A DNA stretch of 64,000 bases from an uncultured virus (IMG/VR IMGVR_UViG_3300020442_002637) (IMGVR_UViG_3300020442_002637), one strand, 5' to 3'. Shown: positions 1 through 64,000, counted from the first letter of the stretch. The notes: generated from the letters alone by a model not told the origin. Made by a program: numbers and translations.

Positions 1-173
1 TATCCACGCCTTTTGTTTTTTTTGCCTTTTAGTGGTGGCTTTGTGGTTTTAAATTTAGCTAGTTTCTTGCCTACGTATTTTTTATTATTTGTAAGATTTG
101 TTATCAAGTACACAAACCCTTCAACGCCTTGTGGTAATTCGTCTACGGGTTTTCCTTGATAAGTCCATTGCAT
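1..173 (-). CDS. GIY-YIG (Seg-like) endonuclease family protein, 5' part only (runs off window)
   Basis: Manual translation from ATG at 173: MQWTYQGKPVDELPQGVEGFVYLITNLTNNKKYVGKKLAKFKTTKPPLKGKKNKRRG. FVY-x10-YVG is a GIY-YIG motif variant. Not in the ORF track. Confidence 0.75.
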   Translation of the reverse strand, partial: MQWTYQGKPVDELPQGVEGFVYLITNLTNNKKYVGKKLAKFKTTKPPLKGKKNKRRG

Positions 174-178
174 ATGGA

Positions 179-184
179 TACTTA
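179..184 (-). promoter_or_regulatory. Late-type promoter variant TAAGTA, 5 nt before ATG (probably leaderless)
   Basis: Minus strand reads GGTAAGTA-TCCAT-ATG; same geometry as 48755-48768. Confidence 0.45.
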
Positions 185-191
185 CCGTTGC

Positions 192-404
192 CTAATTGTT
201 GCCTTGGTCTTTCTTGGCTTTATGTTTGTTGTGTATTTCTTCCATGCGTATTTTAGCTAGAGTACGTATTTCTCGCAACCATTTTCTAGCCGCACCGTGT
301 GTACGCACACTGTTTCTTGCCTCAAAATTATCATTTGCCTTAAAATATTCCATATATGCTTTTGTAAGTAAGTCATGTGTGTCATCTTTGATGTCATCAT
401 TCAT
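192..404 (-). CDS. Hypothetical helical protein (70 aa)
   Basis: ATGA overlap with the hemC stop; co-directional with the operon; no motif recognised. Confidence 0.7.
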   Translation of the reverse strand: MNDDIKDDTHDLLTKAYMEYFKANDNFEARNSVRTHGAARKWLREIRTLAKIRMEEIHNKHKAKKDQGNN

Positions 405-1249
405 TTTAAATTCTTTCCTACAAAAGACCCCAAGTCATGATAGCGTTCAATGTAAGCATGAGCTCTAAAATGCTTGTTGTTTGTAAAGTTTTCTGCTTCT
501 AAGAATAGTAGATCTCCACAAGTAGTGGTTAAACTACCAACAGCAGTGTGACAATCACCGTCTATTTCTTTTAACATAGCTCTTTCAGCCATTGCACACT
601 TAAATGTTTCTATATGGTTGACTGTTTTTACAATTTCTTGTGCTTTTGTGCCTTTTTTAGTTTGTAATGCTATAACACCTTGGCCTGGTGCAGGTAAAAT
701 CATCTGTGGATCACAAATTGATACTTTATTATTGTAACCTAAAGCATTCATTCCACATAATGCAAGAACTATTGCATCATATTCTCCTGACTCTTGTTTT
801 TTAATACGTGTGTCTATATTTCCTCTTATAGGTTTTACTGTTATATCCTGTTTTACAAACCTTTTTAACTGTTCAGTTCGTCTTGGACTACTTGTTCCTA
901 TAACAGCACCATCTTTAACTGTGCCTACTATAGCATCTCTAGGATCATTACGTTTAAGCACCGCAGAAATTTCTGTTTCATCACTAATATCTTTTGGCAA
1001 ATCCTTAAAACTGTGAACAGCAACATCAATTTCTTCTTTGATAAGTGCATCTTCTAATGTTTGTGTAAATGCTCCTTTACCTCCAAGCTCAGCAATAGGT
1101 GTATTTTCTTTTATGTCTCCTAAAGATTTTATAAACTTGATATCTACATCAATTTGTTCATCAAAATTAGCTTGTAGTAGTGCATGTACTACTTGATCAG
1201 TGTATGCAATAGCAAGTTTGCTGTTTCTAGTACCTATTTTTATAATCAT
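401..1249 (-). CDS. hemC: Hydroxymethylbilane synthase (porphobilinogen deaminase)
   Basis: IGTRNSKLA, GGKGAFT, DVAVHSFKDLP, GTSSPRR, IRGNIDTR, LPAPGQG, and GDCHTAVG (dipyrromethane-binding Cys). Confidence 0.95.
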   Translation of the reverse strand: MIIKIGTRNSKLAIAYTDQVVHALLQANFDEQIDVDIKFIKSLGDIKENTPIAELGGKGAFTQTLEDALIKEEIDVAVHSFKDLPKDISDETEISAVLKRNDPRDAIVGTVKDGAVIGTSSPRRTEQLKRFVKQDITVKPIRGNIDTRIKKQESGEYDAIVLALCGMNALGYNNKVSICDPQMILPAPGQGVIALQTKKGTKAQEIVKTVNHIETFKCAMAERAMLKEIDGDCHTAVGSLTTTCGDLLFLEAENFTNNKHFRAHAYIERYHDLGSFVGKNLK

Positions 1250-1650
1250 TGTTTTGCTATACCTATAATTCTCTCAATTAAACTACCAAATCCTACTTGT
1301 CTTTGCATAGTTAGTAATTCTCTAATGCCTAATGGCTTAAAACTGTCTAATGATAGATTTGCTACTTCGCTTTTTCGTTCACCATTGACTAAATCAACAA
1401 TTACTTTAGCAGTTCCTTTTGTAATCCAAGCGTCACCGTCATGTTTGTATTCTACAGTACCGTCATTTTGTTGTTTGCCAGTTACCCATAAATTACTTGC
1501 ACATCCTCTAATTTTATTTTCTTCAATTTTGTCTTTTTCATCTAATGGCTCAACTTCTCTCGCTAGATCAACCAAGTACTGTAGCCTATCATGTCCTTGT
1601 AACATAGCAAGTTCATCACCACGTGCTTTGATTTTATCTAAAATCATCAT
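1246..1650 (-). CDS. sufE: SufE-family sulfur acceptor protein (Fe-S assembly)
   Basis: DRLQYLVDLA, ENKIRGCASNLW (catalytic Cys), DGDAWITKG, LTMQRQVG; 134 aa. Confidence 0.92.
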   Translation of the reverse strand: MMILDKIKARGDELAMLQGHDRLQYLVDLAREVEPLDEKDKIEENKIRGCASNLWVTGKQQNDGTVEYKHDGDAWITKGTAKVIVDLVNGERKSEVANLSLDSFKPLGIRELLTMQRQVGFGSLIERIIGIAKQ

Positions 1651-3422
1651 TATTCAACAATCTCTATATCGTTTTCGTAAGATGTAAATCCGTTTTCTTT
1701 GATAACTTTCATTACGTGGTTTACTCTACCTACTAGTTCGTCTTTATGCGATATCAAGAAAACATTTTTACTACGTTCTCTACCCATTTTTTTAATTACT
1801 GCTAGTGAATTTTCAACACCACTTGCATCCATACCACTATCAATTAATTCATCAATAAACAACAAGTTGATATTTTGATATAAACTTTCCCAAACATCTC
1901 TAAATGCAAAGCTCATACCGAGTATTAGTCTATTACGTTCACCTCTTGACAAATTATCAAAATCTAAATCTTGTCCTAGTTGGGTAATTTGCACAGCCAA
2001 GTCATTTAAGAATACAACTTGATGAGGTAAACCAAGTTTATCCAAGTAATAAGTCAATCTATTATTTAGATATGCTAAATTTTGATCAATTATCTTTTTA
2101 CGTATAAAACTGTCTTTGTTTGTTAGTAGTTTTAATAAAAATTCTTGGTGTTCTTTGAAGTTTGTTAAAGTGTTTATAGTATCCCAACTTACTTCTTGTA
2201 TAGCAGTGTTTCTTAATTCTTGTATTTGTGCTTCGTATGGATCTTCTTCACTGTCTTTATTTGCTAATGCAGTTTTTAAACTATCAACATTTTGTCTATG
2301 TTCATATGCTTCTTTAGCTGTTTCATAAAATGTTTTAGGTTTGCCGTTTATATCACCAATATCTTCTAAACCCTTTACAACTTCTTCTAGTTTTGTCTTT
2401 ATTTCATTTAGATATTGTAAAGAATCGTCAAGTTCTTTAGTTTTTGTCTCTTCAATTTCTGCTTTTTTATCTTCATGTAACGTTTGTCCACAAGCATAAC
2501 AAGTAGCATCTTCCAAATCTGCGATGTCTTTTTTAAGTTTTTCTACAGACTTGTTAGCACGTTGTAGTGCAGGCTCAAGAGTGCTTTGTTCTTTTTTAAG
2601 AGCCATAATTGCTGTGTTATGTTCATTCCAATTTGCTAATTTGTCGTGTGCATCTAGTTCTTTGTCAATATCTAAATGTTCTAGTTCGTCTATTGATTTT
2701 GTTAGTTTTGCAGAATCATTTTTCTTTTTGGCTAGCCATGCTTTTTGTGTGCTTTGTAAACTTTCAATTGTATTTTCAATTTTACTATTTGCAGTTTGTA
2801 TTCCTTCAATTTTAGCAGTTTCTTCTGTGATTGCATCTTTAGTTTGTTTTATTTGTTCCTTTAAACTTTCTGCTTTTTCGGAAAGCAAAGTAATTCCTAG
2901 AAGTTGCTCGATAATAACACGTTGATCATTTTGCCGCATACTTAAAAAAGGTTCAGTATATGTGTTTAATGCAACAATATGCTTAAACATGTCATGACTC
3001 ATACCTAAAAGTCCGTTTAAAAACTCTTGAGTTTTACGACTGTCTCCTTGGCTTTCGTCAATTAGTTCTTGCTCTTCATCGTTTACAAAGAACTTCATTA
3101 TATTAGGAGAACGACCTCTTTCAATTCTATAATCTGTACCATCTTTTTCAAAATGAAGTGTAACTAACATACCTTTACTGTTAGTTTTATTAATTAAATT
3201 GTTTCTTTTTATATTTGTAAGGGCATTTCCGTATAATGCATAAGAAAGTGCATTGATAATAGTTGTTTTTCCAGTACCATTTCTTGATCCTGCATCATCT
3301 CCGCCTTGATCTAGATTTTCTCCTAGTACAAGTGTAAGTTGTTCTTTATTAAAATCAACTGCTTGAGTCTGATTACCCACACTCATGAAGTTTTTTACAG
3401 TTAAGTCCTTTACTTTTATCAT
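1650..3422 (-). CDS. Recombination endonuclease ATPase subunit (T4 gp46 / SbcC / Rad50-like)
   Basis: KNFMSVGN, Walker A NGTGKTT, coiled coil with CYAC zinc hook, LSRGE signature, LLFIDE Walker B, ISH. Confidence 0.95.
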   Translation of the reverse strand: MIKVKDLTVKNFMSVGNQTQAVDFNKEQLTLVLGENLDQGGDDAGSRNGTGKTTIINALSYALYGNALTNIKRNNLINKTNSKGMLVTLHFEKDGTDYRIERGRSPNIMKFFVNDEEQELIDESQGDSRKTQEFLNGLLGMSHDMFKHIVALNTYTEPFLSMRQNDQRVIIEQLLGITLLSEKAESLKEQIKQTKDAITEETAKIEGIQTANSKIENTIESLQSTQKAWLAKKKNDSAKLTKSIDELEHLDIDKELDAHDKLANWNEHNTAIMALKKEQSTLEPALQRANKSVEKLKKDIADLEDATCYACGQTLHEDKKAEIEETKTKELDDSLQYLNEIKTKLEEVVKGLEDIGDINGKPKTFYETAKEAYEHRQNVDSLKTALANKDSEEDPYEAQIQELRNTAIQEVSWDTINTLTNFKEHQEFLLKLLTNKDSFIRKKIIDQNLAYLNNRLTYYLDKLGLPHQVVFLNDLAVQITQLGQDLDFDNLSRGERNRLILGMSFAFRDVWESLYQNINLLFIDELIDSGMDASGVENSLAVIKKMGRERSKNVFLISHKDELVGRVNHVMKVIKENGFTSYENDIEIVE

Positions 3423-4433
3423 TTACAGCTCATTATAGATGTCAAGTAACATCTTTTTGTTAAAATTATCACTATCTATTGCCGTAATTTCTTTAGCTAC
3501 TATTTCATCTACACTTTCAAATTGTGTTATATCAAGTTCAGTAGTAATTTCTTCAATCTGCTTTTGCGGAATGAGTGTAATTTCTCTACATTTATGATTA
3601 TTGATATAAGTTTCTTTTATAAACTGTGCTTCTTCGTAAGAAATTGGCAAATCTAATGTTACCCGTAGGTACATGTTTGGTTTAATTATATCTGAATTGG
3701 GATCAAGTAATTTACTCAGTGTTGTAGTTCTATATTTAGGACAGTCTTCCCAATCTAAATATTCTGGTTCTTTATTATTTGCTCGATCAAGAATCATCAT
3801 TCCTCTTTTATCGTCCCAAGCATCGGCGTAATTATGTGGGAATGCATTACCTAAGTAATGTATTTTTCCTTGTTTCTGTCTTTTATGGAAATGTCCTGAA
3901 AATACATATTCTTGATTTTTAAAATGTTCTGCTTTAAGTTCACCTGTGTCAGGCATCTGCACCATTGCGTTCATATAAAAATTTGGTAGTTCAAAATGTC
4001 CAAACATATATTTGGCTTTACATTTTTGAATATCTTTCCATTCATCGCCTACCAACCAGGGAACAAGTGCTACATCCTCTATTTCTGTAGTTTTATATAC
4101 TACAGTTATACCAGGAATATGCTTTGCAAACTCAGTTGAACTTACATCTCTTTTGTCTTTATAATATAAATCATGATTTCCTACAAACATATAGAATTTG
4201 TCAAAGGATTGTCCTAGTTTTTCAAGACACCTTATAGTACTATCCATTGTTGTAAGATTTAAACTGCTTCTATTATGATGCCAGTCACCACAAAATATTC
4301 CAGTTTCACAATTATTTTCTTTTGCTTTACTAATATACCAATCAATAAATCTTTCACAATCATCATTGTGAATTTTACTGTTACCTTTTAGGCCAAAATG
4401 GATATCTGTAAAGACCGCGGCTTTATTAAACAC
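3423..4433 (-). CDS. Recombination endonuclease nuclease subunit (T4 gp47 / SbcD / Mre11-like)
   Basis: Metallophosphoesterase motifs DIHFG, GDWHH, GNHD, GHFE, SGHFH; GTG start; adjacent to the gp46-like gene. Confidence 0.95.
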   Translation of the reverse strand: MFNKAAVFTDIHFGLKGNSKIHNDDCERFIDWYISKAKENNCETGIFCGDWHHNRSSLNLTTMDSTIRCLEKLGQSFDKFYMFVGNHDLYYKDKRDVSSTEFAKHIPGITVVYKTTEIEDVALVPWLVGDEWKDIQKCKAKYMFGHFELPNFYMNAMVQMPDTGELKAEHFKNQEYVFSGHFHKRQKQGKIHYLGNAFPHNYADAWDDKRGMMILDRANNKEPEYLDWEDCPKYRTTTLSKLLDPNSDIIKPNMYLRVTLDLPISYEEAQFIKETYINNHKCREITLIPQKQIEEITTELDITQFESVDEIVAKEITAIDSDNFNKKMLLDIYNEL

Positions 4434-4455
4434 GTTTCATACCTTTCTCAGCTAT

Positions 4456-4484
4456 ACTATAGCGTATTTTTTGGGCTACGTCAA
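4456..4484 (-). promoter_or_regulatory. sigma70-type promoter for the gp47-gp46-sufE-hemC operon
   Basis: TTGACG (4484-4479), 17 nt spacer, TATAGT (4461-4456). Confidence 0.7.
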
Positions 4485-5326
4485 GCGTTATTTGCAGAAT
4501 TTTTTGCCTGTCTTTCTTTTTCATGGCGCATTGCTTTCTCCCATTCACCTTGGGCTTGCCTTGTATAGCTAGGATTCATATGGTTCATTTCTAATATATC
4601 ATCTCTGATGTTTTGGTTCCTTTTTTCTAAGTTTATAACCCTTACAAATGAGTTAGTAACCGCCGCTGTGTAGTAAGCAAACGGATTCTGTGACTTAGAT
4701 TCGTCAAATTGCAGTCCAATTTGTGCTAATTGCAGTATTGCTTGACCCTTCATCTCATCATTATAGGTATATCCGCGAACATTGCCCCTAGTAGCATATC
4801 TATCACATAGTTTCATCCACATCATTGCTAGTTTATCAGTGGTTTTGCCGTCTTGTAAACTGAAATGTCCGTTTTCTAAACCCCCAGTCCAATGGCTTTT
4901 ACCAACACATATCAATTGATCATCATCATTAAATTTGTAGTGTTGAAATGGTGGAAAGTTTAGTTTAACTTTTTTGTCCGCTTCTGTTTTTGGATTTTTC
5001 TTTCTACCTGGTTCATCTGGTATATGATCATACATCATAATACGGAATATTAGTTCTGTTTTTTCAATTTTTTTGTAATCTATTTCAAATTCTGCCTGTT
5101 TAACCTTTTTTCCTTGAGATTTCGCCTCTTCAAATGCTAGTAATCCTAGTCTTTTTGCTTTGTTGCGTTTAGCTTCAGCAATGGTCCTAATATTAATTTT
5201 CTCTATATTAGGTAATATAATGTCAAATTGGTGATAATCCGGATCTACAAAGCTACAATATGTGCTTTTACTCTTGTGTATCTCCTTAAGAATATCTTTG
5301 TTGTTTAAATAGTTTATTTTTCTCAT
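4481..5326 (-). CDS. T4 gp55-like late sigma factor with a large internal insertion
   Basis: N-terminal NYLNNKDIL and core GNVRGYTYNDEM...QFDESKSQNPFAYYT...NSFVRVINLEKR resemble gp55; gp55-gp47-gp46 order as in T4-like phages. Confidence 0.88.
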   Translation of the reverse strand: MRKINYLNNKDILKEIHKSKSTYCSFVDPDYHQFDIILPNIEKINIRTIAEAKRNKAKRLGLLAFEEAKSQGKKVKQAEFEIDYKKIEKTELIFRIMMYDHIPDEPGRKKNPKTEADKKVKLNFPPFQHYKFNDDDQLICVGKSHWTGGLENGHFSLQDGKTTDKLAMMWMKLCDRYATRGNVRGYTYNDEMKGQAILQLAQIGLQFDESKSQNPFAYYTAAVTNSFVRVINLEKRNQNIRDDILEMNHMNPSYTRQAQGEWEKAMRHEKERQAKNSANNA

Positions 5327-5349
5327 TGGTTCTCCAAGTTATACTCCTT

Positions 5350-5378
5350 ATTATAAACTACATACTTAAAAAAGTCAA
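5350..5378 (-). promoter_or_regulatory. sigma70-type promoter for the gp55-like gene
   Basis: TTGACT (5378-5373), 17 nt spacer, TATAAT (5355-5350). Confidence 0.8.
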
Positions 5379-5384
5379 TAAATA
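5377..5384 (+). promoter_or_regulatory. Late promoter motif AATAAATA heading the baseplate operon
   Basis: 7/8 match to T4 late TATAAATA, followed by an AAGGAG RBS and ATG at 5405. Confidence 0.7.
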
Positions 5385-5404
5385 AGTTATAAGGAGTGTA
5401 AAAA

Positions 5405-6253
5405 ATGCCAGAACCAGATTTAAGATTAAGAGCGGAAGAATCGCAAAAACGTAACTCGCAAAACCCTGCAAGTAGCTTAGAAAATGTAGCAGGATCAGCC
5501 TGGGACGATGTTAAACGTGTTGGTAGCGGGTTAAAAGATGCGTTTGTTGACACTTTACAAGAATCCAGTTATGGTAAATTTTTAAGGGCTATTAATATAC
5601 TACCAGATGGCGTACCAGAAGAATTTGACTTCGGTGGCGCTTCTTGGGGCTCTAGTCAAGGAGCTCAAGATTGGCGTGTAAGATTAAGTATGCCTTTCAA
5701 ATTTCGTTATAGTCCAGTACTTGATCCGTTAAAAGAAACTAATGGATTAATTTGGCCCTACACACCTCAAATTTATGTGACGCATAGTGCCGCATATACA
5801 CCAATCAAGCCTGTACATAGTAATTATCCGTTTTTTGCATACCAGAATTCACAAGTGGATCAGTTTTCTATTACTGGAGACTTTTTAGTTGAAAATCAAT
5901 TCGAAGCAAGATATTGGGTAGCCGCTAATCATTATTTAAGAAGTGTAACTAAAATGGCATATGGCGACACAAGAGATCAAGGTAATCCACCTCCTATTGT
6001 TAAGTTAAATGGTTATGGAGATTATGTTTTTAAAAATGTTCCAGTAATTATTACTAGTTTTGCTGTTGAACTAAACCAAGATGTTGATTATATCCAAGTT
6101 GAAGGCTTGGGAGAGAAAGGTACATATGTACCAACAAGAAGTAACATACAAGTTACTGTACAACCTATTTACAGTAGAAGAGCTGTAGAGTCATTTAGCT
6201 TAGATAAATTTGTCAACGGCGGATATATAGGTAATAGCGGTGGGTTCATTTAA
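5405..6253 (+). CDS. Putative baseplate/tail-tube initiator-type protein
   Basis: First gene of the baseplate cluster, before the gp53-like gene; PPPIVKLNGYG...PVIITSFAVEL...P pattern typical of tube-fold baseplate proteins. Confidence 0.55.
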   Translation: MPEPDLRLRAEESQKRNSQNPASSLENVAGSAWDDVKRVGSGLKDAFVDTLQESSYGKFLRAINILPDGVPEEFDFGGASWGSSQGAQDWRVRLSMPFKFRYSPVLDPLKETNGLIWPYTPQIYVTHSAAYTPIKPVHSNYPFFAYQNSQVDQFSITGDFLVENQFEARYWVAANHYLRSVTKMAYGDTRDQGNPPPIVKLNGYGDYVFKNVPVIITSFAVELNQDVDYIQVEGLGEKGTYVPTRSNIQVTVQPIYSRRAVESFSLDKFVNGGYIGNSGGFI

Positions 6254-6555
6254 TGGCAAAATATAAAGCAGATAGTCCATGGTTCAAAACTAGAACAGTA
6301 AACAATCAATATTTGACTTTGCTTTCTATTAGGCCCATACCTGCAGAAGCAGATGATACTGTATACACAATAGAAGAACAGTATACGCACAGACCAGATT
6401 TATTAGCATTTGATTTATATGAAAATAAAGACTTATGGTGGGTATTTGCACAAAGAAACATGGATGTTATAAAAGATCCTGTGTATGATATTGAAGCAGG
6501 CACAAAAATTTTTGTTCCAAAAGGTCCATCGTTACGAAAATTCTTAGGAATTTAG
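6253..6555 (+). CDS. Baseplate wedge protein, gp53/LysM-like
   Basis: HRPDLLAFDLYENKDLWWVFAQRN...GTKIFVP LysM-like pattern. Confidence 0.8.
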   Translation: MAKYKADSPWFKTRTVNNQYLTLLSIRPIPAEADDTVYTIEEQYTHRPDLLAFDLYENKDLWWVFAQRNMDVIKDPVYDIEAGTKIFVPKGPSLRKFLGI

Positions 6556-6556
6556 C

Positions 6557-9025
6557 ATGAACGATTTCACGGTTACTAATCCAAATATAAAAGTAAATTC
6601 AAGTAGTTTAGCAACAGGTCCTGAATTCATGACCAATACAACTACTGTAGATCCAAAAGCTGGAGTGGGTCCGCAGTATAAAGATGCAGTGCAAGGAAAA
6701 TTTGCTAATGCTGTTGCATCTAAATTGGGTATAGGATCCTTTGGGCCTTTACCTAATGACTTAAGAGATTTTGCTAGTTACAACTATATATGGACATTAG
6801 GTTGTTTGAATAATCAGGAAATTAATTTTCCTGACAAAACTTATAGGAAAAGAGACCCCGAAGTAATCATTTTGCGTTCAGGCGGTAATGCAGGAGATGG
6901 CGGTGCAACAGCATATGAGTCAAAAGGCAAAGTTGAATATTATATAGACAACGTAGATATAAATTCAATTATAACTCCAACAGGAAAAACAAAACAAACT
7001 AATGCAGTAACAATCGATTTTGAAATAATGGAACCTTACAGCATGGGTTTATTTTTACAAGCATTACAGGTTGCCGCTTTACAGTCAGGACATAAAAATT
7101 ATCTAGAAGCGCCATATTGTTTATCTTTAGATTTTAAGGGATGGAACGACAACGGAATCAATGTCAGTAAGCCTGAGTTACGCAGAATATATCCTCTAAA
7201 ATTTGTTAACATAGATTTTGAAGTTAATGAAGGCGGAAGTATGTACAAAGTAAAAGCCATTCCTTGGAACGAAATGGCATTATCTGACCAAGCACAATCT
7301 GTTGCAACAGATGTTACTATAGTAGGAAAAAACGTACAAGAACTTTTGCAAACAGGAGGTAAAAGTTTAGCTGAAATATTGAATAACAGAGAGCAAGAAA
7401 AGAAAAAAGCAAAAGAAGTAGTAACACCTAATGAATATGTGATTATTTTTCCTAAAGGTAGAACATCAGCAGATGAAAATTTACTAGGAGAAACAGAAGA
7501 TGATGTTGGAGCAACAATTGATCCTAACAAAGAATCTGGCGGTGAAAGAGAATTATCTGAAGAAAGAAAAAAGCAGATATACGAATCTATAACTGGAGAA
7601 AATAATGCACAAGTACCAAAAGATTTTGATGCTGAATTGAGCAAAATGTTAGGCACTATAGTAAAGCGTAGTGCAATAGGAGAAAGTATAAGAGACTTTG
7701 CAGAAAAGAAAGAAAATTTAAACGATATAGGTAAATCAAATTTAGTTTCATCATATCTTGATGGAGGACAACAACCTTTTGGCAGGCCTAAATTTGTCGA
7801 AAGTGAAAAAACCAAAGGTTTATTTGAAAGAGGCAAAGTACAAATTAGTGATAACGGAAGGGCGTTGACTTTTAAATCAGGAACTACGGTTCAAGAAATA
7901 ATTGAAGAAGTTATAATCCTTAGTGACTATGGCAGAAAACTAGCAGAAGCAGAACCTGACCAATTTGGAATGATACCTTGGTTTAAAATTCAACCAAGTG
8001 TGTATATGATTACTGATACAAAACAAATGGATTTATCAGGAAAATACCCAATGGTTTTTGTTTATAGGGTAATACCATATAAAGCACATATCAGTAGGTA
8101 TTCTCCTGTGACAAAAGCATCACCAGGAATAGAAATGCTAAGATCACAGGCAGTAAAAGAATATGATTATATCTACAGTGGAAAAAATGATGATGTATTG
8201 AAATTTGATCTCAACTTTAATCTTGCTTTTTTTACAAGTATAACACCTTTTGGAGGAAAAACACAGTCTGGCATAAAAGATGCTGAACAAAACCAAACAG
8301 CAGGAAAAAATCAAAATCCAAAAACAAAAACAATAGAAGGTGACGCAAATAATATATCACAAACCGGAATTGCTACATTACAAGAAAAACTTAAAGCAGG
8401 AACAGGAGGCTTAGGAGGAACTGAATTAAACAGTGTTCAAACAGCTATAGCAAGAGATTTTAATGATGCACTTGTAAACAGTCCTGTAGATTTGATAACT
8501 GCAAATATGACAATTATGGGAGATCCATATTATATTGCTGACAGTGGAATGGGCAATTATTCTGCTGGAACAACTCCGTTAATTAATCTAACAGAAGATG
8601 GTACTATGGATTATCAAAGCACTGAAGTTGATGTTTTAATAAATTTTAGAACACCTTTAGACATTAGTGCTACAGGCAATTACGAGTTTCCTAGACTAGG
8701 AATTTCACCAACTGGTGCGTTTAGTGGATTATACCAAGTAATTTTTGTAAGGAACAGTTTTAGTGAAGGAGTATTTACACAAGATTTAAGGATGATTAGG
8801 CGTAAGAATCAAACAGGTGTTGATACTAAATCAGAACCAACATCAGAAAAGAATTTAGCACGTGATGTAGACGTTGAAGATACAAAGAATGTGCGTACAG
8901 ATCAAGGATCAGGAGCAAGTGGTCCTGGATTACCTGGAGGCGATCCACTTATATATTCAAATGATGCAGAATCGTCAGTTACAGGTCCTGGCTTGCCTGC
9001 AGGTGATCCGGAGATTTATTCATGA
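6557..9025 (+). CDS. Putative baseplate hub protein (822 aa)
   Basis: Lies between the gp53-like and gp5-like genes; C-terminal TIMGDP...FSGLYQVIFVRNSFSEGVFTQDL resembles gp27/GpD-type hub barrels. Confidence 0.55.
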   Translation: MNDFTVTNPNIKVNSSSLATGPEFMTNTTTVDPKAGVGPQYKDAVQGKFANAVASKLGIGSFGPLPNDLRDFASYNYIWTLGCLNNQEINFPDKTYRKRDPEVIILRSGGNAGDGGATAYESKGKVEYYIDNVDINSIITPTGKTKQTNAVTIDFEIMEPYSMGLFLQALQVAALQSGHKNYLEAPYCLSLDFKGWNDNGINVSKPELRRIYPLKFVNIDFEVNEGGSMYKVKAIPWNEMALSDQAQSVATDVTIVGKNVQELLQTGGKSLAEILNNREQEKKKAKEVVTPNEYVIIFPKGRTSADENLLGETEDDVGATIDPNKESGGERELSEERKKQIYESITGENNAQVPKDFDAELSKMLGTIVKRSAIGESIRDFAEKKENLNDIGKSNLVSSYLDGGQQPFGRPKFVESEKTKGLFERGKVQISDNGRALTFKSGTTVQEIIEEVIILSDYGRKLAEAEPDQFGMIPWFKIQPSVYMITDTKQMDLSGKYPMVFVYRVIPYKAHISRYSPVTKASPGIEMLRSQAVKEYDYIYSGKNDDVLKFDLNFNLAFFTSITPFGGKTQSGIKDAEQNQTAGKNQNPKTKTIEGDANNISQTGIATLQEKLKAGTGGLGGTELNSVQTAIARDFNDALVNSPVDLITANMTIMGDPYYIADSGMGNYSAGTTPLINLTEDGTMDYQSTEVDVLINFRTPLDISATGNYEFPRLGISPTGAFSGLYQVIFVRNSFSEGVFTQDLRMIRRKNQTGVDTKSEPTSEKNLARDVDVEDTKNVRTDQGSGASGPGLPGGDPLIYSNDAESSVTGPGLPAGDPEIYS
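8921..9022 (+). repeat. Duplicated C-terminal motif GPGLPxGDPxIYS (63-bp period)
   Basis: Copies begin at 8921 and 8984. Confidence 0.85.
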
Positions 9026-10590
9026 GCACACCTCCAAATCAACTTACTAGAGGAGTTAAGCCTGATTGGATGAAAGGTTCTGGACCTTACATAGGTCGTG
9101 TGGTTAATCATCTTGATCCAGAATACATGGGTTCAATAGAAGTTGAAATATTAAAAATTACAGAATCAGGAAATGCTGAAGAAAGCAGTGGATTTTTAGT
9201 TCCTTGCAAATACCTATCGCCTTTTTACGGAGTAACACCAAGAGCAGGTGTAACAGAAAATGATGGGTACGACTACACACAAAAAAGTTATGGTATGTGG
9301 GCAATTCCGCCTGATGTTGGTGTAAAAGTAATGGTAATTTTTGTAGAAGGTAATTATGGTTATGGTTACTGGATGGGGTGTATTCAAGATAATTTTATGA
9401 ATTTCATGGTACCAGGAAATGCATCTACAACATATAACGACCTTGATAAATCAAAAGCATTACCAGTTGGAGAATTTAACAAAGTAAAAGAAACAGGCGC
9501 AGGAAGAGATCCTACACAATATATTAAACCACATGCAAAAGATCAATATGATCAATTAACTGCACAAGGATTAACAGTTGACACAATAAGAGGCATAACA
9601 AGTTCTAGTGCAAGGCGTGAAACACCTAGTATGGTTTTTGGTTGGAGCACGCCAGGACCATATGATAGAAGACCAGGCAAACCAAAAGCAAAATACGGAG
9701 AAAAACTTGCTCAATCAGATATTCCGTTTAGTAGACTAGGTGGTTCTAGTATTGTTATGGATGACGGAGATGCTTCCTTAGTCAGAAAAACAAAAGCATC
9801 GGCTGGCGGTAGTGAATACGCAAACGTAGAACAAGGAGAAAAAGGTGATGTTACTGTGCCTGCAAATGAGTTGTTAAGACTGCGTACAAGAACAGGACAC
9901 CAAATACTTTTACATAATTCTGAAGATTTAATTTACATAGCCCATGGTAGCGGAAACAGTTGGATTGAAATGACAGCTAACGGTAAAATTGATATCTATG
10001 CGGCAGACAGCGTAAGTATACATTCTAATAATGATTTTAATTTCAAGGCAGATAGAGATATTAATATTGAAGCTGGCAATGATATAAATGTATCAGCCGG
10101 TGCAAAAATTAATCAAACATCAACAGCAGATTTAAATATAAAATCAGGTGCTGGATTAAACACTGAATCATCTGGTGCATACAACATAAAATCTGGCGCG
10201 GCAATGAATATAGAAAGTTCCAGTGCTTTTAATATAAAATCAGGTGCAGTATTAGCACTAGGTTCAGCCGCTAATTTTGAAGTTACTGCTGGTGCAGATG
10301 GAGTAATTACTGCTAGTGGTTCTAATAACTTAGCATCATCAGCACACAAAATTACTGCTGGTGCAATCAGCTTTAACGGAGCACCTGCTTCTACAGCAGG
10401 AAGCCCAGGCGGCGCAGGTTCAGCTGAAGAAGCTAAAAAACCAACAAGGTTGCCGGAACACGAACCTTGGGGTGGACATGAAAGTGGTGATCCTACTCAG
10501 CATACTCCTGATAAAACAATAAGTGGAGGTACTGCACCAACAAGTACTGGCGCAACTCCAATTAGAGATACATTTAGGAAAAATCAATAA
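9022..10590 (+). CDS. Baseplate central spike, gp5/VgrG-like (OB fold + beta-helix, no lysozyme domain seen)
   Basis: GRVVNHLDPEYMGSIEV, PPDVGVKVMVIFVEG, RTRTGHQILLH, beta-helix repeats, ISFNG. Confidence 0.85.
   Translation: MSTPPNQLTRGVKPDWMKGSGPYIGRVVNHLDPEYMGSIEVEILKITESGNAEESSGFLVPCKYLSPFYGVTPRAGVTENDGYDYTQKSYGMWAIPPDVGVKVMVIFVEGNYGYGYWMGCIQDNFMNFMVPGNASTTYNDLDKSKALPVGEFNKVKETGAGRDPTQYIKPHAKDQYDQLTAQGLTVDTIRGITSSSARRETPSMVFGWSTPGPYDRRPGKPKAKYGEKLAQSDIPFSRLGGSSIVMDDGDASLVRKTKASAGGSEYANVEQGEKGDVTVPANELLRLRTRTGHQILLHNSEDLIYIAHGSGNSWIEMTANGKIDIYAADSVSIHSNNDFNFKADRDINIEAGNDINVSAGAKINQTSTADLNIKSGAGLNTESSGAYNIKSGAAMNIESSSAFNIKSGAVLALGSAANFEVTAGADGVITASGSNNLASSAHKITAGAISFNGAPASTAGSPGGAGSAEEAKKPTRLPEHEPWGGHESGDPTQHTPDKTISGGTAPTSTGATPIRDTFRKNQ
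10135..10278 (+). repeat. 48-bp (16-aa) beta-helix repeats NIKSGA
   Basis: AAyATAAAATCwGGyGC at 10135, 10183 and 10231. Confidence 0.85.
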
Positions 10591-10919
10591 TGGGTGGTAT
10601 TTGTTTAGAAGATGACTTTGTTGTAGACAGTGAACAAAAAATAGTTGGTATATTAAAAGCTGATCCGACTAGGCCTAAAACTGTAACAATAGGAGTAAAA
10701 GATATCATAATAGAAGGAGATCACGTTGTAGATCCAGATGGAGATAGGATTCCAAGGCCTGATGATCCTAGGGTAAGAAGTATAAGTGATAATCAAGTTT
10801 TTATAGGAACTAAAAAAATGATCATAGATGGAGATCAAGTTACATTGGAAAGAGGCACTCCTCCATCAGATTATATTGCTTTTGCTAAAGCATCAAATAG
10901 TGCAGTAACAATAGGTTAA
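10590..10919 (+). CDS. Divergent PAAR-like spike tip protein (gp5.4 position)
   Basis: Sits between gp5 and gp25; three-fold pattern ICLEDD / VTIGVKDIIIEGD / VFIGTKKMIIDGD; ends SAVTIG. Confidence 0.6.
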   Translation: MGGICLEDDFVVDSEQKIVGILKADPTRPKTVTIGVKDIIIEGDHVVDPDGDRIPRPDDPRVRSISDNQVFIGTKKMIIDGDQVTLERGTPPSDYIAFAKASNSAVTIG

Positions 10920-10922
10920 ATA
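10915..10922 (+). promoter_or_regulatory. Late promoter motif GTTAAATA, 4 nt before the gp25-like ATG
   Basis: GTTAAATA-CAGT-ATG; no RBS visible. Confidence 0.55.
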
Positions 10923-10926
10923 CAGT

Positions 10927-11379
10927 ATGAGCACAATTGAAAAGAAACTATTTAAAGAAATAACTGTAGCTGGAAATCAGCGTACAGAAGAATATGGACC
11001 TGGTACAAAAGCATATAGGGGAATAAGCACAGTAAACCCTAATAGTACTAATCCTGTTCTTTACGATCTAGCTCTAATTAAACAGGATATTATCAATCAT
11101 TTCCATATTAGACAAGGCGAAAAATTATCTGATCCGTCTTTTGGAACAATTATTTGGGACGTTTTGTTTGAACCATTGACAGAACAGATTAAAGATTTGA
11201 TTATACAAAATATAACAAGAGTTATTAGTAGTGATCCAAGGGTAACAGTGAATAATGTTACAGTTGATCAATATGAAAGTGGTTTACAGGTAGAATGTTC
11301 TTTAATATATCGTCCATACAATATTTCAGAAACTATGCGTCTACAGTTTGACGAAAATGCTGGGTTTATTGCCTCCTAA
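10927..11379 (+). CDS. Baseplate wedge subunit, gp25-like
   Basis: IRQGEKLSDPSFGTIIWDVLFEP...DPRV. Confidence 0.92.
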   Translation: MSTIEKKLFKEITVAGNQRTEEYGPGTKAYRGISTVNPNSTNPVLYDLALIKQDIINHFHIRQGEKLSDPSFGTIIWDVLFEPLTEQIKDLIIQNITRVISSDPRVTVNNVTVDQYESGLQVECSLIYRPYNISETMRLQFDENAGFIAS

Positions 11380-11403
11380 TTATATACACAGTTAACTACC
11401 TAC

Positions 11404-11411
11404 GATAAATA
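11404..11411 (+). promoter_or_regulatory. Late promoter motif GATAAATA
   Basis: Intergenic, upstream of the gp6-like ATG at 11428. Confidence 0.7.
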
Positions 11412-11427
11412 TTAAAAAGGAAATAGT

Positions 11428-14400
11428 ATGTCGAGCACAGATAGACAAAATAGATTATTAGTAGCAGAAGATTGGAAACGTATATATCAATCTTATCGTA
11501 ACGCAGACTTTAGAAGTTACGATTTTGATAATTTACGCAGAACAATGATCAACTATCTGCGTGAAAATTATCCCGAAGATTTTAATGATTATATAGAAAG
11601 TTCAGAATATCTTGCACTTATTGATTTAATTGCTTTCCTTGGACAAAATTTAGCATTTAGAATGGATTTAAATGCTAGAGAAAATTACTTAGAATTAGCA
11701 GAACGTAGAGAAAGCGTACTACGACTTGCAAGACTACTAAATTATAATCCTAAAAGAAATATAGGTGCAAATGGTATTTTAAAAGTTGCAAGTATTTCAA
11801 CAACAGAATCATTTTTGGATTCAAATAATATTAATTTAGCTGATCAAACAATTATATGGAACGACCCAGCTAACCCTAATTGGTACGAACAGTTTATAAA
11901 AGTTATAAACAGAGGATTGCCAGTAAACGCTACTTTTGGAAAACCAATTAAAAAAGCAACCATAGATGGAATAGCATCAGAACAATATAGAATTAATAGT
12001 ACAAATTCAGATCTTCCAAGATTTAGTTTTCTTAAAACAGTAGACGGACAATCTGTACGTTTTGAAATTGTATCAACTGATATAGATACAACTATTAAAG
12101 AAGAACCACCGTTACCTGGAAACAACTTTGCATTAGTTTACAGAGATGACGGTAAAGGATCAGGAAGTTCTAATACAGGATTTTTCTGCCATTTTAGACA
12201 AGGAACTTTAGATGAAGGTTCTTTTACAATATCTAATCCTAGTACAAATCAAACGGTAGCAATAGACGCAACTAATATTAACAATTCAGATGTTTGGTTA
12301 TACAAGTTGAATGCACAAGGTGTTGAAGATGAAATTTGGACCAAAGTAGATGCTGTAGAAGGTAACAACATAATTTACAACAGTCTTAATAAAAATATAA
12401 GAAATATTTATAGTGTGTTGACTAGAGTAGAAGATAGAATTACATTAATATTTTCAGACGGAGTGTTTGGAAACTTACCACAGGGTGATTTTAAAATTTA
12501 TTATAGAACAAGTAAAAATCAAAATTTAGTTGTTACACCTGCAGACATGCGGGGTATAAGCATAGATATACCTTATCTTAGTAGAATAGGAAAAGTTGAA
12601 ACACTTACTATGACTTTTGAATTACGTTACACTGTAGATAATGCTTCCACATCAGAAACAAATTTAAATATTAAAGAGAGAGCACCTAGCACTTATTATA
12701 CACAAAATAGGTTAGTTACAGCAGAAGATTATCAACTTGGGCCTCTCAGCGTTAGCCAAGAAATTATAAAAACAAAAAGTGTCAATAGAACATCAAGTGG
12801 TATTAGTCGATATTTTGATCTAGTTGATGCTACAGGAAAATACAGTAAAACAAATCTGTTTGCAACTGATGGTGTAATATATAAAGAAAAGTTATTAGAA
12901 AAAGACAAATTTACATTTGCAACTCAAACTGATATTGAAGGAATAATATTAAACAAAATTGAACCTATCTTAAGCGGAAAAAAGGTACGGAATTACTACT
13001 TCAGTGAGTTTCCAAAAATAGAAGTAAATGATTTGAATTTAACCTGGTATCAAAATACAACTGATACTAATTTGACAACTGGATATTTTGAAAATGTTAA
13101 TAATATTAAACAAACGCTTGGAACATTCACAACAAGTATTTTGAAGCTAATCAAAGCAGGTTGTAGCGTTAAGTTTCAAGCACCTGCGGGTCAGCATTTT
13201 ACTCCTACAGGAACACTCAAAACCGGAGATGCAAACTATTTAGGTGCTGTTACATACAAGTGGGTTAAAATTGTAACTGTAAGTGGCAATGGTACAGAAT
13301 TAAATGCAGATAATTCTGGACCGGTTTTGGTTAATGATGTAATACCAACTGGAGCTCAACTAGTAGAAATAAAACCAGCAATAGCAACTACAATTGAATC
13401 AGATGTAAAAACACAGATAGTCGATCAGGTATTTGCAAATAGAACATTTGGATTAAGATTTGATAGAGATTTAGGACAATGGCGTTTGGTTACAGAATCT
13501 AATTTAGATGTTACAAGTGATTTTAGTATCGGTAAAACTGGAGATATTACAAATCAAAAAATTGATGCTAGTTGGCTTTTAAAATTTACCACAGATGGCG
13601 AAGCGTACAATATTGAATATAGAGGTTCAAGATACATTTTTGAAAGTGATAAAGAAATAAGATTTTACTATGACAGTAGTGACAAGATTTACAATAGTTT
13701 AACAGGTAAGATTATAAAAGATAGAATTACTGTTTTAAATATTAATACTAGACCCGATTCTATACAAAATTTTACTATCGATCAAAATTGGGAAATTACA
13801 GAAGAATATAGAGATGGCGAAGGATATATCAATAGCAAAAAAGTACAGGTTACATTTTTTGATGAAGACGACGACGGTGTAGTTGATGATCCACAAATTT
13901 TTGAAGAAATAGTTGCTCCGTCTGTAAATGAATCTACAAAATATGTTTTCCAAAAGAAATATGTAACAACTGACAGTGTTGAAGATTTTAATTATATTTC
14001 AAATGAAGAAGCAAATATAATTGTATTAGCAAATAAATCTGCTTTAGGTACATTAACAGTGTATAATGATGGGCAAATCTTTTATTTTATTACAGAAAAT
14101 ATATTTGAAGTCTATAATAAAACTACAGGTACTACTTCCCTTACTACAGATTATAAAGCATTTGTTGGTAGAGATAAAATTAAATTTCATTATGTACATG
14201 CGGCAGATGACACAACAAGAATTGATCCAAGTTCTAGTAACATAATAGATACTTACGTACTCACACGTTCATACGATAATACATTTAGGCAGTATTTAGA
14301 TGGAACATTAGCAACAAAACCTTTGCCACCGTCATCAGATGCATTATTCACAAGTTATGGTGGTGATATAAACAAGATAAAATCATTAAGTGATGAAATA

Positions 14401-15009
14401 GTATATCATCCTGTTAAGTACAGAGTGTTATTTGGAACAAGGGCAGAAACTAATTTGCAGGCAAAATTTAAAGTTGTTAAAAATCCTGATATAGTTTTGA
14501 ATGATAATGACATCAAGTCAAGAGTTATAAGTTTGATTAATCAATACTTTGCATTAGATAACTGGGATTTTGGGGAGAAATTTTATTTTTCCGAATTAAG
14601 CACTTATGTTATGAAACAAATGGCTCCTGATGTTGTAACCTTTGTAATTGTACCAGAACAAGTGAATCAGTCATTTGGAAGTTTATATGAAATCAAGTCA
14701 GAACTTGATGAAATTTTTATTAGTGGTGCAACTGTTAATGACATAGAAATAATTGACGCAGTTACAGCAAGTAAACTTAATTCTTCCGGCGACGTGATAA
14801 CAAATACTTCAAACACAAATGTAGGTATAACAAGTGCTAATAATGTTACTACTACTAGCACACCTACAAGCACAAGCTCTACAACTACAAGCACAAGCAC
14901 AAGCACTTCAAGTTCTGGTAGCTCAGGTAGCAGTGGATCAGGTAGCAGTGGATCAGGTAGTAGTGGATCAGGTGGTAGTGGATCCGGCGGCGGAGGTTAT
15001 GGTTACTAA
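11428..15009 (+). CDS. Baseplate wedge subunit, gp6-like (extended, 1193 aa)
   Basis: SYDFDNLRRTMINYL, FNDYIESS, ENYLELAERRESVLRLARLLNYNP, FSDGVFGNLP, TQNRLVTAEDY. Confidence 0.9.
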   Translation: MSSTDRQNRLLVAEDWKRIYQSYRNADFRSYDFDNLRRTMINYLRENYPEDFNDYIESSEYLALIDLIAFLGQNLAFRMDLNARENYLELAERRESVLRLARLLNYNPKRNIGANGILKVASISTTESFLDSNNINLADQTIIWNDPANPNWYEQFIKVINRGLPVNATFGKPIKKATIDGIASEQYRINSTNSDLPRFSFLKTVDGQSVRFEIVSTDIDTTIKEEPPLPGNNFALVYRDDGKGSGSSNTGFFCHFRQGTLDEGSFTISNPSTNQTVAIDATNINNSDVWLYKLNAQGVEDEIWTKVDAVEGNNIIYNSLNKNIRNIYSVLTRVEDRITLIFSDGVFGNLPQGDFKIYYRTSKNQNLVVTPADMRGISIDIPYLSRIGKVETLTMTFELRYTVDNASTSETNLNIKERAPSTYYTQNRLVTAEDYQLGPLSVSQEIIKTKSVNRTSSGISRYFDLVDATGKYSKTNLFATDGVIYKEKLLEKDKFTFATQTDIEGIILNKIEPILSGKKVRNYYFSEFPKIEVNDLNLTWYQNTTDTNLTTGYFENVNNIKQTLGTFTTSILKLIKAGCSVKFQAPAGQHFTPTGTLKTGDANYLGAVTYKWVKIVTVSGNGTELNADNSGPVLVNDVIPTGAQLVEIKPAIATTIESDVKTQIVDQVFANRTFGLRFDRDLGQWRLVTESNLDVTSDFSIGKTGDITNQKIDASWLLKFTTDGEAYNIEYRGSRYIFESDKEIRFYYDSSDKIYNSLTGKIIKDRITVLNINTRPDSIQNFTIDQNWEITEEYRDGEGYINSKKVQVTFFDEDDDGVVDDPQIFEEIVAPSVNESTKYVFQKKYVTTDSVEDFNYISNEEANIIVLANKSALGTLTVYNDGQIFYFITENIFEVYNKTTGTTSLTTDYKAFVGRDKIKFHYVHAADDTTRIDPSSSNIIDTYVLTRSYDNTFRQYLDGTLATKPLPPSSDALFTSYGGDINKIKSLSDEIVYHPVKYRVLFGTRAETNLQAKFKVVKNPDIVLNDNDIKSRVISLINQYFALDNWDFGEKFYFSELSTYVMKQMAPDVVTFVIVPEQVNQSFGSLYEIKSELDEIFISGATVNDIEIIDAVTASKLNSSGDVITNTSNTNVGITSANNVTTTSTPTSTSSTTTSTSTSTSSSGSSGSSGSGSSGSGSSGSGGSGSGGGGYGY
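14926..14985 (+). repeat. Four 15-bp tandem units encoding GSSGS, preceded by ACAAGC (TS) repeats
   Basis: GGTAGCAGTGGATCA x2, GGTAGTAGTGGATCA, GGTGGTAGTGGATCC. Confidence 0.9.
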
Positions 15010-18000
15010 TGGCTTTTGAAAATAATCAAAAAGAACCAGCTTTACCAGGCGGTGATAAGAACTATAAAAGACGTTCAGCAAATCACTTACCTAAATATTT
15101 TAGAACAGAATTTAACAATAAATTCTTAAATGCAACTCTTGACCAAATGCTTCAGCCGGGCGTTGCTGAAAAAATTAACGCCTATTACGGAAGAAAAGTC
15201 AGCAAAGCATTTAATCAGAGTGATAATTATGTAGGCGATTTTACAACAGAGCGAGAAAACTATCAATTAGAGCCTGTCAGTGTAATCAAAGATAATTTAG
15301 GCAACGTAAATTTTTATGCTGATTACAATGATTTTATAAACAAAACTAAAATAGTTGGTGGTTCTACTGAAGACCATAGTGTATTAAATTCACAAGAAAC
15401 ATACGCATGGAACCCACATATTGATTGGGATAAATTTGTAAACTTTAGAGAATATTATTGGCTACCAACCGGACCTACTACAACAACAGTCATAGGACAA
15501 ACTAAAGAAGTACAAAGTGAATATACAGTAAGACTTTCTGATAATGTTGATAATGTAACATATTTGTTTACGCCTGATGGATTAACAAATAATCCTACAA
15601 TAACTTTGTATAGAGGGCAAACTTATAGATTTGACATTGATACACCTAGTTATGCATTTGCTTTTGCAACACAAAGAAGTTTTACTCCTGGACAAGAAGT
15701 AGGAGACTCATTATCAAATGTAAGTTTAATTTACGATACTGGTGTAAAAAAATATGATGAAGATGGTGCCGAAACAGATGATGTATATCTTGACAAAGGC
15801 ACAATTGAATTTACTGTGCCGGATACTGCTCCGGATCAACTTTATTATATTTCTAAAACAGATCCTAATGTATCTGGTTTTATCAAAGTTTTTGATATAG
15901 AAGAAAATACTGAAATAAATGTAGAAGCAGAAATATTAGGTAAGAAAAATTATACCACAAGTGCAGGCTGGGCTTTAAGCAATGGTATGAAATTAAATTT
16001 TGCTGGACAAGTTACTCCTACAAAATATGCAACTGGAGAATGGTACGTAGAAGGTGTAGGAGAAGAAATACAGCTTGTCAGTCAAGAAGATTTGAATGTT
16101 AGTGGATTGTTTACAGAAGATATCGAAGTAGAATTTGATAAGCAAGAGTTTGATTATTATCCTTTTAGTGAAGCACTAGGATTTCCCCAAAATAAAGATT
16201 ATATTGTTATTAACAGAGGTAGCCAAGACGGAAATCTCTGGAGTAGATACAATAGGTGGTTTCATAAAAGCGTAATAGAAAAATCAGCTGAATTAAACGG
16301 TCAAAGTATTGCAATAGATCAAAATTCTAGAGCTAGTAGGCCTATTATTGAATTTGAAAAAGGATTAAAATTATTTCAATTTGGAACAAAGACAAAAACA
16401 AATATTGATTTAATTGATACTTTTACAATAGATGCATTTTCTACTATTGAAGGATCTTTAGGTTATAATATTGATGGTGTAAATTTAACCAACGGTATGA
16501 GAGTTTTATTTACTGCTGATACAGACTTGTTAGTCAAAGGAAAAATTTATACAGTTAAATTTATAACAGTTAATAACAGAACTCAAATTTCACTTGTAGA
16601 AACTACTGATTCAACACCTCAATTAAATGAAACAGTTTTAGTTACAGCGGGTAATGCCAATAGAGGAAAATATTTCTACTATGATGGTACAACTTGGAAA
16701 CAAGCACAAAATAAAAATAGTGTCAATCAACAGCCGTTATTTGACATGTATGATGACAATGATGTAAACTATTTGGATTCAACCACTTATGAATCTTCGC
16801 AGTTTATAGGAAACAAAGTTTTTTCATATAATAGAAGCAATGGAGTCAATGATACTGAATTAGGATTTCCGCTAGAGTACAGAAGTATAGAAAACAGCGG
16901 AGACATATTATTTACTTTTGACCTGCTACAAGGATCTTTTGTTTATACAAAAGACAATACATTAGTATCTGAAGGAACTGATAAAGGTTTTTTAAGAAAA
17001 TACAAAGATAGAACTAATTATACACTAACTAATGGTTGGCAAAAAGCAGACAAAGACAGTACACAAAATGTAATACGTCAATATGTACATGACGGGTCAG
17101 CACGGTATGAGATAGACATGTATGATGACAAATCATTTATAGATACAGCATGGCTTCGTGTGTATGTTAACAATAAAATTAAAAAAATTACAACTGATTT
17201 TGTTATTGAAAAAGATGTTAATAATCACAGTTACATAAAATTTAACAATGATCTAACAGATGGAGATATAATTGTTATTAAATGTAGATCAAGATTTCCA
17301 AAAAATAAAAACGGATATTATGAGATTGCAAGTAATTTAGAAAGAAATCCAATTAATTCAAATGTTAATCAATTTACTTTAGGTGAAGTAAATGATCATG
17401 TTGCGTCAATCGTAGAAGAAGCAAATGAATTTGTTGGACAATTTCCTGGCACAAGTAATATGCGTGACATTGGAAACTTAACAAGATTAGGAAAGAAATA
17501 TTTAAAACATTCAGCACCACTTAATTTTCCTTTATTCCATTTTTTAGATGAATCTTCAAATGTTATTAAAGCATTAGAATTTGCAAGGAAAGAATACGGT
17601 AAATTTAAAAGGTTGTTTGTAGAAGTAGCAACAAATTTAGGATACGAAGGTGATGTAAAAATACATTTTGATAAAATTATGCAGGAGATTAATAAAGATA
17701 AAATTAGTCACATGCCATTTTATTTTAGTGATATGGTTGCTACAGGTGGAAATGTTGTAAATACCTTTGAAATTGAAGATACTGATGAAAAGTTTTTTCC
17801 TTTATCTGCAATATACGATATTAATACGCCTAGCAATAAGTCAGTACAAATTTATCTTAACGGATTACAATTAATTTACGGAAAAGATTATACATTTAAT
17901 ACTGAAGGATTTGCTGTTATAACAGCTACAAAACAAATAGGCGACAAAATATTAATTTACGAATATGATAATACAAATGGTAGTTACGTACCTCCAACAC

Positions 18001-21000
18001 CTACTAAGTTGGGTTTATATCCTAAGTTTGAACCTGACTTTTATATTGATGATACTGTAAAAACAGCAAAGGCGCCTGATATTCCTACAGGTCCTTATAA
18101 AGTATACGGCGTAGCAGGACCTGATCAAATGGGTAGCGGAAAGTTAGGTTGGTTCTATCCTCTTTATACAACAATTACTGAAGCTCAAACAAGAGATACT
18201 GAATTGGGCGGATCCGGCCAAGCTCATGCACACACTTTTAAAGGATTGAATAGAACATTCTTTATGCCCAACAGCGTTGCAAATCATGGTGTACAAGATG
18301 ATGAAACAATAGAGGAATGGACCGAAGGTGTGCCAGTTATTCAAGGACATGACGGAAGTAAAATTACTGCGTACAAAGATTATAGAGATAATTTAATATT
18401 AGAATTAGAAAAAAGAATATACAATAATCTTAAAGTAAGTTATGATGTGAGTCTATTTGATATTAATGATTTCGCTCCTGGCTTAGATAGAAAGACAGGA
18501 TTATCAAAAACACAAATCGATAATGCAATGATAGCTGACTTTTTAGCTTGGCTTAGATTAGTTAATGAAGAATATACTAAACAGGCATACTATGATAGAG
18601 AAAACAGTTTTACTTTTAACTACGGACAAACAACTTATTTAAATACTGAATTATTACCGGGTTGGTGGCGTCAAGCATTTATGTATGCATATGATACAGA
18701 TCGTCCTCACACTCATCCTTGGGAAATGTTAGGAATAAGTGTTAAACCTACTTGGTGGGAAACACAATATGGACCAGGTCCTTATACTAGGAATAACTTA
18801 CCATTGTGGCAGGATTTATCAGCAGGTATAGTAAGACAACCAAACTTTAAGGTTGATAAAAAATATGTTAGACCTAATTTACTTAACACAATACCAGTAG
18901 ACGAAAATGGTAATCTATTAAGTCCTAACGATTGCGGCCTATCTCAAAATTTCAATATTGGCACTACTAGAAATAGTTTTAAATTTGGTGACGGTGCTCC
19001 AGTAGAAACAGCTTGGAGAAGAAGCAGTGAATATCCGTTTTCATTGTTAAGAGCTTTAACAGCTAATAAACCTTGTAAGACTTTTGCAACAGCATTTGAT
19101 AGAATTAGGCAGAAACGCAATAGTGCAAACCAAATTATATACAGTACCTCCGGAAAACAGATAGAACTTTCTCAACTTGTATTTCCTACAGTATTGTCAG
19201 ACACTGCTCAAACTTTTACAAGTGGACTTATAAATTACATATTTGATTACCAAACGTCAATTAACAATGAACAGATTGCAATTTATAAAGATCGTGTAAA
19301 AAACATTACAAATCAAATAGGTTTTAAAATTGGTGGTTTTACAGATAAAAATAAATTTAAATTGTTGTTAGATAGTAGAACTCCTTTAAATGAAGGTAAT
19401 GTATTTGTTCCAGAAGAAAATTATAAAATATTTTTAAATTCTAGTTTCCCGCAACAAGAAGTTTCTTATAGCGGAGTAATTGTAGAAAAAAGACCTGAAG
19501 GATATTATATAAAAGGATATGACAACCAAAATCCTAAATTTAATTATTATCCCACATCTGAAAGATCTAATGATCCTTTAATTAATGTAGGTGGAGTAAG
19601 TGAAGCTTACGTTGATTGGAGTAGCGGAAAAGTTTACGTTGTAGGCACTATTGTTAAAAATAGTAATAGCTTTTATAGAGCTACAAAAACACATACTAGC
19701 GGAGCATCTTTCGAAGAAGAAAACTTTTCAAAATTACCTTCATTACCGTTAATAGGCGGTAGAGATGCGTTTGTAAGACAGAATTTTGAAAATAGATTAA
19801 CACAGCTTAACTACGGAAGTCTTTTACCTACAATCCAAGATGTTGTTGACTTTTTACTAGGTTATGAAAAATATCTTAATGAAGTAGGTTTTACATTTAG
19901 TGAATTTAGAACAGACAGTTATGAAGTATCAAACTGGTTAACTTCAGCAAAAGAGTTCATGTTCTGGACCACACAAAATTGGGGGTCTGGTTCTATTATT
20001 ACTTTAAGTCCAGCGGCAGATAAAATTAATTTTACAAGCAATTATTCTACTGTAGATAATGTCTACAATACTTTTTATGGCTACAGCATTTTAAAAGCAG
20101 ACGGAAAAAAACTAGATAAAGAAAACTTAAAATTTGCAAAAGATTCAGATAATAATTTTAGTTGTAGAACAATTAATACTGCTGATGGCATATATGCAAT
20201 AAAATTACCGTTAGTATCTAAAGAACATGTAGTATTAATTGATAATGTAACAGTATTTGGAGATGTAATTTATGACATTGCTCCTGGATACAGACAAGAA
20301 CGTATCAAAGTGTTAGGATATAGAACCGATGAATGGAATGGTAGCTTAAACATACCTGGATTTATATATGACGATGCACAAGTAACAGAATGGACAACTT
20401 GGACTGACTATGCAATAGGAAGTATCGTAAAATACAAAGAATTTTATTATTCAGCAAAAAACAAAATTGCAGGCACAGCAACGTTTAATGATGATCAATG
20501 GGTAAGATTACAAGATAAACCTCAAGCAGGTTTATTTGCAAACTTTGATTATAAAATAAACCAGTTTGCAGATTTTTATGATTTAGATAGTGATAACTTT
20601 GATACTGAACAGCAAAAACTAGCTCAACATTTGATAGGTTATCAAAAAAGAAAATATCTAGAAAATATTATTAATGATGATGTAAGCCAATATAAATTTT
20701 ACCAAGGATTTATACAGGACAAAGGCTCAAAAAATGCTTTAACAAAATTATTTGATGCATTAGCAAGTGCAAATCAAGATAGTTTAGAATTTTATGAAGA
20801 GTGGGCAATTAAAGATGGACAGTACGGTGCCAGCACAGGGTTTGACGAAGTTGAATATAAATTAGACGAAAAACAATTTAAGCTCACTCCACAGCCTATT
20901 TTATTAACAAACCAAATTTCAGGTACAGAAACAGATTTAATTTATAGAATACCGGAATACGAGACTTATCTAAAACCGCAAGGATATAATCATAGGCCAT

Positions 21001-24000
21001 TTCCTACAAAATACATTACTAAAGGATACACAAAAGATAGCGGATATGTTAATCCGCAGGACGTAGATTTTATTATTGGTTCTTACGAATCACTAATAGA
21101 TCTTGATGTAGATAAACTTTATAAAAATAATTATGTATGGGTAGGAAATGTAAATTTTGACTGGAGCGTGTATCAGTATACACAGATGCCTTACAATATT
21201 CAGGAACTTTTAAAAGAAGATACGGGATTTAGTATTAGAATAAACGGAACACCTAGTGATATCAACAAAGGTGATATATTAGGTTTAATAGATATTAAAA
21301 AAACTACTTTTGATCCAGAAGATTCTACCCAAGAAGCTACTTTTACAGCTATCAATACAAAAGGCTTTTTCAAAGTTAAAGAAGTCAGTCAAGATAAAAT
21401 TACTTTTGATACAGACACAAAAGTTGATGAAGATTTAACAGGACTTACTGGTACACTTACGTACTTCAAATCTGTTAGAGCTAAAGATCTTAACGAAGCA
21501 AATGATATTGCTCAAAGGGCGGCTAATAGAGGTTTTAAAATCTGGATAGACGACAACGGTACGGGCAGATGGACGGTACAAGAAAATACAGGAAAGTATG
21601 AAGAACAAATAGTAGTTTCTAACACCCAAACTATAGAAGATTCTACAAGTGGAGGTGCTTTTGCAACAGCAATAGCAGTTGATCTACGCAATGGTATAAT
21701 GGCAGTTGGTTCACCTGAAAATGAAGACGGAAAAGTTTTTGTGTATACAAGAGCATCAGAAAGTTTAAATTGGCAACTGCAACAAGTCTTGGATGCACCT
21801 ATTAACATTGCAGGACCCGGACAAGGGTTTGGTTCAAGTATTGATATTTCAAGTGATAATAAATGGTTAATGGTAGGAGCACCTAACGCATCATTTGCAA
21901 AAACAAATTTTCAAGGAAATTATGATGCGACACAAAATTATATTACAGGTAATATTGTAGAATATCAAAATTCCAATTGGCAAGCTGTAAAAGATATAGA
22001 AGGAAGTCAGCCAAATATTCTGTTTAACAGTTTTGGCAACTACAATCAAATATTATACAATCTCAATCTTGACGAAGAAAATTCAGAACAAGTTCCTTTG
22101 TTACTTGCAGGTAATTATCCTTTTACTAACACCACAGCAGATCACTTTTTAGTTAGAGCTCCTAGAGCAACATATCTTGGAATAGATTTAGAAGATGAAG
22201 TAAAGTTACAATGGAATAAAAGAACAAATGCAAATCAGCAACAGGTTACTTTGTCTGACAGAGATCCATTTGACGGAACTATACCGTACATTACAAAGGA
22301 ATTTTTAGAAACTGATCATACTGTATCAAAGAAAGTAGATTTAATTTTTTACATAGATCAAACAACTAATATTCCTAATATAGGTGAAACTGTTACAACA
22401 TTAGGTGCCACAGCTAAGGTAATTTATACTTTTGCTGTTGGCGGTTCAACTACCATTTATTGTAATGAACAGAACGGTGTTTTTCCAGCTTCAAATAGTT
22501 TGTTTATAGCTGGTAATGATTTCGTTGGTGAATATACTATAGCCGGACCTAATGACACCACAAACACAGCTTCAGAATTGGGCGGATATCTATTCATTCA
22601 AACATCACCATACAGTGTTGGCACCACGAACAGCGACTCTGGTAGAGGGCTGGTTATCAAAGATGTTGTAACAGACAGCACCAATACAGGAAGATATTAT
22701 TATAATATTTTAGATATTGAAACAGCTACAATTGACAGTTTAAACACACAACACAGTTTGGTCAGAACCTTAACACACAGAGGAGCACCAGGACCTGGAG
22801 GCACAGATCAACCCACACTTGATTCAAGATTTGTAATGAGAGCTCCTAAAGCATTAACTGACACTATCCAAATAGGAGATAGTGTAGATGTCTACTTTAA
22901 TAATCTTAAGAAAACAGTATATACTTTAGTTGTTGATAGTCCTACCTCGGTTGTACAAGGAGAGATTCTAACACAAAATAATTCAAATGCAACTGCAACT
23001 GTTTTTGCAAATGCTACAAATACTACTACAATACAAGTTACAAATATTACAGGTACATGGGACACAGTAGATTTAATAGTTGGATCACAAAGCGGACCTC
23101 TCGTTAGACGACCAACTGTGATTCCTAACACAAATGTTTTAGTGCAACCTAGTGATATCGGACTTACATATGAAAATGTTAACAAAACACAAACTTTGGT
23201 TGACAAATGGGATGGGTATATCGAATACGTAAACTTATTTTTCTTAAACGGAGAATTATTTGAACCAGTGGTAGGGCAGACTGTACGTGATGTCACTACT
23301 GGTGCAACAGCTGAAGTAGCGTACTATCAAAGAAATTTAAACAGGATAGTAATTTTTGTTAAAAATATATCAGGCAGTTGGAGCAGAGGTGATTTGTTTG
23401 GTGACAATGCTGAAATAGAAATGTTGGCATATGGTCCAGGACCTGACCCTGATGCTTTTGGTAGAACTGGTATCTACAGTGTTGATAGAAAATTAGGACA
23501 AATACAACAAGTTTCTCTAGGTTATAGCCCGGCAGACATAGGAAAGTTATTAGTGTTTGATACAGGATCAAACATTCCTACTCTTGTTCCTTCAAACATA
23601 ACCAATTTACCACCTGGAAACCAGTATGATCAAATTATAGGTGGAGAATATTGGTTATATAAACAAGGACAAGTCGCTGGTATTCCAAGATTAGCTAATA
23701 TTCCAGGAAGCAGTAATGCAGATTGGTCAGAAGTATTTGTAATCAACACAACACCTAACGGTACAGCAAGTTCATTTGCTAACGAAGGTATTGTATATGC
23801 ATATCAAAGATTTGGCGGGAATTATCAATTTGATAGCGGAATTGTATCTTCAAACAGACGAGATAATCATAGATTTGGTAGCAAGGTAAGGATAGGTTTA
23901 CAAAATAATTTGTACAGAGGATTTATTTCTGCTTTAGATGATGAAACTACATCAAATCCTGGTAGGATATATTTTATTAAAAATGGTACAGAGAACAATA

Positions 24001-27000
24001 ACATTTATTCTTGGGAATATGCTAAAAATAAAAAGTTCAAAGGAACATATGATGAATCTTTATCATATGTAGAAAATGATATTGTTTATCTAGGTGGCAA
24101 ATTGTTCACTGCAACAACTAATTTATTACCTGGCGCATTTAATCCAGAATTTTGGACATCTACTGATGATTTAATTGATTATGTAGGATATGTTCCAAAT
24201 GATACTGGATTAAAAGTAGTAAATGATAGTTCATTAGATAGCGTAATTGATCAAAATGGATTATATGATTTTGGCACTGATTATGATGTAAGTGCAGACG
24301 GACAAGTGTTAATAACTTCTGTAAAGTACGAAACAAAGCCAAATGTAGTTGCAATATATAGAAATAACAGAGGTTATTTTGGTTGGAGCCAAGATATAGA
24401 AGCACCTACTACAGGATCGGATTTTGGTAAAAGTGTTAGGATTAGTAATGACGGTACATTGATTGTGATATCAGCTCCAACTGATGACACAGTTAAAAAT
24501 GATCAAGGCAGAGTTTTTGTATACAAACAAATTAATGGAAGATTCGAACAGGTACAAATTTTACAAAGTCCACAAAATGAATCAGCAGAAATGTTTGGAT
24601 TTAGAATTGAATTTGATGGAGAAACTTTAGCAGTAAATTCTAAAAATGCAGATAACTTTAATCAGACTACATTTGATAAATCTGTTACTACATTTGACAA
24701 TAAATTCACAAACTTTAGGTATGAAACTGAAGAAGGCGGAACAGTATATGTATACCAAAATGTAAATGATAGATTGTTGTATGGAGATAGCTTAAGATAC
24801 GAGACACCGTTTAGTAATGTAAATTACTTTGGACGAAATTTAGCATTGGCGGGCAATCACATATATGTTGGTCTACCTACAGTAAAAAGTGAACAAAATT
24901 ATACAGGAACGCTTGTAGATTTTAGATTACCAGGAAAATTATTTACAGACCTGAGATTGGCCAAGCCTGTAGTAGATGTTAATAAAATAAAAAGAATTAT
25001 TCTTTACAATACAAAGACAAATAAATTAGTCAAATATTTGGATTATATTGATCCTATACAAGGAAAAATATTCGGAGTTGCTGAAGAAAATTTAAGTTAT
25101 AAATTATATTATGATCCAGCCACCTATACAACAAGCACTGTCACAGGACTTAATGTAAATCAAACTAATTCTTGGGATAAAAACCAAGTAGGAGAGCTAT
25201 GGTGGGATTTAACAAATGCTAAATTTTATTATCCATATTTAGATGATGTTACATTCTCTACAAATAATTGGAATAAAGTATTTGATACAAACAGTATAGA
25301 TATTTATGAATGGGTAGAATCTGAATACACACCTAGTCAATGGGATAGTCTTACTGATACTGATGAAGGAATTTCACAGGGTATTTCAGGAACTAGTAAA
25401 CATGGCGATAATGCTTATGTACAGAAAAAAGATTTTGACGAAATATCTCAAAGGTTTACTAACAAATATTATTTTTGGGTAAAGAATAAAAAAATTATTC
25501 CAAATGTAGAAGGAAGGTCATTAAAAGCTTCTGATGTAGCTGATGCTATTTCAGACCCAGCTGGTAAAGGATATCAATTTGTAGGATTATTTTCTGATAA
25601 TAGTTTTGCAATTTATAATTGTAGAAGTTTACTTGAAAATAAAGATATTGCAATTAGTATCCAATACTGGACTATAGATAACCAAAATCAAAACATACAT
25701 AATCAGTATCAGATTATCACTGATGGATTAGCAACAAGTAAACCTAACAGAGATATAGAAAATAAATGGATAGACAGTTTAGTAGGCTATGATGCATATG
25801 GGAAGTTAGTGCCAGATCCTACATTAGGTGAAAAAGAAAAATATGGAATTCAAAATAAACCAAGACAAAGTTGGTTCAAAAATAGAGCCGAAGCTCTAAA
25901 ACAGTACATTGAAAGAGTAAACAATGTATTGAAACAACAGTTAATTGTTGATAGTAAAAATTTAACAAACATTACACAGCAAGAACCGGCTCCATCATCT
26001 GTAACAAGAGTATATGACACAACTGTTGATACTAAAGCAGAACTAGATCTTTTAGGAATTGCAAACTTTAGACAAGCAAAAATTGAACTTTCTATTGTAG
26101 ACGGAGTTGTTGTTGATGCAATTTTATTAGATCCTGGTAGAGGATATCTAGTAGCTCCTACATATACAGTATCAGGTACTGGCACAGGGTTGGAATTAGA
26201 GTTTGCTATTAATAATCTTGGCGTTATTACAAATGTAAACATTGTGAATGGCGGACAAAATTATAAAGATAACACTACTATTGAAATTAGAAAATTTAGT
26301 GTGTTGGTAAACAATGATGAAACCATTCAAGGTAAATGGTCAATTTATGAAAGACTGACAGGCACTAATTCATGGTCAAGAATTAGAAGTCAGGCTTATA
26401 ATACAAATTTATATTGGGAATACATTGATTGGTATGATATAGGTTACAGCAGTTTCACAGAAATAAATCATTTGATTGATTTCAGCTATCAATTAGATGG
26501 GTTAGACGATGGAATAGGAGAAATAGTTAAAATTAGTAATGTAGGTACCGGAGGCTGGTTGTTGCTGGAAAAGATAGATGACCAGACAGGTGTAGATTAT
26601 ACAGTAAACTATAAAACAATAGGTAGACAAAACGGAACTATAAAATTTAAATCAACTTTATATGATACAGATGGATCTGCAGATGGATTTGATATTATTT
26701 CTTTTGATACTAAGTTTTTTGACAGCCTTCCTACTTCAGAAACTAGAATTGTTTTAAATGCAATAAAAAATGATATTTTTGTAAATGATTTAGCGATAGA
26801 ATACAACAAATTGTTTTTTGCAAGTATAAGATATGTACTATCTGAACAGAGTTATGTTGATTGGGTATTCAAAACTAGCTTTATAAAAGCAAAGCACAAT
26901 GTAGGTGAACTTAGAGAAGATATTACTTTTAATAATGATAATTTACCTAGCTATCAAAGCTACATTGACGAAGTAAAACCATTTAAAACAAAATTAAGAG

Positions 27001-30000
27001 AATATGTAAGTAGCTATGAAAAAGTAGATAACAGTCAAAGTAGGATAAGTGACTTTGATTTACCTCCTTCTTACAACGAAGATACAAAGAATATAGAACC
27101 TTTACCTGTAAAAATACAAAACGCAAAACTTACAGGTACAGGAAGTATTGGAGCATATCCGGAAAAAAGTTGGTTAGACAATGTGGGCTTTATCGTTAAA
27201 GAAATTCAGATAGCTGATTCAGGCTCTGGATATCAAGGACCTCCTAAGATAACATTATCTGGAGGTGGCGGATCAGGTGCTACAGCTATTACAAAAGTAG
27301 GTACTGGGGGGAAAATTACAGCAGTTGAAGTTACTAACAGCGGAAGTGGATACTTAGAAGCACCAACTATTACTATTGATGGGTCTGTAGCACAAGGAGG
27401 CACTCCTGCAAAATTAAGTGTGATTATCGGTCAATCGTTACCTAGAAATATTTACACAAAAGTTAAGTTTGATCGTACAACTGGACTTTACCTAATTACA
27501 AACTTATCTGATAGTAAAAACTTTGTAGGTACAGGATCAAAATATAATTTTGATTTAGACTGGCCAATGGATATGAAAACAACAAATGTGTCTGTAACAG
27601 TAAGCGGCCAAGAATTACTAAGAAGTCAGTTTTCATATTCTAACTTTAAAGATAATACAAAAGGCTATGATAGATATTTTGGCAGAATAACTCTTACAGA
27701 ACCACCTGCTGTATCAACAGCGGTTGTTGTAACATATTTGAAAGATATAGATTTACTACAAGCACAAGATCGTATCAATCTAGCATACAATCCTGTAACT
27801 GGACAATATTCAAAAGATCTTGGACAATTAATGGATGGTATTGATTATGGAGGCGTAGAAGTTAAAAGTTTTGATTTTGGCGGACCAAGTGGATGGGATA
27901 CTGCTCCATATTACACAGGTGCATATGATACTTATGATACTAGTTTTGAAGATGAAGTTATTAAGTTAGACGGTAGTACAATTACTTTACAATTATCTAA
28001 AGCATTGGAAAATGGTGCTGTATATAATGTTTACAAAAATGGAGTAAGATTAGACGACCCTGATTGGACAGATGATTCTACACAGTTTACAAATCCTAAT
28101 GCAATTATGCGTAGTATAATTGGTGATGGCACAACGACTACTGTAGAATTACAAGAATTAGGAATCATAACACAAGCCGATGATATCATTATTGTTAGAA
28201 AAACAACTAGCGATGGCAGTTTCTTACCAACCGATATAAATTATGATACTTTATTAACTGGTGGAGATTTAGCATACACTTCTGCACAAGGATTAAACAG
28301 CGAAGAAATAAATGTAGATGGTGACGGATTTGTAACACCTACCACTTCAAAAGGACCTGAAGAACTTATTCCTGGACAAGTACAAGATAGTGTTGATATT
28401 ACAGTATATGAAAGACCAACTACTGGAGCAAGTAATATTGTAAGTAGAAATTACATTGGAAACGGATCTACTACAATTTATGATATTGGAACACAACCTA
28501 TATCAGATAAATCACTATTTGTTAAAGTAGACGGAGAGATAAAAACATTAACAACAGATTATACTATTGATTATGGCACAAGTACTTTAACTTTTGTATC
28601 TGCCCCTGGCATTGGTGCAAAAATAAACTTGTCTACTTTAGAATATAGTGGAGCCAACATTTTAGATATAGATGAATTTATAGCAGATGGGTCAACAGTA
28701 AACTATCTAACTAATATAAGATGGAATGAAAATGTATCTACAATTATTTCTGTAGACGGAAAACTTGTACCTAATGATATAGTTGAATCTACAAAAGCTG
28801 ATGTTGCACCTAATAATATTATGATAAAATTTGCAACACCACCAAAGCAAGACAGCATAATACGCTATGCTGTATTCCAAGGAGAAGTTCAAAATTACAG
28901 TGCAGTCACTATAGACGAATTTGAAGCAGATGGTTCTACATCATATTACACATTAACACAAACACCTTTTACCCAAACACCAGCAGAATGGTACACTATA
29001 GTAAGACTTAATGATAAAATTTTAAATGCAGGTTATAATGAAGTATTTGATGTTACAGCTACACGAGAATACAGATTAAAACTTTATCAAGTACCGTTAG
29101 CTTCTCTAAACAACGAGCAAATCAGAGTATATCTCAACAATCAAGAATTAGAGTTTATTACACAATGGACATTTAGTTCAGCTGAAGCGTTTGATCCTTC
29201 ATTACCTTTATCTCAACAAAGCGGAAGTGCAATTTTGTTAGCTGATGATGTTGGTGTTGCAGGTGATAAGTTAAGAGTGTTTGTAAATGGTTGGGATGAT
29301 AGTACATTATCTGGAGGTGATTATAGATACGGTTATTTTGATGTAAACGGAAATTTTGTGAAAAAACCTGGAGAATTATATATTAATACAAATTATCAAA
29401 TAGGTGATAAAATTACTGTATGGCAATTTAGTAATCACGATAGTCAAGGTTTAGATAGACAAAGTTATGACATTGTTGAAAGGACTGAATTACTACCTGG
29501 ATTTAAAGAAGGCACACAAACATTTCAATTAGATGGAAGTACAGACCAAATTGATTTACCTGAGCCTTTACTTGCCGGAGAAAGGTATGCAATTTTCTTA
29601 AACAATGTTAGAATTGATGATCCTAATTTTGGTACAGGACTACCTGTATCTAATACAGATGCATATGTACAAACAATAGTTGGTACAGGTCAAACAAGTT
29701 TAGGATTAGATGACTTAGGTATTGTAACTTTTCCAGAAGATATTCTGAGGATTGAACAACTTAATGCAGAAATTATTCCAGATGCAAGTACTCCTGGGTG
29801 GTATGAACTTAGACAACTTAGAGCAGGTATAGTGCCTTTGAGATATCCTGCTGTTGATGATCAATATGTTTGGGTAATTGTAAACGGTAAAATTTTAAAT
29901 CCGTCTGTTGATTACGTTGTAACTTCAGACAAAATGAATGTAAAACTTTTGCAAGGTTTGAATGAAAATGATAATGTAGAAACAATACATTATGCTAATA

Positions 30001-30752
30001 ATTTGCTAAGAAACAAATTTGGTTGGAGACAGTTCAAAGATATATTGAACAGGAACCATTATAAAGTATTAGACGGTACAAAAAATATTAGATTATTACA
30101 AAATTTAAATTGGTATGACAGAGAGATTTACGTAGAAAATGGCGAAACATTGCCTGCTCCGTTGCCTGACAGTAAAAATCCTGGAGTTATTTTTATTGAA
30201 GGAGAACGTATAGAATACTTGAAAAAAGACGGACAATATCTCAAGAATTTAAGAAGAGGAACTTTAGGTACTGGAGTAAAAAATGTTTACAGTGAAGGTA
30301 CAGAAGTTTATGATCAAAATGCGGCAAAGAGTTTGCCATATAAAGATGAAACTTTAACAACCTTATTTACAGCAGATGGTACAACAAAAACATATGAATT
30401 AGATTTTACGCCAACAAGTGTTAATGAATTTGAAGTTTTTGTTGCAGGAAGACGCTTACGCAAAAATACTTTACAATCTTACCAGTTAGATACTAATTTA
30501 AGGACAACATATGGCACAAATACTGATTTGATAGCACAAGATTCACCAGAAGGTGATATAACATTACCAGCAGAGTTTAGTTTACAAAACGGTAATGAGT
30601 TGGTTTTACTTGATTTACCATTAGAAAATCAGAAAATTATAGTTATAAGGAGACAAGGAAAGATTTGGAATGATACAGGAAAGACACTAAGCAATAGCGA
30701 TACCGATATTGCTAGATTCTTGCGATCTACCAAGGTTGACTTACCAAGATAA
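15009..30752 (+). CDS. Giant virion structural protein (5247 aa), gp7-position baseplate/adhesin
   Basis: Uninterrupted 15.7-kb ORF after gp6; FG-GAP-like propeller repeats (FGSSIDISSDNKWLMVGAP), CBM5/12-like motifs, GSGYxxAPTITI and FxADGSTxxY repeats. Confidence 0.85.
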   Translation: MAFENNQKEPALPGGDKNYKRRSANHLPKYFRTEFNNKFLNATLDQMLQPGVAEKINAYYGRKVSKAFNQSDNYVGDFTTERENYQLEPVSVIKDNLGNVNFYADYNDFINKTKIVGGSTEDHSVLNSQETYAWNPHIDWDKFVNFREYYWLPTGPTTTTVIGQTKEVQSEYTVRLSDNVDNVTYLFTPDGLTNNPTITLYRGQTYRFDIDTPSYAFAFATQRSFTPGQEVGDSLSNVSLIYDTGVKKYDEDGAETDDVYLDKGTIEFTVPDTAPDQLYYISKTDPNVSGFIKVFDIEENTEINVEAEILGKKNYTTSAGWALSNGMKLNFAGQVTPTKYATGEWYVEGVGEEIQLVSQEDLNVSGLFTEDIEVEFDKQEFDYYPFSEALGFPQNKDYIVINRGSQDGNLWSRYNRWFHKSVIEKSAELNGQSIAIDQNSRASRPIIEFEKGLKLFQFGTKTKTNIDLIDTFTIDAFSTIEGSLGYNIDGVNLTNGMRVLFTADTDLLVKGKIYTVKFITVNNRTQISLVETTDSTPQLNETVLVTAGNANRGKYFYYDGTTWKQAQNKNSVNQQPLFDMYDDNDVNYLDSTTYESSQFIGNKVFSYNRSNGVNDTELGFPLEYRSIENSGDILFTFDLLQGSFVYTKDNTLVSEGTDKGFLRKYKDRTNYTLTNGWQKADKDSTQNVIRQYVHDGSARYEIDMYDDKSFIDTAWLRVYVNNKIKKITTDFVIEKDVNNHSYIKFNNDLTDGDIIVIKCRSRFPKNKNGYYEIASNLERNPINSNVNQFTLGEVNDHVASIVEEANEFVGQFPGTSNMRDIGNLTRLGKKYLKHSAPLNFPLFHFLDESSNVIKALEFARKEYGKFKRLFVEVATNLGYEGDVKIHFDKIMQEINKDKISHMPFYFSDMVATGGNVVNTFEIEDTDEKFFPLSAIYDINTPSNKSVQIYLNGLQLIYGKDYTFNTEGFAVITATKQIGDKILIYEYDNTNGSYVPPTPTKLGLYPKFEPDFYIDDTVKTAKAPDIPTGPYKVYGVAGPDQMGSGKLGWFYPLYTTITEAQTRDTELGGSGQAHAHTFKGLNRTFFMPNSVANHGVQDDETIEEWTEGVPVIQGHDGSKITAYKDYRDNLILELEKRIYNNLKVSYDVSLFDINDFAPGLDRKTGLSKTQIDNAMIADFLAWLRLVNEEYTKQAYYDRENSFTFNYGQTTYLNTELLPGWWRQAFMYAYDTDRPHTHPWEMLGISVKPTWWETQYGPGPYTRNNLPLWQDLSAGIVRQPNFKVDKKYVRPNLLNTIPVDENGNLLSPNDCGLSQNFNIGTTRNSFKFGDGAPVETAWRRSSEYPFSLLRALTANKPCKTFATAFDRIRQKRNSANQIIYSTSGKQIELSQLVFPTVLSDTAQTFTSGLINYIFDYQTSINNEQIAIYKDRVKNITNQIGFKIGGFTDKNKFKLLLDSRTPLNEGNVFVPEENYKIFLNSSFPQQEVSYSGVIVEKRPEGYYIKGYDNQNPKFNYYPTSERSNDPLINVGGVSEAYVDWSSGKVYVVGTIVKNSNSFYRATKTHTSGASFEEENFSKLPSLPLIGGRDAFVRQNFENRLTQLNYGSLLPTIQDVVDFLLGYEKYLNEVGFTFSEFRTDSYEVSNWLTSAKEFMFWTTQNWGSGSIITLSPAADKINFTSNYSTVDNVYNTFYGYSILKADGKKLDKENLKFAKDSDNNFSCRTINTADGIYAIKLPLVSKEHVVLIDNVTVFGDVIYDIAPGYRQERIKVLGYRTDEWNGSLNIPGFIYDDAQVTEWTTWTDYAIGSIVKYKEFYYSAKNKIAGTATFNDDQWVRLQDKPQAGLFANFDYKINQFADFYDLDSDNFDTEQQKLAQHLIGYQKRKYLENIINDDVSQYKFYQGFIQDKGSKNALTKLFDALASANQDSLEFYEEWAIKDGQYGASTGFDEVEYKLDEKQFKLTPQPILLTNQISGTETDLIYRIPEYETYLKPQGYNHRPFPTKYITKGYTKDSGYVNPQDVDFIIGSYESLIDLDVDKLYKNNYVWVGNVNFDWSVYQYTQMPYNIQELLKEDTGFSIRINGTPSDINKGDILGLIDIKKTTFDPEDSTQEATFTAINTKGFFKVKEVSQDKITFDTDTKVDEDLTGLTGTLTYFKSVRAKDLNEANDIAQRAANRGFKIWIDDNGTGRWTVQENTGKYEEQIVVSNTQTIEDSTSGGAFATAIAVDLRNGIMAVGSPENEDGKVFVYTRASESLNWQLQQVLDAPINIAGPGQGFGSSIDISSDNKWLMVGAPNASFAKTNFQGNYDATQNYITGNIVEYQNSNWQAVKDIEGSQPNILFNSFGNYNQILYNLNLDEENSEQVPLLLAGNYPFTNTTADHFLVRAPRATYLGIDLEDEVKLQWNKRTNANQQQVTLSDRDPFDGTIPYITKEFLETDHTVSKKVDLIFYIDQTTNIPNIGETVTTLGATAKVIYTFAVGGSTTIYCNEQNGVFPASNSLFIAGNDFVGEYTIAGPNDTTNTASELGGYLFIQTSPYSVGTTNSDSGRGLVIKDVVTDSTNTGRYYYNILDIETATIDSLNTQHSLVRTLTHRGAPGPGGTDQPTLDSRFVMRAPKALTDTIQIGDSVDVYFNNLKKTVYTLVVDSPTSVVQGEILTQNNSNATATVFANATNTTTIQVTNITGTWDTVDLIVGSQSGPLVRRPTVIPNTNVLVQPSDIGLTYENVNKTQTLVDKWDGYIEYVNLFFLNGELFEPVVGQTVRDVTTGATAEVAYYQRNLNRIVIFVKNISGSWSRGDLFGDNAEIEMLAYGPGPDPDAFGRTGIYSVDRKLGQIQQVSLGYSPADIGKLLVFDTGSNIPTLVPSNITNLPPGNQYDQIIGGEYWLYKQGQVAGIPRLANIPGSSNADWSEVFVINTTPNGTASSFANEGIVYAYQRFGGNYQFDSGIVSSNRRDNHRFGSKVRIGLQNNLYRGFISALDDETTSNPGRIYFIKNGTENNNIYSWEYAKNKKFKGTYDESLSYVENDIVYLGGKLFTATTNLLPGAFNPEFWTSTDDLIDYVGYVPNDTGLKVVNDSSLDSVIDQNGLYDFGTDYDVSADGQVLITSVKYETKPNVVAIYRNNRGYFGWSQDIEAPTTGSDFGKSVRISNDGTLIVISAPTDDTVKNDQGRVFVYKQINGRFEQVQILQSPQNESAEMFGFRIEFDGETLAVNSKNADNFNQTTFDKSVTTFDNKFTNFRYETEEGGTVYVYQNVNDRLLYGDSLRYETPFSNVNYFGRNLALAGNHIYVGLPTVKSEQNYTGTLVDFRLPGKLFTDLRLAKPVVDVNKIKRIILYNTKTNKLVKYLDYIDPIQGKIFGVAEENLSYKLYYDPATYTTSTVTGLNVNQTNSWDKNQVGELWWDLTNAKFYYPYLDDVTFSTNNWNKVFDTNSIDIYEWVESEYTPSQWDSLTDTDEGISQGISGTSKHGDNAYVQKKDFDEISQRFTNKYYFWVKNKKIIPNVEGRSLKASDVADAISDPAGKGYQFVGLFSDNSFAIYNCRSLLENKDIAISIQYWTIDNQNQNIHNQYQIITDGLATSKPNRDIENKWIDSLVGYDAYGKLVPDPTLGEKEKYGIQNKPRQSWFKNRAEALKQYIERVNNVLKQQLIVDSKNLTNITQQEPAPSSVTRVYDTTVDTKAELDLLGIANFRQAKIELSIVDGVVVDAILLDPGRGYLVAPTYTVSGTGTGLELEFAINNLGVITNVNIVNGGQNYKDNTTIEIRKFSVLVNNDETIQGKWSIYERLTGTNSWSRIRSQAYNTNLYWEYIDWYDIGYSSFTEINHLIDFSYQLDGLDDGIGEIVKISNVGTGGWLLLEKIDDQTGVDYTVNYKTIGRQNGTIKFKSTLYDTDGSADGFDIISFDTKFFDSLPTSETRIVLNAIKNDIFVNDLAIEYNKLFFASIRYVLSEQSYVDWVFKTSFIKAKHNVGELREDITFNNDNLPSYQSYIDEVKPFKTKLREYVSSYEKVDNSQSRISDFDLPPSYNEDTKNIEPLPVKIQNAKLTGTGSIGAYPEKSWLDNVGFIVKEIQIADSGSGYQGPPKITLSGGGGSGATAITKVGTGGKITAVEVTNSGSGYLEAPTITIDGSVAQGGTPAKLSVIIGQSLPRNIYTKVKFDRTTGLYLITNLSDSKNFVGTGSKYNFDLDWPMDMKTTNVSVTVSGQELLRSQFSYSNFKDNTKGYDRYFGRITLTEPPAVSTAVVVTYLKDIDLLQAQDRINLAYNPVTGQYSKDLGQLMDGIDYGGVEVKSFDFGGPSGWDTAPYYTGAYDTYDTSFEDEVIKLDGSTITLQLSKALENGAVYNVYKNGVRLDDPDWTDDSTQFTNPNAIMRSIIGDGTTTTVELQELGIITQADDIIIVRKTTSDGSFLPTDINYDTLLTGGDLAYTSAQGLNSEEINVDGDGFVTPTTSKGPEELIPGQVQDSVDITVYERPTTGASNIVSRNYIGNGSTTIYDIGTQPISDKSLFVKVDGEIKTLTTDYTIDYGTSTLTFVSAPGIGAKINLSTLEYSGANILDIDEFIADGSTVNYLTNIRWNENVSTIISVDGKLVPNDIVESTKADVAPNNIMIKFATPPKQDSIIRYAVFQGEVQNYSAVTIDEFEADGSTSYYTLTQTPFTQTPAEWYTIVRLNDKILNAGYNEVFDVTATREYRLKLYQVPLASLNNEQIRVYLNNQELEFITQWTFSSAEAFDPSLPLSQQSGSAILLADDVGVAGDKLRVFVNGWDDSTLSGGDYRYGYFDVNGNFVKKPGELYINTNYQIGDKITVWQFSNHDSQGLDRQSYDIVERTELLPGFKEGTQTFQLDGSTDQIDLPEPLLAGERYAIFLNNVRIDDPNFGTGLPVSNTDAYVQTIVGTGQTSLGLDDLGIVTFPEDILRIEQLNAEIIPDASTPGWYELRQLRAGIVPLRYPAVDDQYVWVIVNGKILNPSVDYVVTSDKMNVKLLQGLNENDNVETIHYANNLLRNKFGWRQFKDILNRNHYKVLDGTKNIRLLQNLNWYDREIYVENGETLPAPLPDSKNPGVIFIEGERIEYLKKDGQYLKNLRRGTLGTGVKNVYSEGTEVYDQNAAKSLPYKDETLTTLFTADGTTKTYELDFTPTSVNEFEVFVAGRRLRKNTLQSYQLDTNLRTTYGTNTDLIAQDSPEGDITLPAEFSLQNGNELVLLDLPLENQKIIVIRRQGKIWNDTGKTLSNSDTDIARFLRSTKVDLPR

Positions 30753-30755
30753 ATA
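30748..30755 (+). promoter_or_regulatory. Late promoter motif GATAAATA overlapping the giant gene's stop codon
   Basis: AGATAAATAAC upstream of ATG 30773. Confidence 0.65.
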
Positions 30756-30772
30756 ACACAGTAGGATGACAA

Positions 30773-31387
30773 ATGACCGATACATTAAAAGATAAAAGTG
30801 GAATACTAGTTCAAGGACATATTAAGATTTTCGACCCAGAAAGTCAAAAAGTCTTCGTTGATAAACGTAATGCTATTCATTATGAGAATATGAGTATAGC
30901 TTTAGCAGAAAGTTTATCAAATGCAGGCAAAGGCTGGATTTACGAAATGAGTTTCGGAAACGGTGGTACAAGTGTTGACCCTACTGGTATTATTACATAT
31001 TTGACGCCAAATAACACAGGAACGAATGCAAGTTTATATAACCAAACATATACCAAAGTAGTAGACGATAGAAGTATTAATAATGTTGATCCTGTGAGAA
31101 ATAAACTTGAAACTAGGCATGTAAGCGGAACAAATTATACTGATGTACTTGTTACTTGTCTTTTAGATTACGGTGAACCTTCAGGACAAGATGCTTTTGA
31201 CACTGCAACTGATGCTTCTAGTTTATATGTATTTGATGAATTAGGATTAAAAAGTTGGAATCCAGACGGAGCTGGAAATTTAATTACACATGTCATATTT
31301 CATCCTGTACAGAAAAGTTTGAATAGATTAATACAAATAGATTACACAGTTAGAGTACAAAGTCTTTCTGGACTAGCTGAGGAATAA
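30773..31387 (+). CDS. Putative baseplate/fibre-attachment structural protein
   Basis: Late motif upstream; lies between the giant protein and the fibres; FDELGL...IFHPVQKSLNRLIQIDYT. Confidence 0.55.
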   Translation: MTDTLKDKSGILVQGHIKIFDPESQKVFVDKRNAIHYENMSIALAESLSNAGKGWIYEMSFGNGGTSVDPTGIITYLTPNNTGTNASLYNQTYTKVVDDRSINNVDPVRNKLETRHVSGTNYTDVLVTCLLDYGEPSGQDAFDTATDASSLYVFDELGLKSWNPDGAGNLITHVIFHPVQKSLNRLIQIDYTVRVQSLSGLAEE

Positions 31388-31390
31388 TAG

Positions 31391-33403
31391 ATGTCATACA
31401 CTATTCCATATACAGACCAAGCAAATAAAGGTACAATAACTATTGAAGACGGGTCAATAAATCAAAGCACGTCTTTAAAGTTACCTGGTAGAAATACCAC
31501 TGCATATGGTACAGCTATTGCAGAAAACTTTTTACATTTATTAGAAAACTTCGCAAGTCCTACACAACCATCTACGCCTGTTGAAGGACAGCTTTGGTAC
31601 GATAGCACTCCTGGCGTTGAACAGCTGAAAGTGTTTGACGGAACCAATTGGGTACCATCAGGAGGATTAAAAAAAGCTACTACTGAACCTCAAGCTGGAC
31701 AAAGTTTACTTGGCGACTTATGGGTAGATACAGATAACCAACAACTATATTTGTATACAGGAAGTGGTTGGGTATTGGTTGGACCAAACTTTAGTGATGG
31801 ATTAGTAACTGGTGCAACACCTAGCACTGTAGTAGGTACAGATGATTTAACATATAATATTTTAAAAATAGAAGTTGCGGCACAGCCAGTTGCTATTATA
31901 GCAAATGATAGTTTTACGCCAAAAGTTACAATACAAGGTTTTTCAACTATTGTACCTGGTTTGAATCTTTCTACATTTAACTTAACAGGAGACGGTGTAC
32001 CTAAGTATATCGGTACAGCAGAAAAAGCTGAAAGTCTTATAGTACAAAATACAACTGTTGCGGCAGGAAATTTTTTAAGAGGTGACGTTGCAAGTACAAC
32101 ATCATTTCCTATTAATGTGCAAAACAATAGTGGAATAAATTACGGAATAAACAGTGAATTAAACATAGGTGTTGAAGGAAATGCAGGAATAATTCAACAT
32201 AATATTGCAGGTTCAAGTATTGATGTAAAAGTTAAAAATGACGGCATATTAAAAACAGCATTAAGAGTTGACAGCAATTTAAAAATAGGAATCAATAATG
32301 TTGCTCCTGAAGAAGCATTAGATGTCACAGGAAATATAAAAGCAAGTGGAGTTATTAAGAATACAGATACAACTCAAAGCACAAATTTTGGAACAGGAGC
32401 AATTACAACAGCAGGTGGTTTAGGTGTAAGCAAAAATCTAAACATTGGACAAGACTTAGATGTACTAGGAACAGTGCAAACAAGAAATATTGTTCCTGAA
32501 CAAAATAACCTAAGAGATATAGGATCTTCAACTTTAAAATACGCAAATATGTATGCTACTACTTTTGTAGGAAACTTAACAGGAAATGTAAGTGGTACTG
32601 TAAGTGGTAGAGCAGGGTCAGCAGATAAATTAACTAGTTCTTCAACTTTTAGAATTACCGGAGATGTTAGTGCGGCAGATTTAGTATTTGACGGTCAAAC
32701 CGGCGGCAGTTTGAAAACATTTACTACAAGTATAAGTAATGCTTTTGTAACTAGTAAACCTAATGTACAAGAATCACAAGGTGATGATGAATTTCTAATT
32801 AATAGAATAACCGGTGACACTGGACTTAAAAAAATAAACAGACAAAACTTATTAGCTGCGGTACCTGTAACACCAGTAGGAGTTGTTACACCTTATGCAG
32901 GTACAGCCGCACCTTTAGGGTGGGTATTATGTTACGGACAAGAACTTGCTATTGCTACATACACACAATTATTTGATGTTATTGGATATACCTATAATGC
33001 TAATCCTACATCAGGATATTTCTGCGTACCAGATTTAAGAGGCAGATTTCCTCTTGGCAAAGATGACATGGGCGGTACAGGAGCAGATAATGTAACCGAC
33101 TTGGCCGCAGACGTGTTAGGTGCTAAAGGCGGTAGTGAAGATGTTAATATCCAAGTAAATAATTTACCAGAACACAAACATGATCTTAGAGGTGATAGTG
33201 GCGATCAATATTATATTACAAGAGATGTATCTGGTACACCTAATGATAATGAAGCAATTATATTTGATGCACCAACTGGTGTAGGAGCAGGACAAGCATT
33301 ACCTAATAGTGGTGGAATAGAAACACAACAAGCATTAGGACAAGCAATGAATGTAATGAATCCATATATGGCTCTTAACTTTATAATATATGCGGGAGTG
33401 TAA
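31391..33403 (+). CDS. Tail fibre protein with C-terminal tail-collar domain
   Basis: PVGVVTPYAGTAAPLGWVLCYGQ...FCVPDLRGRFPLG...NNLPEHKH...NPYMALNFII. Confidence 0.85.
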   Translation: MSYTIPYTDQANKGTITIEDGSINQSTSLKLPGRNTTAYGTAIAENFLHLLENFASPTQPSTPVEGQLWYDSTPGVEQLKVFDGTNWVPSGGLKKATTEPQAGQSLLGDLWVDTDNQQLYLYTGSGWVLVGPNFSDGLVTGATPSTVVGTDDLTYNILKIEVAAQPVAIIANDSFTPKVTIQGFSTIVPGLNLSTFNLTGDGVPKYIGTAEKAESLIVQNTTVAAGNFLRGDVASTTSFPINVQNNSGINYGINSELNIGVEGNAGIIQHNIAGSSIDVKVKNDGILKTALRVDSNLKIGINNVAPEEALDVTGNIKASGVIKNTDTTQSTNFGTGAITTAGGLGVSKNLNIGQDLDVLGTVQTRNIVPEQNNLRDIGSSTLKYANMYATTFVGNLTGNVSGTVSGRAGSADKLTSSSTFRITGDVSAADLVFDGQTGGSLKTFTTSISNAFVTSKPNVQESQGDDEFLINRITGDTGLKKINRQNLLAAVPVTPVGVVTPYAGTAAPLGWVLCYGQELAIATYTQLFDVIGYTYNANPTSGYFCVPDLRGRFPLGKDDMGGTGADNVTDLAADVLGAKGGSEDVNIQVNNLPEHKHDLRGDSGDQYYITRDVSGTPNDNEAIIFDAPTGVGAGQALPNSGGIETQQALGQAMNVMNPYMALNFIIYAGV

Positions 33404-35335
33404 ATGAGTTATAGAATTAATAGAACTGATGGCGAACTGTTAGTAGACTTAACAGATGGTATTATAGATACCACTACTACTGATATAACTCTTATTGGCA
33501 AAAATTACAAAGGATTTGGAGAATACTTTAACGAAAATCTCGTAAAACTTTTAGAAAATTTTGCTAGTACTTCTCAACCTACAAATCCAATGGTTGGACA
33601 ATTATGGTATGATAAACAAGATCAAAAACTTAAAGTGTATGACGGTACAATTTTTAGATCATCATCAGGATCTTTTGTAAGTAGTTCGCAACCAAGTAAT
33701 TTGACAGCAGGTGATATTTGGATTGATAGTCAAGCAAATAAACTTTATTTGTTTGACGGAACTGATTTAGTTTTAGTTGGGCCTACTTATGATGCAGGGC
33801 AAGGAAAGACAGGATTTGAAACTGCTTCCCAATTAGATACAACTGATGTTCAACGTACAATTCTAAAATTATTTATAGGCGGTACATTGTTTGGTGTCTT
33901 TTCACCAGAATCATTTATTATTCCAACAGCATTTAGTATACCAGGTTTCAGTGCAGATCCTAATGATACATTTACACCAAAAAGACAAAGACTTTACAAA
34001 GGTTTTAATATTGCAAACTTAGATCAAGAAACAAGTACTTCAGGATTTTGGTGGAGAGGTGTTGCAACATCTGCTAAAGGTTTACTTGATGATACAGGAA
34101 ATACTAAATCAGCGGCTAACTTTTTACCCACAGATGCAAATGGTGTTACAACTGGAAGTTTAAGAATTAAAAACAGTGCAGGTTTAAGTGTGGGTGTTGG
34201 TGACACTGAATTTGGTATTTTAAAAATTGCAGGAAGCACTACTACTTTAGAAACACAACAAAGTAATGCTGATTTAGCATTAAGAGTTAGGACTGGTAGT
34301 AGCTTTTTAAATGCTGTATACATTGATGCGGATGTATCAAGAGTAGGTATTTTTAAAGCACAACCAACTGCTACACTAGATGTAAATGGAGATGTTACTG
34401 TACAAGGTAGTTTACTTGTTAAAGGTGATAGCACATTTATAAACGCTTCAACTTTAAGAGTTGAAGATAAAAATATAGAATTAGGATTACTAGACGATAG
34501 CACCGAAGGTAACGATGCCGCAATAGATGAAGGCGGAATAATACTTAGAAGTTCACAAGGATCTAAAGATTTTACATGGAGTAATGCAACAAAGTCTTGG
34601 ACAAGCAACCAAGATTTAAATTTAATAAGTACATCAGAAAATCCAGTTGCAAACTTAAAATTTGACGGCACAGATGTTTTAAGCAAAACAGAACTAGGAG
34701 CTACAGTCACATTAGCAACTGGAGTAACTAGAGTTGGTACCCTTACAGAATTAACAGTTGATAATATAAGCATAGATTCAAGCACTATAAGTAGAATTAA
34801 CGGAACAGGTTTGTCTATCACGGCAGGCGGCGATATTACAATTGATAGTCAAAAGATTACTGGTGTTGCTGATCCAGGATCAGCACAAGACGCTGCAACT
34901 AAAAATTATGTTGATACCCAACTTACATCGCAAGATATTCTGTTATCATTAGACATTACAGGTTTAACAGATCCTAATGATATTAACACAAGTAACGGAC
35001 CTACAAATAGCATTGGAGCGTTGTTACAAGCACTTAAACCATCAGGACAAGTGCAAGTTAACACATTTGCAAAGATTGTAACTGTGTCTTATAGTAATAC
35101 AGTAGTAAGTGGTATTAATATTACTGTAAGTCAGTCACCTGATTCAAGTGGAGTTTTGGAAAAATCAGTTATATCTGTACGTGACGCGGCTGATTCAGGA
35201 TCAGAAAGTGTTATACAAGATATACAAGCTAGTAATACAGCAAGTGGTGTTGCTAATTTGACAGCAACAAGATTTTTATATACATATCAGCAACAAGGAG
35301 GCAATTGGACGTTTATTAGTAGATCGTCAATTTAA
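33404..35335 (+). CDS. Tail fibre-like protein (paralog 2)
   Basis: Shared N-terminus GKNYKGFGE..NENLVKLLENF; fibre motifs VEDKNIELG and DAATKNYVD. Confidence 0.8.
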   Translation: MSYRINRTDGELLVDLTDGIIDTTTTDITLIGKNYKGFGEYFNENLVKLLENFASTSQPTNPMVGQLWYDKQDQKLKVYDGTIFRSSSGSFVSSSQPSNLTAGDIWIDSQANKLYLFDGTDLVLVGPTYDAGQGKTGFETASQLDTTDVQRTILKLFIGGTLFGVFSPESFIIPTAFSIPGFSADPNDTFTPKRQRLYKGFNIANLDQETSTSGFWWRGVATSAKGLLDDTGNTKSAANFLPTDANGVTTGSLRIKNSAGLSVGVGDTEFGILKIAGSTTTLETQQSNADLALRVRTGSSFLNAVYIDADVSRVGIFKAQPTATLDVNGDVTVQGSLLVKGDSTFINASTLRVEDKNIELGLLDDSTEGNDAAIDEGGIILRSSQGSKDFTWSNATKSWTSNQDLNLISTSENPVANLKFDGTDVLSKTELGATVTLATGVTRVGTLTELTVDNISIDSSTISRINGTGLSITAGGDITIDSQKITGVADPGSAQDAATKNYVDTQLTSQDILLSLDITGLTDPNDINTSNGPTNSIGALLQALKPSGQVQVNTFAKIVTVSYSNTVVSGINITVSQSPDSSGVLEKSVISVRDAADSGSESVIQDIQASNTASGVANLTATRFLYTYQQQGGNWTFISRSSI

Positions 35336-35344
35336 TTAGTTTGC

Positions 35345-35352
35345 GATAAATA
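35345..35352 (+). promoter_or_regulatory. Late promoter motif GATAAATA
   Basis: Intergenic, upstream of an AGGGG RBS and ATG 35375. Confidence 0.7.
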
Positions 35353-35374
35353 TACTTATAAACAGGGGTAAAAA

Positions 35375-36883
35375 ATGGCGTATACAATTAATAGATATAA
35401 TACCACCCAGTTAGCAGTAGTAGAAGATGGCACTATTGATCAAACTACGGATTTAAAGTTAGTAGGTAAAAACTACGCTGGCTATGGTGAAATACAAAAC
35501 GAGAATTTTATATTCTTATTAGAGAATTTTTCAGGTGCAAATCAGCCACCTAAAGCACTTAGCGGTCAAGTTTGGTTTGACAGCGGTAATAGTAAATTAA
35601 AATTTTATGACGGAACTAAATGGAGAACTACAGGTGGAGCAGAAGTATCCGGCACAACCCCAGCCGGTTTGTCCACTGGAGATTTTTGGTGGGATACTAC
35701 CAATGAACAGTTATACGCTTACAATGGTTCAACATTTGTCTTAGTTGGTCCACAAGGTGTTGGGGATTCCGTTACACAGTTCCAAAGTAGAGTTATTAGA
35801 GATGATACAGATACTAATAGAGCTGTAATTGTATCAGTAATTGCTGATGAAGTAGTACATATAATTAGTTCAGTTCAGTTTACTATTGGCACAACAGATG
35901 CTTCTGCATATCCAGGTTTTGATGTTGTACGACAAGGTATTACACTAAAGAATACACAGAATGCAAGTGGCGGAGCAACTACAAGTAGCCACAGATTTTA
36001 TGGTACTGCTTCTAATGCGGATAAATTAGGAGGCGTTGCGGCTTCTAACTATGTGCAAACTGCAAGTGCTAATTTTTCTAGTCTTGTTGAATTTGCCGAC
36101 AGTGGTGTATCAATAGGTGATTCTAATGATTTAAAAATCAAAATTGTAAGTGATGATAAAGGCCTAATTGCAAATGAGCAGGGCCAAGAAATTTTTATAC
36201 AAGTAAATAATTCAAGTTCAGCACAGAAAATGCCTGTAAGATTTACAGCTGGTGCAATTATGCCTGGCTATAATAATCTCACAGCATATTCAGGAAATGA
36301 AACAGTTGACATTGGCGGAGCATCTAACAAGTTTTCAACAATATATGCAAATACATTTAATGGTACTGCAACTGTAGCGACAGCATTAGACGTAGGCGGA
36401 AATAATAGAAGCGGTAGTGTAGCCCAGGCGGCAAACACTCTTGTTGTTAGAGACGGAAATGGAGACATTTTTGCAGGAAAATTATTTGGTACTGCAACTT
36501 CAGCTCAATATGCTGACTTAGCTGAAAAATATAGAGCTGACAAAGATTATGAGCCGGGTACTGTATTGGTATTTGGCGGTGAAGCAGAAGTAACAGAATC
36601 AGCTACATTTTGCGATACTAGACTTGCAGGAGTAGTGTCCACAGAGCCTGCACATTTAATGAACAGTGAGATAGACGGAGTAGCTATTGCACTTAAAGGA
36701 AGAGTCCCTTGTAAAGTAGAAGGACCAGTTAAAAAAGGTGATATACTTGTAACAGGAACTACTCCTGGCACAGCAACAGGATTAAAAGAAGATAGTGCTA
36801 TGCCAAATTCATTATGTGTCGTAGGTAAAAGTTTAGAAGACAGTGATGATGCCGGAATCAAAATGGTTGAAATAGCTGTCTAA
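35375..36883 (+). CDS. Tail fibre-like protein (paralog 3) with putative C-terminal intramolecular chaperone (peptidase G2-like)
   Basis: Shared N-terminus; C-terminal ADLAEKY...YEPGTV...GVVSTEPAHLMN...ALKGRVPCKV...KGDILV. Confidence 0.8.
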   Translation: MAYTINRYNTTQLAVVEDGTIDQTTDLKLVGKNYAGYGEIQNENFIFLLENFSGANQPPKALSGQVWFDSGNSKLKFYDGTKWRTTGGAEVSGTTPAGLSTGDFWWDTTNEQLYAYNGSTFVLVGPQGVGDSVTQFQSRVIRDDTDTNRAVIVSVIADEVVHIISSVQFTIGTTDASAYPGFDVVRQGITLKNTQNASGGATTSSHRFYGTASNADKLGGVAASNYVQTASANFSSLVEFADSGVSIGDSNDLKIKIVSDDKGLIANEQGQEIFIQVNNSSSAQKMPVRFTAGAIMPGYNNLTAYSGNETVDIGGASNKFSTIYANTFNGTATVATALDVGGNNRSGSVAQAANTLVVRDGNGDIFAGKLFGTATSAQYADLAEKYRADKDYEPGTVLVFGGEAEVTESATFCDTRLAGVVSTEPAHLMNSEIDGVAIALKGRVPCKVEGPVKKGDILVTGTTPGTATGLKEDSAMPNSLCVVGKSLEDSDDAGIKMVEIAV

Positions 36884-36888
36884 TTATT

Positions 36889-36896
36889 GCTAAATA
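36889..36896 (+). promoter_or_regulatory. Late promoter motif GCTAAATA
   Basis: Intergenic, upstream of ATG 36922. Confidence 0.6.
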
Positions 36897-36921
36897 AAAG
36901 TAGTACTTAAAGGATAAGAAC

Positions 36922-37869
36922 ATGGCAGTAGCAACCGGCGATAACATTACAGCGGCAGAGTTTAACTCATTACAAAGCAGAGTTTCGAATATCATGGGAA
37001 CAGGGTCAGGAGACTCTGGTTACGGACAAACACTAACTAGTGCTCAAGTAGCTGTAACTGACATAGTACAAGCTACTGATATGATAAATTTAAAGACCGA
37101 TATTGACAAAGCAAATAATCATCAGTCCGGATCAGATAGTTCTCTAGATGCTATCGCAACTGGAAAGATAATAGGTGCTGATGCAACTGGAGACGATACT
37201 GCTACACTTACATCTACAGACGGCGGCTTCAACGATTATGAAACAGCAGTAGCTTTGATTGAAACAAATAAACTGTTGTTAGACAGCGGAAATTCCAGCG
37301 TAGAAGCGGCAGAAAGCAGTAGTAGAACAACTGCATGGAACGGAACAATAACACATGATTTTGATGTTACTTTTGCAGATGAAAATCAACGTAGATTCTT
37401 TTTCAATGCAGGTGGAGAAATAAGGTTTTCTGCAAGTAGAACAGGAGGATCAACTTATTCAAAAAACACAGACTGGACTAATATGTTGTCAAACATGGGA
37501 ACTATTAAATTTGGTAGAACAGATACTACTTGCACAGGTACAGGTACAACTACCACAATAGGAAATTCAGATTTAACAGCAACATATCAAACTATTTTTA
37601 CTAAAGTTGGATCTGGTAATTATGCAGAAAATGAATACGAGATTCAAGCTAGATTTTCTACAGTAGACAGTCAAGATAAAGTTTTACAATTTACAGTAAG
37701 ATTTGAAGATAATGACGCAGGCGATCAGCAAGCCGGATCGAAGCCGGGACCTGCAGAAGATGAAGACGTCACTGGTACAATTACAAGCACAATTCAACAA
37801 TTAAGAGCAACAGGATCTAATGTTGAAGTTACAACCCCATCATATAATAACACATCAGAACTAGCTTAA
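36922..37869 (+). CDS. Putative virion structural protein (Thr/Ser/Gly-rich)
   Basis: Late motif and RBS upstream; beta-rich composition; RRFFFNAGGEIRF. Confidence 0.6.
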   Translation: MAVATGDNITAAEFNSLQSRVSNIMGTGSGDSGYGQTLTSAQVAVTDIVQATDMINLKTDIDKANNHQSGSDSSLDAIATGKIIGADATGDDTATLTSTDGGFNDYETAVALIETNKLLLDSGNSSVEAAESSSRTTAWNGTITHDFDVTFADENQRRFFFNAGGEIRFSASRTGGSTYSKNTDWTNMLSNMGTIKFGRTDTTCTGTGTTTTIGNSDLTATYQTIFTKVGSGNYAENEYEIQARFSTVDSQDKVLQFTVRFEDNDAGDQQAGSKPGPAEDEDVTGTITSTIQQLRATGSNVEVTTPSYNNTSELA

Positions 37870-37881
37870 TCCATATATTGC

Positions 37882-37910
37882 TTGACAAATAGGCTGTTTT
37901 AGTATATACT
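37882..37910 (+). promoter_or_regulatory. sigma70-type promoter for the glycosyltransferase operon
   Basis: TTGACA (37882-37887), 17 nt spacer, TATACT (37905-37910), then a GGAG RBS. Confidence 0.85.
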
Positions 37911-37932
37911 ATAGTCATATTGGAGATATATT

Positions 37933-38265
37933 ATGGATTCAAGATTAGATAAAGCACTAGAATTTAGTAATTATATGACTACCTTAAACAATCAAAAAAG
38001 ATTGTTATGGGAAAACTATCAACAAAACTTAGTGTATTACTTTAATGGCGGCAAATTTACAATTACTACCGACTTAATTTCTTTCCTAGAAGCGGTAAAG
38101 TATGACAGTTATGTTCTAATAGATGATAATAATTTACCAGTGAAAGTAGATACACGAAAATTTTTATTAGACATTAGGATTAAACACCAAAAAGCAACAA
38201 CAGAGTATTACGAAGAATATTCAAAAATCAAATCTAAAAGGAAAGTTGAGGATTTAATTGCATAA
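37933..38265 (+). CDS. Hypothetical protein (110 aa)
   Basis: Promoter and RBS upstream; TAATG overlap with the next gene. Confidence 0.75.
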   Translation: MDSRLDKALEFSNYMTTLNNQKRLLWENYQQNLVYYFNGGKFTITTDLISFLEAVKYDSYVLIDDNNLPVKVDTRKFLLDIRIKHQKATTEYYEEYSKIKSKRKVEDLIA

Positions 38266-39077
38266 TGACTTCTGGAGTATTACTTTTTGCATACAATAAT
38301 TCTCATATTGACTATGCTAAACACGCTATTTTTTGTGCTAAAAACGTAAAAAAATTTTTAAACTTGCCTGTATCACTTGTTACAGATTCAAAAAATTATC
38401 TACAAAAGCAGTACACTCAACATATAGATGTTTTTGATAGTATAATTGATGACAAAACGTCAACCGAGCAAATTAAAAAGTTCTATAACGGTAAGCAGTA
38501 TAAGAAACTAACTTGGAACAACCATAGCAGACCTAATGCTTATGACCTGACACCTTATGAAAAAACTTTAGTTATGGACACTGACTACATTGTATCTAAC
38601 AATAGTTTATTAAATTGCTTTGATGATGACAGAATAAAAATTACAAAAGATTTTGTCGATCTATGTAGTGAAAGAGATGACAAAACGCTATTACGAGTAA
38701 GTGATTATTCTATTCCAATGCTTTGGGCAACAGTATTTTACTTCTCAAAAGCCAGTAAAAGCAGTAAAATACTGTTTGACTTGATAAAACATATACAGGA
38801 AAATTGGAATTTTTATAGATTACAGTATCAAATTGTGGGAAAAAACTATAGAAATGACTTTGCATTTTCTATAGCATTGCATATAATGTCTAATCCACAA
38901 GTAGACTTACCGGGCACACATTATTATACTACTGATAGAGATAAGTTATACAAGGGAAATGGAAATTCATTTCAATTCTTTCTTGAAAATCAAACAGCAT
39001 GTGGCATTCATAATCAAAATATTCATATGATGAACAAATTTGATTTAAACGAACATATTGATAAGGTAATGCAATGA
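38265..39077 (+). CDS. GT-A fold glycosyltransferase (GT8-like)
   Basis: YDLTPYEKTLVMDTD (DxD motif), WATVFYF, RNDFAFSIA. Confidence 0.7.
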   Translation: MTSGVLLFAYNNSHIDYAKHAIFCAKNVKKFLNLPVSLVTDSKNYLQKQYTQHIDVFDSIIDDKTSTEQIKKFYNGKQYKKLTWNNHSRPNAYDLTPYEKTLVMDTDYIVSNNSLLNCFDDDRIKITKDFVDLCSERDDKTLLRVSDYSIPMLWATVFYFSKASKSSKILFDLIKHIQENWNFYRLQYQIVGKNYRNDFAFSIALHIMSNPQVDLPGTHYYTTDRDKLYKGNGNSFQFFLENQTACGIHNQNIHMMNKFDLNEHIDKVMQ

Positions 39078-39895
39078 GTAAAGGATTCTGTTTAATAGCT
39101 CAGAATAATGAAACAACAGATTATGTAAAACAAGCATGTCTGTTAGCAGTAAGTATACACAAATATTCAAAAAATCAATCTGTATCTATTATTACAAATG
39201 ATAAAATACCAAAAAAGTATCAAGTTTTGTTTGATAAAATTATACCAATTAAGGATGATGAAGCAAAACACAGCGATTGGAAATTAGAAAACAGATACAA
39301 ACTTTATGATTTGACACCATATAATCAAACCATTGTTATGGATGTAGATATGATTATGACTGGAGACATTTCTCATTGGTGGAAATATCTAAAAAATTAC
39401 AATTTGTTTTTTGTATCCAATGTAACTACTTACAGAAATGAAAAAATAAAATCTAATTACTATAGAAAAACATTTCAGGCAAATGATCTACCAAATATTT
39501 ACTGCGGTATTTTTTATTTTAAAAAAAATAAATTTTCAAAAGCATTTTTTAATTTATTAGAAGTAATTACACATAATTGGGAAAAATTTTACAGTGAATA
39601 TGCACCCGTATACAAACAAAAATGGTACAGTATGGATGTTAGCTGTGCTATTTGTTGTAAAATATTAGGTATAGAAAAAGAAATTACTGATAAAAATAAT
39701 TTTATTACTTTTGTCCATATGAAACCCCATATTCAGGGATGGGCAAATGTGCCGTTAAAATGGACAAATGTTTTAAATTGGCAAATTAACAAAAACAAAC
39801 AACTTTACATAGGAAATTATTTGCAGAATAATGTTTTTCATTATACTGAAGATGAATTTTTAGACGAAAAAATTATAGAGGCATTAGAAACATGA
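39074..39895 (+). CDS. GT-A fold glycosyltransferase (GT8-like), paralog
   Basis: YDLTPYNQTIVMDVD (DxD motif), YCGIFYF, HMKP, FHY. Confidence 0.7.
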   Translation: MSKGFCLIAQNNETTDYVKQACLLAVSIHKYSKNQSVSIITNDKIPKKYQVLFDKIIPIKDDEAKHSDWKLENRYKLYDLTPYNQTIVMDVDMIMTGDISHWWKYLKNYNLFFVSNVTTYRNEKIKSNYYRKTFQANDLPNIYCGIFYFKKNKFSKAFFNLLEVITHNWEKFYSEYAPVYKQKWYSMDVSCAICCKILGIEKEITDKNNFITFVHMKPHIQGWANVPLKWTNVLNWQINKNKQLYIGNYLQNNVFHYTEDEFLDEKIIEALET

Positions 39896-40440
39896 TTTTT
39901 TGTGCAATTTTTGATATGAAAACAGGAAAAGTTACAGGTATTTCTAACAATCCTGATCCAACTAGTACTCATGTTGAAATATCAAGAGAATTATATTCTA
40001 AATTTGTAAATGTAGAAGAAGATATAAACAATTATATTGTTATCAATGAAAATAAAAAGTATCAAATTATAAAAAAAGGCAAGGAATTTGTCGAAGAAGT
40101 TGCAAATGAAAATGTAATACCTTTAAAAAAGTTTTTCAAGTTACAAGACTCTATGAACATATTTCAAATTGTACAAGATAAAGAAAGATGGTATGCATAT
40201 GGAAAATTTACAGATGACTATATGAAATATTTGATCACAAATCCAAATCTTTTTGCTAGAGATAGAATTTTATACTTAACAGAAAAAAATGATGCAAGGA
40301 AACTTTTAGAAACATGCCAAATCTCAGCCGAAAAGTTTATTGATAACAGTGTTCCTAGTTTAAATATTAAAACTTCTAAGCAAGTGGACATATTCATGTC
40401 TAGTTCAGATTTAGAATTTATACATGTGGTAATGAAATGA
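39892..40440 (+). CDS. Hypothetical protein (182 aa)
   Basis: ATGA overlaps with both neighbours; no motif recognised. Confidence 0.7.
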   Translation: MIFCAIFDMKTGKVTGISNNPDPTSTHVEISRELYSKFVNVEEDINNYIVINENKKYQIIKKGKEFVEEVANENVIPLKKFFKLQDSMNIFQIVQDKERWYAYGKFTDDYMKYLITNPNLFARDRILYLTEKNDARKLLETCQISAEKFIDNSVPSLNIKTSKQVDIFMSSSDLEFIHVVMK

Positions 40441-43079
40441 AATTAAATGTTGCAGATTGTGATGTAGTGTATCTAAGTTATGATGAACCTAACGCTGAAA
40501 AAAATTATGCAGATATACTGACAAAAATTCCTTGGGCAAAACGGATTCATGGAGTTGAAGGCAGTGATGCCTCACACAAAGCCTGTGCTAAAATTTGTGA
40601 AACTGAAAGATTTATTACCGTCGACGGTGATAACATTGTTCAACCAGAATTTATTAATCAAACTGTTAACTTTATTCCAGGAGTTGATATAAAAAGAAAT
40701 GTGATAAGTTGGACAGGTTACAATGTAATAAACGGATTGATGTACGGTAATGGCGGCATTAAATGTTGGGATAGACAAACTGTATTAGAAATGAAAACAC
40801 ATGAAAATGCGGATCCAGATAACATAGGTGCCCAGTTAGATTTCTGTTGGGATTTAGAATATATTCAGATGAGTGAATGTATGAGTACTGTAGAAAATAA
40901 TTTTACTCCCCATCAAGCCTGGAGAGCAGGATTTAGAGAAGGTGTAAAAATGTGTTTAGTTGAAGGAGTTAAACCATCTCTAGAAGATTTTAAAGGTGTG
41001 CATTGGAAAAATAGACACAGACAATATGTATGGACTATGATAGGAGCAGATGTTAAAAACGGACTTTGGGCTGTGCTTGGAGCAAGACAAGGTGCATATA
41101 TGACAATGCTTACAGATTGGAATTATGTAAACGTTCGGGATTTTGAATATTTAAACAGCCTATATGAAAAACAGGTAAAAGCAATTACAAATGATAAAGA
41201 ACGTGATGAACTAATTTGGTTTTATGGAAATGAAATTATTAAACACCTAGAAATGCCTATTGCAAAAACACCATTTGACGAAGAACAAAGTAAATTTTTT
41301 AAAAAAGTCTATCAAAATCCGCCACGTATTAGACATCCATTTATTGCAAATACAAAAATAAAAGAAAAAAATTATGATATGTTTATGATTACGTACAATG
41401 AACCTAATGCAAATGAAAATTATGCTAGGTTAAAGGACAAGTATCCTAACTTAAAACGTATTCATGGTGTAAAAGGCATTCCTAATGCACACAAAGCGGC
41501 CGCTGAAATTTGTGAAACAGATATGATGTGGATAATAGACGGTGATGCTGAAATTCTTGATAGTTTTAGATTTGATTATGAAGTACCATTATCTGAAAAA
41601 GATGCTGTACATGTTTGGCGAAGTATTAACCCAATAAACGATTTAGAATATGGGTATGGCGGAGTCAAGTTACTGCCTACAGAATTAACAAGACAATTAG
41701 ATGTAAATCGTGTAGATATGACAACAAGTATCAGCACTAAGTTTAAGAAAATGGAAAGAATTAGTAATATTACTGCATTTAACACAGATCCTTTTAACAC
41801 ATGGAAAAGTGCATTTAGAGAGTGTGCAAAATTAAGCAGTAAAGTAATTGATAGACAAAAGGAGGATGAAACAAATGCAAGACTTAAAACTTGGACAACC
41901 GTGGGACACGATAGACCATTTGGCGAATACGCTTTGGCAGGCGCTACCGCTGGTATGGAGTTTGGCCTTTCTGATGGGGCTGACCTTAGGTTAATAAATG
42001 ATTTTGATTGGTTGCAAGAACAATTTGATAATCAAGAAAACATAACTTATGATAAACAAAATTTAAATTTAGACAGCTTCATAGTTGACATGCTTGATAG
42101 ATTTGAATTGCTGTATGGTGATAAAGTAGAAAATCTTCGTAGAATGTATAACAGTAATGACTTATCGAGTATATTTAAATTGACTGATAACGAAGATTTA
42201 AGAAAAGCAGTGATTGAAAAAAATTTACACAGTGTATTTAGGTTAACCGGAGCAGACGAAGAACTTAGAAAAGCAGTGCTTGAAAAGAATATTCACAGCA
42301 TTTTTAGGTTGTGCAATGCTGATGAAGAATTAAGAAAAGCAGTGATAGAAGAAAACTTGTACAGTATTTCTAGATTACTTCCAGAAATTGCTGATGAATT
42401 TAAAATTATTGCAAATGACAGACATGCATTATGGCGAGTGTTAGAAAAGTATACAAATAGTAAATTTGTCAAGCCGCTCAAAAGTTTAGACAATATTGAT
42501 TTAGATTGTTTCAGCAGAGGACAGATTGCAAGTAAAAAATGGCTTATTGAAGAACTAAAAAAAGTAGACAAAAGTTTGGGAACTGTATTTTTATGTGCAG
42601 GGTGGTATGCAACTGTTGTTCCTATGATAGAAGAAGCTAATATAGAATTTGATAAAATCCGTAGCTTTGATATAGATACAGATGTTTGGAAAATAGCTGA
42701 AGTTTTCAATAAAGATTTAGTGTTAGATGATTGGAAATTCAAAGCAAGTACACAGGATATACATGATATAAATTACAATGTACACAAATATGAAACTACA
42801 AAAAGCAACGGAGATATCGAAACACTAAAAGACAGTCCTGACACGATAATTAATACCAGTTGTGAACATATAGAAAACTTTGATAGTTGGTATGCTAAGT
42901 TACCGACAGGAAAACTTGTTATATTACAAAGTAATAACTACTTTGATATACCTGAACATGTTAATTGTGTACAGGATATAAAACAGTTTGAACAGATGAC
43001 ACCTATGCAGGAAGTTTACTTTACAGGTGAATTAAAATTAGAAAAATACACGAGGTACATGAGAATTGGAATTAAATAA
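40437..43079 (+). CDS. Fusion protein: two tandem GT-A-like domains + helical repeats + class I SAM methyltransferase-like domain
   Basis: Y(D/N)EPNA..NY...RIHGV.G...HKA.A.ICET...DGD occurs twice; C-terminal VFLCAGWYA, RSFDID, IINTSCEH, LQSNNY. Confidence 0.7.
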   Translation: MKLNVADCDVVYLSYDEPNAEKNYADILTKIPWAKRIHGVEGSDASHKACAKICETERFITVDGDNIVQPEFINQTVNFIPGVDIKRNVISWTGYNVINGLMYGNGGIKCWDRQTVLEMKTHENADPDNIGAQLDFCWDLEYIQMSECMSTVENNFTPHQAWRAGFREGVKMCLVEGVKPSLEDFKGVHWKNRHRQYVWTMIGADVKNGLWAVLGARQGAYMTMLTDWNYVNVRDFEYLNSLYEKQVKAITNDKERDELIWFYGNEIIKHLEMPIAKTPFDEEQSKFFKKVYQNPPRIRHPFIANTKIKEKNYDMFMITYNEPNANENYARLKDKYPNLKRIHGVKGIPNAHKAAAEICETDMMWIIDGDAEILDSFRFDYEVPLSEKDAVHVWRSINPINDLEYGYGGVKLLPTELTRQLDVNRVDMTTSISTKFKKMERISNITAFNTDPFNTWKSAFRECAKLSSKVIDRQKEDETNARLKTWTTVGHDRPFGEYALAGATAGMEFGLSDGADLRLINDFDWLQEQFDNQENITYDKQNLNLDSFIVDMLDRFELLYGDKVENLRRMYNSNDLSSIFKLTDNEDLRKAVIEKNLHSVFRLTGADEELRKAVLEKNIHSIFRLCNADEELRKAVIEENLYSISRLLPEIADEFKIIANDRHALWRVLEKYTNSKFVKPLKSLDNIDLDCFSRGQIASKKWLIEELKKVDKSLGTVFLCAGWYATVVPMIEEANIEFDKIRSFDIDTDVWKIAEVFNKDLVLDDWKFKASTQDIHDINYNVHKYETTKSNGDIETLKDSPDTIINTSCEHIENFDSWYAKLPTGKLVILQSNNYFDIPEHVNCVQDIKQFEQMTPMQEVYFTGELKLEKYTRYMRIGIK
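42168..42380 (+). repeat. Three 66-bp (22-aa) tandem repeats
   Basis: AGAAAAGCAGTG at 42201, 42267 and 42333; protein repeat E(E/D)LRKAVxExNxxS. Confidence 0.9.
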
Positions 43080-43296
43080 TTTGACTATAAGAGAATTGCA
43101 GAAAGAAAGTGCTATGGCTTTGAGCACCATGCAGGCAACAAACAATAACATATGGCAGTTCAACAAGAAGGCTCATCATAACAGCCATAACTGGTACCGA
43201 GCTGTGATTGAATGGTATGTAGGTCAATATGGTGATCTACCTAGTCGCATAGGTCCTGGTAAAGATGTAAAGTTGGTTTTAGATGATAGTAGATAA
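43066..43296 (+). CDS. Small hypothetical protein (76 aa)
   Basis: Overlaps both neighbours; GAGG upstream; start in the ORF track is a TTG. Confidence 0.6.
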   Translation: MELNNLTIRELQKESAMALSTMQATNNNIWQFNKKAHHNSHNWYRAVIEWYVGQYGDLPSRIGPGKDVKLVLDDSR

Positions 43297-44005
43297 AGAA
43301 CCATTTTTCAAGGTAATTTATGCTGATGAATATACTTTTGAACCAGGAGGAGAATATAAAAATTACAGAAAGTTGAGAAAGCGGATGGGTCCTCGGTGGA
43401 AGTACTACGACTATAAATCAAACCCTATTGTTACTACAATCAATGAATTAGGGTATAGAAGTAAAACAGTATATCCTACGGAGGAATATTATATTGCTTT
43501 AGGGTGTAGCAATACATTTGGGCAATATTTGCACGAAGAAGAGAGATATAGTAATATTATTGAAAAGCAAACGGGTATACCTGTGATTAATTTAGGAATA
43601 TGTGGCGGATCAGCAACCAGCACTTTTACTAACATATGTAAATTATTTTATAGTAATTATCCAAAGCCAAAAGCTGTGTTTATACAATGGCCAGAACAAA
43701 ATAGACTGTCTGCCAACGGAGATAGAAGAATTAGATTAGTAAACGCTCATATGCCTAAACAAGATGTATTTGCTTTTTTTGTAAAAGATAACAGCTTAGA
43801 AGTCATGTCTAAATTTTGTTATGATATGACTCATAAGATCTGCGATGTGCCTATTATAGAGTTTGCAATTAATGATTGGGTTGCTAATTTTTATGGTGTA
43901 GAAGAAGTAGTTAGACTAGACAAAGCAAGGGATAACCAACATTGTGGCGAAAAAACAAACAATAAAATGGCAAGTTATATATTAGATAGGTTGAAGTATG
44001 CGTAA
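43283..44005 (+). CDS. SGNH/GDSL-like hydrolase or acyltransferase
   Basis: ALGCSNTFG (block I), NLGICGGS (block II), DNQH (DxxH). Confidence 0.65.
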   Translation: MIVDKEPFFKVIYADEYTFEPGGEYKNYRKLRKRMGPRWKYYDYKSNPIVTTINELGYRSKTVYPTEEYYIALGCSNTFGQYLHEEERYSNIIEKQTGIPVINLGICGGSATSTFTNICKLFYSNYPKPKAVFIQWPEQNRLSANGDRRIRLVNAHMPKQDVFAFFVKDNSLEVMSKFCYDMTHKICDVPIIEFAINDWVANFYGVEEVVRLDKARDNQHCGEKTNNKMASYILDRLKYA

Positions 44006-44537
44006 ATTATATCTTACAACTGGACAAAGTAGATTTTATCTTGATGATGATAAAATCACAAAGGTTTGTGATCATATATGGGAAGAAGATAGATATAATT
44101 TATATAAAAAGTTTAGAGAAATGCATCCTTATTGTGTGAACGTTGTAAAATGGGTAAGCGATAATGAAATCCAAATGGAGAAACTTGATATAGCATTTAC
44201 TGTTGATGATATTTTACAGTATGGTGCGTTTGATTTGCACCCAAAATTAACAAAAGAAAGATTGCATAGGGCAGTGTTATTTTTTCAACAAGTCCAGATA
44301 GATTTTTTAAATTTTTCTATACAAGAATTACCAGAAGGAAAATATTTTTATCATACAGATACACACTTGTTAAACTTTGTTTTTACAACTGATGATGAAA
44401 TAAAACTTATAGATCCTAATTCTTTTCAAATTACTACACAGTTTGTAAATACCGAGTACACAACATATTTTAATCGTTTAATGTGGCGAGCACATTTAAC
44501 AATGCAAAGATTAGAAACAGGAAAAAAATATGTATAG
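43998..44537 (+). CDS. Minimal protein-kinase-like / APH-type phosphotransferase
   Basis: QMEKL hinge, YHTDTHLLNF catalytic-loop-like motif, KLIDP. Confidence 0.55.
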   Translation: MRKLYLTTGQSRFYLDDDKITKVCDHIWEEDRYNLYKKFREMHPYCVNVVKWVSDNEIQMEKLDIAFTVDDILQYGAFDLHPKLTKERLHRAVLFFQQVQIDFLNFSIQELPEGKYFYHTDTHLLNFVFTTDDEIKLIDPNSFQITTQFVNTEYTTYFNRLMWRAHLTMQRLETGKKYV

Positions 44538-45606
44538 ATATGAAGATATACAAACTGTTCATTTAGAAGTTACACAAAATTGTCAAGCTGCCTGTCCAAT
44601 GTGTGATAGAAACATGAATGGAGAAGGTATAAATCCTCATATTAATTTAGACGAATTATCATTGTCAGACTGTAAAAAAATTTTTAGTCCTGCATTTATA
44701 TCTCAGTTAAAAACAATGTACATGTGCGGCAACTTAGGAGATCCAATTATTGCACGAGATACATTAGAGATATTTCGTTACTTTAGAGAAAACAATTCTA
44801 ACATGTGGCTAAGTATGAATACTAACGGTGGAGCAAGAGATGAAAACTGGTGGATGGAATTGGCACAAATTTTTGCTAGTAGTGGTGCTGTTATCTTTAG
44901 CGTTGATGGCTTACGATCTACAAATCACTTATACCGCCAAGGCGTTGTTTGGGACAACGTTGAACGCTCCATGAAAGCATTTGTAAAAGGTGGTGGTAGA
45001 GCAAGATGGGATTTTTTAATTTTTGAACATAATCAACACCAAGTTGAAGAAGCAGAAGCTTTAAGTAAAGAATGGGGATTTGAAAAATTTGTTGCAAAAA
45101 AGACAGGTAGATTTATAACGCAAGATTCGAAAAAGAAAGAAACACATCAAGCAGTAACTAAAAAAGGAAAAACTTCTACAGAACTTAAAAAACCTGATTC
45201 TAAATATCAAAATAACGCAATAAAAAAACAAGATATAATTATCGAAAAATATGGATCTATGGATGCATATTATGATGTTGCACCGATCAAACCCAAGTGT
45301 GTAGATAAAAAAGAAATATACATTACAGCAGAAGGTTTAGCAATGCCTTGCTGTTGGACCGCTGGCCGTATGTATAAATGGTGGCATAAAGATCCTTATG
45401 TAGAACAAATTTGGACACACATAGATATAGCTGGGGGCAAAAACGCTATAGATGCAAGGAATGGATTGAAGGAAGTTTTTAACACGGGTATTTTTGACAC
45501 TATAGAACGAAGCTGGAAATATGAAAGTTGTAGTTTAGGAAAACTTAAAGTGTGTGCTATGAAATGCGGCGCAGAGTTTGATCCTTTCACAGAACAATGG
45601 AGTTAA
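44530..45606 (+). CDS. Radical SAM protein (subfamily A, C-terminal Cys-rich region)
   Basis: CQAACPMC, CGNLGDP, NTNG, FSVDG, PCC, CAMKC. Confidence 0.92.
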   Translation: MYRYEDIQTVHLEVTQNCQAACPMCDRNMNGEGINPHINLDELSLSDCKKIFSPAFISQLKTMYMCGNLGDPIIARDTLEIFRYFRENNSNMWLSMNTNGGARDENWWMELAQIFASSGAVIFSVDGLRSTNHLYRQGVVWDNVERSMKAFVKGGGRARWDFLIFEHNQHQVEEAEALSKEWGFEKFVAKKTGRFITQDSKKKETHQAVTKKGKTSTELKKPDSKYQNNAIKKQDIIIEKYGSMDAYYDVAPIKPKCVDKKEIYITAEGLAMPCCWTAGRMYKWWHKDPYVEQIWTHIDIAGGKNAIDARNGLKEVFNTGIFDTIERSWKYESCSLGKLKVCAMKCGAEFDPFTEQWS

Positions 45607-45607
45607 C

Positions 45608-46417
45608 ATGTACGAATTTAATAATAAATTATATGAAAATTTAGCAGGATTTGACTTCTTCAATGTAGACGGAGTTAAATTTGCTTGGAATCCGAAATGG
45701 AAGAACGTGGGTATAAACCTATCTGGTGGTGCAGATAGTGCATGTTTAGCATATACTATTGCAAATTATATAAAAGAAAATGACATAAATTGTAAAATAC
45801 ATGCGATAAATTTTTTAAGATGTTATCTTACAAGACCTTGGCAAAAGCATGTAGGATTAAGAGTATATAATAGACTGAAAGAAATGTTTCCTGATATTGT
45901 AATTGCTAGATATCAAACATTTATTCCTCCTGAGATAGAACACAGTCAAATAGGACATAGTATTCCTTTAGCTGATGGTTCTAAACAATCAGGCGATAAT
46001 GTTATTACAGGCAGTTATAATAGATTTTGTGCAAGTGAATATGATTTAGATTGCATTTTTAATGCTACAACTGCCAATCCTCCTGATGCAGGAGAGTTTA
46101 GAGTTCCTGAAAGAGATTTGAATATAGAAAATTGTAAACTTGAAGACATGCTACATTGGACAGAGAAGCACAAGTTTTATCAATATAGACCTTTATTATA
46201 TGTTAGAAAAGATTGGGTATATAGACAATATAAAAATAACAATATTATGGATTATTATAATTCTACAATGAGCTGTGAAGGTGATTTGACTGTGCATGAA
46301 CCTATGATGTCTCAAACTACATTTGAAGATTATAATGAAAATGTCCACATAACACCTTGTGGTGAATGTTGGTGGTGTTGGGAAAGGAAATGGGCTGAAG
46401 ACCAGTATGTGGAATAA
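45608..46417 (+). CDS. QueC-like PP-loop ATP pyrophosphatase
   Basis: LSGGADS; TMSCE...CGECWWCWER; start moved to ATG 45608. Confidence 0.75.
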   Translation: MYEFNNKLYENLAGFDFFNVDGVKFAWNPKWKNVGINLSGGADSACLAYTIANYIKENDINCKIHAINFLRCYLTRPWQKHVGLRVYNRLKEMFPDIVIARYQTFIPPEIEHSQIGHSIPLADGSKQSGDNVITGSYNRFCASEYDLDCIFNATTANPPDAGEFRVPERDLNIENCKLEDMLHWTEKHKFYQYRPLLYVRKDWVYRQYKNNNIMDYYNSTMSCEGDLTVHEPMMSQTTFEDYNENVHITPCGECWWCWERKWAEDQYVE

Positions 46418-47459
46418 TATCAGGAATCTTCAATTAGATCACACAAGTAGATGCAATCTTATGTGTCCTCAATGTGCTAGAGTATGGGATAATGGTAAAG
46501 CACTTAATCCGTCTATGCCTATTAGTGATTTAAATTTAAATGATTATGAAATACTGTTAGAGCCATTTGCAGACAATAAACTAAATCAAATATTACATTG
46601 TGGAAATTTTGGAGATGTAATTGCAAGCCCCACTTTTATTGAAACTTTTGATTACAGTCTTGATTTTACAAACACAGTGCAAATTGAAACAAACGGAAGT
46701 GCTAGAAAAATAGATTGGTGGAAAGATTTAGCAAAAAGGTCTAAAAATAAACTTATCATGGTTTTTTCTATTGATGGTTTGAAAGATACAAATCATATTT
46801 ACAGAGTAGGAAGTACATATGATAAAATTATAGAAAATGCTAATGCATTTATAAATGCAGGCGGCAAAGCAGTATGGCAGTTTATAGAGTTTGAACATAA
46901 TTATCACCAAATAGAAGAAGCCAAACATATTGCTAAGGACATGGGATTCACAGATTTTAGAGTAAAATATACGTCAAGATTTGCAGAACAAAATATTAAA
47001 AAAGTACAAACAAAAAAAGGCGATACAGTAAAAGATACAGACAATAATAAAAATCAAAAAGACATGAAAAATATTCTAAAAACATTTTCTAGTTTTGATG
47101 AATATGTAGAAAAAACAGATATCACTTGCAAATACCTTGCAGATCAAAGATTGTTTGTCGATATGGAAATGCGCCTATGGCCATGTTGCTGGTTTGGTGC
47201 TCCTAAATACTTCTCGCATAAAAATGCACAGTCTACTAGTTTCCAGCATTTTTTTGATTTATATGGAGAGGATTTTAATGACATGCGTAAGTATGGATGG
47301 GGTGTGCTTGATCATGAATTTTTTCAAACATACTTAGAAAGGTCCTGGAATAGTCCTAATGACAAATACAAACGTATTTACACTTGTGGTCGTACATGTG
47401 GCAATAAGTTTCAGTTTAGTAGTGGTTACGGAGAAAATAGAAAGAGTGTTAAATTATGA
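46407..47459 (+). CDS. Radical SAM protein (subfamily A)
   Basis: CNLMCPQC, CGNFGD, ETNGS, FSIDG, PCC, CGRTC; start moved to ATG 46407. Confidence 0.92.
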   Translation: MWNNIRNLQLDHTSRCNLMCPQCARVWDNGKALNPSMPISDLNLNDYEILLEPFADNKLNQILHCGNFGDVIASPTFIETFDYSLDFTNTVQIETNGSARKIDWWKDLAKRSKNKLIMVFSIDGLKDTNHIYRVGSTYDKIIENANAFINAGGKAVWQFIEFEHNYHQIEEAKHIAKDMGFTDFRVKYTSRFAEQNIKKVQTKKGDTVKDTDNNKNQKDMKNILKTFSSFDEYVEKTDITCKYLADQRLFVDMEMRLWPCCWFGAPKYFSHKNAQSTSFQHFFDLYGEDFNDMRKYGWGVLDHEFFQTYLERSWNSPNDKYKRIYTCGRTCGNKFQFSSGYGENRKSVKL

Positions 47460-48757
47460 TCAATAACCCCGCTATAGCAATTGATAGTGACGACAAAACA
47501 TTTATGGTAATTTGGAGTTGGGGATTGCGTTGTAATTTTGACTGTTCATACTGTAGTCCTGAAAGGCACAATAACAATAGTAAACACACTAACAAAGAAA
47601 AATTATTAAAAGCAGTTGACTTTTTAAAACAATATAAACAGATGATGAGTAATTACATTGATCATGACATGTGGTATATTAGTATTACAGGTGGGGAGCC
47701 TACAGCAAATCCATACTTTGTTGAAACAATGAAAGCATTAAAACAAGATGCTACAGACTTTAGATTAGATGTTACAACAAACGGTAGTTTTAGTGAAAAA
47801 ATTAGGAATGAAATTACGCCAGTCATTGATCATGTCACTATATCATATCATGCTGAAAGCGATCCTAAAATTAAAAAAAGAGTAGTAGATAATATAAAAT
47901 ATTTTCAAAATAGTAGGGTAAGACTAAAAGTTAATTTAATGATGCATGCCTACGAATATTGGGACGAATGTGTTGCACTTGCAGATGATCTAACCAAATT
48001 AGGTGTAAACATTGTACCTAGGATAATAGGTGAAAGTCTAGAAGACAATGCCTTTAATCACAAATATTCACCAGCACAAAAACAATGGATGAAAAATTAT
48101 TGGGACACAATGGGTAATAAAATCACAGTTCAACCAAATGTAGAATCTATTCCTAAAAAAAGACCACACAAAGAATTAAAACAAGTCGGTTCATGTGCAT
48201 GTGACGAAGGTATGCCTCAACCTGCAGAACCTTATGCTCCAATTACTGAAGTAGTTAGCAAAGGTGCGGATAAAGAAACAAGTGCAAAGTTAAGTATGGG
48301 CAGATATTGTTGCGGTAAGAGAGATTTATCTAGTATGTCTACTGAAGGTGTATGGACAGAATCAAAACTTGTGAATCACACAAATTTTAAACATTGGCAT
48401 TGCTTGATAAATTATTATTTTTTATACATTGATCAAGAATTTGATTTAGTATATCATCATCAAACTTGTCAAGCCAATTGGCGTAAAGGTAGAGGAAAAT
48501 ACAGAGATCCTAATAAAAAAGGTGTAGACGAACAGTCAGCTATAGGCACTATTAGTGATTACAAAGGTATAATTGAAAACTTTCAAAGTAAAATACACGA
48601 AGGTAATATTCCTATGATTCAATGTCCGAGAACTAGCTGCGGTTGCGGAGTTTGTATTCCAAAAGCAAGAGATGCTAAGGTAGCAGACTTTTTATTCAAA
48701 AAGCACGTAAAAAATGTAAAGCCAGCCTGGTATCCAGAGCTTGAAGAGGCAAAATAA
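47456..48757 (+). CDS. Radical SAM protein (subfamily C)
   Basis: WSWGLRCNFDCSYC, TGGEPT, TTNGS, C-terminal CPRTSCGCGVC. Confidence 0.92.
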   Translation: MINNPAIAIDSDDKTFMVIWSWGLRCNFDCSYCSPERHNNNSKHTNKEKLLKAVDFLKQYKQMMSNYIDHDMWYISITGGEPTANPYFVETMKALKQDATDFRLDVTTNGSFSEKIRNEITPVIDHVTISYHAESDPKIKKRVVDNIKYFQNSRVRLKVNLMMHAYEYWDECVALADDLTKLGVNIVPRIIGESLEDNAFNHKYSPAQKQWMKNYWDTMGNKITVQPNVESIPKKRPHKELKQVGSCACDEGMPQPAEPYAPITEVVSKGADKETSAKLSMGRYCCGKRDLSSMSTEGVWTESKLVNHTNFKHWHCLINYYFLYIDQEFDLVYHHQTCQANWRKGRGKYRDPNKKGVDEQSAIGTISDYKGIIENFQSKIHEGNIPMIQCPRTSCGCGVCIPKARDAKVADFLFKKHVKNVKPAWYPELEEAK

Positions 48758-48760
48758 GTA
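48755..48760 (+). promoter_or_regulatory. Late-type promoter variant TAAGTA, 5 nt before ATG
   Basis: TAAGTA-ATTGT-ATG (48766); overlaps the upstream stop codon. Confidence 0.45.
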
Positions 48761-48765
48761 ATTGT

Positions 48766-50181
48766 ATGACAGACACAAAGTATCCATCAGAAACGTTTTG
48801 CTTGTTACCTTGGGTACATCTTAGCACAAGACCAGACGGAAGTATGCGTGTATGCTGTACAGCAAACGCAAGTTCAGTAGGTCCTACTAATGATAAGAAG
48901 CATGGTGGACAAGTAGGTATTCTAAAAACAGACGACGGTAAACCTAACAATTTAAATGTTAGTGATTTTGAAACAGCTTGGAACAGCGATTACATGAAAA
49001 ATGTTCGCTTACAGATGCTTAATGGAGAACAGCCTCCTAGTTGTTTAAAATGCTACAAAGAAGAAGCCGCAGGTCATAGATCAAAACGCATGTGGGAAAC
49101 ACACTACTGGAGCCAAAGAGTAGACTTAGATAAAATTCTTCAAGAAACAAATTCAGACGGCAGTGTACCTCCTAACCTAGCATATATTGACTTGCGTTTT
49201 GGTACAAAGTGCCAACTTGCGTGTGTTATGTGTTCACCGCACGATAGTTCGGGATGGATCAAAGACTACAAAGCAATTTTCCCCGCAGTAAAAAATCAAT
49301 CTTTGAAAGAGATAATGCAGTGGAAAGACAAAGGAAGTACAAACGGTAGTAGCTACAACTGGCACAAACAAAATCCTACATTCTGGAAACAGTTTTATGA
49401 ACAGATGCCAAGTATGCAACAGATTTATTTTGCAGGCGGTGAAAGCCTAATTATCGAAGAACATTATGAAATACTTGAACATGCTATTGAAATGGGGTAC
49501 GCAAAAGATTTAGAATTGCGTTATAACTCAAATGGTGTAGAATGGCGTGAAGATTTATTTGAGCTGTGGAGCCATTTTAAGTTAGTCCGCTTTCATTACA
49601 GCATCGACAGTATTAAAGAAATGAACGAATACATTCGTTATCCTAGTGAATGGAAAAACCAAGTAAACACATTTCATAGATTAGATACAGAAACAACAGA
49701 CAACGTAGAAGTTACTATTGCTTGTGCAGTTCAAGCTCTTAACGTGTATTATTTGCCAGATCTTATACAATGGAAGTTAGAACAAGGCTTTCGTAAAGTA
49801 AACATGTGGCCGTTTGGTGCAGGTGGTATAAGCCAACATTTTGTATATTGGCCAGGACACTTGAACGTAAAAGTTTTGCCTAAATGGTTCAAACAAGAAT
49901 GTAGACGTAAGTATGAAGAATGGTATCCTTGGTGGGAAGCAAATTGGGAACTTGGTATACCTAGTTGGCACAAGGGCAAAGTTGATTTTGAACAATGGCG
50001 TAGTGCTGAGTATGGTATAAAACGTCTTAATGGTATCTTAAGTTTTATGGAAAGCGAAGACTGGAGTGTACGCCTGCCAGAAATGCAAGAGTTTTTATCT
50101 TTGTGTGATGAGCAAAGAGGAATAAAATTTGCTAAAGTTTTTCCTGAAATGGAAGGTATATTTGATGAAACCAGAACTTAG
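48766..50181 (+). CDS. Radical SAM protein with N-terminal twitch/SPASM-like domain (subfamily B)
   Basis: CLLPW...VCC...CLKC, then CQLACVMC, AGGE, YNSNG, YIRYP. Confidence 0.92.
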   Translation: MTDTKYPSETFCLLPWVHLSTRPDGSMRVCCTANASSVGPTNDKKHGGQVGILKTDDGKPNNLNVSDFETAWNSDYMKNVRLQMLNGEQPPSCLKCYKEEAAGHRSKRMWETHYWSQRVDLDKILQETNSDGSVPPNLAYIDLRFGTKCQLACVMCSPHDSSGWIKDYKAIFPAVKNQSLKEIMQWKDKGSTNGSSYNWHKQNPTFWKQFYEQMPSMQQIYFAGGESLIIEEHYEILEHAIEMGYAKDLELRYNSNGVEWREDLFELWSHFKLVRFHYSIDSIKEMNEYIRYPSEWKNQVNTFHRLDTETTDNVEVTIACAVQALNVYYLPDLIQWKLEQGFRKVNMWPFGAGGISQHFVYWPGHLNVKVLPKWFKQECRRKYEEWYPWWEANWELGIPSWHKGKVDFEQWRSAEYGIKRLNGILSFMESEDWSVRLPEMQEFLSLCDEQRGIKFAKVFPEMEGIFDETRT

Positions 50182-51361
50182 TAACAGTTTTTGTTACTTT
50201 CCGTTTTATCATCTTGCAGTAAAGGATTTTAAAGGTGATAAAGCAGAAGTGGTAGCTCCTTGTTGTAATATGATAGATTTTAAAAATCCTTTTGATTATT
50301 TTGATAACGACCAAAAAGATAGTTTTGAAGAATATTTCTATAGCAAGCCTATGGAAAAACTTAGAAAAGATTTGCTAGAAGGTAAAAAACCTAAATGTTG
50401 CAGTCATTGTTGGAAGTTAGAAAGCAAAAGTAAAAACAGTCAACGTCTGAACAGTGAATGTGATATGCCTGATGACTTTGTATTTGATTTAGAAAATCCA
50501 AAATTAGTTACTATTGACTTTGCTACAGGTAGAACATGTAATTTGTCTTGTAGAATGTGTTCTCCAGGAAGCAGTAATAAGTTAGATAGTGATTATTACA
50601 ATATGTCAGATCTTGACCGTGAATTGCTTGGTTGGGAAAATGTACGTATAGGTGATAGCAATCCTACATATAATCCAGCTTGGCAAAAGTTTTTAAAAGA
50701 TCAAAATGATGTATCAGTCATTAAAGTGATAGGTGGAGAACCGTTTGTTACTAAAGATTTTATAGATATGTTACATGCTATTATAAAAAATAATAGAGCA
50801 AAAGATACAGAACTTATTATAACTACAAATGCAACCAAGTTTAGCAATTACAATGTAGAACTTTTAAATCATTTCAAGCACATAAGACTTCTTATTAGTA
50901 TTGATGCTATAGAAAAGCAGTATGAGTATATAAGACATCCTATGCCTTGGAATAAATTAGATGCTAGTGTGCGTAATTTTAAAAATAAAATTAAAACAAG
51001 TAACGAAATAATTATAACTACACCAGTTATGGTTTTAAATGTATTAGGCTTAGATAGTTTAGCTGATTGGGCTTTGTCTATGGATATCTCATATATATTT
51101 TTAGATACCGTAAAGCCTGTAAGCAGAGGAATAGATATACAGCATCTTTCACGTTCTATACTTGACACAGCCTATACAAATATTAGTAAATATGATAATG
51201 TAACAGGTCCAGGTTTAGATTATATGAAATATATGAAAACTTCTGCAAGGCCTAACAAAAATAAAATATTAATGGAACTAGGTGTGTTTGACAAATTAAG
51301 AAATCAAAAATATCAAGATTTTTTGCCTAAGAAAATAGTAAGGTGGTTAGATGACAAATGA
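50165..51361 (+). CDS. Radical SAM protein with N-terminal twitch-like domain (subfamily B)
   Basis: CYFPF...PCC...CSHC; CNLSCRMC, GGEP, TTNAT; start moved to ATG 50165. Confidence 0.92.
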   Translation: MKPELSNSFCYFPFYHLAVKDFKGDKAEVVAPCCNMIDFKNPFDYFDNDQKDSFEEYFYSKPMEKLRKDLLEGKKPKCCSHCWKLESKSKNSQRLNSECDMPDDFVFDLENPKLVTIDFATGRTCNLSCRMCSPGSSNKLDSDYYNMSDLDRELLGWENVRIGDSNPTYNPAWQKFLKDQNDVSVIKVIGGEPFVTKDFIDMLHAIIKNNRAKDTELIITTNATKFSNYNVELLNHFKHIRLLISIDAIEKQYEYIRHPMPWNKLDASVRNFKNKIKTSNEIIITTPVMVLNVLGLDSLADWALSMDISYIFLDTVKPVSRGIDIQHLSRSILDTAYTNISKYDNVTGPGLDYMKYMKTSARPNKNKILMELGVFDKLRNQKYQDFLPKKIVRWLDDK

Positions 51362-52730
51362 AGCGTGGTGTCCTTTACCTTGGTTAAGTGTAAACGTAAG
51401 AAACAACGGTGACCTAAGAGTATGTTGTAATGCTAATGTTGGACTTGATCAAGGGCTTGTAAAAAAAGAAGATGGAACTATATACAATTTAGGCACAGAT
51501 GGGATAAATGATTTTCGTAATGGTAAAATTATGAAAGAAATCCGTACTTCAATGCTCAAAGGAGAATTTCATCCTAGTTGCATAAGATGTAAGCGAGAGC
51601 ATGAAGCTGGCATGGATAGCAGAGCATCTTGGGAACGTAGCATTTGGAAAAAACATCTTACAGAGGAATCTGCTCGTGATATTACACAAGAAGATGGAAC
51701 TATTGATACTGCTAAGGTACCTATTACATATACAGACTTAAGGTTTGGAAATTTATGTAATCTTAAATGTAGAATGTGTGGACCTACAGATAGTAATCAG
51801 TGGTATGATGATCAAGCTAAAGTATGGAATGTAACTAGTTACAAAGATGCAGAGAAAGTTATTCCATTAGTAAAAAATTCAAAAGGTAAATTTACAGCTG
51901 ATACAAATATATATGATTGGTATAATAATCCAAGATTTTGGAAAGATTTAGAAGATGCAATTCCTACATTAGAAAGATTATATATAGTTGGCGGCGAGCC
52001 GTTAATGATTGATCAGCACTATGAATTTTTACGTAAATGTATAAATGCAGATAGAGCAAAAAATATAGTCGTAGAATACAATAGCAATATTACCAATATT
52101 CCGCAAAGGGCATGGGATATATGGAAAAATTTTAGACGCATTCAAGTAGGTATGAGTGTAGATGCAGTAGGACCTATTAATGATTATATCAGACACCCAA
52201 GTAAGTGGTGGAAAATATCTGAAAATATGCACAAATTAGATAAAGCAGAAGGCGAATATAAAATTTGGTGGGCGGCAACAATACAAGCCTATAATATGTA
52301 TAATTTACCTACAATGATGCGTTGGAAGATAGCACAAAACTTTAATCGTGTAAATAAAAAAGTAGATTGGAAACCAGTAATAAGTCCGCATCCTCTGCAC
52401 AATCCTGATTTTTTAAATGTTAAAATATTTCCAGCTGACAGCAAAAAATGGATTGCAAATTATTTTGAAGAACAAAAAGTAGAAGCTAAGGAAGAAATTT
52501 TTGCATATGATTTTTTAAATGAGGAAGAAAAGAAAACTAATTACAAATATTTTTGTAAAATACTTGATCAATATGTAAAGTATATGAACGCAGACGATTA
52601 TTCACATAGATTAGAAAAATTTTGGCATTACACTAATAGCTTGGATAAATTACGTAAAGAAAGTTTAAAAGATGTTTGTCCTATAACCTTTGATTTATTA
52701 AAAGGTAATGAATATGGTCACGTGGGGTAA
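51351..52730 (+). CDS. Radical SAM protein with N-terminal twitch-like domain (subfamily B)
   Basis: CPLPW...VCC...CIRC; CNLKCRMC, GGEP, YNSN, YIRHP. Confidence 0.92.
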   Translation: MTNEAWCPLPWLSVNVRNNGDLRVCCNANVGLDQGLVKKEDGTIYNLGTDGINDFRNGKIMKEIRTSMLKGEFHPSCIRCKREHEAGMDSRASWERSIWKKHLTEESARDITQEDGTIDTAKVPITYTDLRFGNLCNLKCRMCGPTDSNQWYDDQAKVWNVTSYKDAEKVIPLVKNSKGKFTADTNIYDWYNNPRFWKDLEDAIPTLERLYIVGGEPLMIDQHYEFLRKCINADRAKNIVVEYNSNITNIPQRAWDIWKNFRRIQVGMSVDAVGPINDYIRHPSKWWKISENMHKLDKAEGEYKIWWAATIQAYNMYNLPTMMRWKIAQNFNRVNKKVDWKPVISPHPLHNPDFLNVKIFPADSKKWIANYFEEQKVEAKEEIFAYDFLNEEEKKTNYKYFCKILDQYVKYMNADDYSHRLEKFWHYTNSLDKLRKESLKDVCPITFDLLKGNEYGHVG

Positions 52731-53907
52731 CATAGCTTGTAAAGCACCCTGGAGTATGATTACTATCGGTCCAGGAGGCGAACTAAAATTATGTTGCTCA
52801 ACACATGAACATGCTTCTCATATATCTAAGCATGATAGCTTATTTGATTGGTTCAATGGTGAATATTATAATCAAGTAAGAACTGAATTTACAAATAAAA
52901 TTTGGCCAACAGCGTGTAAAATTTGTAAGCAGTCTATAGAACAAAATCATACACCTAGTAGAGATTTTCCATACTTTGCAAACTTACCCATAAAAAATAA
53001 TGTTTCTGCTGAAATAAAAACACCATTAGCTTTAGAATTTACTCCTAGCAATCTTTGTAACCAAACTTGTGTCATGTGTGGAAGTAATTTCAGTAGTAAA
53101 TGGTTTGCACACGATAAACGTGCAGTAGCAGAAGGTCTTTATTGGAGAGGCAATCAACCTGGACTTGTTAACATTGTAGACAAACCGTATCAAATGTCAG
53201 AAACTGACTTTCAAAAAATACTAGATATACTCCCGTCCTTAGAAACTATTACTTTAAAGGGTGGTGAACCTTTTGTAGAACCACGTAATATACAAATACT
53301 AGAATTTTTAGCAAATTCAAATCATAAATTAAAACATATTGATATCACAAGCAATGTACATAGTGTTACTGATTATCATTGGACATTGTTAAAAAAGATA
53401 AAAGCAAAAGGCACCTATATTAATATAGGAGCAAGTCTAGATGGTACAGGTAAAACTTATGAATGGATAAGAAGTACGCCTTTTGAAAATACTTTTGAAA
53501 ATATGAAAAAAGGTAAAAGTGTACTTGGCAAAGACACATTTTTTATTTCTATGACTGTAAGTTTGTACAACTTTTTTACTATTTGTGAAGATGTAAAGTT
53601 TTGGTATGACAAAGATCTTGTTGATACTGTAGGTTTTAATTATGTTTACGGACCATACTATGCATCTCCTAGTTTGTTTAGACAAAAAACTATAGATAAA
53701 GTATTAGCAAAGTGTAAAAAAGAATTAGCGGAATTCAAGACAACTAGAATACAACAGCTTTATAGAACAAAACACAATCCAGAATATCTTGTAGATTTAA
53801 AAAATGTTAAACCTTGGATTGATTTTGTTTCCGAAATGCGTGGCTTCAACATACTTGATTATCAACCGTCACTTAAACGTTGGGTATCAAAGATATCTGC
53901 AAACTGA
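52708..53907 (+). CDS. Radical SAM protein with N-terminal twitch-like domain (subfamily B)
   Basis: CKAPW...LCC...CKIC; CNQTCVMC, GGEP, ASLDG. Confidence 0.92.
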   Translation: MNMVTWGNIACKAPWSMITIGPGGELKLCCSTHEHASHISKHDSLFDWFNGEYYNQVRTEFTNKIWPTACKICKQSIEQNHTPSRDFPYFANLPIKNNVSAEIKTPLALEFTPSNLCNQTCVMCGSNFSSKWFAHDKRAVAEGLYWRGNQPGLVNIVDKPYQMSETDFQKILDILPSLETITLKGGEPFVEPRNIQILEFLANSNHKLKHIDITSNVHSVTDYHWTLLKKIKAKGTYINIGASLDGTGKTYEWIRSTPFENTFENMKKGKSVLGKDTFFISMTVSLYNFFTICEDVKFWYDKDLVDTVGFNYVYGPYYASPSLFRQKTIDKVLAKCKKELAEFKTTRIQQLYRTKHNPEYLVDLKNVKPWIDFVSEMRGFNILDYQPSLKRWVSKISAN

Positions 53908-55055
53908 GGATAACTTTCAAAAAAGTTTTGTCCTCTATATTTGTCAGTACCTTCTAAATATTTTTGCAAACTAGGAAGTAAATGGCTATCGTCTTTACTG
54001 TTCATAAAATTTTTAATGTACTCTAAGCCATCATTAATTTTTTTAACATTACAAGTTGATTGATAATCTTCAAACTTTTTGGTTATTCTTTCTTTTATGT
54101 GTTGCGGTAATGCAGTAACACATAAATTTTCTGGATATGTAAGATGAGTTGGATTCATACCTTTCCATGGTCCTGGATCGTTATCATACCACCATTGCAT
54201 ACTTTCTGGCATATGCCATACATTTAAAATACTAATTGTACTCCGTAGAAACACTGTAAATTTTTTTGTTGCTTTTAGTTCTAGAAAACGTTTTGTTACT
54301 GCTTCAGTAGTTTCGTACTTAGCAGGCCATCTAATATACTCAGACTCTGCAGGATTTGCACTATCGAAACTTAAAGCAAATTCTACTTGTTTAAATTTAC
54401 TCCATTTTTCTATCCATTTTTCTTTAGGCATAATTGTGCAATTGGTGCTGTAATTTAAAAATATTTCACTACAATCTCTCTCAGCTAAAAGTTTGTCTAC
54501 AAGCAACCATTGATCCTTTGTCATTAATGGCTCGCCACCTGTAAATTTTATATGCACTAGATCATTTATAAAAGGATAAATGTTTGATATATCGCTTTTA
54601 CTTTTTTCTACACTATTCCAAGTTTTACCAAATATTTTCTGTTCTTCTTTGTACCACTTCCAAGAATATCTACTGTCACACATTCTACAAGCTAGATTAC
54701 AATCGTTGCTTATAGCAAGTTCTATCCATCCTATCTTAGGATTATCTATATCAACTAGTTTGTCTATAGGTAAATCAGTATTATCGTGATAACGCTCACG
54801 CAGGCTTCGTTTACCGGCATCTTCTTCTTGATAGCAACGTATACAACCGTCTACTCGTTCTCCGTTCATCATTTTAGTGCGAACCTCATTCATCCAGTCG
54901 CCGTAAAACACTTCACTCAAAGTTTTTTCATTTAGATTATTTTCATTTGGTCGAAATTTTTCTGCGAATCTGCAACAAGGTTTGACACGACCAGTAGGAT
55001 CAATAAATTGGTGATCCCAAGCCATACTGCAAAATGTTTTACTAGGTATTTTCAT
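53862..55055 (-). CDS. Radical SAM protein with N-terminal twitch-like domain (subfamily B)
   Basis: CSMAW...PCC...CIRC; CNLACRMC, TGGEP, YSTN, YIRWP. Confidence 0.92.
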   Translation of the reverse strand: MKIPSKTFCSMAWDHQFIDPTGRVKPCCRFAEKFRPNENNLNEKTLSEVFYGDWMNEVRTKMMNGERVDGCIRCYQEEDAGKRSLRERYHDNTDLPIDKLVDIDNPKIGWIELAISNDCNLACRMCDSRYSWKWYKEEQKIFGKTWNSVEKSKSDISNIYPFINDLVHIKFTGGEPLMTKDQWLLVDKLLAERDCSEIFLNYSTNCTIMPKEKWIEKWSKFKQVEFALSFDSANPAESEYIRWPAKYETTEAVTKRFLELKATKKFTVFLRSTISILNVWHMPESMQWWYDNDPGPWKGMNPTHLTYPENLCVTALPQHIKERITKKFEDYQSTCNVKKINDGLEYIKNFMNSKDDSHLLPSLQKYLEGTDKYRGQNFFESYPQFADIFDTQRLSDG

Positions 55056-55615
55056 TAAACATATCCTAAGGCATTGAGGCTTAATTTAAATTTATTTGTG
55101 TTTTTACTTGGTGTAGCTCTATGAATTACATCTGAACTGAAAGTTATCATTTTATTTTCTTGCCATTTATACGTAATAAAATTATTTGTATGTTTTAGTA
55201 TATCTTCTTCGATAAATTTTTTTGTTTCTACATCCTGAAACTTGCCGCCACCCATTATAACAATTTTTCTATTGTATGTAAATTCGGTAAATTGTGTGCC
55301 TGCATCTTCATACCATTCCAAAGGCACTATAAAACCTTTTTCACATTGTAATTTATAATCTGAGTCGTAATTGTAATCATTATGCCAACCTACTGGATCA
55401 TAAAACTTACCTACTTCTATATGCCAACTGTATTTTTCAAATTCAGGATACGTTTCACAAATATTGTCTACAATTTGTTTTTGAAAATTTTTAGGAAGTG
55501 TAAAAAATGTATTTCTCTTTCTAATTTTTTTTGGTAATTTTTCATATGCTAAACAATAATCTCGTAGATCATCATTAAGAGTAAAATCAATTATACTGTG
55601 TTTTAATTCAAGCAA
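55055..55615 (-). CDS. 2OG-Fe(II) oxygenase-like protein
   Basis: GWHND (HxD) ... VIHRA distal His, KLSLN; TTG start uncertain. Confidence 0.6.
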   Translation of the reverse strand: MLELKHSIIDFTLNDDLRDYCLAYEKLPKKIRKRNTFFTLPKNFQKQIVDNICETYPEFEKYSWHIEVGKFYDPVGWHNDYNYDSDYKLQCEKGFIVPLEWYEDAGTQFTEFTYNRKIVIMGGGKFQDVETKKFIEEDILKHTNNFITYKWQENKMITFSSDVIHRATPSKNTNKFKLSLNALGYV

Positions 55616-56238
55616 AACATTATACCTTTTTTTCTAGATTGACTGCAAGTAGCACTATGTAAATACTTTGTATGAAACATAAAAATATCGCCAATATTCC
55701 ATTTATAGCTATGTTTTATACTAAAACCCATATAATGTTCTCTATACCATAACCATTTATCTTGCCAGTATTTTTTTCCATCTTCTTCTGATATTTTATA
55801 ACCTGGAGACCAACCTTCTATTGTTGTTCTATCTCTCACACCTTTATTAAAGTATGGTTTATAATCTGCTGGTGCATCCTTTGAAAGAAGTTCTATATTT
55901 GTATCTGAAGTTTGATCATATATGAGTGTATAAGCATCACCGTCTATAAATTCTAAAGGTATTATCCCTTGCATAGTATATTTCACAGTATCTGAATGCA
56001 TACCGTATGGGCTTGTAATATCATAAAAATTTACAGTGTGTATTTCTTTATCAGGATACCAAGGACGTATCTTGTCTATAATTCGTGTTTCTACTTGTTC
56101 TTCTAGTTCTCCTCTTGGAATATATAATTTATTCTTGCCTGCTCTAGCCTGCGGGTCTTCAATACTATCCATAGCATTTTTAAACCATGATATATCTTGT
56201 TCTGACAGTATTGTATCTATAGTGTGTATATCATCCAT
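55603..56238 (-). CDS. 2OG-Fe(II) oxygenase-like protein
   Basis: GMHSD (HxD) ... WNIGDIFMF...LHSA; start moved to ATG 56238. Confidence 0.6.
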   Translation of the reverse strand: MDDIHTIDTILSEQDISWFKNAMDSIEDPQARAGKNKLYIPRGELEEQVETRIIDKIRPWYPDKEIHTVNFYDITSPYGMHSDTVKYTMQGIIPLEFIDGDAYTLIYDQTSDTNIELLSKDAPADYKPYFNKGVRDRTTIEGWSPGYKISEEDGKKYWQDKWLWYREHYMGFSIKHSYKWNIGDIFMFHTKYLHSATCSQSRKKGIMFCLN

Positions 56239-56995
56239 TAAATAACTCCGGTTTGTATTCTTGAAATCCATAAGCACGTTCTCTACACCACCAACATTCT
56301 TCTCCTTTTGGTTTGAAATCGAAACATGTAAGTGTGTGATTTTTACTTTCTTCTGTTTCTGCTTCACATGATCTTGTTACAGGAAACAGTGTGTCTAGTA
56401 AGCCAAACTTTTTATAAAGTTTTCCAACTATTTTTTTATCACTAAACAAAAGTGGAAACTGTGTAGTTTTTTGCTCTAGTTTTTTTAACACTTGTACTCG
56501 ATCATCTCTTTCTACTTGTCTTACAAAATTTGTATCTGGTACGTCTTCAATAGGAGGATTTGCTGTTAATCCATTTCCGATAAACCACAAATTATATCTG
56601 CTACGGTATTCGTCTATGTTTAATGAAAATAACCTCTTTTTATCTTCGTCAGTAACATGCTCTAAATGATTAGGAGTAGGAAAAATTAAATGTTGTCCAA
56701 ACCGCATGTCTAACAATTTTTCTATTGTTCTTAGAACATTGTATGCTCCTCTAATATTGCAAGGTCTTGCCATGAATTCAGTAGTAATAGGATATATTTT
56801 TGTTCCTGTATTGTATTTTTTTACAGTCTTTGCAAACAGATAAGCTACTAAAGCACTGTCAGCACCACCGCTAACCATTACTCCTATATCTCTTTTATGT
56901 TTAGGTACAGCTATTTCAATAAAATTATCATCTATCGTAATTTTATCTATGTAGCATTTGTCTTGTAAATAATTTGTAACTGTACTTGGATTCAT
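56231..56995 (-). CDS. QueC-like PP-loop ATP pyrophosphatase
   Basis: VSGGADS; TANPP; TRSCE...C...ECWWCRER. Confidence 0.75.
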   Translation of the reverse strand: MNPSTVTNYLQDKCYIDKITIDDNFIEIAVPKHKRDIGVMVSGGADSALVAYLFAKTVKKYNTGTKIYPITTEFMARPCNIRGAYNVLRTIEKLLDMRFGQHLIFPTPNHLEHVTDEDKKRLFSLNIDEYRSRYNLWFIGNGLTANPPIEDVPDTNFVRQVERDDRVQVLKKLEQKTTQFPLLFSDKKIVGKLYKKFGLLDTLFPVTRSCEAETEESKNHTLTCFDFKPKGEECWWCRERAYGFQEYKPELFNG

Positions 56996-58506
56996 TATAC
57001 ACTTGGCCCCATGGCCCCTCCTTCATTGTAATGATCATATATATGAGATACTTTTTGTTTTTGATTTGTTATCTTTTCTAATTCTGCAAGTAAATGATCT
57101 GTTGCTTTTTCTACAACAGGATACTCAAGCTCTAAACATTTTTCTTTAAGACGTAACCATCTACGAATACGTACTTCCCTAGTGTTATCTTTGTAAACCC
57201 AATGTTTGTTTTCGTCCCAAGTTATGCCCATTTTTTCTTGGTTCCAAGCTAATGGGGATCCAGGTACAATATCTAGAGTAGGTCCTAAAGCAACACTCCT
57301 TACAAGTCCTTTTTTGTTTATCCAATTGTATTTTTCTAACATATCTAAAGTTTTTTGAAATTCTTCTTCAGTTTCGGTAGGATAGCCGACTAATAACAAC
57401 CAAGCCATTTCTATATTGTGTTTAGCACACATTCTAAAGGTAAAGTCCATAGCTTCGTCATCGAACATTTTCTTCATGTCGTTTCTTACAACTTCACTAC
57501 CGCTTTCTACACCTATGCTTACAAACCGTAGTCCTGCTTTATCCATAAGCTCATATACTTCTTCAGCCATTTGATGTTCTGGTCTAGCTATAAATTGTCC
57601 TTGCCATCTTACTGGCTTCATCATTCCTTTATCTCTGTAATCAATAAGTGTTGTACATATATCTTTTAATTGTTTTACACTACCATTAAGTAAACTATCT
57701 GTAAATAAAAACCTTCTACTGCCATATGCCTGGTTTTGAACTTGCATTTCTTCTGCTATACTTGCACCACTTCTAAATCTAAATTTTGGCCATATACTTT
57801 GAATATCACAAAAACTACATTTTCTTACACATCCTCTTGATCCAGTAATATATACAAAATCAGTACCCATTTTAGTGTCATCTTTTATTCTAGGATCACT
57901 CCATGTTGTAGGATACTTGTCCATATGAAAGTCGCTGTAATCTGGAATTGGTATTGTATCTAAATTGTTTATCTGAACTGGTGCATTACCGTTTACACCT
58001 GGCACATCAAATTTATTTTCTAATATGTTTAATATGGCTTCTTCGCCTTCGCCAACAACATAACAGTCAACTAATCCTTTATCGTATAATAATTTTCCTG
58101 TGTATTCTGCAAATGGACCTCCAGCCACTAGTTTTACATCCGGAAAATTTTCCTTAAGTATTTTGCATAACTTTATGCTTATCCATTTGCTTCTTTGGCT
58201 AAAGATTGTCATACCTATCCATTTAGGATTTTTTGTCTTTATATGATCAATCCATCTAAGGCTGTGTTCATGAATTACTTCATTCCAAAATTCTTCAAAT
58301 TTATCTTCATATCTAAATGTCAAATCAGTGTCAAACCAAACTGCACCGTGTTTTTTTGTATCAACATTTAACCATAAGTCAAGGTTCAAGTCATAACAAT
58401 AGGCTTTATAACCTTTATTTTCTACTGTGGCTTTCAGTATTGCTGGGGCTGTAATAGGAGCTCTTAGCTCAAGCCTTGGCAAAGTTAAAAATATTATGTC
58501 AATCAT
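56995..58506 (-). CDS. Cobalamin-binding (class B-like) radical SAM protein
   Basis: N-terminal B12-binding-type region (VAGGP, VVGEGE), GSRGCVRKCSFC, GVESGS, VGYPTET. Confidence 0.9.
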   Translation of the reverse strand: MIDIIFLTLPRLELRAPITAPAILKATVENKGYKAYCYDLNLDLWLNVDTKKHGAVWFDTDLTFRYEDKFEEFWNEVIHEHSLRWIDHIKTKNPKWIGMTIFSQRSKWISIKLCKILKENFPDVKLVAGGPFAEYTGKLLYDKGLVDCYVVGEGEEAILNILENKFDVPGVNGNAPVQINNLDTIPIPDYSDFHMDKYPTTWSDPRIKDDTKMGTDFVYITGSRGCVRKCSFCDIQSIWPKFRFRSGASIAEEMQVQNQAYGSRRFLFTDSLLNGSVKQLKDICTTLIDYRDKGMMKPVRWQGQFIARPEHQMAEEVYELMDKAGLRFVSIGVESGSEVVRNDMKKMFDDEAMDFTFRMCAKHNIEMAWLLLVGYPTETEEEFQKTLDMLEKYNWINKKGLVRSVALGPTLDIVPGSPLAWNQEKMGITWDENKHWVYKDNTREVRIRRWLRLKEKCLELEYPVVEKATDHLLAELEKITNQKQKVSHIYDHYNEGGAMGPSV

Positions 58507-59188
58507 TTACCTGTTCTAACGCCCATTCCCTTTCATTACACCACCAACACTGACCGCAAGTTGATGTAAAATTATCTGTGAGGTCCTCAGAACCTTCACA
58601 TGATCTTGTCAATGGAAGCAATGTATTTAATAGATTATTTTTTTTGTACATATCTATGACAAATCTTTTATCTACCATTGCAAAGGGGATAGTTTCAACT
58701 GTATCTTTGTAGATGCTTTTTCGTGTGGGAGTATCTCTATCTTTTTGTCTAACTTGATCTTTAAATGTTTTCATCACTTCAAAAGAAGGATTTTTAGTTT
58801 TACCACTAAAGAAGTGATCTAACAAATTATTTTCTAACATAAATCTAGTATAATATCCAAATACTTTTGCTTTACGATCATCTCCTTGTTCGATCTCATC
58901 CATTGCAATAGTAAATTTATATATCTGACCAAAGTTTTTATATCCTGTGGATTTTTTAATTTCTTCTACTATTTTTTTTACTTTTTCTTGACTCCAAGGA
59001 CGTACTTGCCAATTACAACTAAAAGGGTGTAGAATAATGTCACTGTCAATTTCTTTTAAATGTTTTGCTACAAGATAGCATAATATAGCACTATCCGCAC
59101 CACCACTCATGCTTATTCCTAGTTTTTTTATATTTCTTGGAATTTTGATGTGAGCGGATTGGCCAAAACTGTCAGTAAGTAATATCAT
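58499..59188 (-). CDS. QueC-like PP-loop ATP pyrophosphatase
   Basis: MSGGADS; TKNP; TRSCE...CGQCWWCNER. Confidence 0.75.
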   Translation of the reverse strand: MILLTDSFGQSAHIKIPRNIKKLGISMSGGADSAILCYLVAKHLKEIDSDIILHPFSCNWQVRPWSQEKVKKIVEEIKKSTGYKNFGQIYKFTIAMDEIEQGDDRKAKVFGYYTRFMLENNLLDHFFSGKTKNPSFEVMKTFKDQVRQKDRDTPTRKSIYKDTVETIPFAMVDKRFVIDMYKKNNLLNTLLPLTRSCEGSEDLTDNFTSTCGQCWWCNEREWALEQVND

Positions 59189-59202
59189 GAGTTCTCCATA
59201 TA

Positions 59203-59210
59203 GTTAAATA
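59203..59210 (+). promoter_or_regulatory. Late promoter motif GTTAAATA (rightward)
   Basis: Upstream of an AGGA RBS and ATG 59238. Confidence 0.6.
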
Positions 59211-59215
59211 CTTTA

Positions 59216-59223
59216 TATTTATA
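59216..59223 (-). promoter_or_regulatory. Perfect T4-type late promoter TATAAATA (leftward)
   Basis: Plus strand reads TATTTATA; upstream of a GGAG RBS and ATG 59188. Confidence 0.75.
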
Positions 59224-59237
59224 GGACCTGACCAAAT

Positions 59238-60311
59238 ATGTATATGAGACCTGAAACAATAGAAGAATTGCATGTGGAAGTTACAAATAAATGTAACGCC
59301 GCATGTCCTATGTGTGATAGAAATATACACGGAGGCGTTGATCGCCCTGGGCGGGGACTGAGTGAATGGTCGTTAGAAGATATAAAAAAAGTCTTTACAG
59401 GATTACCTAATCTTAAATTTGTGTATTTCTGTGGTACACATGGAGAGCCTTTAGCCTCAAAAAACATATTTGAAGCAATTAAAGCCGCTAAAGATACTGG
59501 CGCAAGAATGGAAATGTTTACCAATGGAAGTTTAAAAAATAAAACATGGTGGGAAAAATTAGTTTCAATATTAGATAAAAATGACAGAATAACGTTTGGT
59601 GTTGATGGCATAGAAACAAATCATTTATATAGGCAAAATACGGATATTAATAAAATTTTAGAAAATATGAAAATTTGTTGCGGTGCAGATGTAAAAGTAA
59701 GATGGGATTATCTTGTTTTTAAACATAACGAACATGAAATGGAAAAATGTAAAAAAATTGCAAAAGAAATGGGCGTAAATAATTTTCGTTTTCGCAGAAC
59801 CGCAAGATTTGACAGGCATATAAAGTATCCTGTATTTGATAAAAATTTTAATGTAACACACTATTTAGAACCACCAGAAGCAGAAGAATACAGACATCCT
59901 AGTATACAAGAAATGGAAATGATTTTAGAAGATTTAAAAATGAAAGGTCAAAGACGTTTTAACATGACGGATTTTGAATACGAAGATAGGCCACTACCTA
60001 AAGATTGGAAAATTAATTGTTTGTATCAAGAAGCAAAAAAAATATATGTAAACAATAGAATGGAAGTTTTTCCTTGTTGTTATATTAGTGATGACAACGA
60101 AACTTTTAAGATGCTTACAAATGCTGAACTCAAATATCCTAGAGGTGAACTTACTTTAAGAGATAAAACATGGACAGAAATTTTAGACCATAAGTACTTC
60201 TCTAAACAACTTGTAGAAAGTTGGAAGAAAACTAACGTACCACCTAGATGTATACGAGTATGTGGAGCAATAAAACGAGAACAAGAACAAAATGTTAAAG
60301 TTGAACTTTGA
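59238..60311 (+). CDS. Radical SAM protein (subfamily A)
   Basis: CNAACPMC, CGTHGEP, FTNGS, FGVDG, PCC, CIRVC. Confidence 0.92.
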   Translation: MYMRPETIEELHVEVTNKCNAACPMCDRNIHGGVDRPGRGLSEWSLEDIKKVFTGLPNLKFVYFCGTHGEPLASKNIFEAIKAAKDTGARMEMFTNGSLKNKTWWEKLVSILDKNDRITFGVDGIETNHLYRQNTDINKILENMKICCGADVKVRWDYLVFKHNEHEMEKCKKIAKEMGVNNFRFRRTARFDRHIKYPVFDKNFNVTHYLEPPEAEEYRHPSIQEMEMILEDLKMKGQRRFNMTDFEYEDRPLPKDWKINCLYQEAKKIYVNNRMEVFPCCYISDDNETFKMLTNAELKYPRGELTLRDKTWTEILDHKYFSKQLVESWKKTNVPPRCIRVCGAIKREQEQNVKVEL

Positions 60312-60340
60312 TTGACAAATGAACAAATTGGTGCTATACT
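60312..60340 (+). promoter_or_regulatory. sigma70-type promoter with extended -10, probably leaderless
   Basis: TTGACA (60312-60317), 17 nt spacer ending TGC, TATACT (60335-60340); ATG at 60347. Confidence 0.85.
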
Positions 60341-60346
60341 AGAGAC

Positions 60347-61459
60347 ATGATTGAAGACTTAAAATGGAGTAACTATGACTTTTCTAAAATTCCTTTTGAC
60401 GACATTGTACAAGTCGGACAGAGGACGCTTTTATACAGAGACTTGTTTACTGTTAGTTGGCTTCTTGGTCGCTTTTGCAACTATCGTTGTAGTTATTGTT
60501 GGCCATACGCCAGATCAGATAAGAAAGATCACAGGCCAACAGAGCTCTGTCTTTATACAATCGATGAGGTAAAGAGACAAGCTCGTGATAATGGTTTTAA
60601 CAGTTTTCATTTTAGCTTATCTGGGGGTGAGCCTACTTTCCATCCAGGATACTTGGACATCCTTAGGCATCTGGCTTCTGATGTCCACAATACTAATTAT
60701 ACTAGTATCCACATGACATCTAATTGTTCAAGACCTGTAAAATGGTTTGAACAATATGTTGAATATGCAAAACCTTTTCATAGAGCAAGTATTACTGCAA
60801 GTTTACATACTGAACATGTTAACACAAAAGAAAAAATGCAGGACTTTGCTAACAAATTAATATTATGTCAAGAACATGATGTGCAAGTAACAATTAACAT
60901 GGTTATGGTACCAGATTGGTTTGAGAGAGATTGGGAAAACGCTTTATTTTTTCACGAACAAGGAATTAACGTCACTCTTAAACCGCAGTCCGATCCTACC
61001 GCGTCTAGAGTAGTTGATGGATATACTGATGAACAAATGAAACGCTTGTGGAACGGCATGCCACAGCGTAGTTATACAGAAAGTAAACGCAAATGGGAAG
61101 GCAGACCTAAGCCTAGTTTTGAAATACCTGACTACACTATAGGTAGGAATGATGCTAGTGTGCCTTGGCACATGCAGGTAGAACTTACAGACTCTAAAGG
61201 TAAAAAGTGGTATATGGACCAAGCAGAACGCTTTAATGCCTTTAATTTCAACAATTTCGAAGGATGGGAATGTAACGCCGGTTTTAGCGGAATAATAATA
61301 CGGGAGCCTGATGGTTCGGTAAAAAGGAGCTATTCATGCCATGATGCACCTCTTGGCAACATTGAAACAGGTTTTACCTTGTTTAAAGAGCCAAAAGCCT
61401 GTATTACAAAAAGTTGTGTAAGTTCAGCTGATAGTAAGATACCAAAAGTAAAGCGATAA
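60347..61459 (+). CDS. Radical SAM protein (subfamily C)
   Basis: WLLGRFCNYRCSYC, SGGEPT, MTSN, C-terminal WECNAG...SC...CITKSC. Confidence 0.92.
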   Translation: MIEDLKWSNYDFSKIPFDDIVQVGQRTLLYRDLFTVSWLLGRFCNYRCSYCWPYARSDKKDHRPTELCLYTIDEVKRQARDNGFNSFHFSLSGGEPTFHPGYLDILRHLASDVHNTNYTSIHMTSNCSRPVKWFEQYVEYAKPFHRASITASLHTEHVNTKEKMQDFANKLILCQEHDVQVTINMVMVPDWFERDWENALFFHEQGINVTLKPQSDPTASRVVDGYTDEQMKRLWNGMPQRSYTESKRKWEGRPKPSFEIPDYTIGRNDASVPWHMQVELTDSKGKKWYMDQAERFNAFNFNNFEGWECNAGFSGIIIREPDGSVKRSYSCHDAPLGNIETGFTLFKEPKACITKSCVSSADSKIPKVKR

Positions 61460-61462
61460 ATA
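61455..61462 (+). promoter_or_regulatory. Late promoter motif GATAAATA
   Basis: CGATAAATA, identical to the motifs before gp6 and fibre 3; followed by an AGGAGGT RBS. Confidence 0.7.
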
Positions 61463-61484
61463 CTATTATAATAGGAGGTGACAT

Positions 61485-62138
61485 ATGGAACATACCGAAA
61501 TTAAAAAAGCAGTTATTAGAAGTCAACATTGTCAACGCAATTGGGATCTTGACAAAGAAATACCACAAGAGGATTTAGATTTAATTATACACGCAGCGAC
61601 ACAATGTCCTAGCAAACAAAATGTTGCTTTTTATAAAGTACATTTTATAACAAATAGAGATATGATAGAAGCTGTTCATGATCAGACAGAAGGATTTTCT
61701 GCTAATCACGAAGCTGGAGAGTTTGAAACAAATAGTCAGACATTAGCAAATTTATTGATTGCATTTGAAGAAGAAGACTTTGATCATGCTCGTCAAGAGG
61801 ACAATGCTTCATGGAGAAATGAACAAATCGATGCTTATGATGGTAACAAAATGAAAGCATCGCATAAAAAAGCTCTGACACGTGATACATTCATGGCGAT
61901 TGGTATTGCAGCAGGTTATGTAAATTTAACTTCAAGTATGCTAGGTTATGGAACAGGTTGTTGTGCATGTTTTGATGAATACGCAGTCGCTGAAACAATC
62001 GGAGCAAAAAATCCGATAAAACTTTTAATGGGTGTAGGTTTTAAGAATGCAGGAAAGAACAGACGAGTACATCACAAAACAGATTTTATTTTTCCAACAA
62101 AGACTAAGCAACCTATAACTGTAAATCATATAGGATAA
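61485..62138 (+). CDS. Nitroreductase-family flavoprotein
   Basis: RSQHCQRNWD, AATQCPSKQN, GIAAGYVNLTSSMLGYGTGCC, LLMGVG. Confidence 0.8.
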   Translation: MEHTEIKKAVIRSQHCQRNWDLDKEIPQEDLDLIIHAATQCPSKQNVAFYKVHFITNRDMIEAVHDQTEGFSANHEAGEFETNSQTLANLLIAFEEEDFDHARQEDNASWRNEQIDAYDGNKMKASHKKALTRDTFMAIGIAAGYVNLTSSMLGYGTGCCACFDEYAVAETIGAKNPIKLLMGVGFKNAGKNRRVHHKTDFIFPTKTKQPITVNHIG

Positions 62139-62147
62139 GACAGTTAA

Positions 62148-62804
62148 ATGGTAAATGAAAATACGGTTAATTACTTGACGCTAACTGCGTTCGGAAATCA
62201 TTTTGAGTTAAAACAAACTTTTAATGATAACAGAAAATTTATTCAATGGACAGAAGATAATTTTGAATACGTTAGATATAATCCTAGAAAAAATGTTGAC
62301 CGTTGGGGGTTAAGTATAACCAGCTTGGACGGAGGACTATCTGGTATTCCTGATTTAGATAGTCTTACTGAATATAATTACGAACAAGGTAATTTTAATA
62401 CAGAAAATTTTATTAAAGAAACGGATATAAATGTTCCTACTCCTATCTATGACTATCCTGGAATTAAAGAATTATGTGATGAATGGCAACCATATCTATT
62501 TAGGACACATATTATTAAATTAAATCCTGGAGGATATTTCCCACCACACCGAGATCATACCAATAGTAATTTTGAAAGTTTTAGGCTAATTATGCCGTTG
62601 TTTAATTGTAGTTATCCTAGTGTTACTTTTATTAGCGATGAAAAAATCCTAAATTGGAATGAAGGAAATCTATACTTTTTAGATACAGTCAAGGTACATT
62701 ATTTGTTCAATTGCAGCCCACAACCTAGTTATTGGCTTATAATGAATATCGGTACAAATGAAGAAACAATACAAAAAGTAATATCTAGCGTAGCAATAAC
62801 CTGA
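62148..62804 (+). CDS. 2OG-Fe(II) oxygenase, Asp/Asn beta-hydroxylase-like
   Basis: LNPGGYFPPHRD (HxD), EGNLYFLDTVKVH. Confidence 0.7.
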   Translation: MVNENTVNYLTLTAFGNHFELKQTFNDNRKFIQWTEDNFEYVRYNPRKNVDRWGLSITSLDGGLSGIPDLDSLTEYNYEQGNFNTENFIKETDINVPTPIYDYPGIKELCDEWQPYLFRTHIIKLNPGGYFPPHRDHTNSNFESFRLIMPLFNCSYPSVTFISDEKILNWNEGNLYFLDTVKVHYLFNCSPQPSYWLIMNIGTNEETIQKVISSVAIT

Positions 62805-63622
62805 TGCAATCAAAAATTAAAACATTACTTACAAAAAATCCTTGGGTTCAGTGTCCGATGATACCGCAAGTTCAAGATGTAATAAACAATGTTCAAATTA
62901 CTGATTTTGTTAGAGGTTCTGGTAAAGCACGAAAGCGTTTAGACGAACTAGAATCTAGATATAGATTATGGGTTAAAGATATCATAGATCTTAAAGATTT
63001 TCATTATTGCTATTTTGTTAATGGAGTAACAGATGCTTTAAACCAGTGGATTGCAACAGAAGATAGACCTTGGCAGTTCTTACAAGGAGATTATGAATAC
63101 GCCCATATGATTAGTGGCAAAGGAAATAAGGTATCTTATATAAATTCTTCAGATGTCTTATATGTGTCTAACCCTGCATGTTCGACAGGAAATTTTATAA
63201 ATTTAAAAGATATACCTAATCCAGTGATTTTAGATTGTGCTTATATAGGCAGTACACAAAAAAATAAAATAATGGTGCCTGAAAATACAGAACAGATATG
63301 GTTTAGTTTTTCTAAAGGTTGGGGAATAGTAGGACAAAGATCCGGATTGGTATTTTCTAAATTACCTCATAAAAGTTTAGACATAATGAAAAACGTCGAA
63401 GCTTGGAACTATACAGCAGTAGAAACATCACTTGCAATCGTTGATAATTTTGATATTGATACTACTTATAACATGTACAGAGACAAGCAAATAGAAGTTT
63501 GTAAAAAATATAATTTAGATCCTAGTGATTGTTTTTTTATTGCGAACACCACAAATGATGAATTTAAGGAAAGACGCAGAATAAGTAAAATTGCTAGGTT
63601 AGACATATCTAAATTATTATAA
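62804..63622 (+). CDS. PLP-dependent fold-type I enzyme (aminotransferase/decarboxylase-like)
   Basis: NGVTDAL, SNPACSTG, ILDCAY, SFSKGWG (Schiff-base Lys), GQRSG. Confidence 0.75.
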   Translation: MQSKIKTLLTKNPWVQCPMIPQVQDVINNVQITDFVRGSGKARKRLDELESRYRLWVKDIIDLKDFHYCYFVNGVTDALNQWIATEDRPWQFLQGDYEYAHMISGKGNKVSYINSSDVLYVSNPACSTGNFINLKDIPNPVILDCAYIGSTQKNKIMVPENTEQIWFSFSKGWGIVGQRSGLVFSKLPHKSLDIMKNVEAWNYTAVETSLAIVDNFDIDTTYNMYRDKQIEVCKKYNLDPSDCFFIANTTNDEFKERRRISKIARLDISKLL

Positions 63623-63623
63623 C

Positions 63624-64000
63624 ATGCAAAAAAAAACTAAAATCTTATTAGCCTCGATATCTTTTTCTGCTTACGAATGGCTTCCTTATCCAGTAGGTTG
63701 CTTGATAAGTCACTGTAAGAAAGACGCCAAAATTAATGAGATGTACGAGTTTATGGATCCAGAATATCGGAGCCAAAGTTTAGATAAAGATGATTTTCAT
63801 GAAAACTTAAAACAAGCAGATATGCTCGGACTTACAAATTGGGTGTGGAATCAAAATTACAACGATCGAATTTCAAAATTATATAAAGAATACAGACCTG
63901 ACGGATTAGTAATTTATGGCGGAACAAATGTTCCAGAAGAAAAAGAAGCATCGATAGTTTATGCACAAGAAAGACCTTATGTTGATATTTTCTTTACAGG
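63624..64000 (+). CDS. Cobalamin-binding-domain protein, probably a radical SAM N-terminus (runs off window)
   Basis: Manual translation: MQKKTKILLAS...WLPYPVGCL...GLTNWVWNQNYN...IYGGTNVP...PYVDIFFTG. Confidence 0.7.
   Translation, partial: MQKKTKILLASISFSAYEWLPYPVGCLISHCKKDAKINEMYEFMDPEYRSQSLDKDDFHENLKQADMLGLTNWVWNQNYNDRISKLYKEYRPDGLVIYGGTNVPEEKEASIVYAQERPYVDIFFT

What the first reader, a model, noticed from the sequence alone, without database searches (positions are those of the whole stretch)
37933..64000. Phage-encoded ~26 kb biosynthetic island with at least 11 radical SAM enzymes next to the tail module
Seen: 11 complete CxxxCxxC proteins plus a partial B12-binding one, 3 QueC-like enzymes, 3 HxD..H oxygenases, 4 GT-A domains, and methyltransferase-, SGNH-, kinase-, nitroreductase- and PLP-like genes, mostly translationally coupled and directly after the fibre genes. 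Established: this enzyme mix is typical of glycan-tailoring, RiPP or hypermodification clusters, while known T4-like modification loci use only a few enzymes. Inference: a multi-step pathway making an unknown modification, most simply a heavily tailored glycan or PTM on virion proteins. A DNA base, host surface polymer or small molecule is also possible.
Basis: partly seen in the sequence, partly recalled or inferred. Interest (0 to 1): 0.92.

Follow-up and report, generated by a model that had tools for sequence, protein, structure and literature searches.

The report
Radical-SAM sugar-tailoring island in marine jumbo phage
A marine giant phage carries, wedged between its tail-fibre genes, a large block of glycosyltransferases and at least eleven radical-SAM enzymes of unknown product, and close copies of the same enzymes fill the chromosomes of predatory Bdellovibrio-like bacteria.

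Summary
Window 37933-64000 encodes 11 complete radical SAM (rSAM) proteins plus a cut-off B12-rSAM. It also has three QueC-like PP-loop ATPases, three HxD..H proteins, four GT-A-type domains, a class I methyltransferase domain, a nitroreductase and a PLP-like protein. No transmembrane segment is predicted in any of them.

The phage is not T4-like. Its nearest cultured relatives are jumbo phages (PA5oct, Atu_ph07, Phosso), and related fragments imply genomes of about 350 kb. In 5 of 5 long relatives the island follows the same fibre genes. Its content is mosaic, and it carries promoter-like motifs of its own.

New here:
- Five rSAMs belong to NF033640, with an N-terminal twitch domain.
- The 880-aa protein is a GT-A/GT-A/methyltransferase fusion, the same domain order as chlorovirus A064R.
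- The rSAM/PP-loop/oxygenase set recurs at 45-71% identity in Bdellovibrionota chromosomes, which hold 10-16 NF033640 genes each, often beside sugar genes.

Best reading (0.45): cytoplasmic synthesis and radical tailoring of an unusual glycan. The acceptor is unknown (virion fibres or host envelope). No precursor peptide and no DNA-base transferase were found. No product is shown.

The parts
37882..37910 (+). sigma70-type promoter motif TTGACA-N17-TATACT in the 63-nt gap between the last fibre gene and the first island gene
   Evidence: One of only 2 exact matches in the window (0.08 expected by chance). It is the best + strand hit of the scan. The exact motif sits at the same junction in relative G002 (L150:2452-2480) but was not found in G005.
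37933..38265 (+). 110-aa protein of unknown family, first island gene
   Evidence: No hit in any library. Best-hit homologue in 20 of 80 viral loci and at the same place in G002 and G005.
38265..39077 (+). GT-A-like nucleotide-diphospho-sugar transferase candidate (270 aa)
   Evidence: No Pfam hit. Atlas neighbours are named nucleotide-diphospho-sugar transferase (0.97), with Glyco_transf_8 in 27% of one cluster (a lead only). An orthologue lies next to the fibre gene in 5 of 5 long relatives.
39074..39895 (+). paralog of the previous GT-A-like protein (273 aa)
   Evidence: BLASTP 28% identity, E 4e-16. phrog_1903, function unknown.
39892..40440 (+). 182-aa protein, unknown
   Evidence: Chance-level hits only.
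40437..43079 (+). 880-aa fusion: GT-A module A (residues 4-300), GT-A module B (313-535), 22-aa repeats (about 545-650), class I SAM methyltransferase module C (665-880)
   Evidence: The modules occur as separate genes elsewhere. Module A: pLDDT 90, GT-A fold, VIA Z 10.4. Module B is homologous to A. Module C: pLDDT 89, methyltransferase fold, Foldseek probability 1.0. A 66-bp tandem repeat lies at 42190-42355.
43066..43296 (+). conserved 76-aa ORF overlapping the stop codon of the fusion gene; unknown family
   Evidence: Homologues at E 1e-28 to 1e-41 in 62 of 80 viral loci, always just after module C. 21 invariant columns in 38 sequences. No Pfam, PHROG or PADLOC family.
43283..44005 (+). 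240-aa protein, weak DUF6473/SGNH-like
   Evidence: PF20078, E 6.9e-5, below cut-off.
43998..44537 (+).
   Evidence: No hit in any library.
44530..45606 (+). radical SAM, group II (C-terminal Cys-rich, PCCW motif)
   Evidence: phrog_21308. CxxxCxxC at residue 18. Paralog of 46359 and 59238. Best hit in 76 of 80 viral loci.
45578..46417 (+). QueC-like PP-loop ATPase
   Evidence: PP-loop hit, E 8e-4, below cut-off. SGGADSA and C-terminal CGECWWC seen. Paralog of 56231 and 58499.
46359..47459 (+). radical SAM, group II
47456..48757 (+). radical SAM, group III (MoaA/viperin-like core only)
   Evidence: The pVip match is partial (profile positions 4-150 of 257).
48766..53907 (+). four tandem N-terminal-twitch radical SAM genes (48766-50181, 50129-51361, 51351-52730, 52708-53907)
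   Evidence: NF033640 at 424, 233, 355 and 202 bits against a cut-off of 170. The Pfam SPASM match lies N-terminal of the rSAM core. Invariant Cys residues in the alignment.
53862..55055 (-). fifth N-terminal-twitch radical SAM
   Evidence: NF033640, 312 bits. 59-71% identical to genes in Bdellovibrionota MAGs.
55055..55615 (-). 186-aa HxD..H protein (WHND ... IHRA)
   Evidence: Motif seen. No family hit. Homologues follow the 53862-type gene in Bdellovibrionota loci.
55603..56367 (-). 254-aa HxD..H protein (MHSD ... LHSA); the mechanical start probably lies too far upstream (137-nt overlap)
   Evidence: Weakly related to 55055 (E 0.001).
56231..56995 (-). QueC-like PP-loop ATPase
   Evidence: QueC 19.6 bits against a cut-off of 22. 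Motifs seen. 44-45% identical to Bdellovibrionota genes.
56995..58506 (-). B12-binding radical SAM (class B)
   Evidence: PF02310 at 40 bits and PF04055 at 60 bits, both above cut-off. No equivalog reached. 67% identical to Bdellovibrionota genes. Tree.
58499..59188 (-). QueC-like PP-loop ATPase, first gene of the minus-strand cassette
59216..59223 (-). TATAAATA late-promoter-type motif upstream of the minus-strand cassette
   Evidence: 4 of the 9 ATAAATA in the window lie in the 873 intergenic bases (0.12 expected), each upstream of a gene on its own strand. The phage encodes a gp55-like late sigma factor.
59238..60311 (+). radical SAM, group II; best solved relative is BlsE
   Evidence: BlsE model, 1.3e-13, far below cut-off; 7vob, E 3e-9.
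60312..60340 (+). second sigma70-type promoter motif TTGACA-N17-TATACT
60347..61459 (+). radical SAM, group III
   Evidence: 66-76% identical to genes in MAG loci. No solved relative by sequence.
61485..62138 (+). nitroreductase-family flavoprotein
   Evidence: PF00881, 43.9 bits against a cut-off of 23.5.
62148..62804 (+). Asp/Asn beta-hydroxylase-like cupin (HRD ... H)
   Evidence: PF05118, 29 bits against a cut-off of 22.6. Motif seen.
62804..63622 (+). 272-aa PLP-enzyme-like protein (SFSKGWG)
   Evidence: Motif seen. Weak aminotransferase hit, E 0.007.
63624..64000 (+). N-terminus of a second B12-binding radical SAM, cut by the window end
   Evidence: NF033712, E 1.1e-5. PADLOC PDC-M51A, weak.

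Best explanation
The island is a genuine accessory module of a marine jumbo myovirus lineage with genomes of about 350 kb. Its position is conserved and its content is mosaic. It sits inside the fibre-gene region and has promoter-like motifs of its own.

It most likely encodes a soluble, cytoplasmic route to an unusual, heavily tailored glycan. The proposed steps are:
1. Four GT-A-type domains and a class I methyltransferase attach and O-methylate sugars. Two of the GT-A domains and the methyltransferase are fused in one 880-aa protein, as in chlorovirus A064R.
2. Three families of radical SAM enzymes (five with an N-terminal twitch domain, three group II, two group III) and one or two cobalamin-dependent ones carry out radical steps on the sugars or sugar nucleotides. 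Candidate reactions are C-methylation, epimerisation, dehydration, decarboxylation and C-C bond formation.
3. QueC-like PP-loop enzymes activate carboxylates with ATP, for example turning uronic acids into amides or nitriles.
4. Cupin oxygenases, a flavin nitroreductase and a PLP enzyme add further tailoring.

Shown here: the folds and families, the linkage, the conservation, and the shared gene set with Bdellovibrionota.
Inferred: the substrate class.
Open: the acceptor. It may be the phage's own fibres or virion, or a host envelope precursor reachable from the cytoplasm.
For: Enzyme content:
- GT-A fold of module A: pLDDT 90; Foldseek hits RmlT, PBCV-1 A64R domain 1 and SunS at probability 0.98-1.0; VIA Z 10.4.
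- DGD motifs and an 'ITYNEPNA' stretch are visible. That the latter resembles the GT2 signature is my own recollection, not a tool result.
- Module B is homologous to A. Module C has a methyltransferase fold.
- The GT/GT/methyltransferase order matches A064R as described in passages of PMC9614988.
- ORFs 38265 and 39074 are GT-A leads.
- No island protein has a convincing membrane segment (maximum 19-residue hydropathy 1.78).

Genes beside N-twitch rSAM genes in cellular genomes:
- GT2 in 8 loci, carbamoyltransferase in 4, FdtA sugar isomerase in 4, an SDR-like protein in 11.
- Also UDP-Glc/GDP-Man dehydrogenase, AsnB, PMT_2, KdsA-like and SIS.

Related phage islands:
- They add a cytidylyltransferase and methyltransferases.
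- Epimerase-family genes occur in 3 of 5 related records.

Other support:
- The best solved relative of group II rSAM 59238 is the sugar-nucleoside enzyme BlsE (E 3e-9).
- The island follows the fibre genes in 5 of 5 long relatives.
- Near-identical contigs from RNA libraries lie on 39074, the GT modules and 44530. DNA carry-over is not excluded.
Against: - The window's island has no classical nucleotide-sugar enzyme: no NTP_transferase (0 of 5 related records) and no epimerase/dehydratase or DegT hit inside the window's island.
- There is no flippase, polymerase or initiating transferase.
- In several Bdellovibrionota loci (L083, L086) a 16-gene cluster of rSAM, PP-loop and oxygenase genes has no glycosyltransferase within 10 kb. 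The radical enzymes therefore do not need the GTs nearby.
- Related islands also hold a tryptophan halogenase, fatty-acid desaturases and a hydroxylase, an AMP-ligase, a class IV aminotransferase and GMP reductase. These fit a mixed-function hotspot or another substrate class.
- No rSAM here reaches the cut-off of any characterised sugar-modifying family.
- GT-A and nucleotidyltransferase folds are not cleanly separated by Z-score (MobA Z 9.7).
- No product, acceptor or activity is shown.
Confidence: 0.45

Rival explanations
1. There is no single product. The site between the fibre blocks is a recombination hotspot where unrelated auxiliary cassettes accumulate (sugar, lipid, nucleotide, halogenation, radical SAM sets). 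The 26 kb is a collection of independent small modules.
For: - Content differs strongly between relatives that share the flanks.
- Relatives carry a halogenase, desaturases, a fatty-acid hydroxylase, SAM decarboxylase, GMP reductase and an AMP-ligase.
- The window's island has at least three promoter-like motifs and a cassette on the opposite strand.
- That cassette has its own close relatives in Bdellovibrionota and is present in only 2 phage rows of the tree.
- Pelagimyophages were reported to gain and lose 'radical SAM cassettes' in their fibre-region island (PMC7029224, passages).
Against: - A core recurs together in most of the 80 viral loci: GT modules 71, the 76-aa ORF 62, 44530-type 76, 48766-type 80 (by construction), 60347-type 45.
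- The same rSAM, PP-loop and oxygenase families co-cluster again in bacterial chromosomes. That argues for functional coupling of at least that set.
Confidence: 0.2
2. The radical SAM enzymes are protein or peptide maturases (RiPP-like, or PTM of large structural proteins such as the fibres). They would install crosslinks, epimerisations or C-methylations, with the nitroreductase, hydroxylase and B12-rSAM playing the roles they have in proteusin- or TOMM-type pathways.
For: - The best named models for several rSAMs are peptide maturases: RiPP C-methyltransferase TIGR03975 at 2.3e-25 for 56995; PapB, StsB and SkfB for the twitch group.
- SPASM/twitch domains are typical of peptide maturases (established knowledge).
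- An Asp/Asn hydroxylase family member is present.
- The island sits among fibre genes.
- A conserved 76-aa ORF exists.
Against: - All those matches are far below the curated cut-offs.
- No RRE/PqqD family, peptidase or exporter appears among the Pfam hits.
- The 76-aa ORF is conserved over its whole length, has no Cys, and was not found in the Bdellovibrionota loci.
- A search for conserved small ORFs (18-99 aa) in 68 cellular loci found no family in more than 3 loci.
- Bacterial clusters lack phage fibres.
Confidence: 0.12
3. The target is a nucleotide or DNA. This could be hypermodification of phage DNA bases (sugar plus further tailoring), or production of modified nucleotide or nucleoside analogues, in the manner of 7-deazapurines or viperin products.
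For: - Three QueC-like enzymes sit beside QueE/MoaA/viperin-like rSAM cores.
- GT-A enzymes and a methyltransferase are present.
- A sigma70-type (early-type) promoter motif lies at the island start. T4's DNA-modifying enzymes are early genes (established knowledge).
- A PLP-like enzyme and rSAMs recall thymidine hypermodification clusters (recalled, not tested).
Against: - No TGT/DpdA in 0 of 5 related records, which are fragments.
- QueC scores are below cut-off, and no FolE, QueD or QueE equivalog was found.
- pVip matches cover only the rSAM core.
- 10-16 paralogs per bacterial genome in several arrays beside sugar genes is not what DNA-modification systems look like.
Confidence: 0.1
4. 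The target is a lipid or cofactor. This could be remodelling of lipid A or membrane lipids (LpxO/OlsC-type hydroxylase, desaturases) or support of tetrapyrrole/cobalamin chemistry.
For: - The Asp/Asn hydroxylase family includes lipid hydroxylases (established knowledge).
- Desaturases, a fatty-acid hydroxylase and NMO occur in relative G005.
- A PKS lies next to N-twitch rSAM genes in 4 Limisphaerales/Acidobacteria loci.
- GDGT-MAS is among the solved relatives.
- hemC and SufE are elsewhere in the window.
Against: - No membrane segment is predicted in any island protein.
- The lipid genes are absent from the window's own island.
- hemC is in 1 of 5 and SufE in 0 of 5 relatives.
Confidence: 0.07
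5. Artefact: host DNA misassembled onto a phage contig.
For: High similarity of several genes to bacterial MAG genes.
Against: - Composition is uniform across the window.
- The same fibre-to-GT-to-rSAM order holds in 5 of 5 long related viral records.
- In G002 and G005 the island is closed by another fibre gene.
- 17 runs from several studies hold at least half of the junction stretch.
- An independent contig (X8, record 27) bridges 37381-38353.
Confidence: 0.01

Closest known systems
Chlorovirus PBCV-1 A064R and the virus-encoded capsid glycosylation machinery (PMC9614988, passages read)
   Same: - A large virus encodes soluble glycosyltransferases of its own.
- One protein carries GT, GT and class I methyltransferase domains in that order.
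- A64R domain 1 is among the structural matches of module A (probability 0.99-1.0).
   Different: - There is no sequence similarity, and A064R domain 2 is not GT-A.
- Chloroviruses have no radical SAM battery.
- The acceptor here is unknown.
- The host is a bacterium.
Host recognition cluster of pelagimyophages and cyanomyophages (PMC7029224, passages read)
   Same: - A hypervariable island inside the structural and fibre region of marine myoviruses.
[quoted passage not shown]
- Its authors proposed modification of the host O-chain.
   Different: - This phage's nearest cultured relatives are jumbo phages, not HTVC008M or cyanophages.
- The paper gives no count, family assignment or function for the radical SAM genes.
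- GT8 dominates there.
NCBIfam NF033640, twitch domain-containing radical SAM protein (N_Twi_rSAM)
   Same: Five island proteins score 202-424 bits against a cut-off of 170, over the full model length.
   Different: - The family has no described substrate.
- No paper in the library describes it. Searches were 'twitch domain-containing radical SAM' (6 papers listed by title and abstract start; none reads as being about this family) and 'N-terminal twitch' (0 papers).
Radical SAM sugar and nucleoside tailoring enzymes (BlsE, BtrN, class B C-methyltransferases such as TokK)
   Same: - Twitch/SPASM or B12 architecture.
- BlsE is the best solved relative of 59238, and TokK is among those of 56995.
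   Different: E-values of 1e-9 or weaker over the core only, and no equivalog cut-off reached. The resemblance does not fix a substrate.
7-deazaguanine pathway (QueC/QueE) of phage DNA modification
   Same: PP-loop plus a C-terminal four-Cys motif like QueC, with radical SAM partners.
   Different: - QueC scores are below cut-off.
- There are three divergent paralogs.
- No TGT/DpdA was found in related records.

Membership tests
NF033640 N-terminal twitch radical SAM | Whole-protein score above the curated cut-off (170 bits) over the full model | tested here: met
   424, 233, 355, 202 and 312 bits for 48766, 50129, 51351, 52708 and 53862(-). Model positions 1-4 to 393-397 of 398.
NF033640 N-terminal twitch radical SAM | CxxxCxxC SAM cluster motif preceded by an N-terminal Cys-rich twitch/SPASM-like domain | tested here: met
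   CxxxCxxC at residues 117-149. The Pfam SPASM match lies at residues about 7-97, before the rSAM core. Invariant Cys at positions 9, 27, 28, 71 and 74.
Class B (cobalamin-dependent) radical SAM | B12-binding domain followed by a radical SAM core | tested here: met
   For 56995(-): PF02310 at 40.2 bits (cut-off 32.1) and PF04055 at 59.7 bits.
Class B (cobalamin-dependent) radical SAM | Membership of a named, characterised subfamily (RiPP C-methyltransferase, PhpK, BchE, BzaD ...) | tested here: not met
   Best scores are 81-89 bits against cut-offs of 282-750.
QueC (7-cyano-7-deazaguanine synthase) | Pfam/NCBIfam score above cut-off | tested here: not met
   PF06508 at 19.6 and 21.6 bits (cut-off 22) for 56231(-) and 58499(-), and 13.3 for 45578. 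No QueC equivalog in NCBIfam.
QueC (7-cyano-7-deazaguanine synthase) | PP-loop SGGxDS and a C-terminal zinc-type four-Cys motif | tested here: met
   SGGADSA and C...C..C..C seen in all three translations. That these are the QueC motifs is recalled knowledge.
QueC (7-cyano-7-deazaguanine synthase) | Pathway partners (TGT/DpdA) in the same genome | tested here: inconclusive
   PF01702 in 0 of 5 related records, which are 28-47% complete. The window itself has none.
Prokaryotic viperin (pVip) | Full-length match, including the C-terminal nucleotide-binding extension, above cut-off | tested here: not met
   NF038283 reaches at most 47 bits against a cut-off of 180. PADLOC pVip matches cover roughly the N-terminal half to three-quarters of the 257-position profile, reaching at most position 187.
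RiPP biosynthetic cluster | A precursor peptide gene conserved with the maturases | tested here: inconclusive
   No small-ORF family occurs in more than 3 of 68 cellular loci. The phage 76-aa ORF is conserved end to end and was not found in Bdellovibrionota loci. Precursors encoded elsewhere are not excluded.
RiPP biosynthetic cluster | RRE/PqqD-like leader-binding domain, leader peptidase or exporter | tested here: inconclusive
   None among the Pfam hits at E <= 0.01. HMMs are known to miss RREs.
GT-A glycosyltransferase | GT-A (nucleotide-diphospho-sugar transferase) fold | tested here: met
   Module A: VIA Z 10.4 (rmsd 3.2 over 138-141 residues) to GT-A enzymes; Foldseek probability 0.98-1.0. 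Nucleotidyltransferases of the same superfold score Z 9.7.
GT-A glycosyltransferase | DxD metal/nucleotide-sugar motif | tested here: met
   Invariant D63-G64-D65 in module A. D56 and D58 are invariant in module B. VMDTD/VMDVD occur in 38265 and 39074.
GT-A glycosyltransferase | Sugar transfer to a defined acceptor | not testable with these tools
   Needs biochemistry.
Class I SAM-dependent methyltransferase | Rossmann-like methyltransferase fold | tested here: met
   Module C: at least 500 Foldseek matches at E <= 0.001, all methyltransferases at the top. TM 0.5-0.57.
Pelagimyophage host recognition cluster | Variable island within the fibre region carrying GTs and rSAM cassettes | tested here: met
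   description in PMC7029224.
Pelagimyophage host recognition cluster | The phage belongs to the HTVC008M-like/T4-like marine myoviruses | tested here: not met
   Best tblastn hits are Phosso, Atu_ph07 and SCTP-2 (36%) for the baseplate wedge and the PA5oct group (49%) for SbcC-like. CheckV estimates imply about 350 kb.

The most novel reading that the evidence does not exclude
Arrays of N-terminal-twitch and allied radical SAM enzymes, together with QueC-like ATPases and cupin oxygenases, form a previously unrecognised radical-chemistry toolkit that diversifies a surface glycan or another surface polymer. Predatory Bdellovibrionota (10-16 copies per genome) and a cosmopolitan lineage of marine jumbo phages share this toolkit and exchange cassettes. 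The phage uses it to hyper-modify either its receptor-binding fibres or the envelope of the infected cell. That would be a new class of sugar-modifying radical enzymes and a new kind of phage-encoded glycan machinery.
Probability: 0.3. Interest if true: 0.9.

Novelty: new variant of a known kind. Interest (0 to 1): 0.78.

Why it matters
- Eleven or more radical SAM genes in one phage locus is far beyond any described phage modification system. The dominant family here (NF033640) has no known substrate.
- The same set is expanded in Bdellovibrionota chromosomes and is widespread in marine viral contigs (147 related stretches). That gives two experimental entry points, culturable predators and heterologous expression, to new radical carbohydrate chemistry or other radical chemistry.
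- If the product decorates fibres or the infected cell surface, it bears on host range and superinfection exclusion in abundant marine phages.
- The finding also shows that 'radical SAM cassettes', noted only in passing in marine myovirus islands, are organised, conserved and exchangeable units.

Tried and rejected
- Own assembly: not held. The nearest record, G001, is a 27-kb fragment with no NF033640 match.
- tblastn of the 48766 protein against cultured phages: only 3 weak hits at 22-24% identity.
- Profile searches of modules A and C against PDB sequences: nothing meaningful. Folds were needed instead.
- The combined alignment A5 of the whole 880-aa protein looked misregistered and was not used for folding.
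- Complex prediction of module C with the 76-aa protein: 'no answer', score 0.00. This says nothing either way.
- Atlas structure search: unavailable for both queries.
- Host inference from hemC: best identity to 151 sampled Bdellovibrionota genomes is only 40-42%, in 102 of 151. hemC therefore gives no host signal. No other phylum was searched for contrast.
- No tRNA genes in the window.
- SufE (0 of 5) and hemC (1 of 5) are not conserved in related records, so I dropped 'Fe-S/tetrapyrrole support for the island' as an argument.
- PADLOC: only partial pVip, QueC and PDC-M51A matches.
- Overall counts of sigma70-like sites are at chance level (93 found against 93.4 in shuffles; 73 against 88.5). 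Only the exact TTGACA-N17-TATACT pair is above chance.
- Terminator scan: nothing at island borders.
- RNA-library contigs leave many bins of the island uncovered. This is not evidence of silence.
- An all-against-all BLAST of all loci timed out and was redone on the cellular loci only.
- Literature: no paper links jumbo phages with radical SAM islands (4 papers listed, none relevant by title or abstract). The Bdellovibrio + radical SAM + glycosyltransferase search gave 1 irrelevant paper. PMC12801897 mentions a single cyanophage rSAM as an 'antibiotic synthesis gene' (passages).

Full report
**What is in the window**

Bases 1-37869 are clearly phage.
- At the left end lie an SbcCD-like nuclease pair and a gp55-like late sigma factor (4481-5326, minus strand; phrog_12791, E 1.5e-78).
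- Then come baseplate hub and wedge genes, a 5247-aa ORF (15009-30752), and four to five fibre or collar genes ending at 37869.
- hemC and SufE sit at 401-1650 on the minus strand.
- G+C is 0.28-0.37 throughout, with no break at the island.

**Which phage**

- The baseplate wedge protein (11428-15009) matches Sinorhizobium phage Phosso, Agrobacterium phage Atu_ph07 and Salicola phage SCTP-2 best, at about 36% identity. Rak2-like phages follow. No cyanophage or pelagiphage appears among the organism names given for the 100 records.
- The SbcC-like protein matches the 287-kb Pseudomonas phage PA5oct group best, at 49%.
- Five long related viral records (102-169 kb) are rated 28-47% complete by CheckV, which implies genomes of about 350 kb.
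- This is therefore a marine jumbo myovirus lineage, not a T4-like pelagi- or cyanomyophage.
- The pelagimyophage paper PMC7029224 (passages) describes an analogous fibre-region island with glycosyltransferases and 'radical SAM cassettes'. That is the closest thing in print, but it concerns another phage group.

**Checking the observation**

- Radical SAM (rSAM): eleven complete ORFs carry one CxxxCxxC each. All match Pfam Radical_SAM, eight of them above the gathering score. The ORF cut by the window end is the start of a second B12-binding rSAM.
- The eleven fall into groups:
  - five N-terminal-twitch proteins of NCBIfam NF033640 (202-424 bits, cut-off 170);
  - three 'group II' paralogs (44530, 46359, 59238; 28-32% identical);
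  - two loosely related MoaA/viperin-core-like proteins (47456, 60347);
  - one class B enzyme (56995).
- Paralogs are only 20-32% identical, so these are old, differentiated enzymes and not recent duplicates.
- The three QueC-like proteins share SGGADSA and a C-terminal four-Cys motif, but they stay just under Pfam's QueC cut-off.
- The three HxD..H proteins are seen at motif level. Only 62148 passes a family cut-off, as an Asp/Asn hydroxylase.
- The nitroreductase is solid.
- The PLP-like call rests on an SFSKGWG motif.
- The SGNH-like call rests on a sub-threshold DUF6473 hit.
- The kinase-like call has no support.

**The glycosyltransferase block**

- The 880-aa protein is a fusion of three modules that are separate genes in many relatives.
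- Module A was folded from a 16-sequence alignment (pLDDT 90). It has a GT-A fold. Foldseek returns RmlT, PBCV-1 A64R domain 1, SunS/ThuS and WrtF at probability 0.9-1.0. VIA gives Z 10.4 to GT-A enzymes, and Z 9.7 to MobA-type nucleotidyltransferases of the same superfold.
- An invariant D-G-D and the N-terminal 'YDEPNA/YNEPNA' stretch fit a GT2-like enzyme. The GT2 motif comparison is recalled, not tested.
- Module B is homologous to A (hhalign probability 100, E 7e-56).
- Module C (pLDDT 89) is a class I SAM methyltransferase fold.
- A 22-aa repeat lies between B and C. It corresponds to a 66-bp tandem repeat with 2.5 copies, and its copy number varies among relatives.
- GT, GT, then methyltransferase in one chain is the architecture of chlorovirus A064R. 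That enzyme builds and methylates the end of the capsid N-glycan (PMC9614988, passages).
- ORFs 38265 and 39074 are paralogs. Their Atlas neighbours are called nucleotide-diphospho-sugar transferases (score 0.97; Glyco_transf_8 in 27% of one cluster; a lead only).

**A missed gene**

- The apparent 203-nt gap after the fusion gene holds a 76-aa ORF (43066-43296) that overlaps the fusion gene's stop codon.
- Homologues at E 1e-28 to 1e-41 follow module C in 62 of 80 viral loci, and in L124. They are also present in G002 and G005.
- It has 21 invariant columns, no Cys, and is conserved to its last residues.
- No library knows it.
- It looks like a small folded partner protein rather than a precursor peptide.

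**Conservation and linkage**

- A scan of IMG/VR with the 48766 protein found 147 related stretches; 80 loci at 79-93% identity were kept.
- Counting best hits within up to 10 kb on each side, the recurrent core is:
  - the GT/methyltransferase modules, 71 of 80 loci;
  - 44530-type rSAM, 76;
  - 46359-type, 51;
  - 51351-type, 49;
  - 47456-type, 47;
  - 53862-type, 45;
  - 60347-type, 45.
- Genes further than 10 kb from 48766 are under-counted.
- Five long records carry 9-16 Radical_SAM matches each, clustered.
- In all five, the order is fibre gene (35375 orthologue), then GT-A-like gene (38265 orthologue) within 2-4 kb, then the rSAM cluster.
- In G002 and G005 the island spans about 35 kb and is closed by a fibre gene on the opposite strand with an Mtd_N domain. 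The island is therefore embedded in the fibre region.
- Content between the anchors is mosaic. Relatives add methyltransferases, a second nitroreductase, a class IV aminotransferase, a tryptophan halogenase, GMP reductase, an AMP-ligase fragment, a cytidylyltransferase, two fatty-acid desaturases, a fatty-acid hydroxylase, SAM decarboxylase and NMO.

**Not an artefact**

- Seventeen runs hold at least half of the sampled words of 36500-46400, and the 20 holding runs come from 7 studies.
- Two DNA runs from different studies cover all 30 bins of 34001-54000.
- A 973-nt contig of X8 bridges the fibre/island junction (37381-38353) with 6 differences.
- Two seawater metatranscriptome runs, both from one study, yield contigs with 1-3 differences on 39074, both GT modules and rSAM 44530. 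This is compatible with transcription, but DNA carry-over cannot be excluded.

**Transcription signals (sequence-based inference only)**

- The exact pattern TTGACA-N17-TATACT occurs twice in the window, against 0.08 expected. Both copies lie in rare intergenic gaps and point at downstream genes. One is at 37882-37910, just before the first island gene. The other is at 60312-60340.
- The first is present at the same junction in G002 but was not found as an exact match in G005.
- The late-type core ATAAATA occurs 9 times, and 4 of these fall in the 873 intergenic bases (0.12 expected). They lie upstream of a virion gene (5405), the baseplate wedge (11428), a fibre gene (35375), and, as a full TATAAATA, the minus-strand cassette 59188-53862.
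- With a gp55-like sigma factor encoded nearby, the fibre genes look 'late'. The main plus-strand part of the island looks like its own host-sigma70-type unit, and the minus-strand cassette looks late.
- Timing therefore does not decide between a virion and a host target. Chlorovirus GT genes are also expressed early, according to PMC9614988.

**The bacterial connection**

- A scan of one genome per prokaryotic species with the twitch-rSAM alignment gave 248 related stretches. The best 80 form 68 loci. By my count of the record titles, 51 of the 68 are from Bdellovibrionota (Bdellovibrionales, Pseudobdellovibrionaceae, Bacteriovoracaceae, Oligoflexia and others). Contigs of 0.9-3 Mb are among them.
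- The scan pattern came from the query's own motif and only the best hits were kept, so this share is biased.
- The flanks of these loci are housekeeping genes such as EF-G, MurC-like, MutS, L25 and PRPP synthetase.
- Five such genomes (1.9-3.1 Mb) hold 10-16 matches to the model each at E <= 1e-10, nearly all above the family cut-off, in several arrays.
- In an even sample of the phylum, 31 of 151 genomes are positive, against 0 of 14 control genomes.
- The other island families co-cluster there too.
  - In L083-L088 a conserved block reads: PP-loop (56231-type), 51351-type, 46359-type, B12-rSAM (67% identical to 56995), 53862-type (59-71%), 55603-type, 55055-type. These are the genes of the window's minus-strand cassette.
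  - In a quick tree of the B12-rSAM, 15 rows were used. I dropped hits scoring 150 or less or 350 aa or shorter, and one identical row. The window and L020 pair (SH-aLRT 100) falls in a group with six Bdellovibrionota rows (SH-aLRT 92, below the 95 mark), with two more Bdellovibrionia rows outside. The root is at the midpoint only, and four other phage rows sit on long branches.
  - This fits a fairly recent import of that cassette from that gene pool. Direction and host are not proven.
- hemC gives no host signal (40-42% identity).
- Some short MAG contigs with phage-like G+C are probably misbinned phage fragments: L131 at 88% identity, L124, and perhaps L099.

**What the neighbours say about chemistry**

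- Recurrent non-island families next to the bacterial arrays are:
  - an SDR-like protein (11 loci);
  - GT2 (8);
  - Asp/Asn hydroxylase-like proteins (5 + 3);
  - carbamoyltransferase (4);
  - FdtA sugar ketoisomerase (4);
  - QueC/AsnB-like proteins (4);
  - also UDP-Glc/GDP-Man dehydrogenase, AsnB, PMT_2, a KdsA-like enzyme, SIS and GFO/IDH/MocA.
- This leans to sugar and surface-polysaccharide chemistry.
- Against a simple reading, L083 and L086 have 16-gene clusters of rSAM, PP-loop and oxygenase genes with no GT within reach. Four Limisphaerales/Acidobacteria loci pair the rSAMs with a PKS.
- A search for conserved small ORFs in the 68 cellular loci found none in more than 3 loci. No RRE, peptidase or exporter is seen. 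The RiPP reading therefore lacks its defining parts, though it is not excluded.
- TGT/DpdA was not found in 5 related, incomplete records, and the viperin matches are core-only. The DNA and nucleotide readings are therefore weak.
- No island protein has a predicted membrane span. Whatever is made is made in the cytoplasm.

**Verdict**

- The most likely function (0.45) is cytoplasmic assembly and radical tailoring of an unusual glycan, with the acceptor unresolved.
- A mixed-cassette hotspot (0.2), protein/peptide PTM (0.12), nucleotide/DNA chemistry (0.1) and lipid/cofactor chemistry (0.07) remain live.
- No paper found in six literature searches assigns a substrate to NF033640 or describes such arrays in jumbo phages or Bdellovibrionota.
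- Supplements of the papers I read were not opened, so gene tables of PMC7029224 might list similar rSAM genes.

Noticed in passing
window 401-1650 (-): The phage carries porphobilinogen deaminase (hemC; Pfam E 3.9e-63) and SufE (E 9.4e-29) next to its SbcCD-like genes. hemC recurs in 1 of 5 long relatives and SufE in 0 of 5 (all fragments). A link to the Fe-S and cobalamin demand of the island is tempting but unsupported.
   Followed up: partly
window 4481-5326 (-); motifs at 5378, 11405, 35346 (+) and 59222 (-): There is a gp55-like late sigma factor. The ATAAATA core is strongly enriched in intergenic gaps (4 of 9 occurrences in 873 of 64000 bases), each upstream of a gene on its own strand. 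This is a likely late-promoter consensus for this jumbo-phage lineage.
   Followed up: partly
window 15009-30752 (+): A single 5247-aa ORF lies between the baseplate wedge gene and the fibre genes. Relatives have 2022-4459 aa of it within the fetched stretches. It was not analysed further.
   Followed up: no
G007-G011 (genomes behind L088, L101, L096, L094, L092); sample G012-G161: NF033640 is massively expanded in some Bdellovibrionota. Genomes of 1.9-3.1 Mb hold 10-16 copies, including tandem runs of 6-8 (for example L101:970-11260). 31 of 151 sampled genomes of the phylum are positive, against 0 of 14 control genomes.
   Followed up: partly
L099:1185-18257: Sixteen consecutive same-strand radical SAM genes sit on a 47-kb contig binned as Rickettsiales (G+C 0.35). 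One of them is 76% identical to window 60347. This may be a misbinned phage fragment or a second host lineage.
   Followed up: no
L131 (2.9 kb, 'Arcticimaribacter'), L124 (13.5 kb, 'Neisseriaceae'): Short MAG contigs carry 72-88% identical copies of the phage genes in phage order (GT modules, 76-aa ORF, 44530-type, 48766-type). They are probably phage fragments misbinned into MAGs.
   Followed up: partly
window 42190-42355; homologues in L036, L045, L052 and others: A 66-bp (22-aa, 'LRKAVIEKNLHS.FRL') tandem repeat lies in the linker between the second GT module and the methyltransferase. Copy number varies among relatives, giving proteins of 843-1127 aa.
   Followed up: partly
L151:16147-17514 (G002 148147-149514); L154:18101-19626; L155:5687-6145: Related islands carry a flavin tryptophan-halogenase homologue (Pfam E 7.9e-75), two fatty-acid desaturases and a fatty-acid hydroxylase. 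All are absent from the window's part of the island.
   Followed up: no
L103:8566-19726; also L105, L121, L130: In Limisphaerales and Acidobacteria MAGs, one or two N-twitch radical SAM genes sit next to a large type I PKS (NMO-KS-AT-ACP-KR, 2245 aa in L103) and FdtA or GFO/IDH/MocA sugar genes.
   Followed up: no
L152:5511-7980 (G002), L155:17391-19940 (G005): Just beyond the island and the closing fibre gene, relatives encode a DUF2201 metallopeptidase/VWA protein and an AAA (MoxR/CobS-like) ATPase pair.
   Followed up: no
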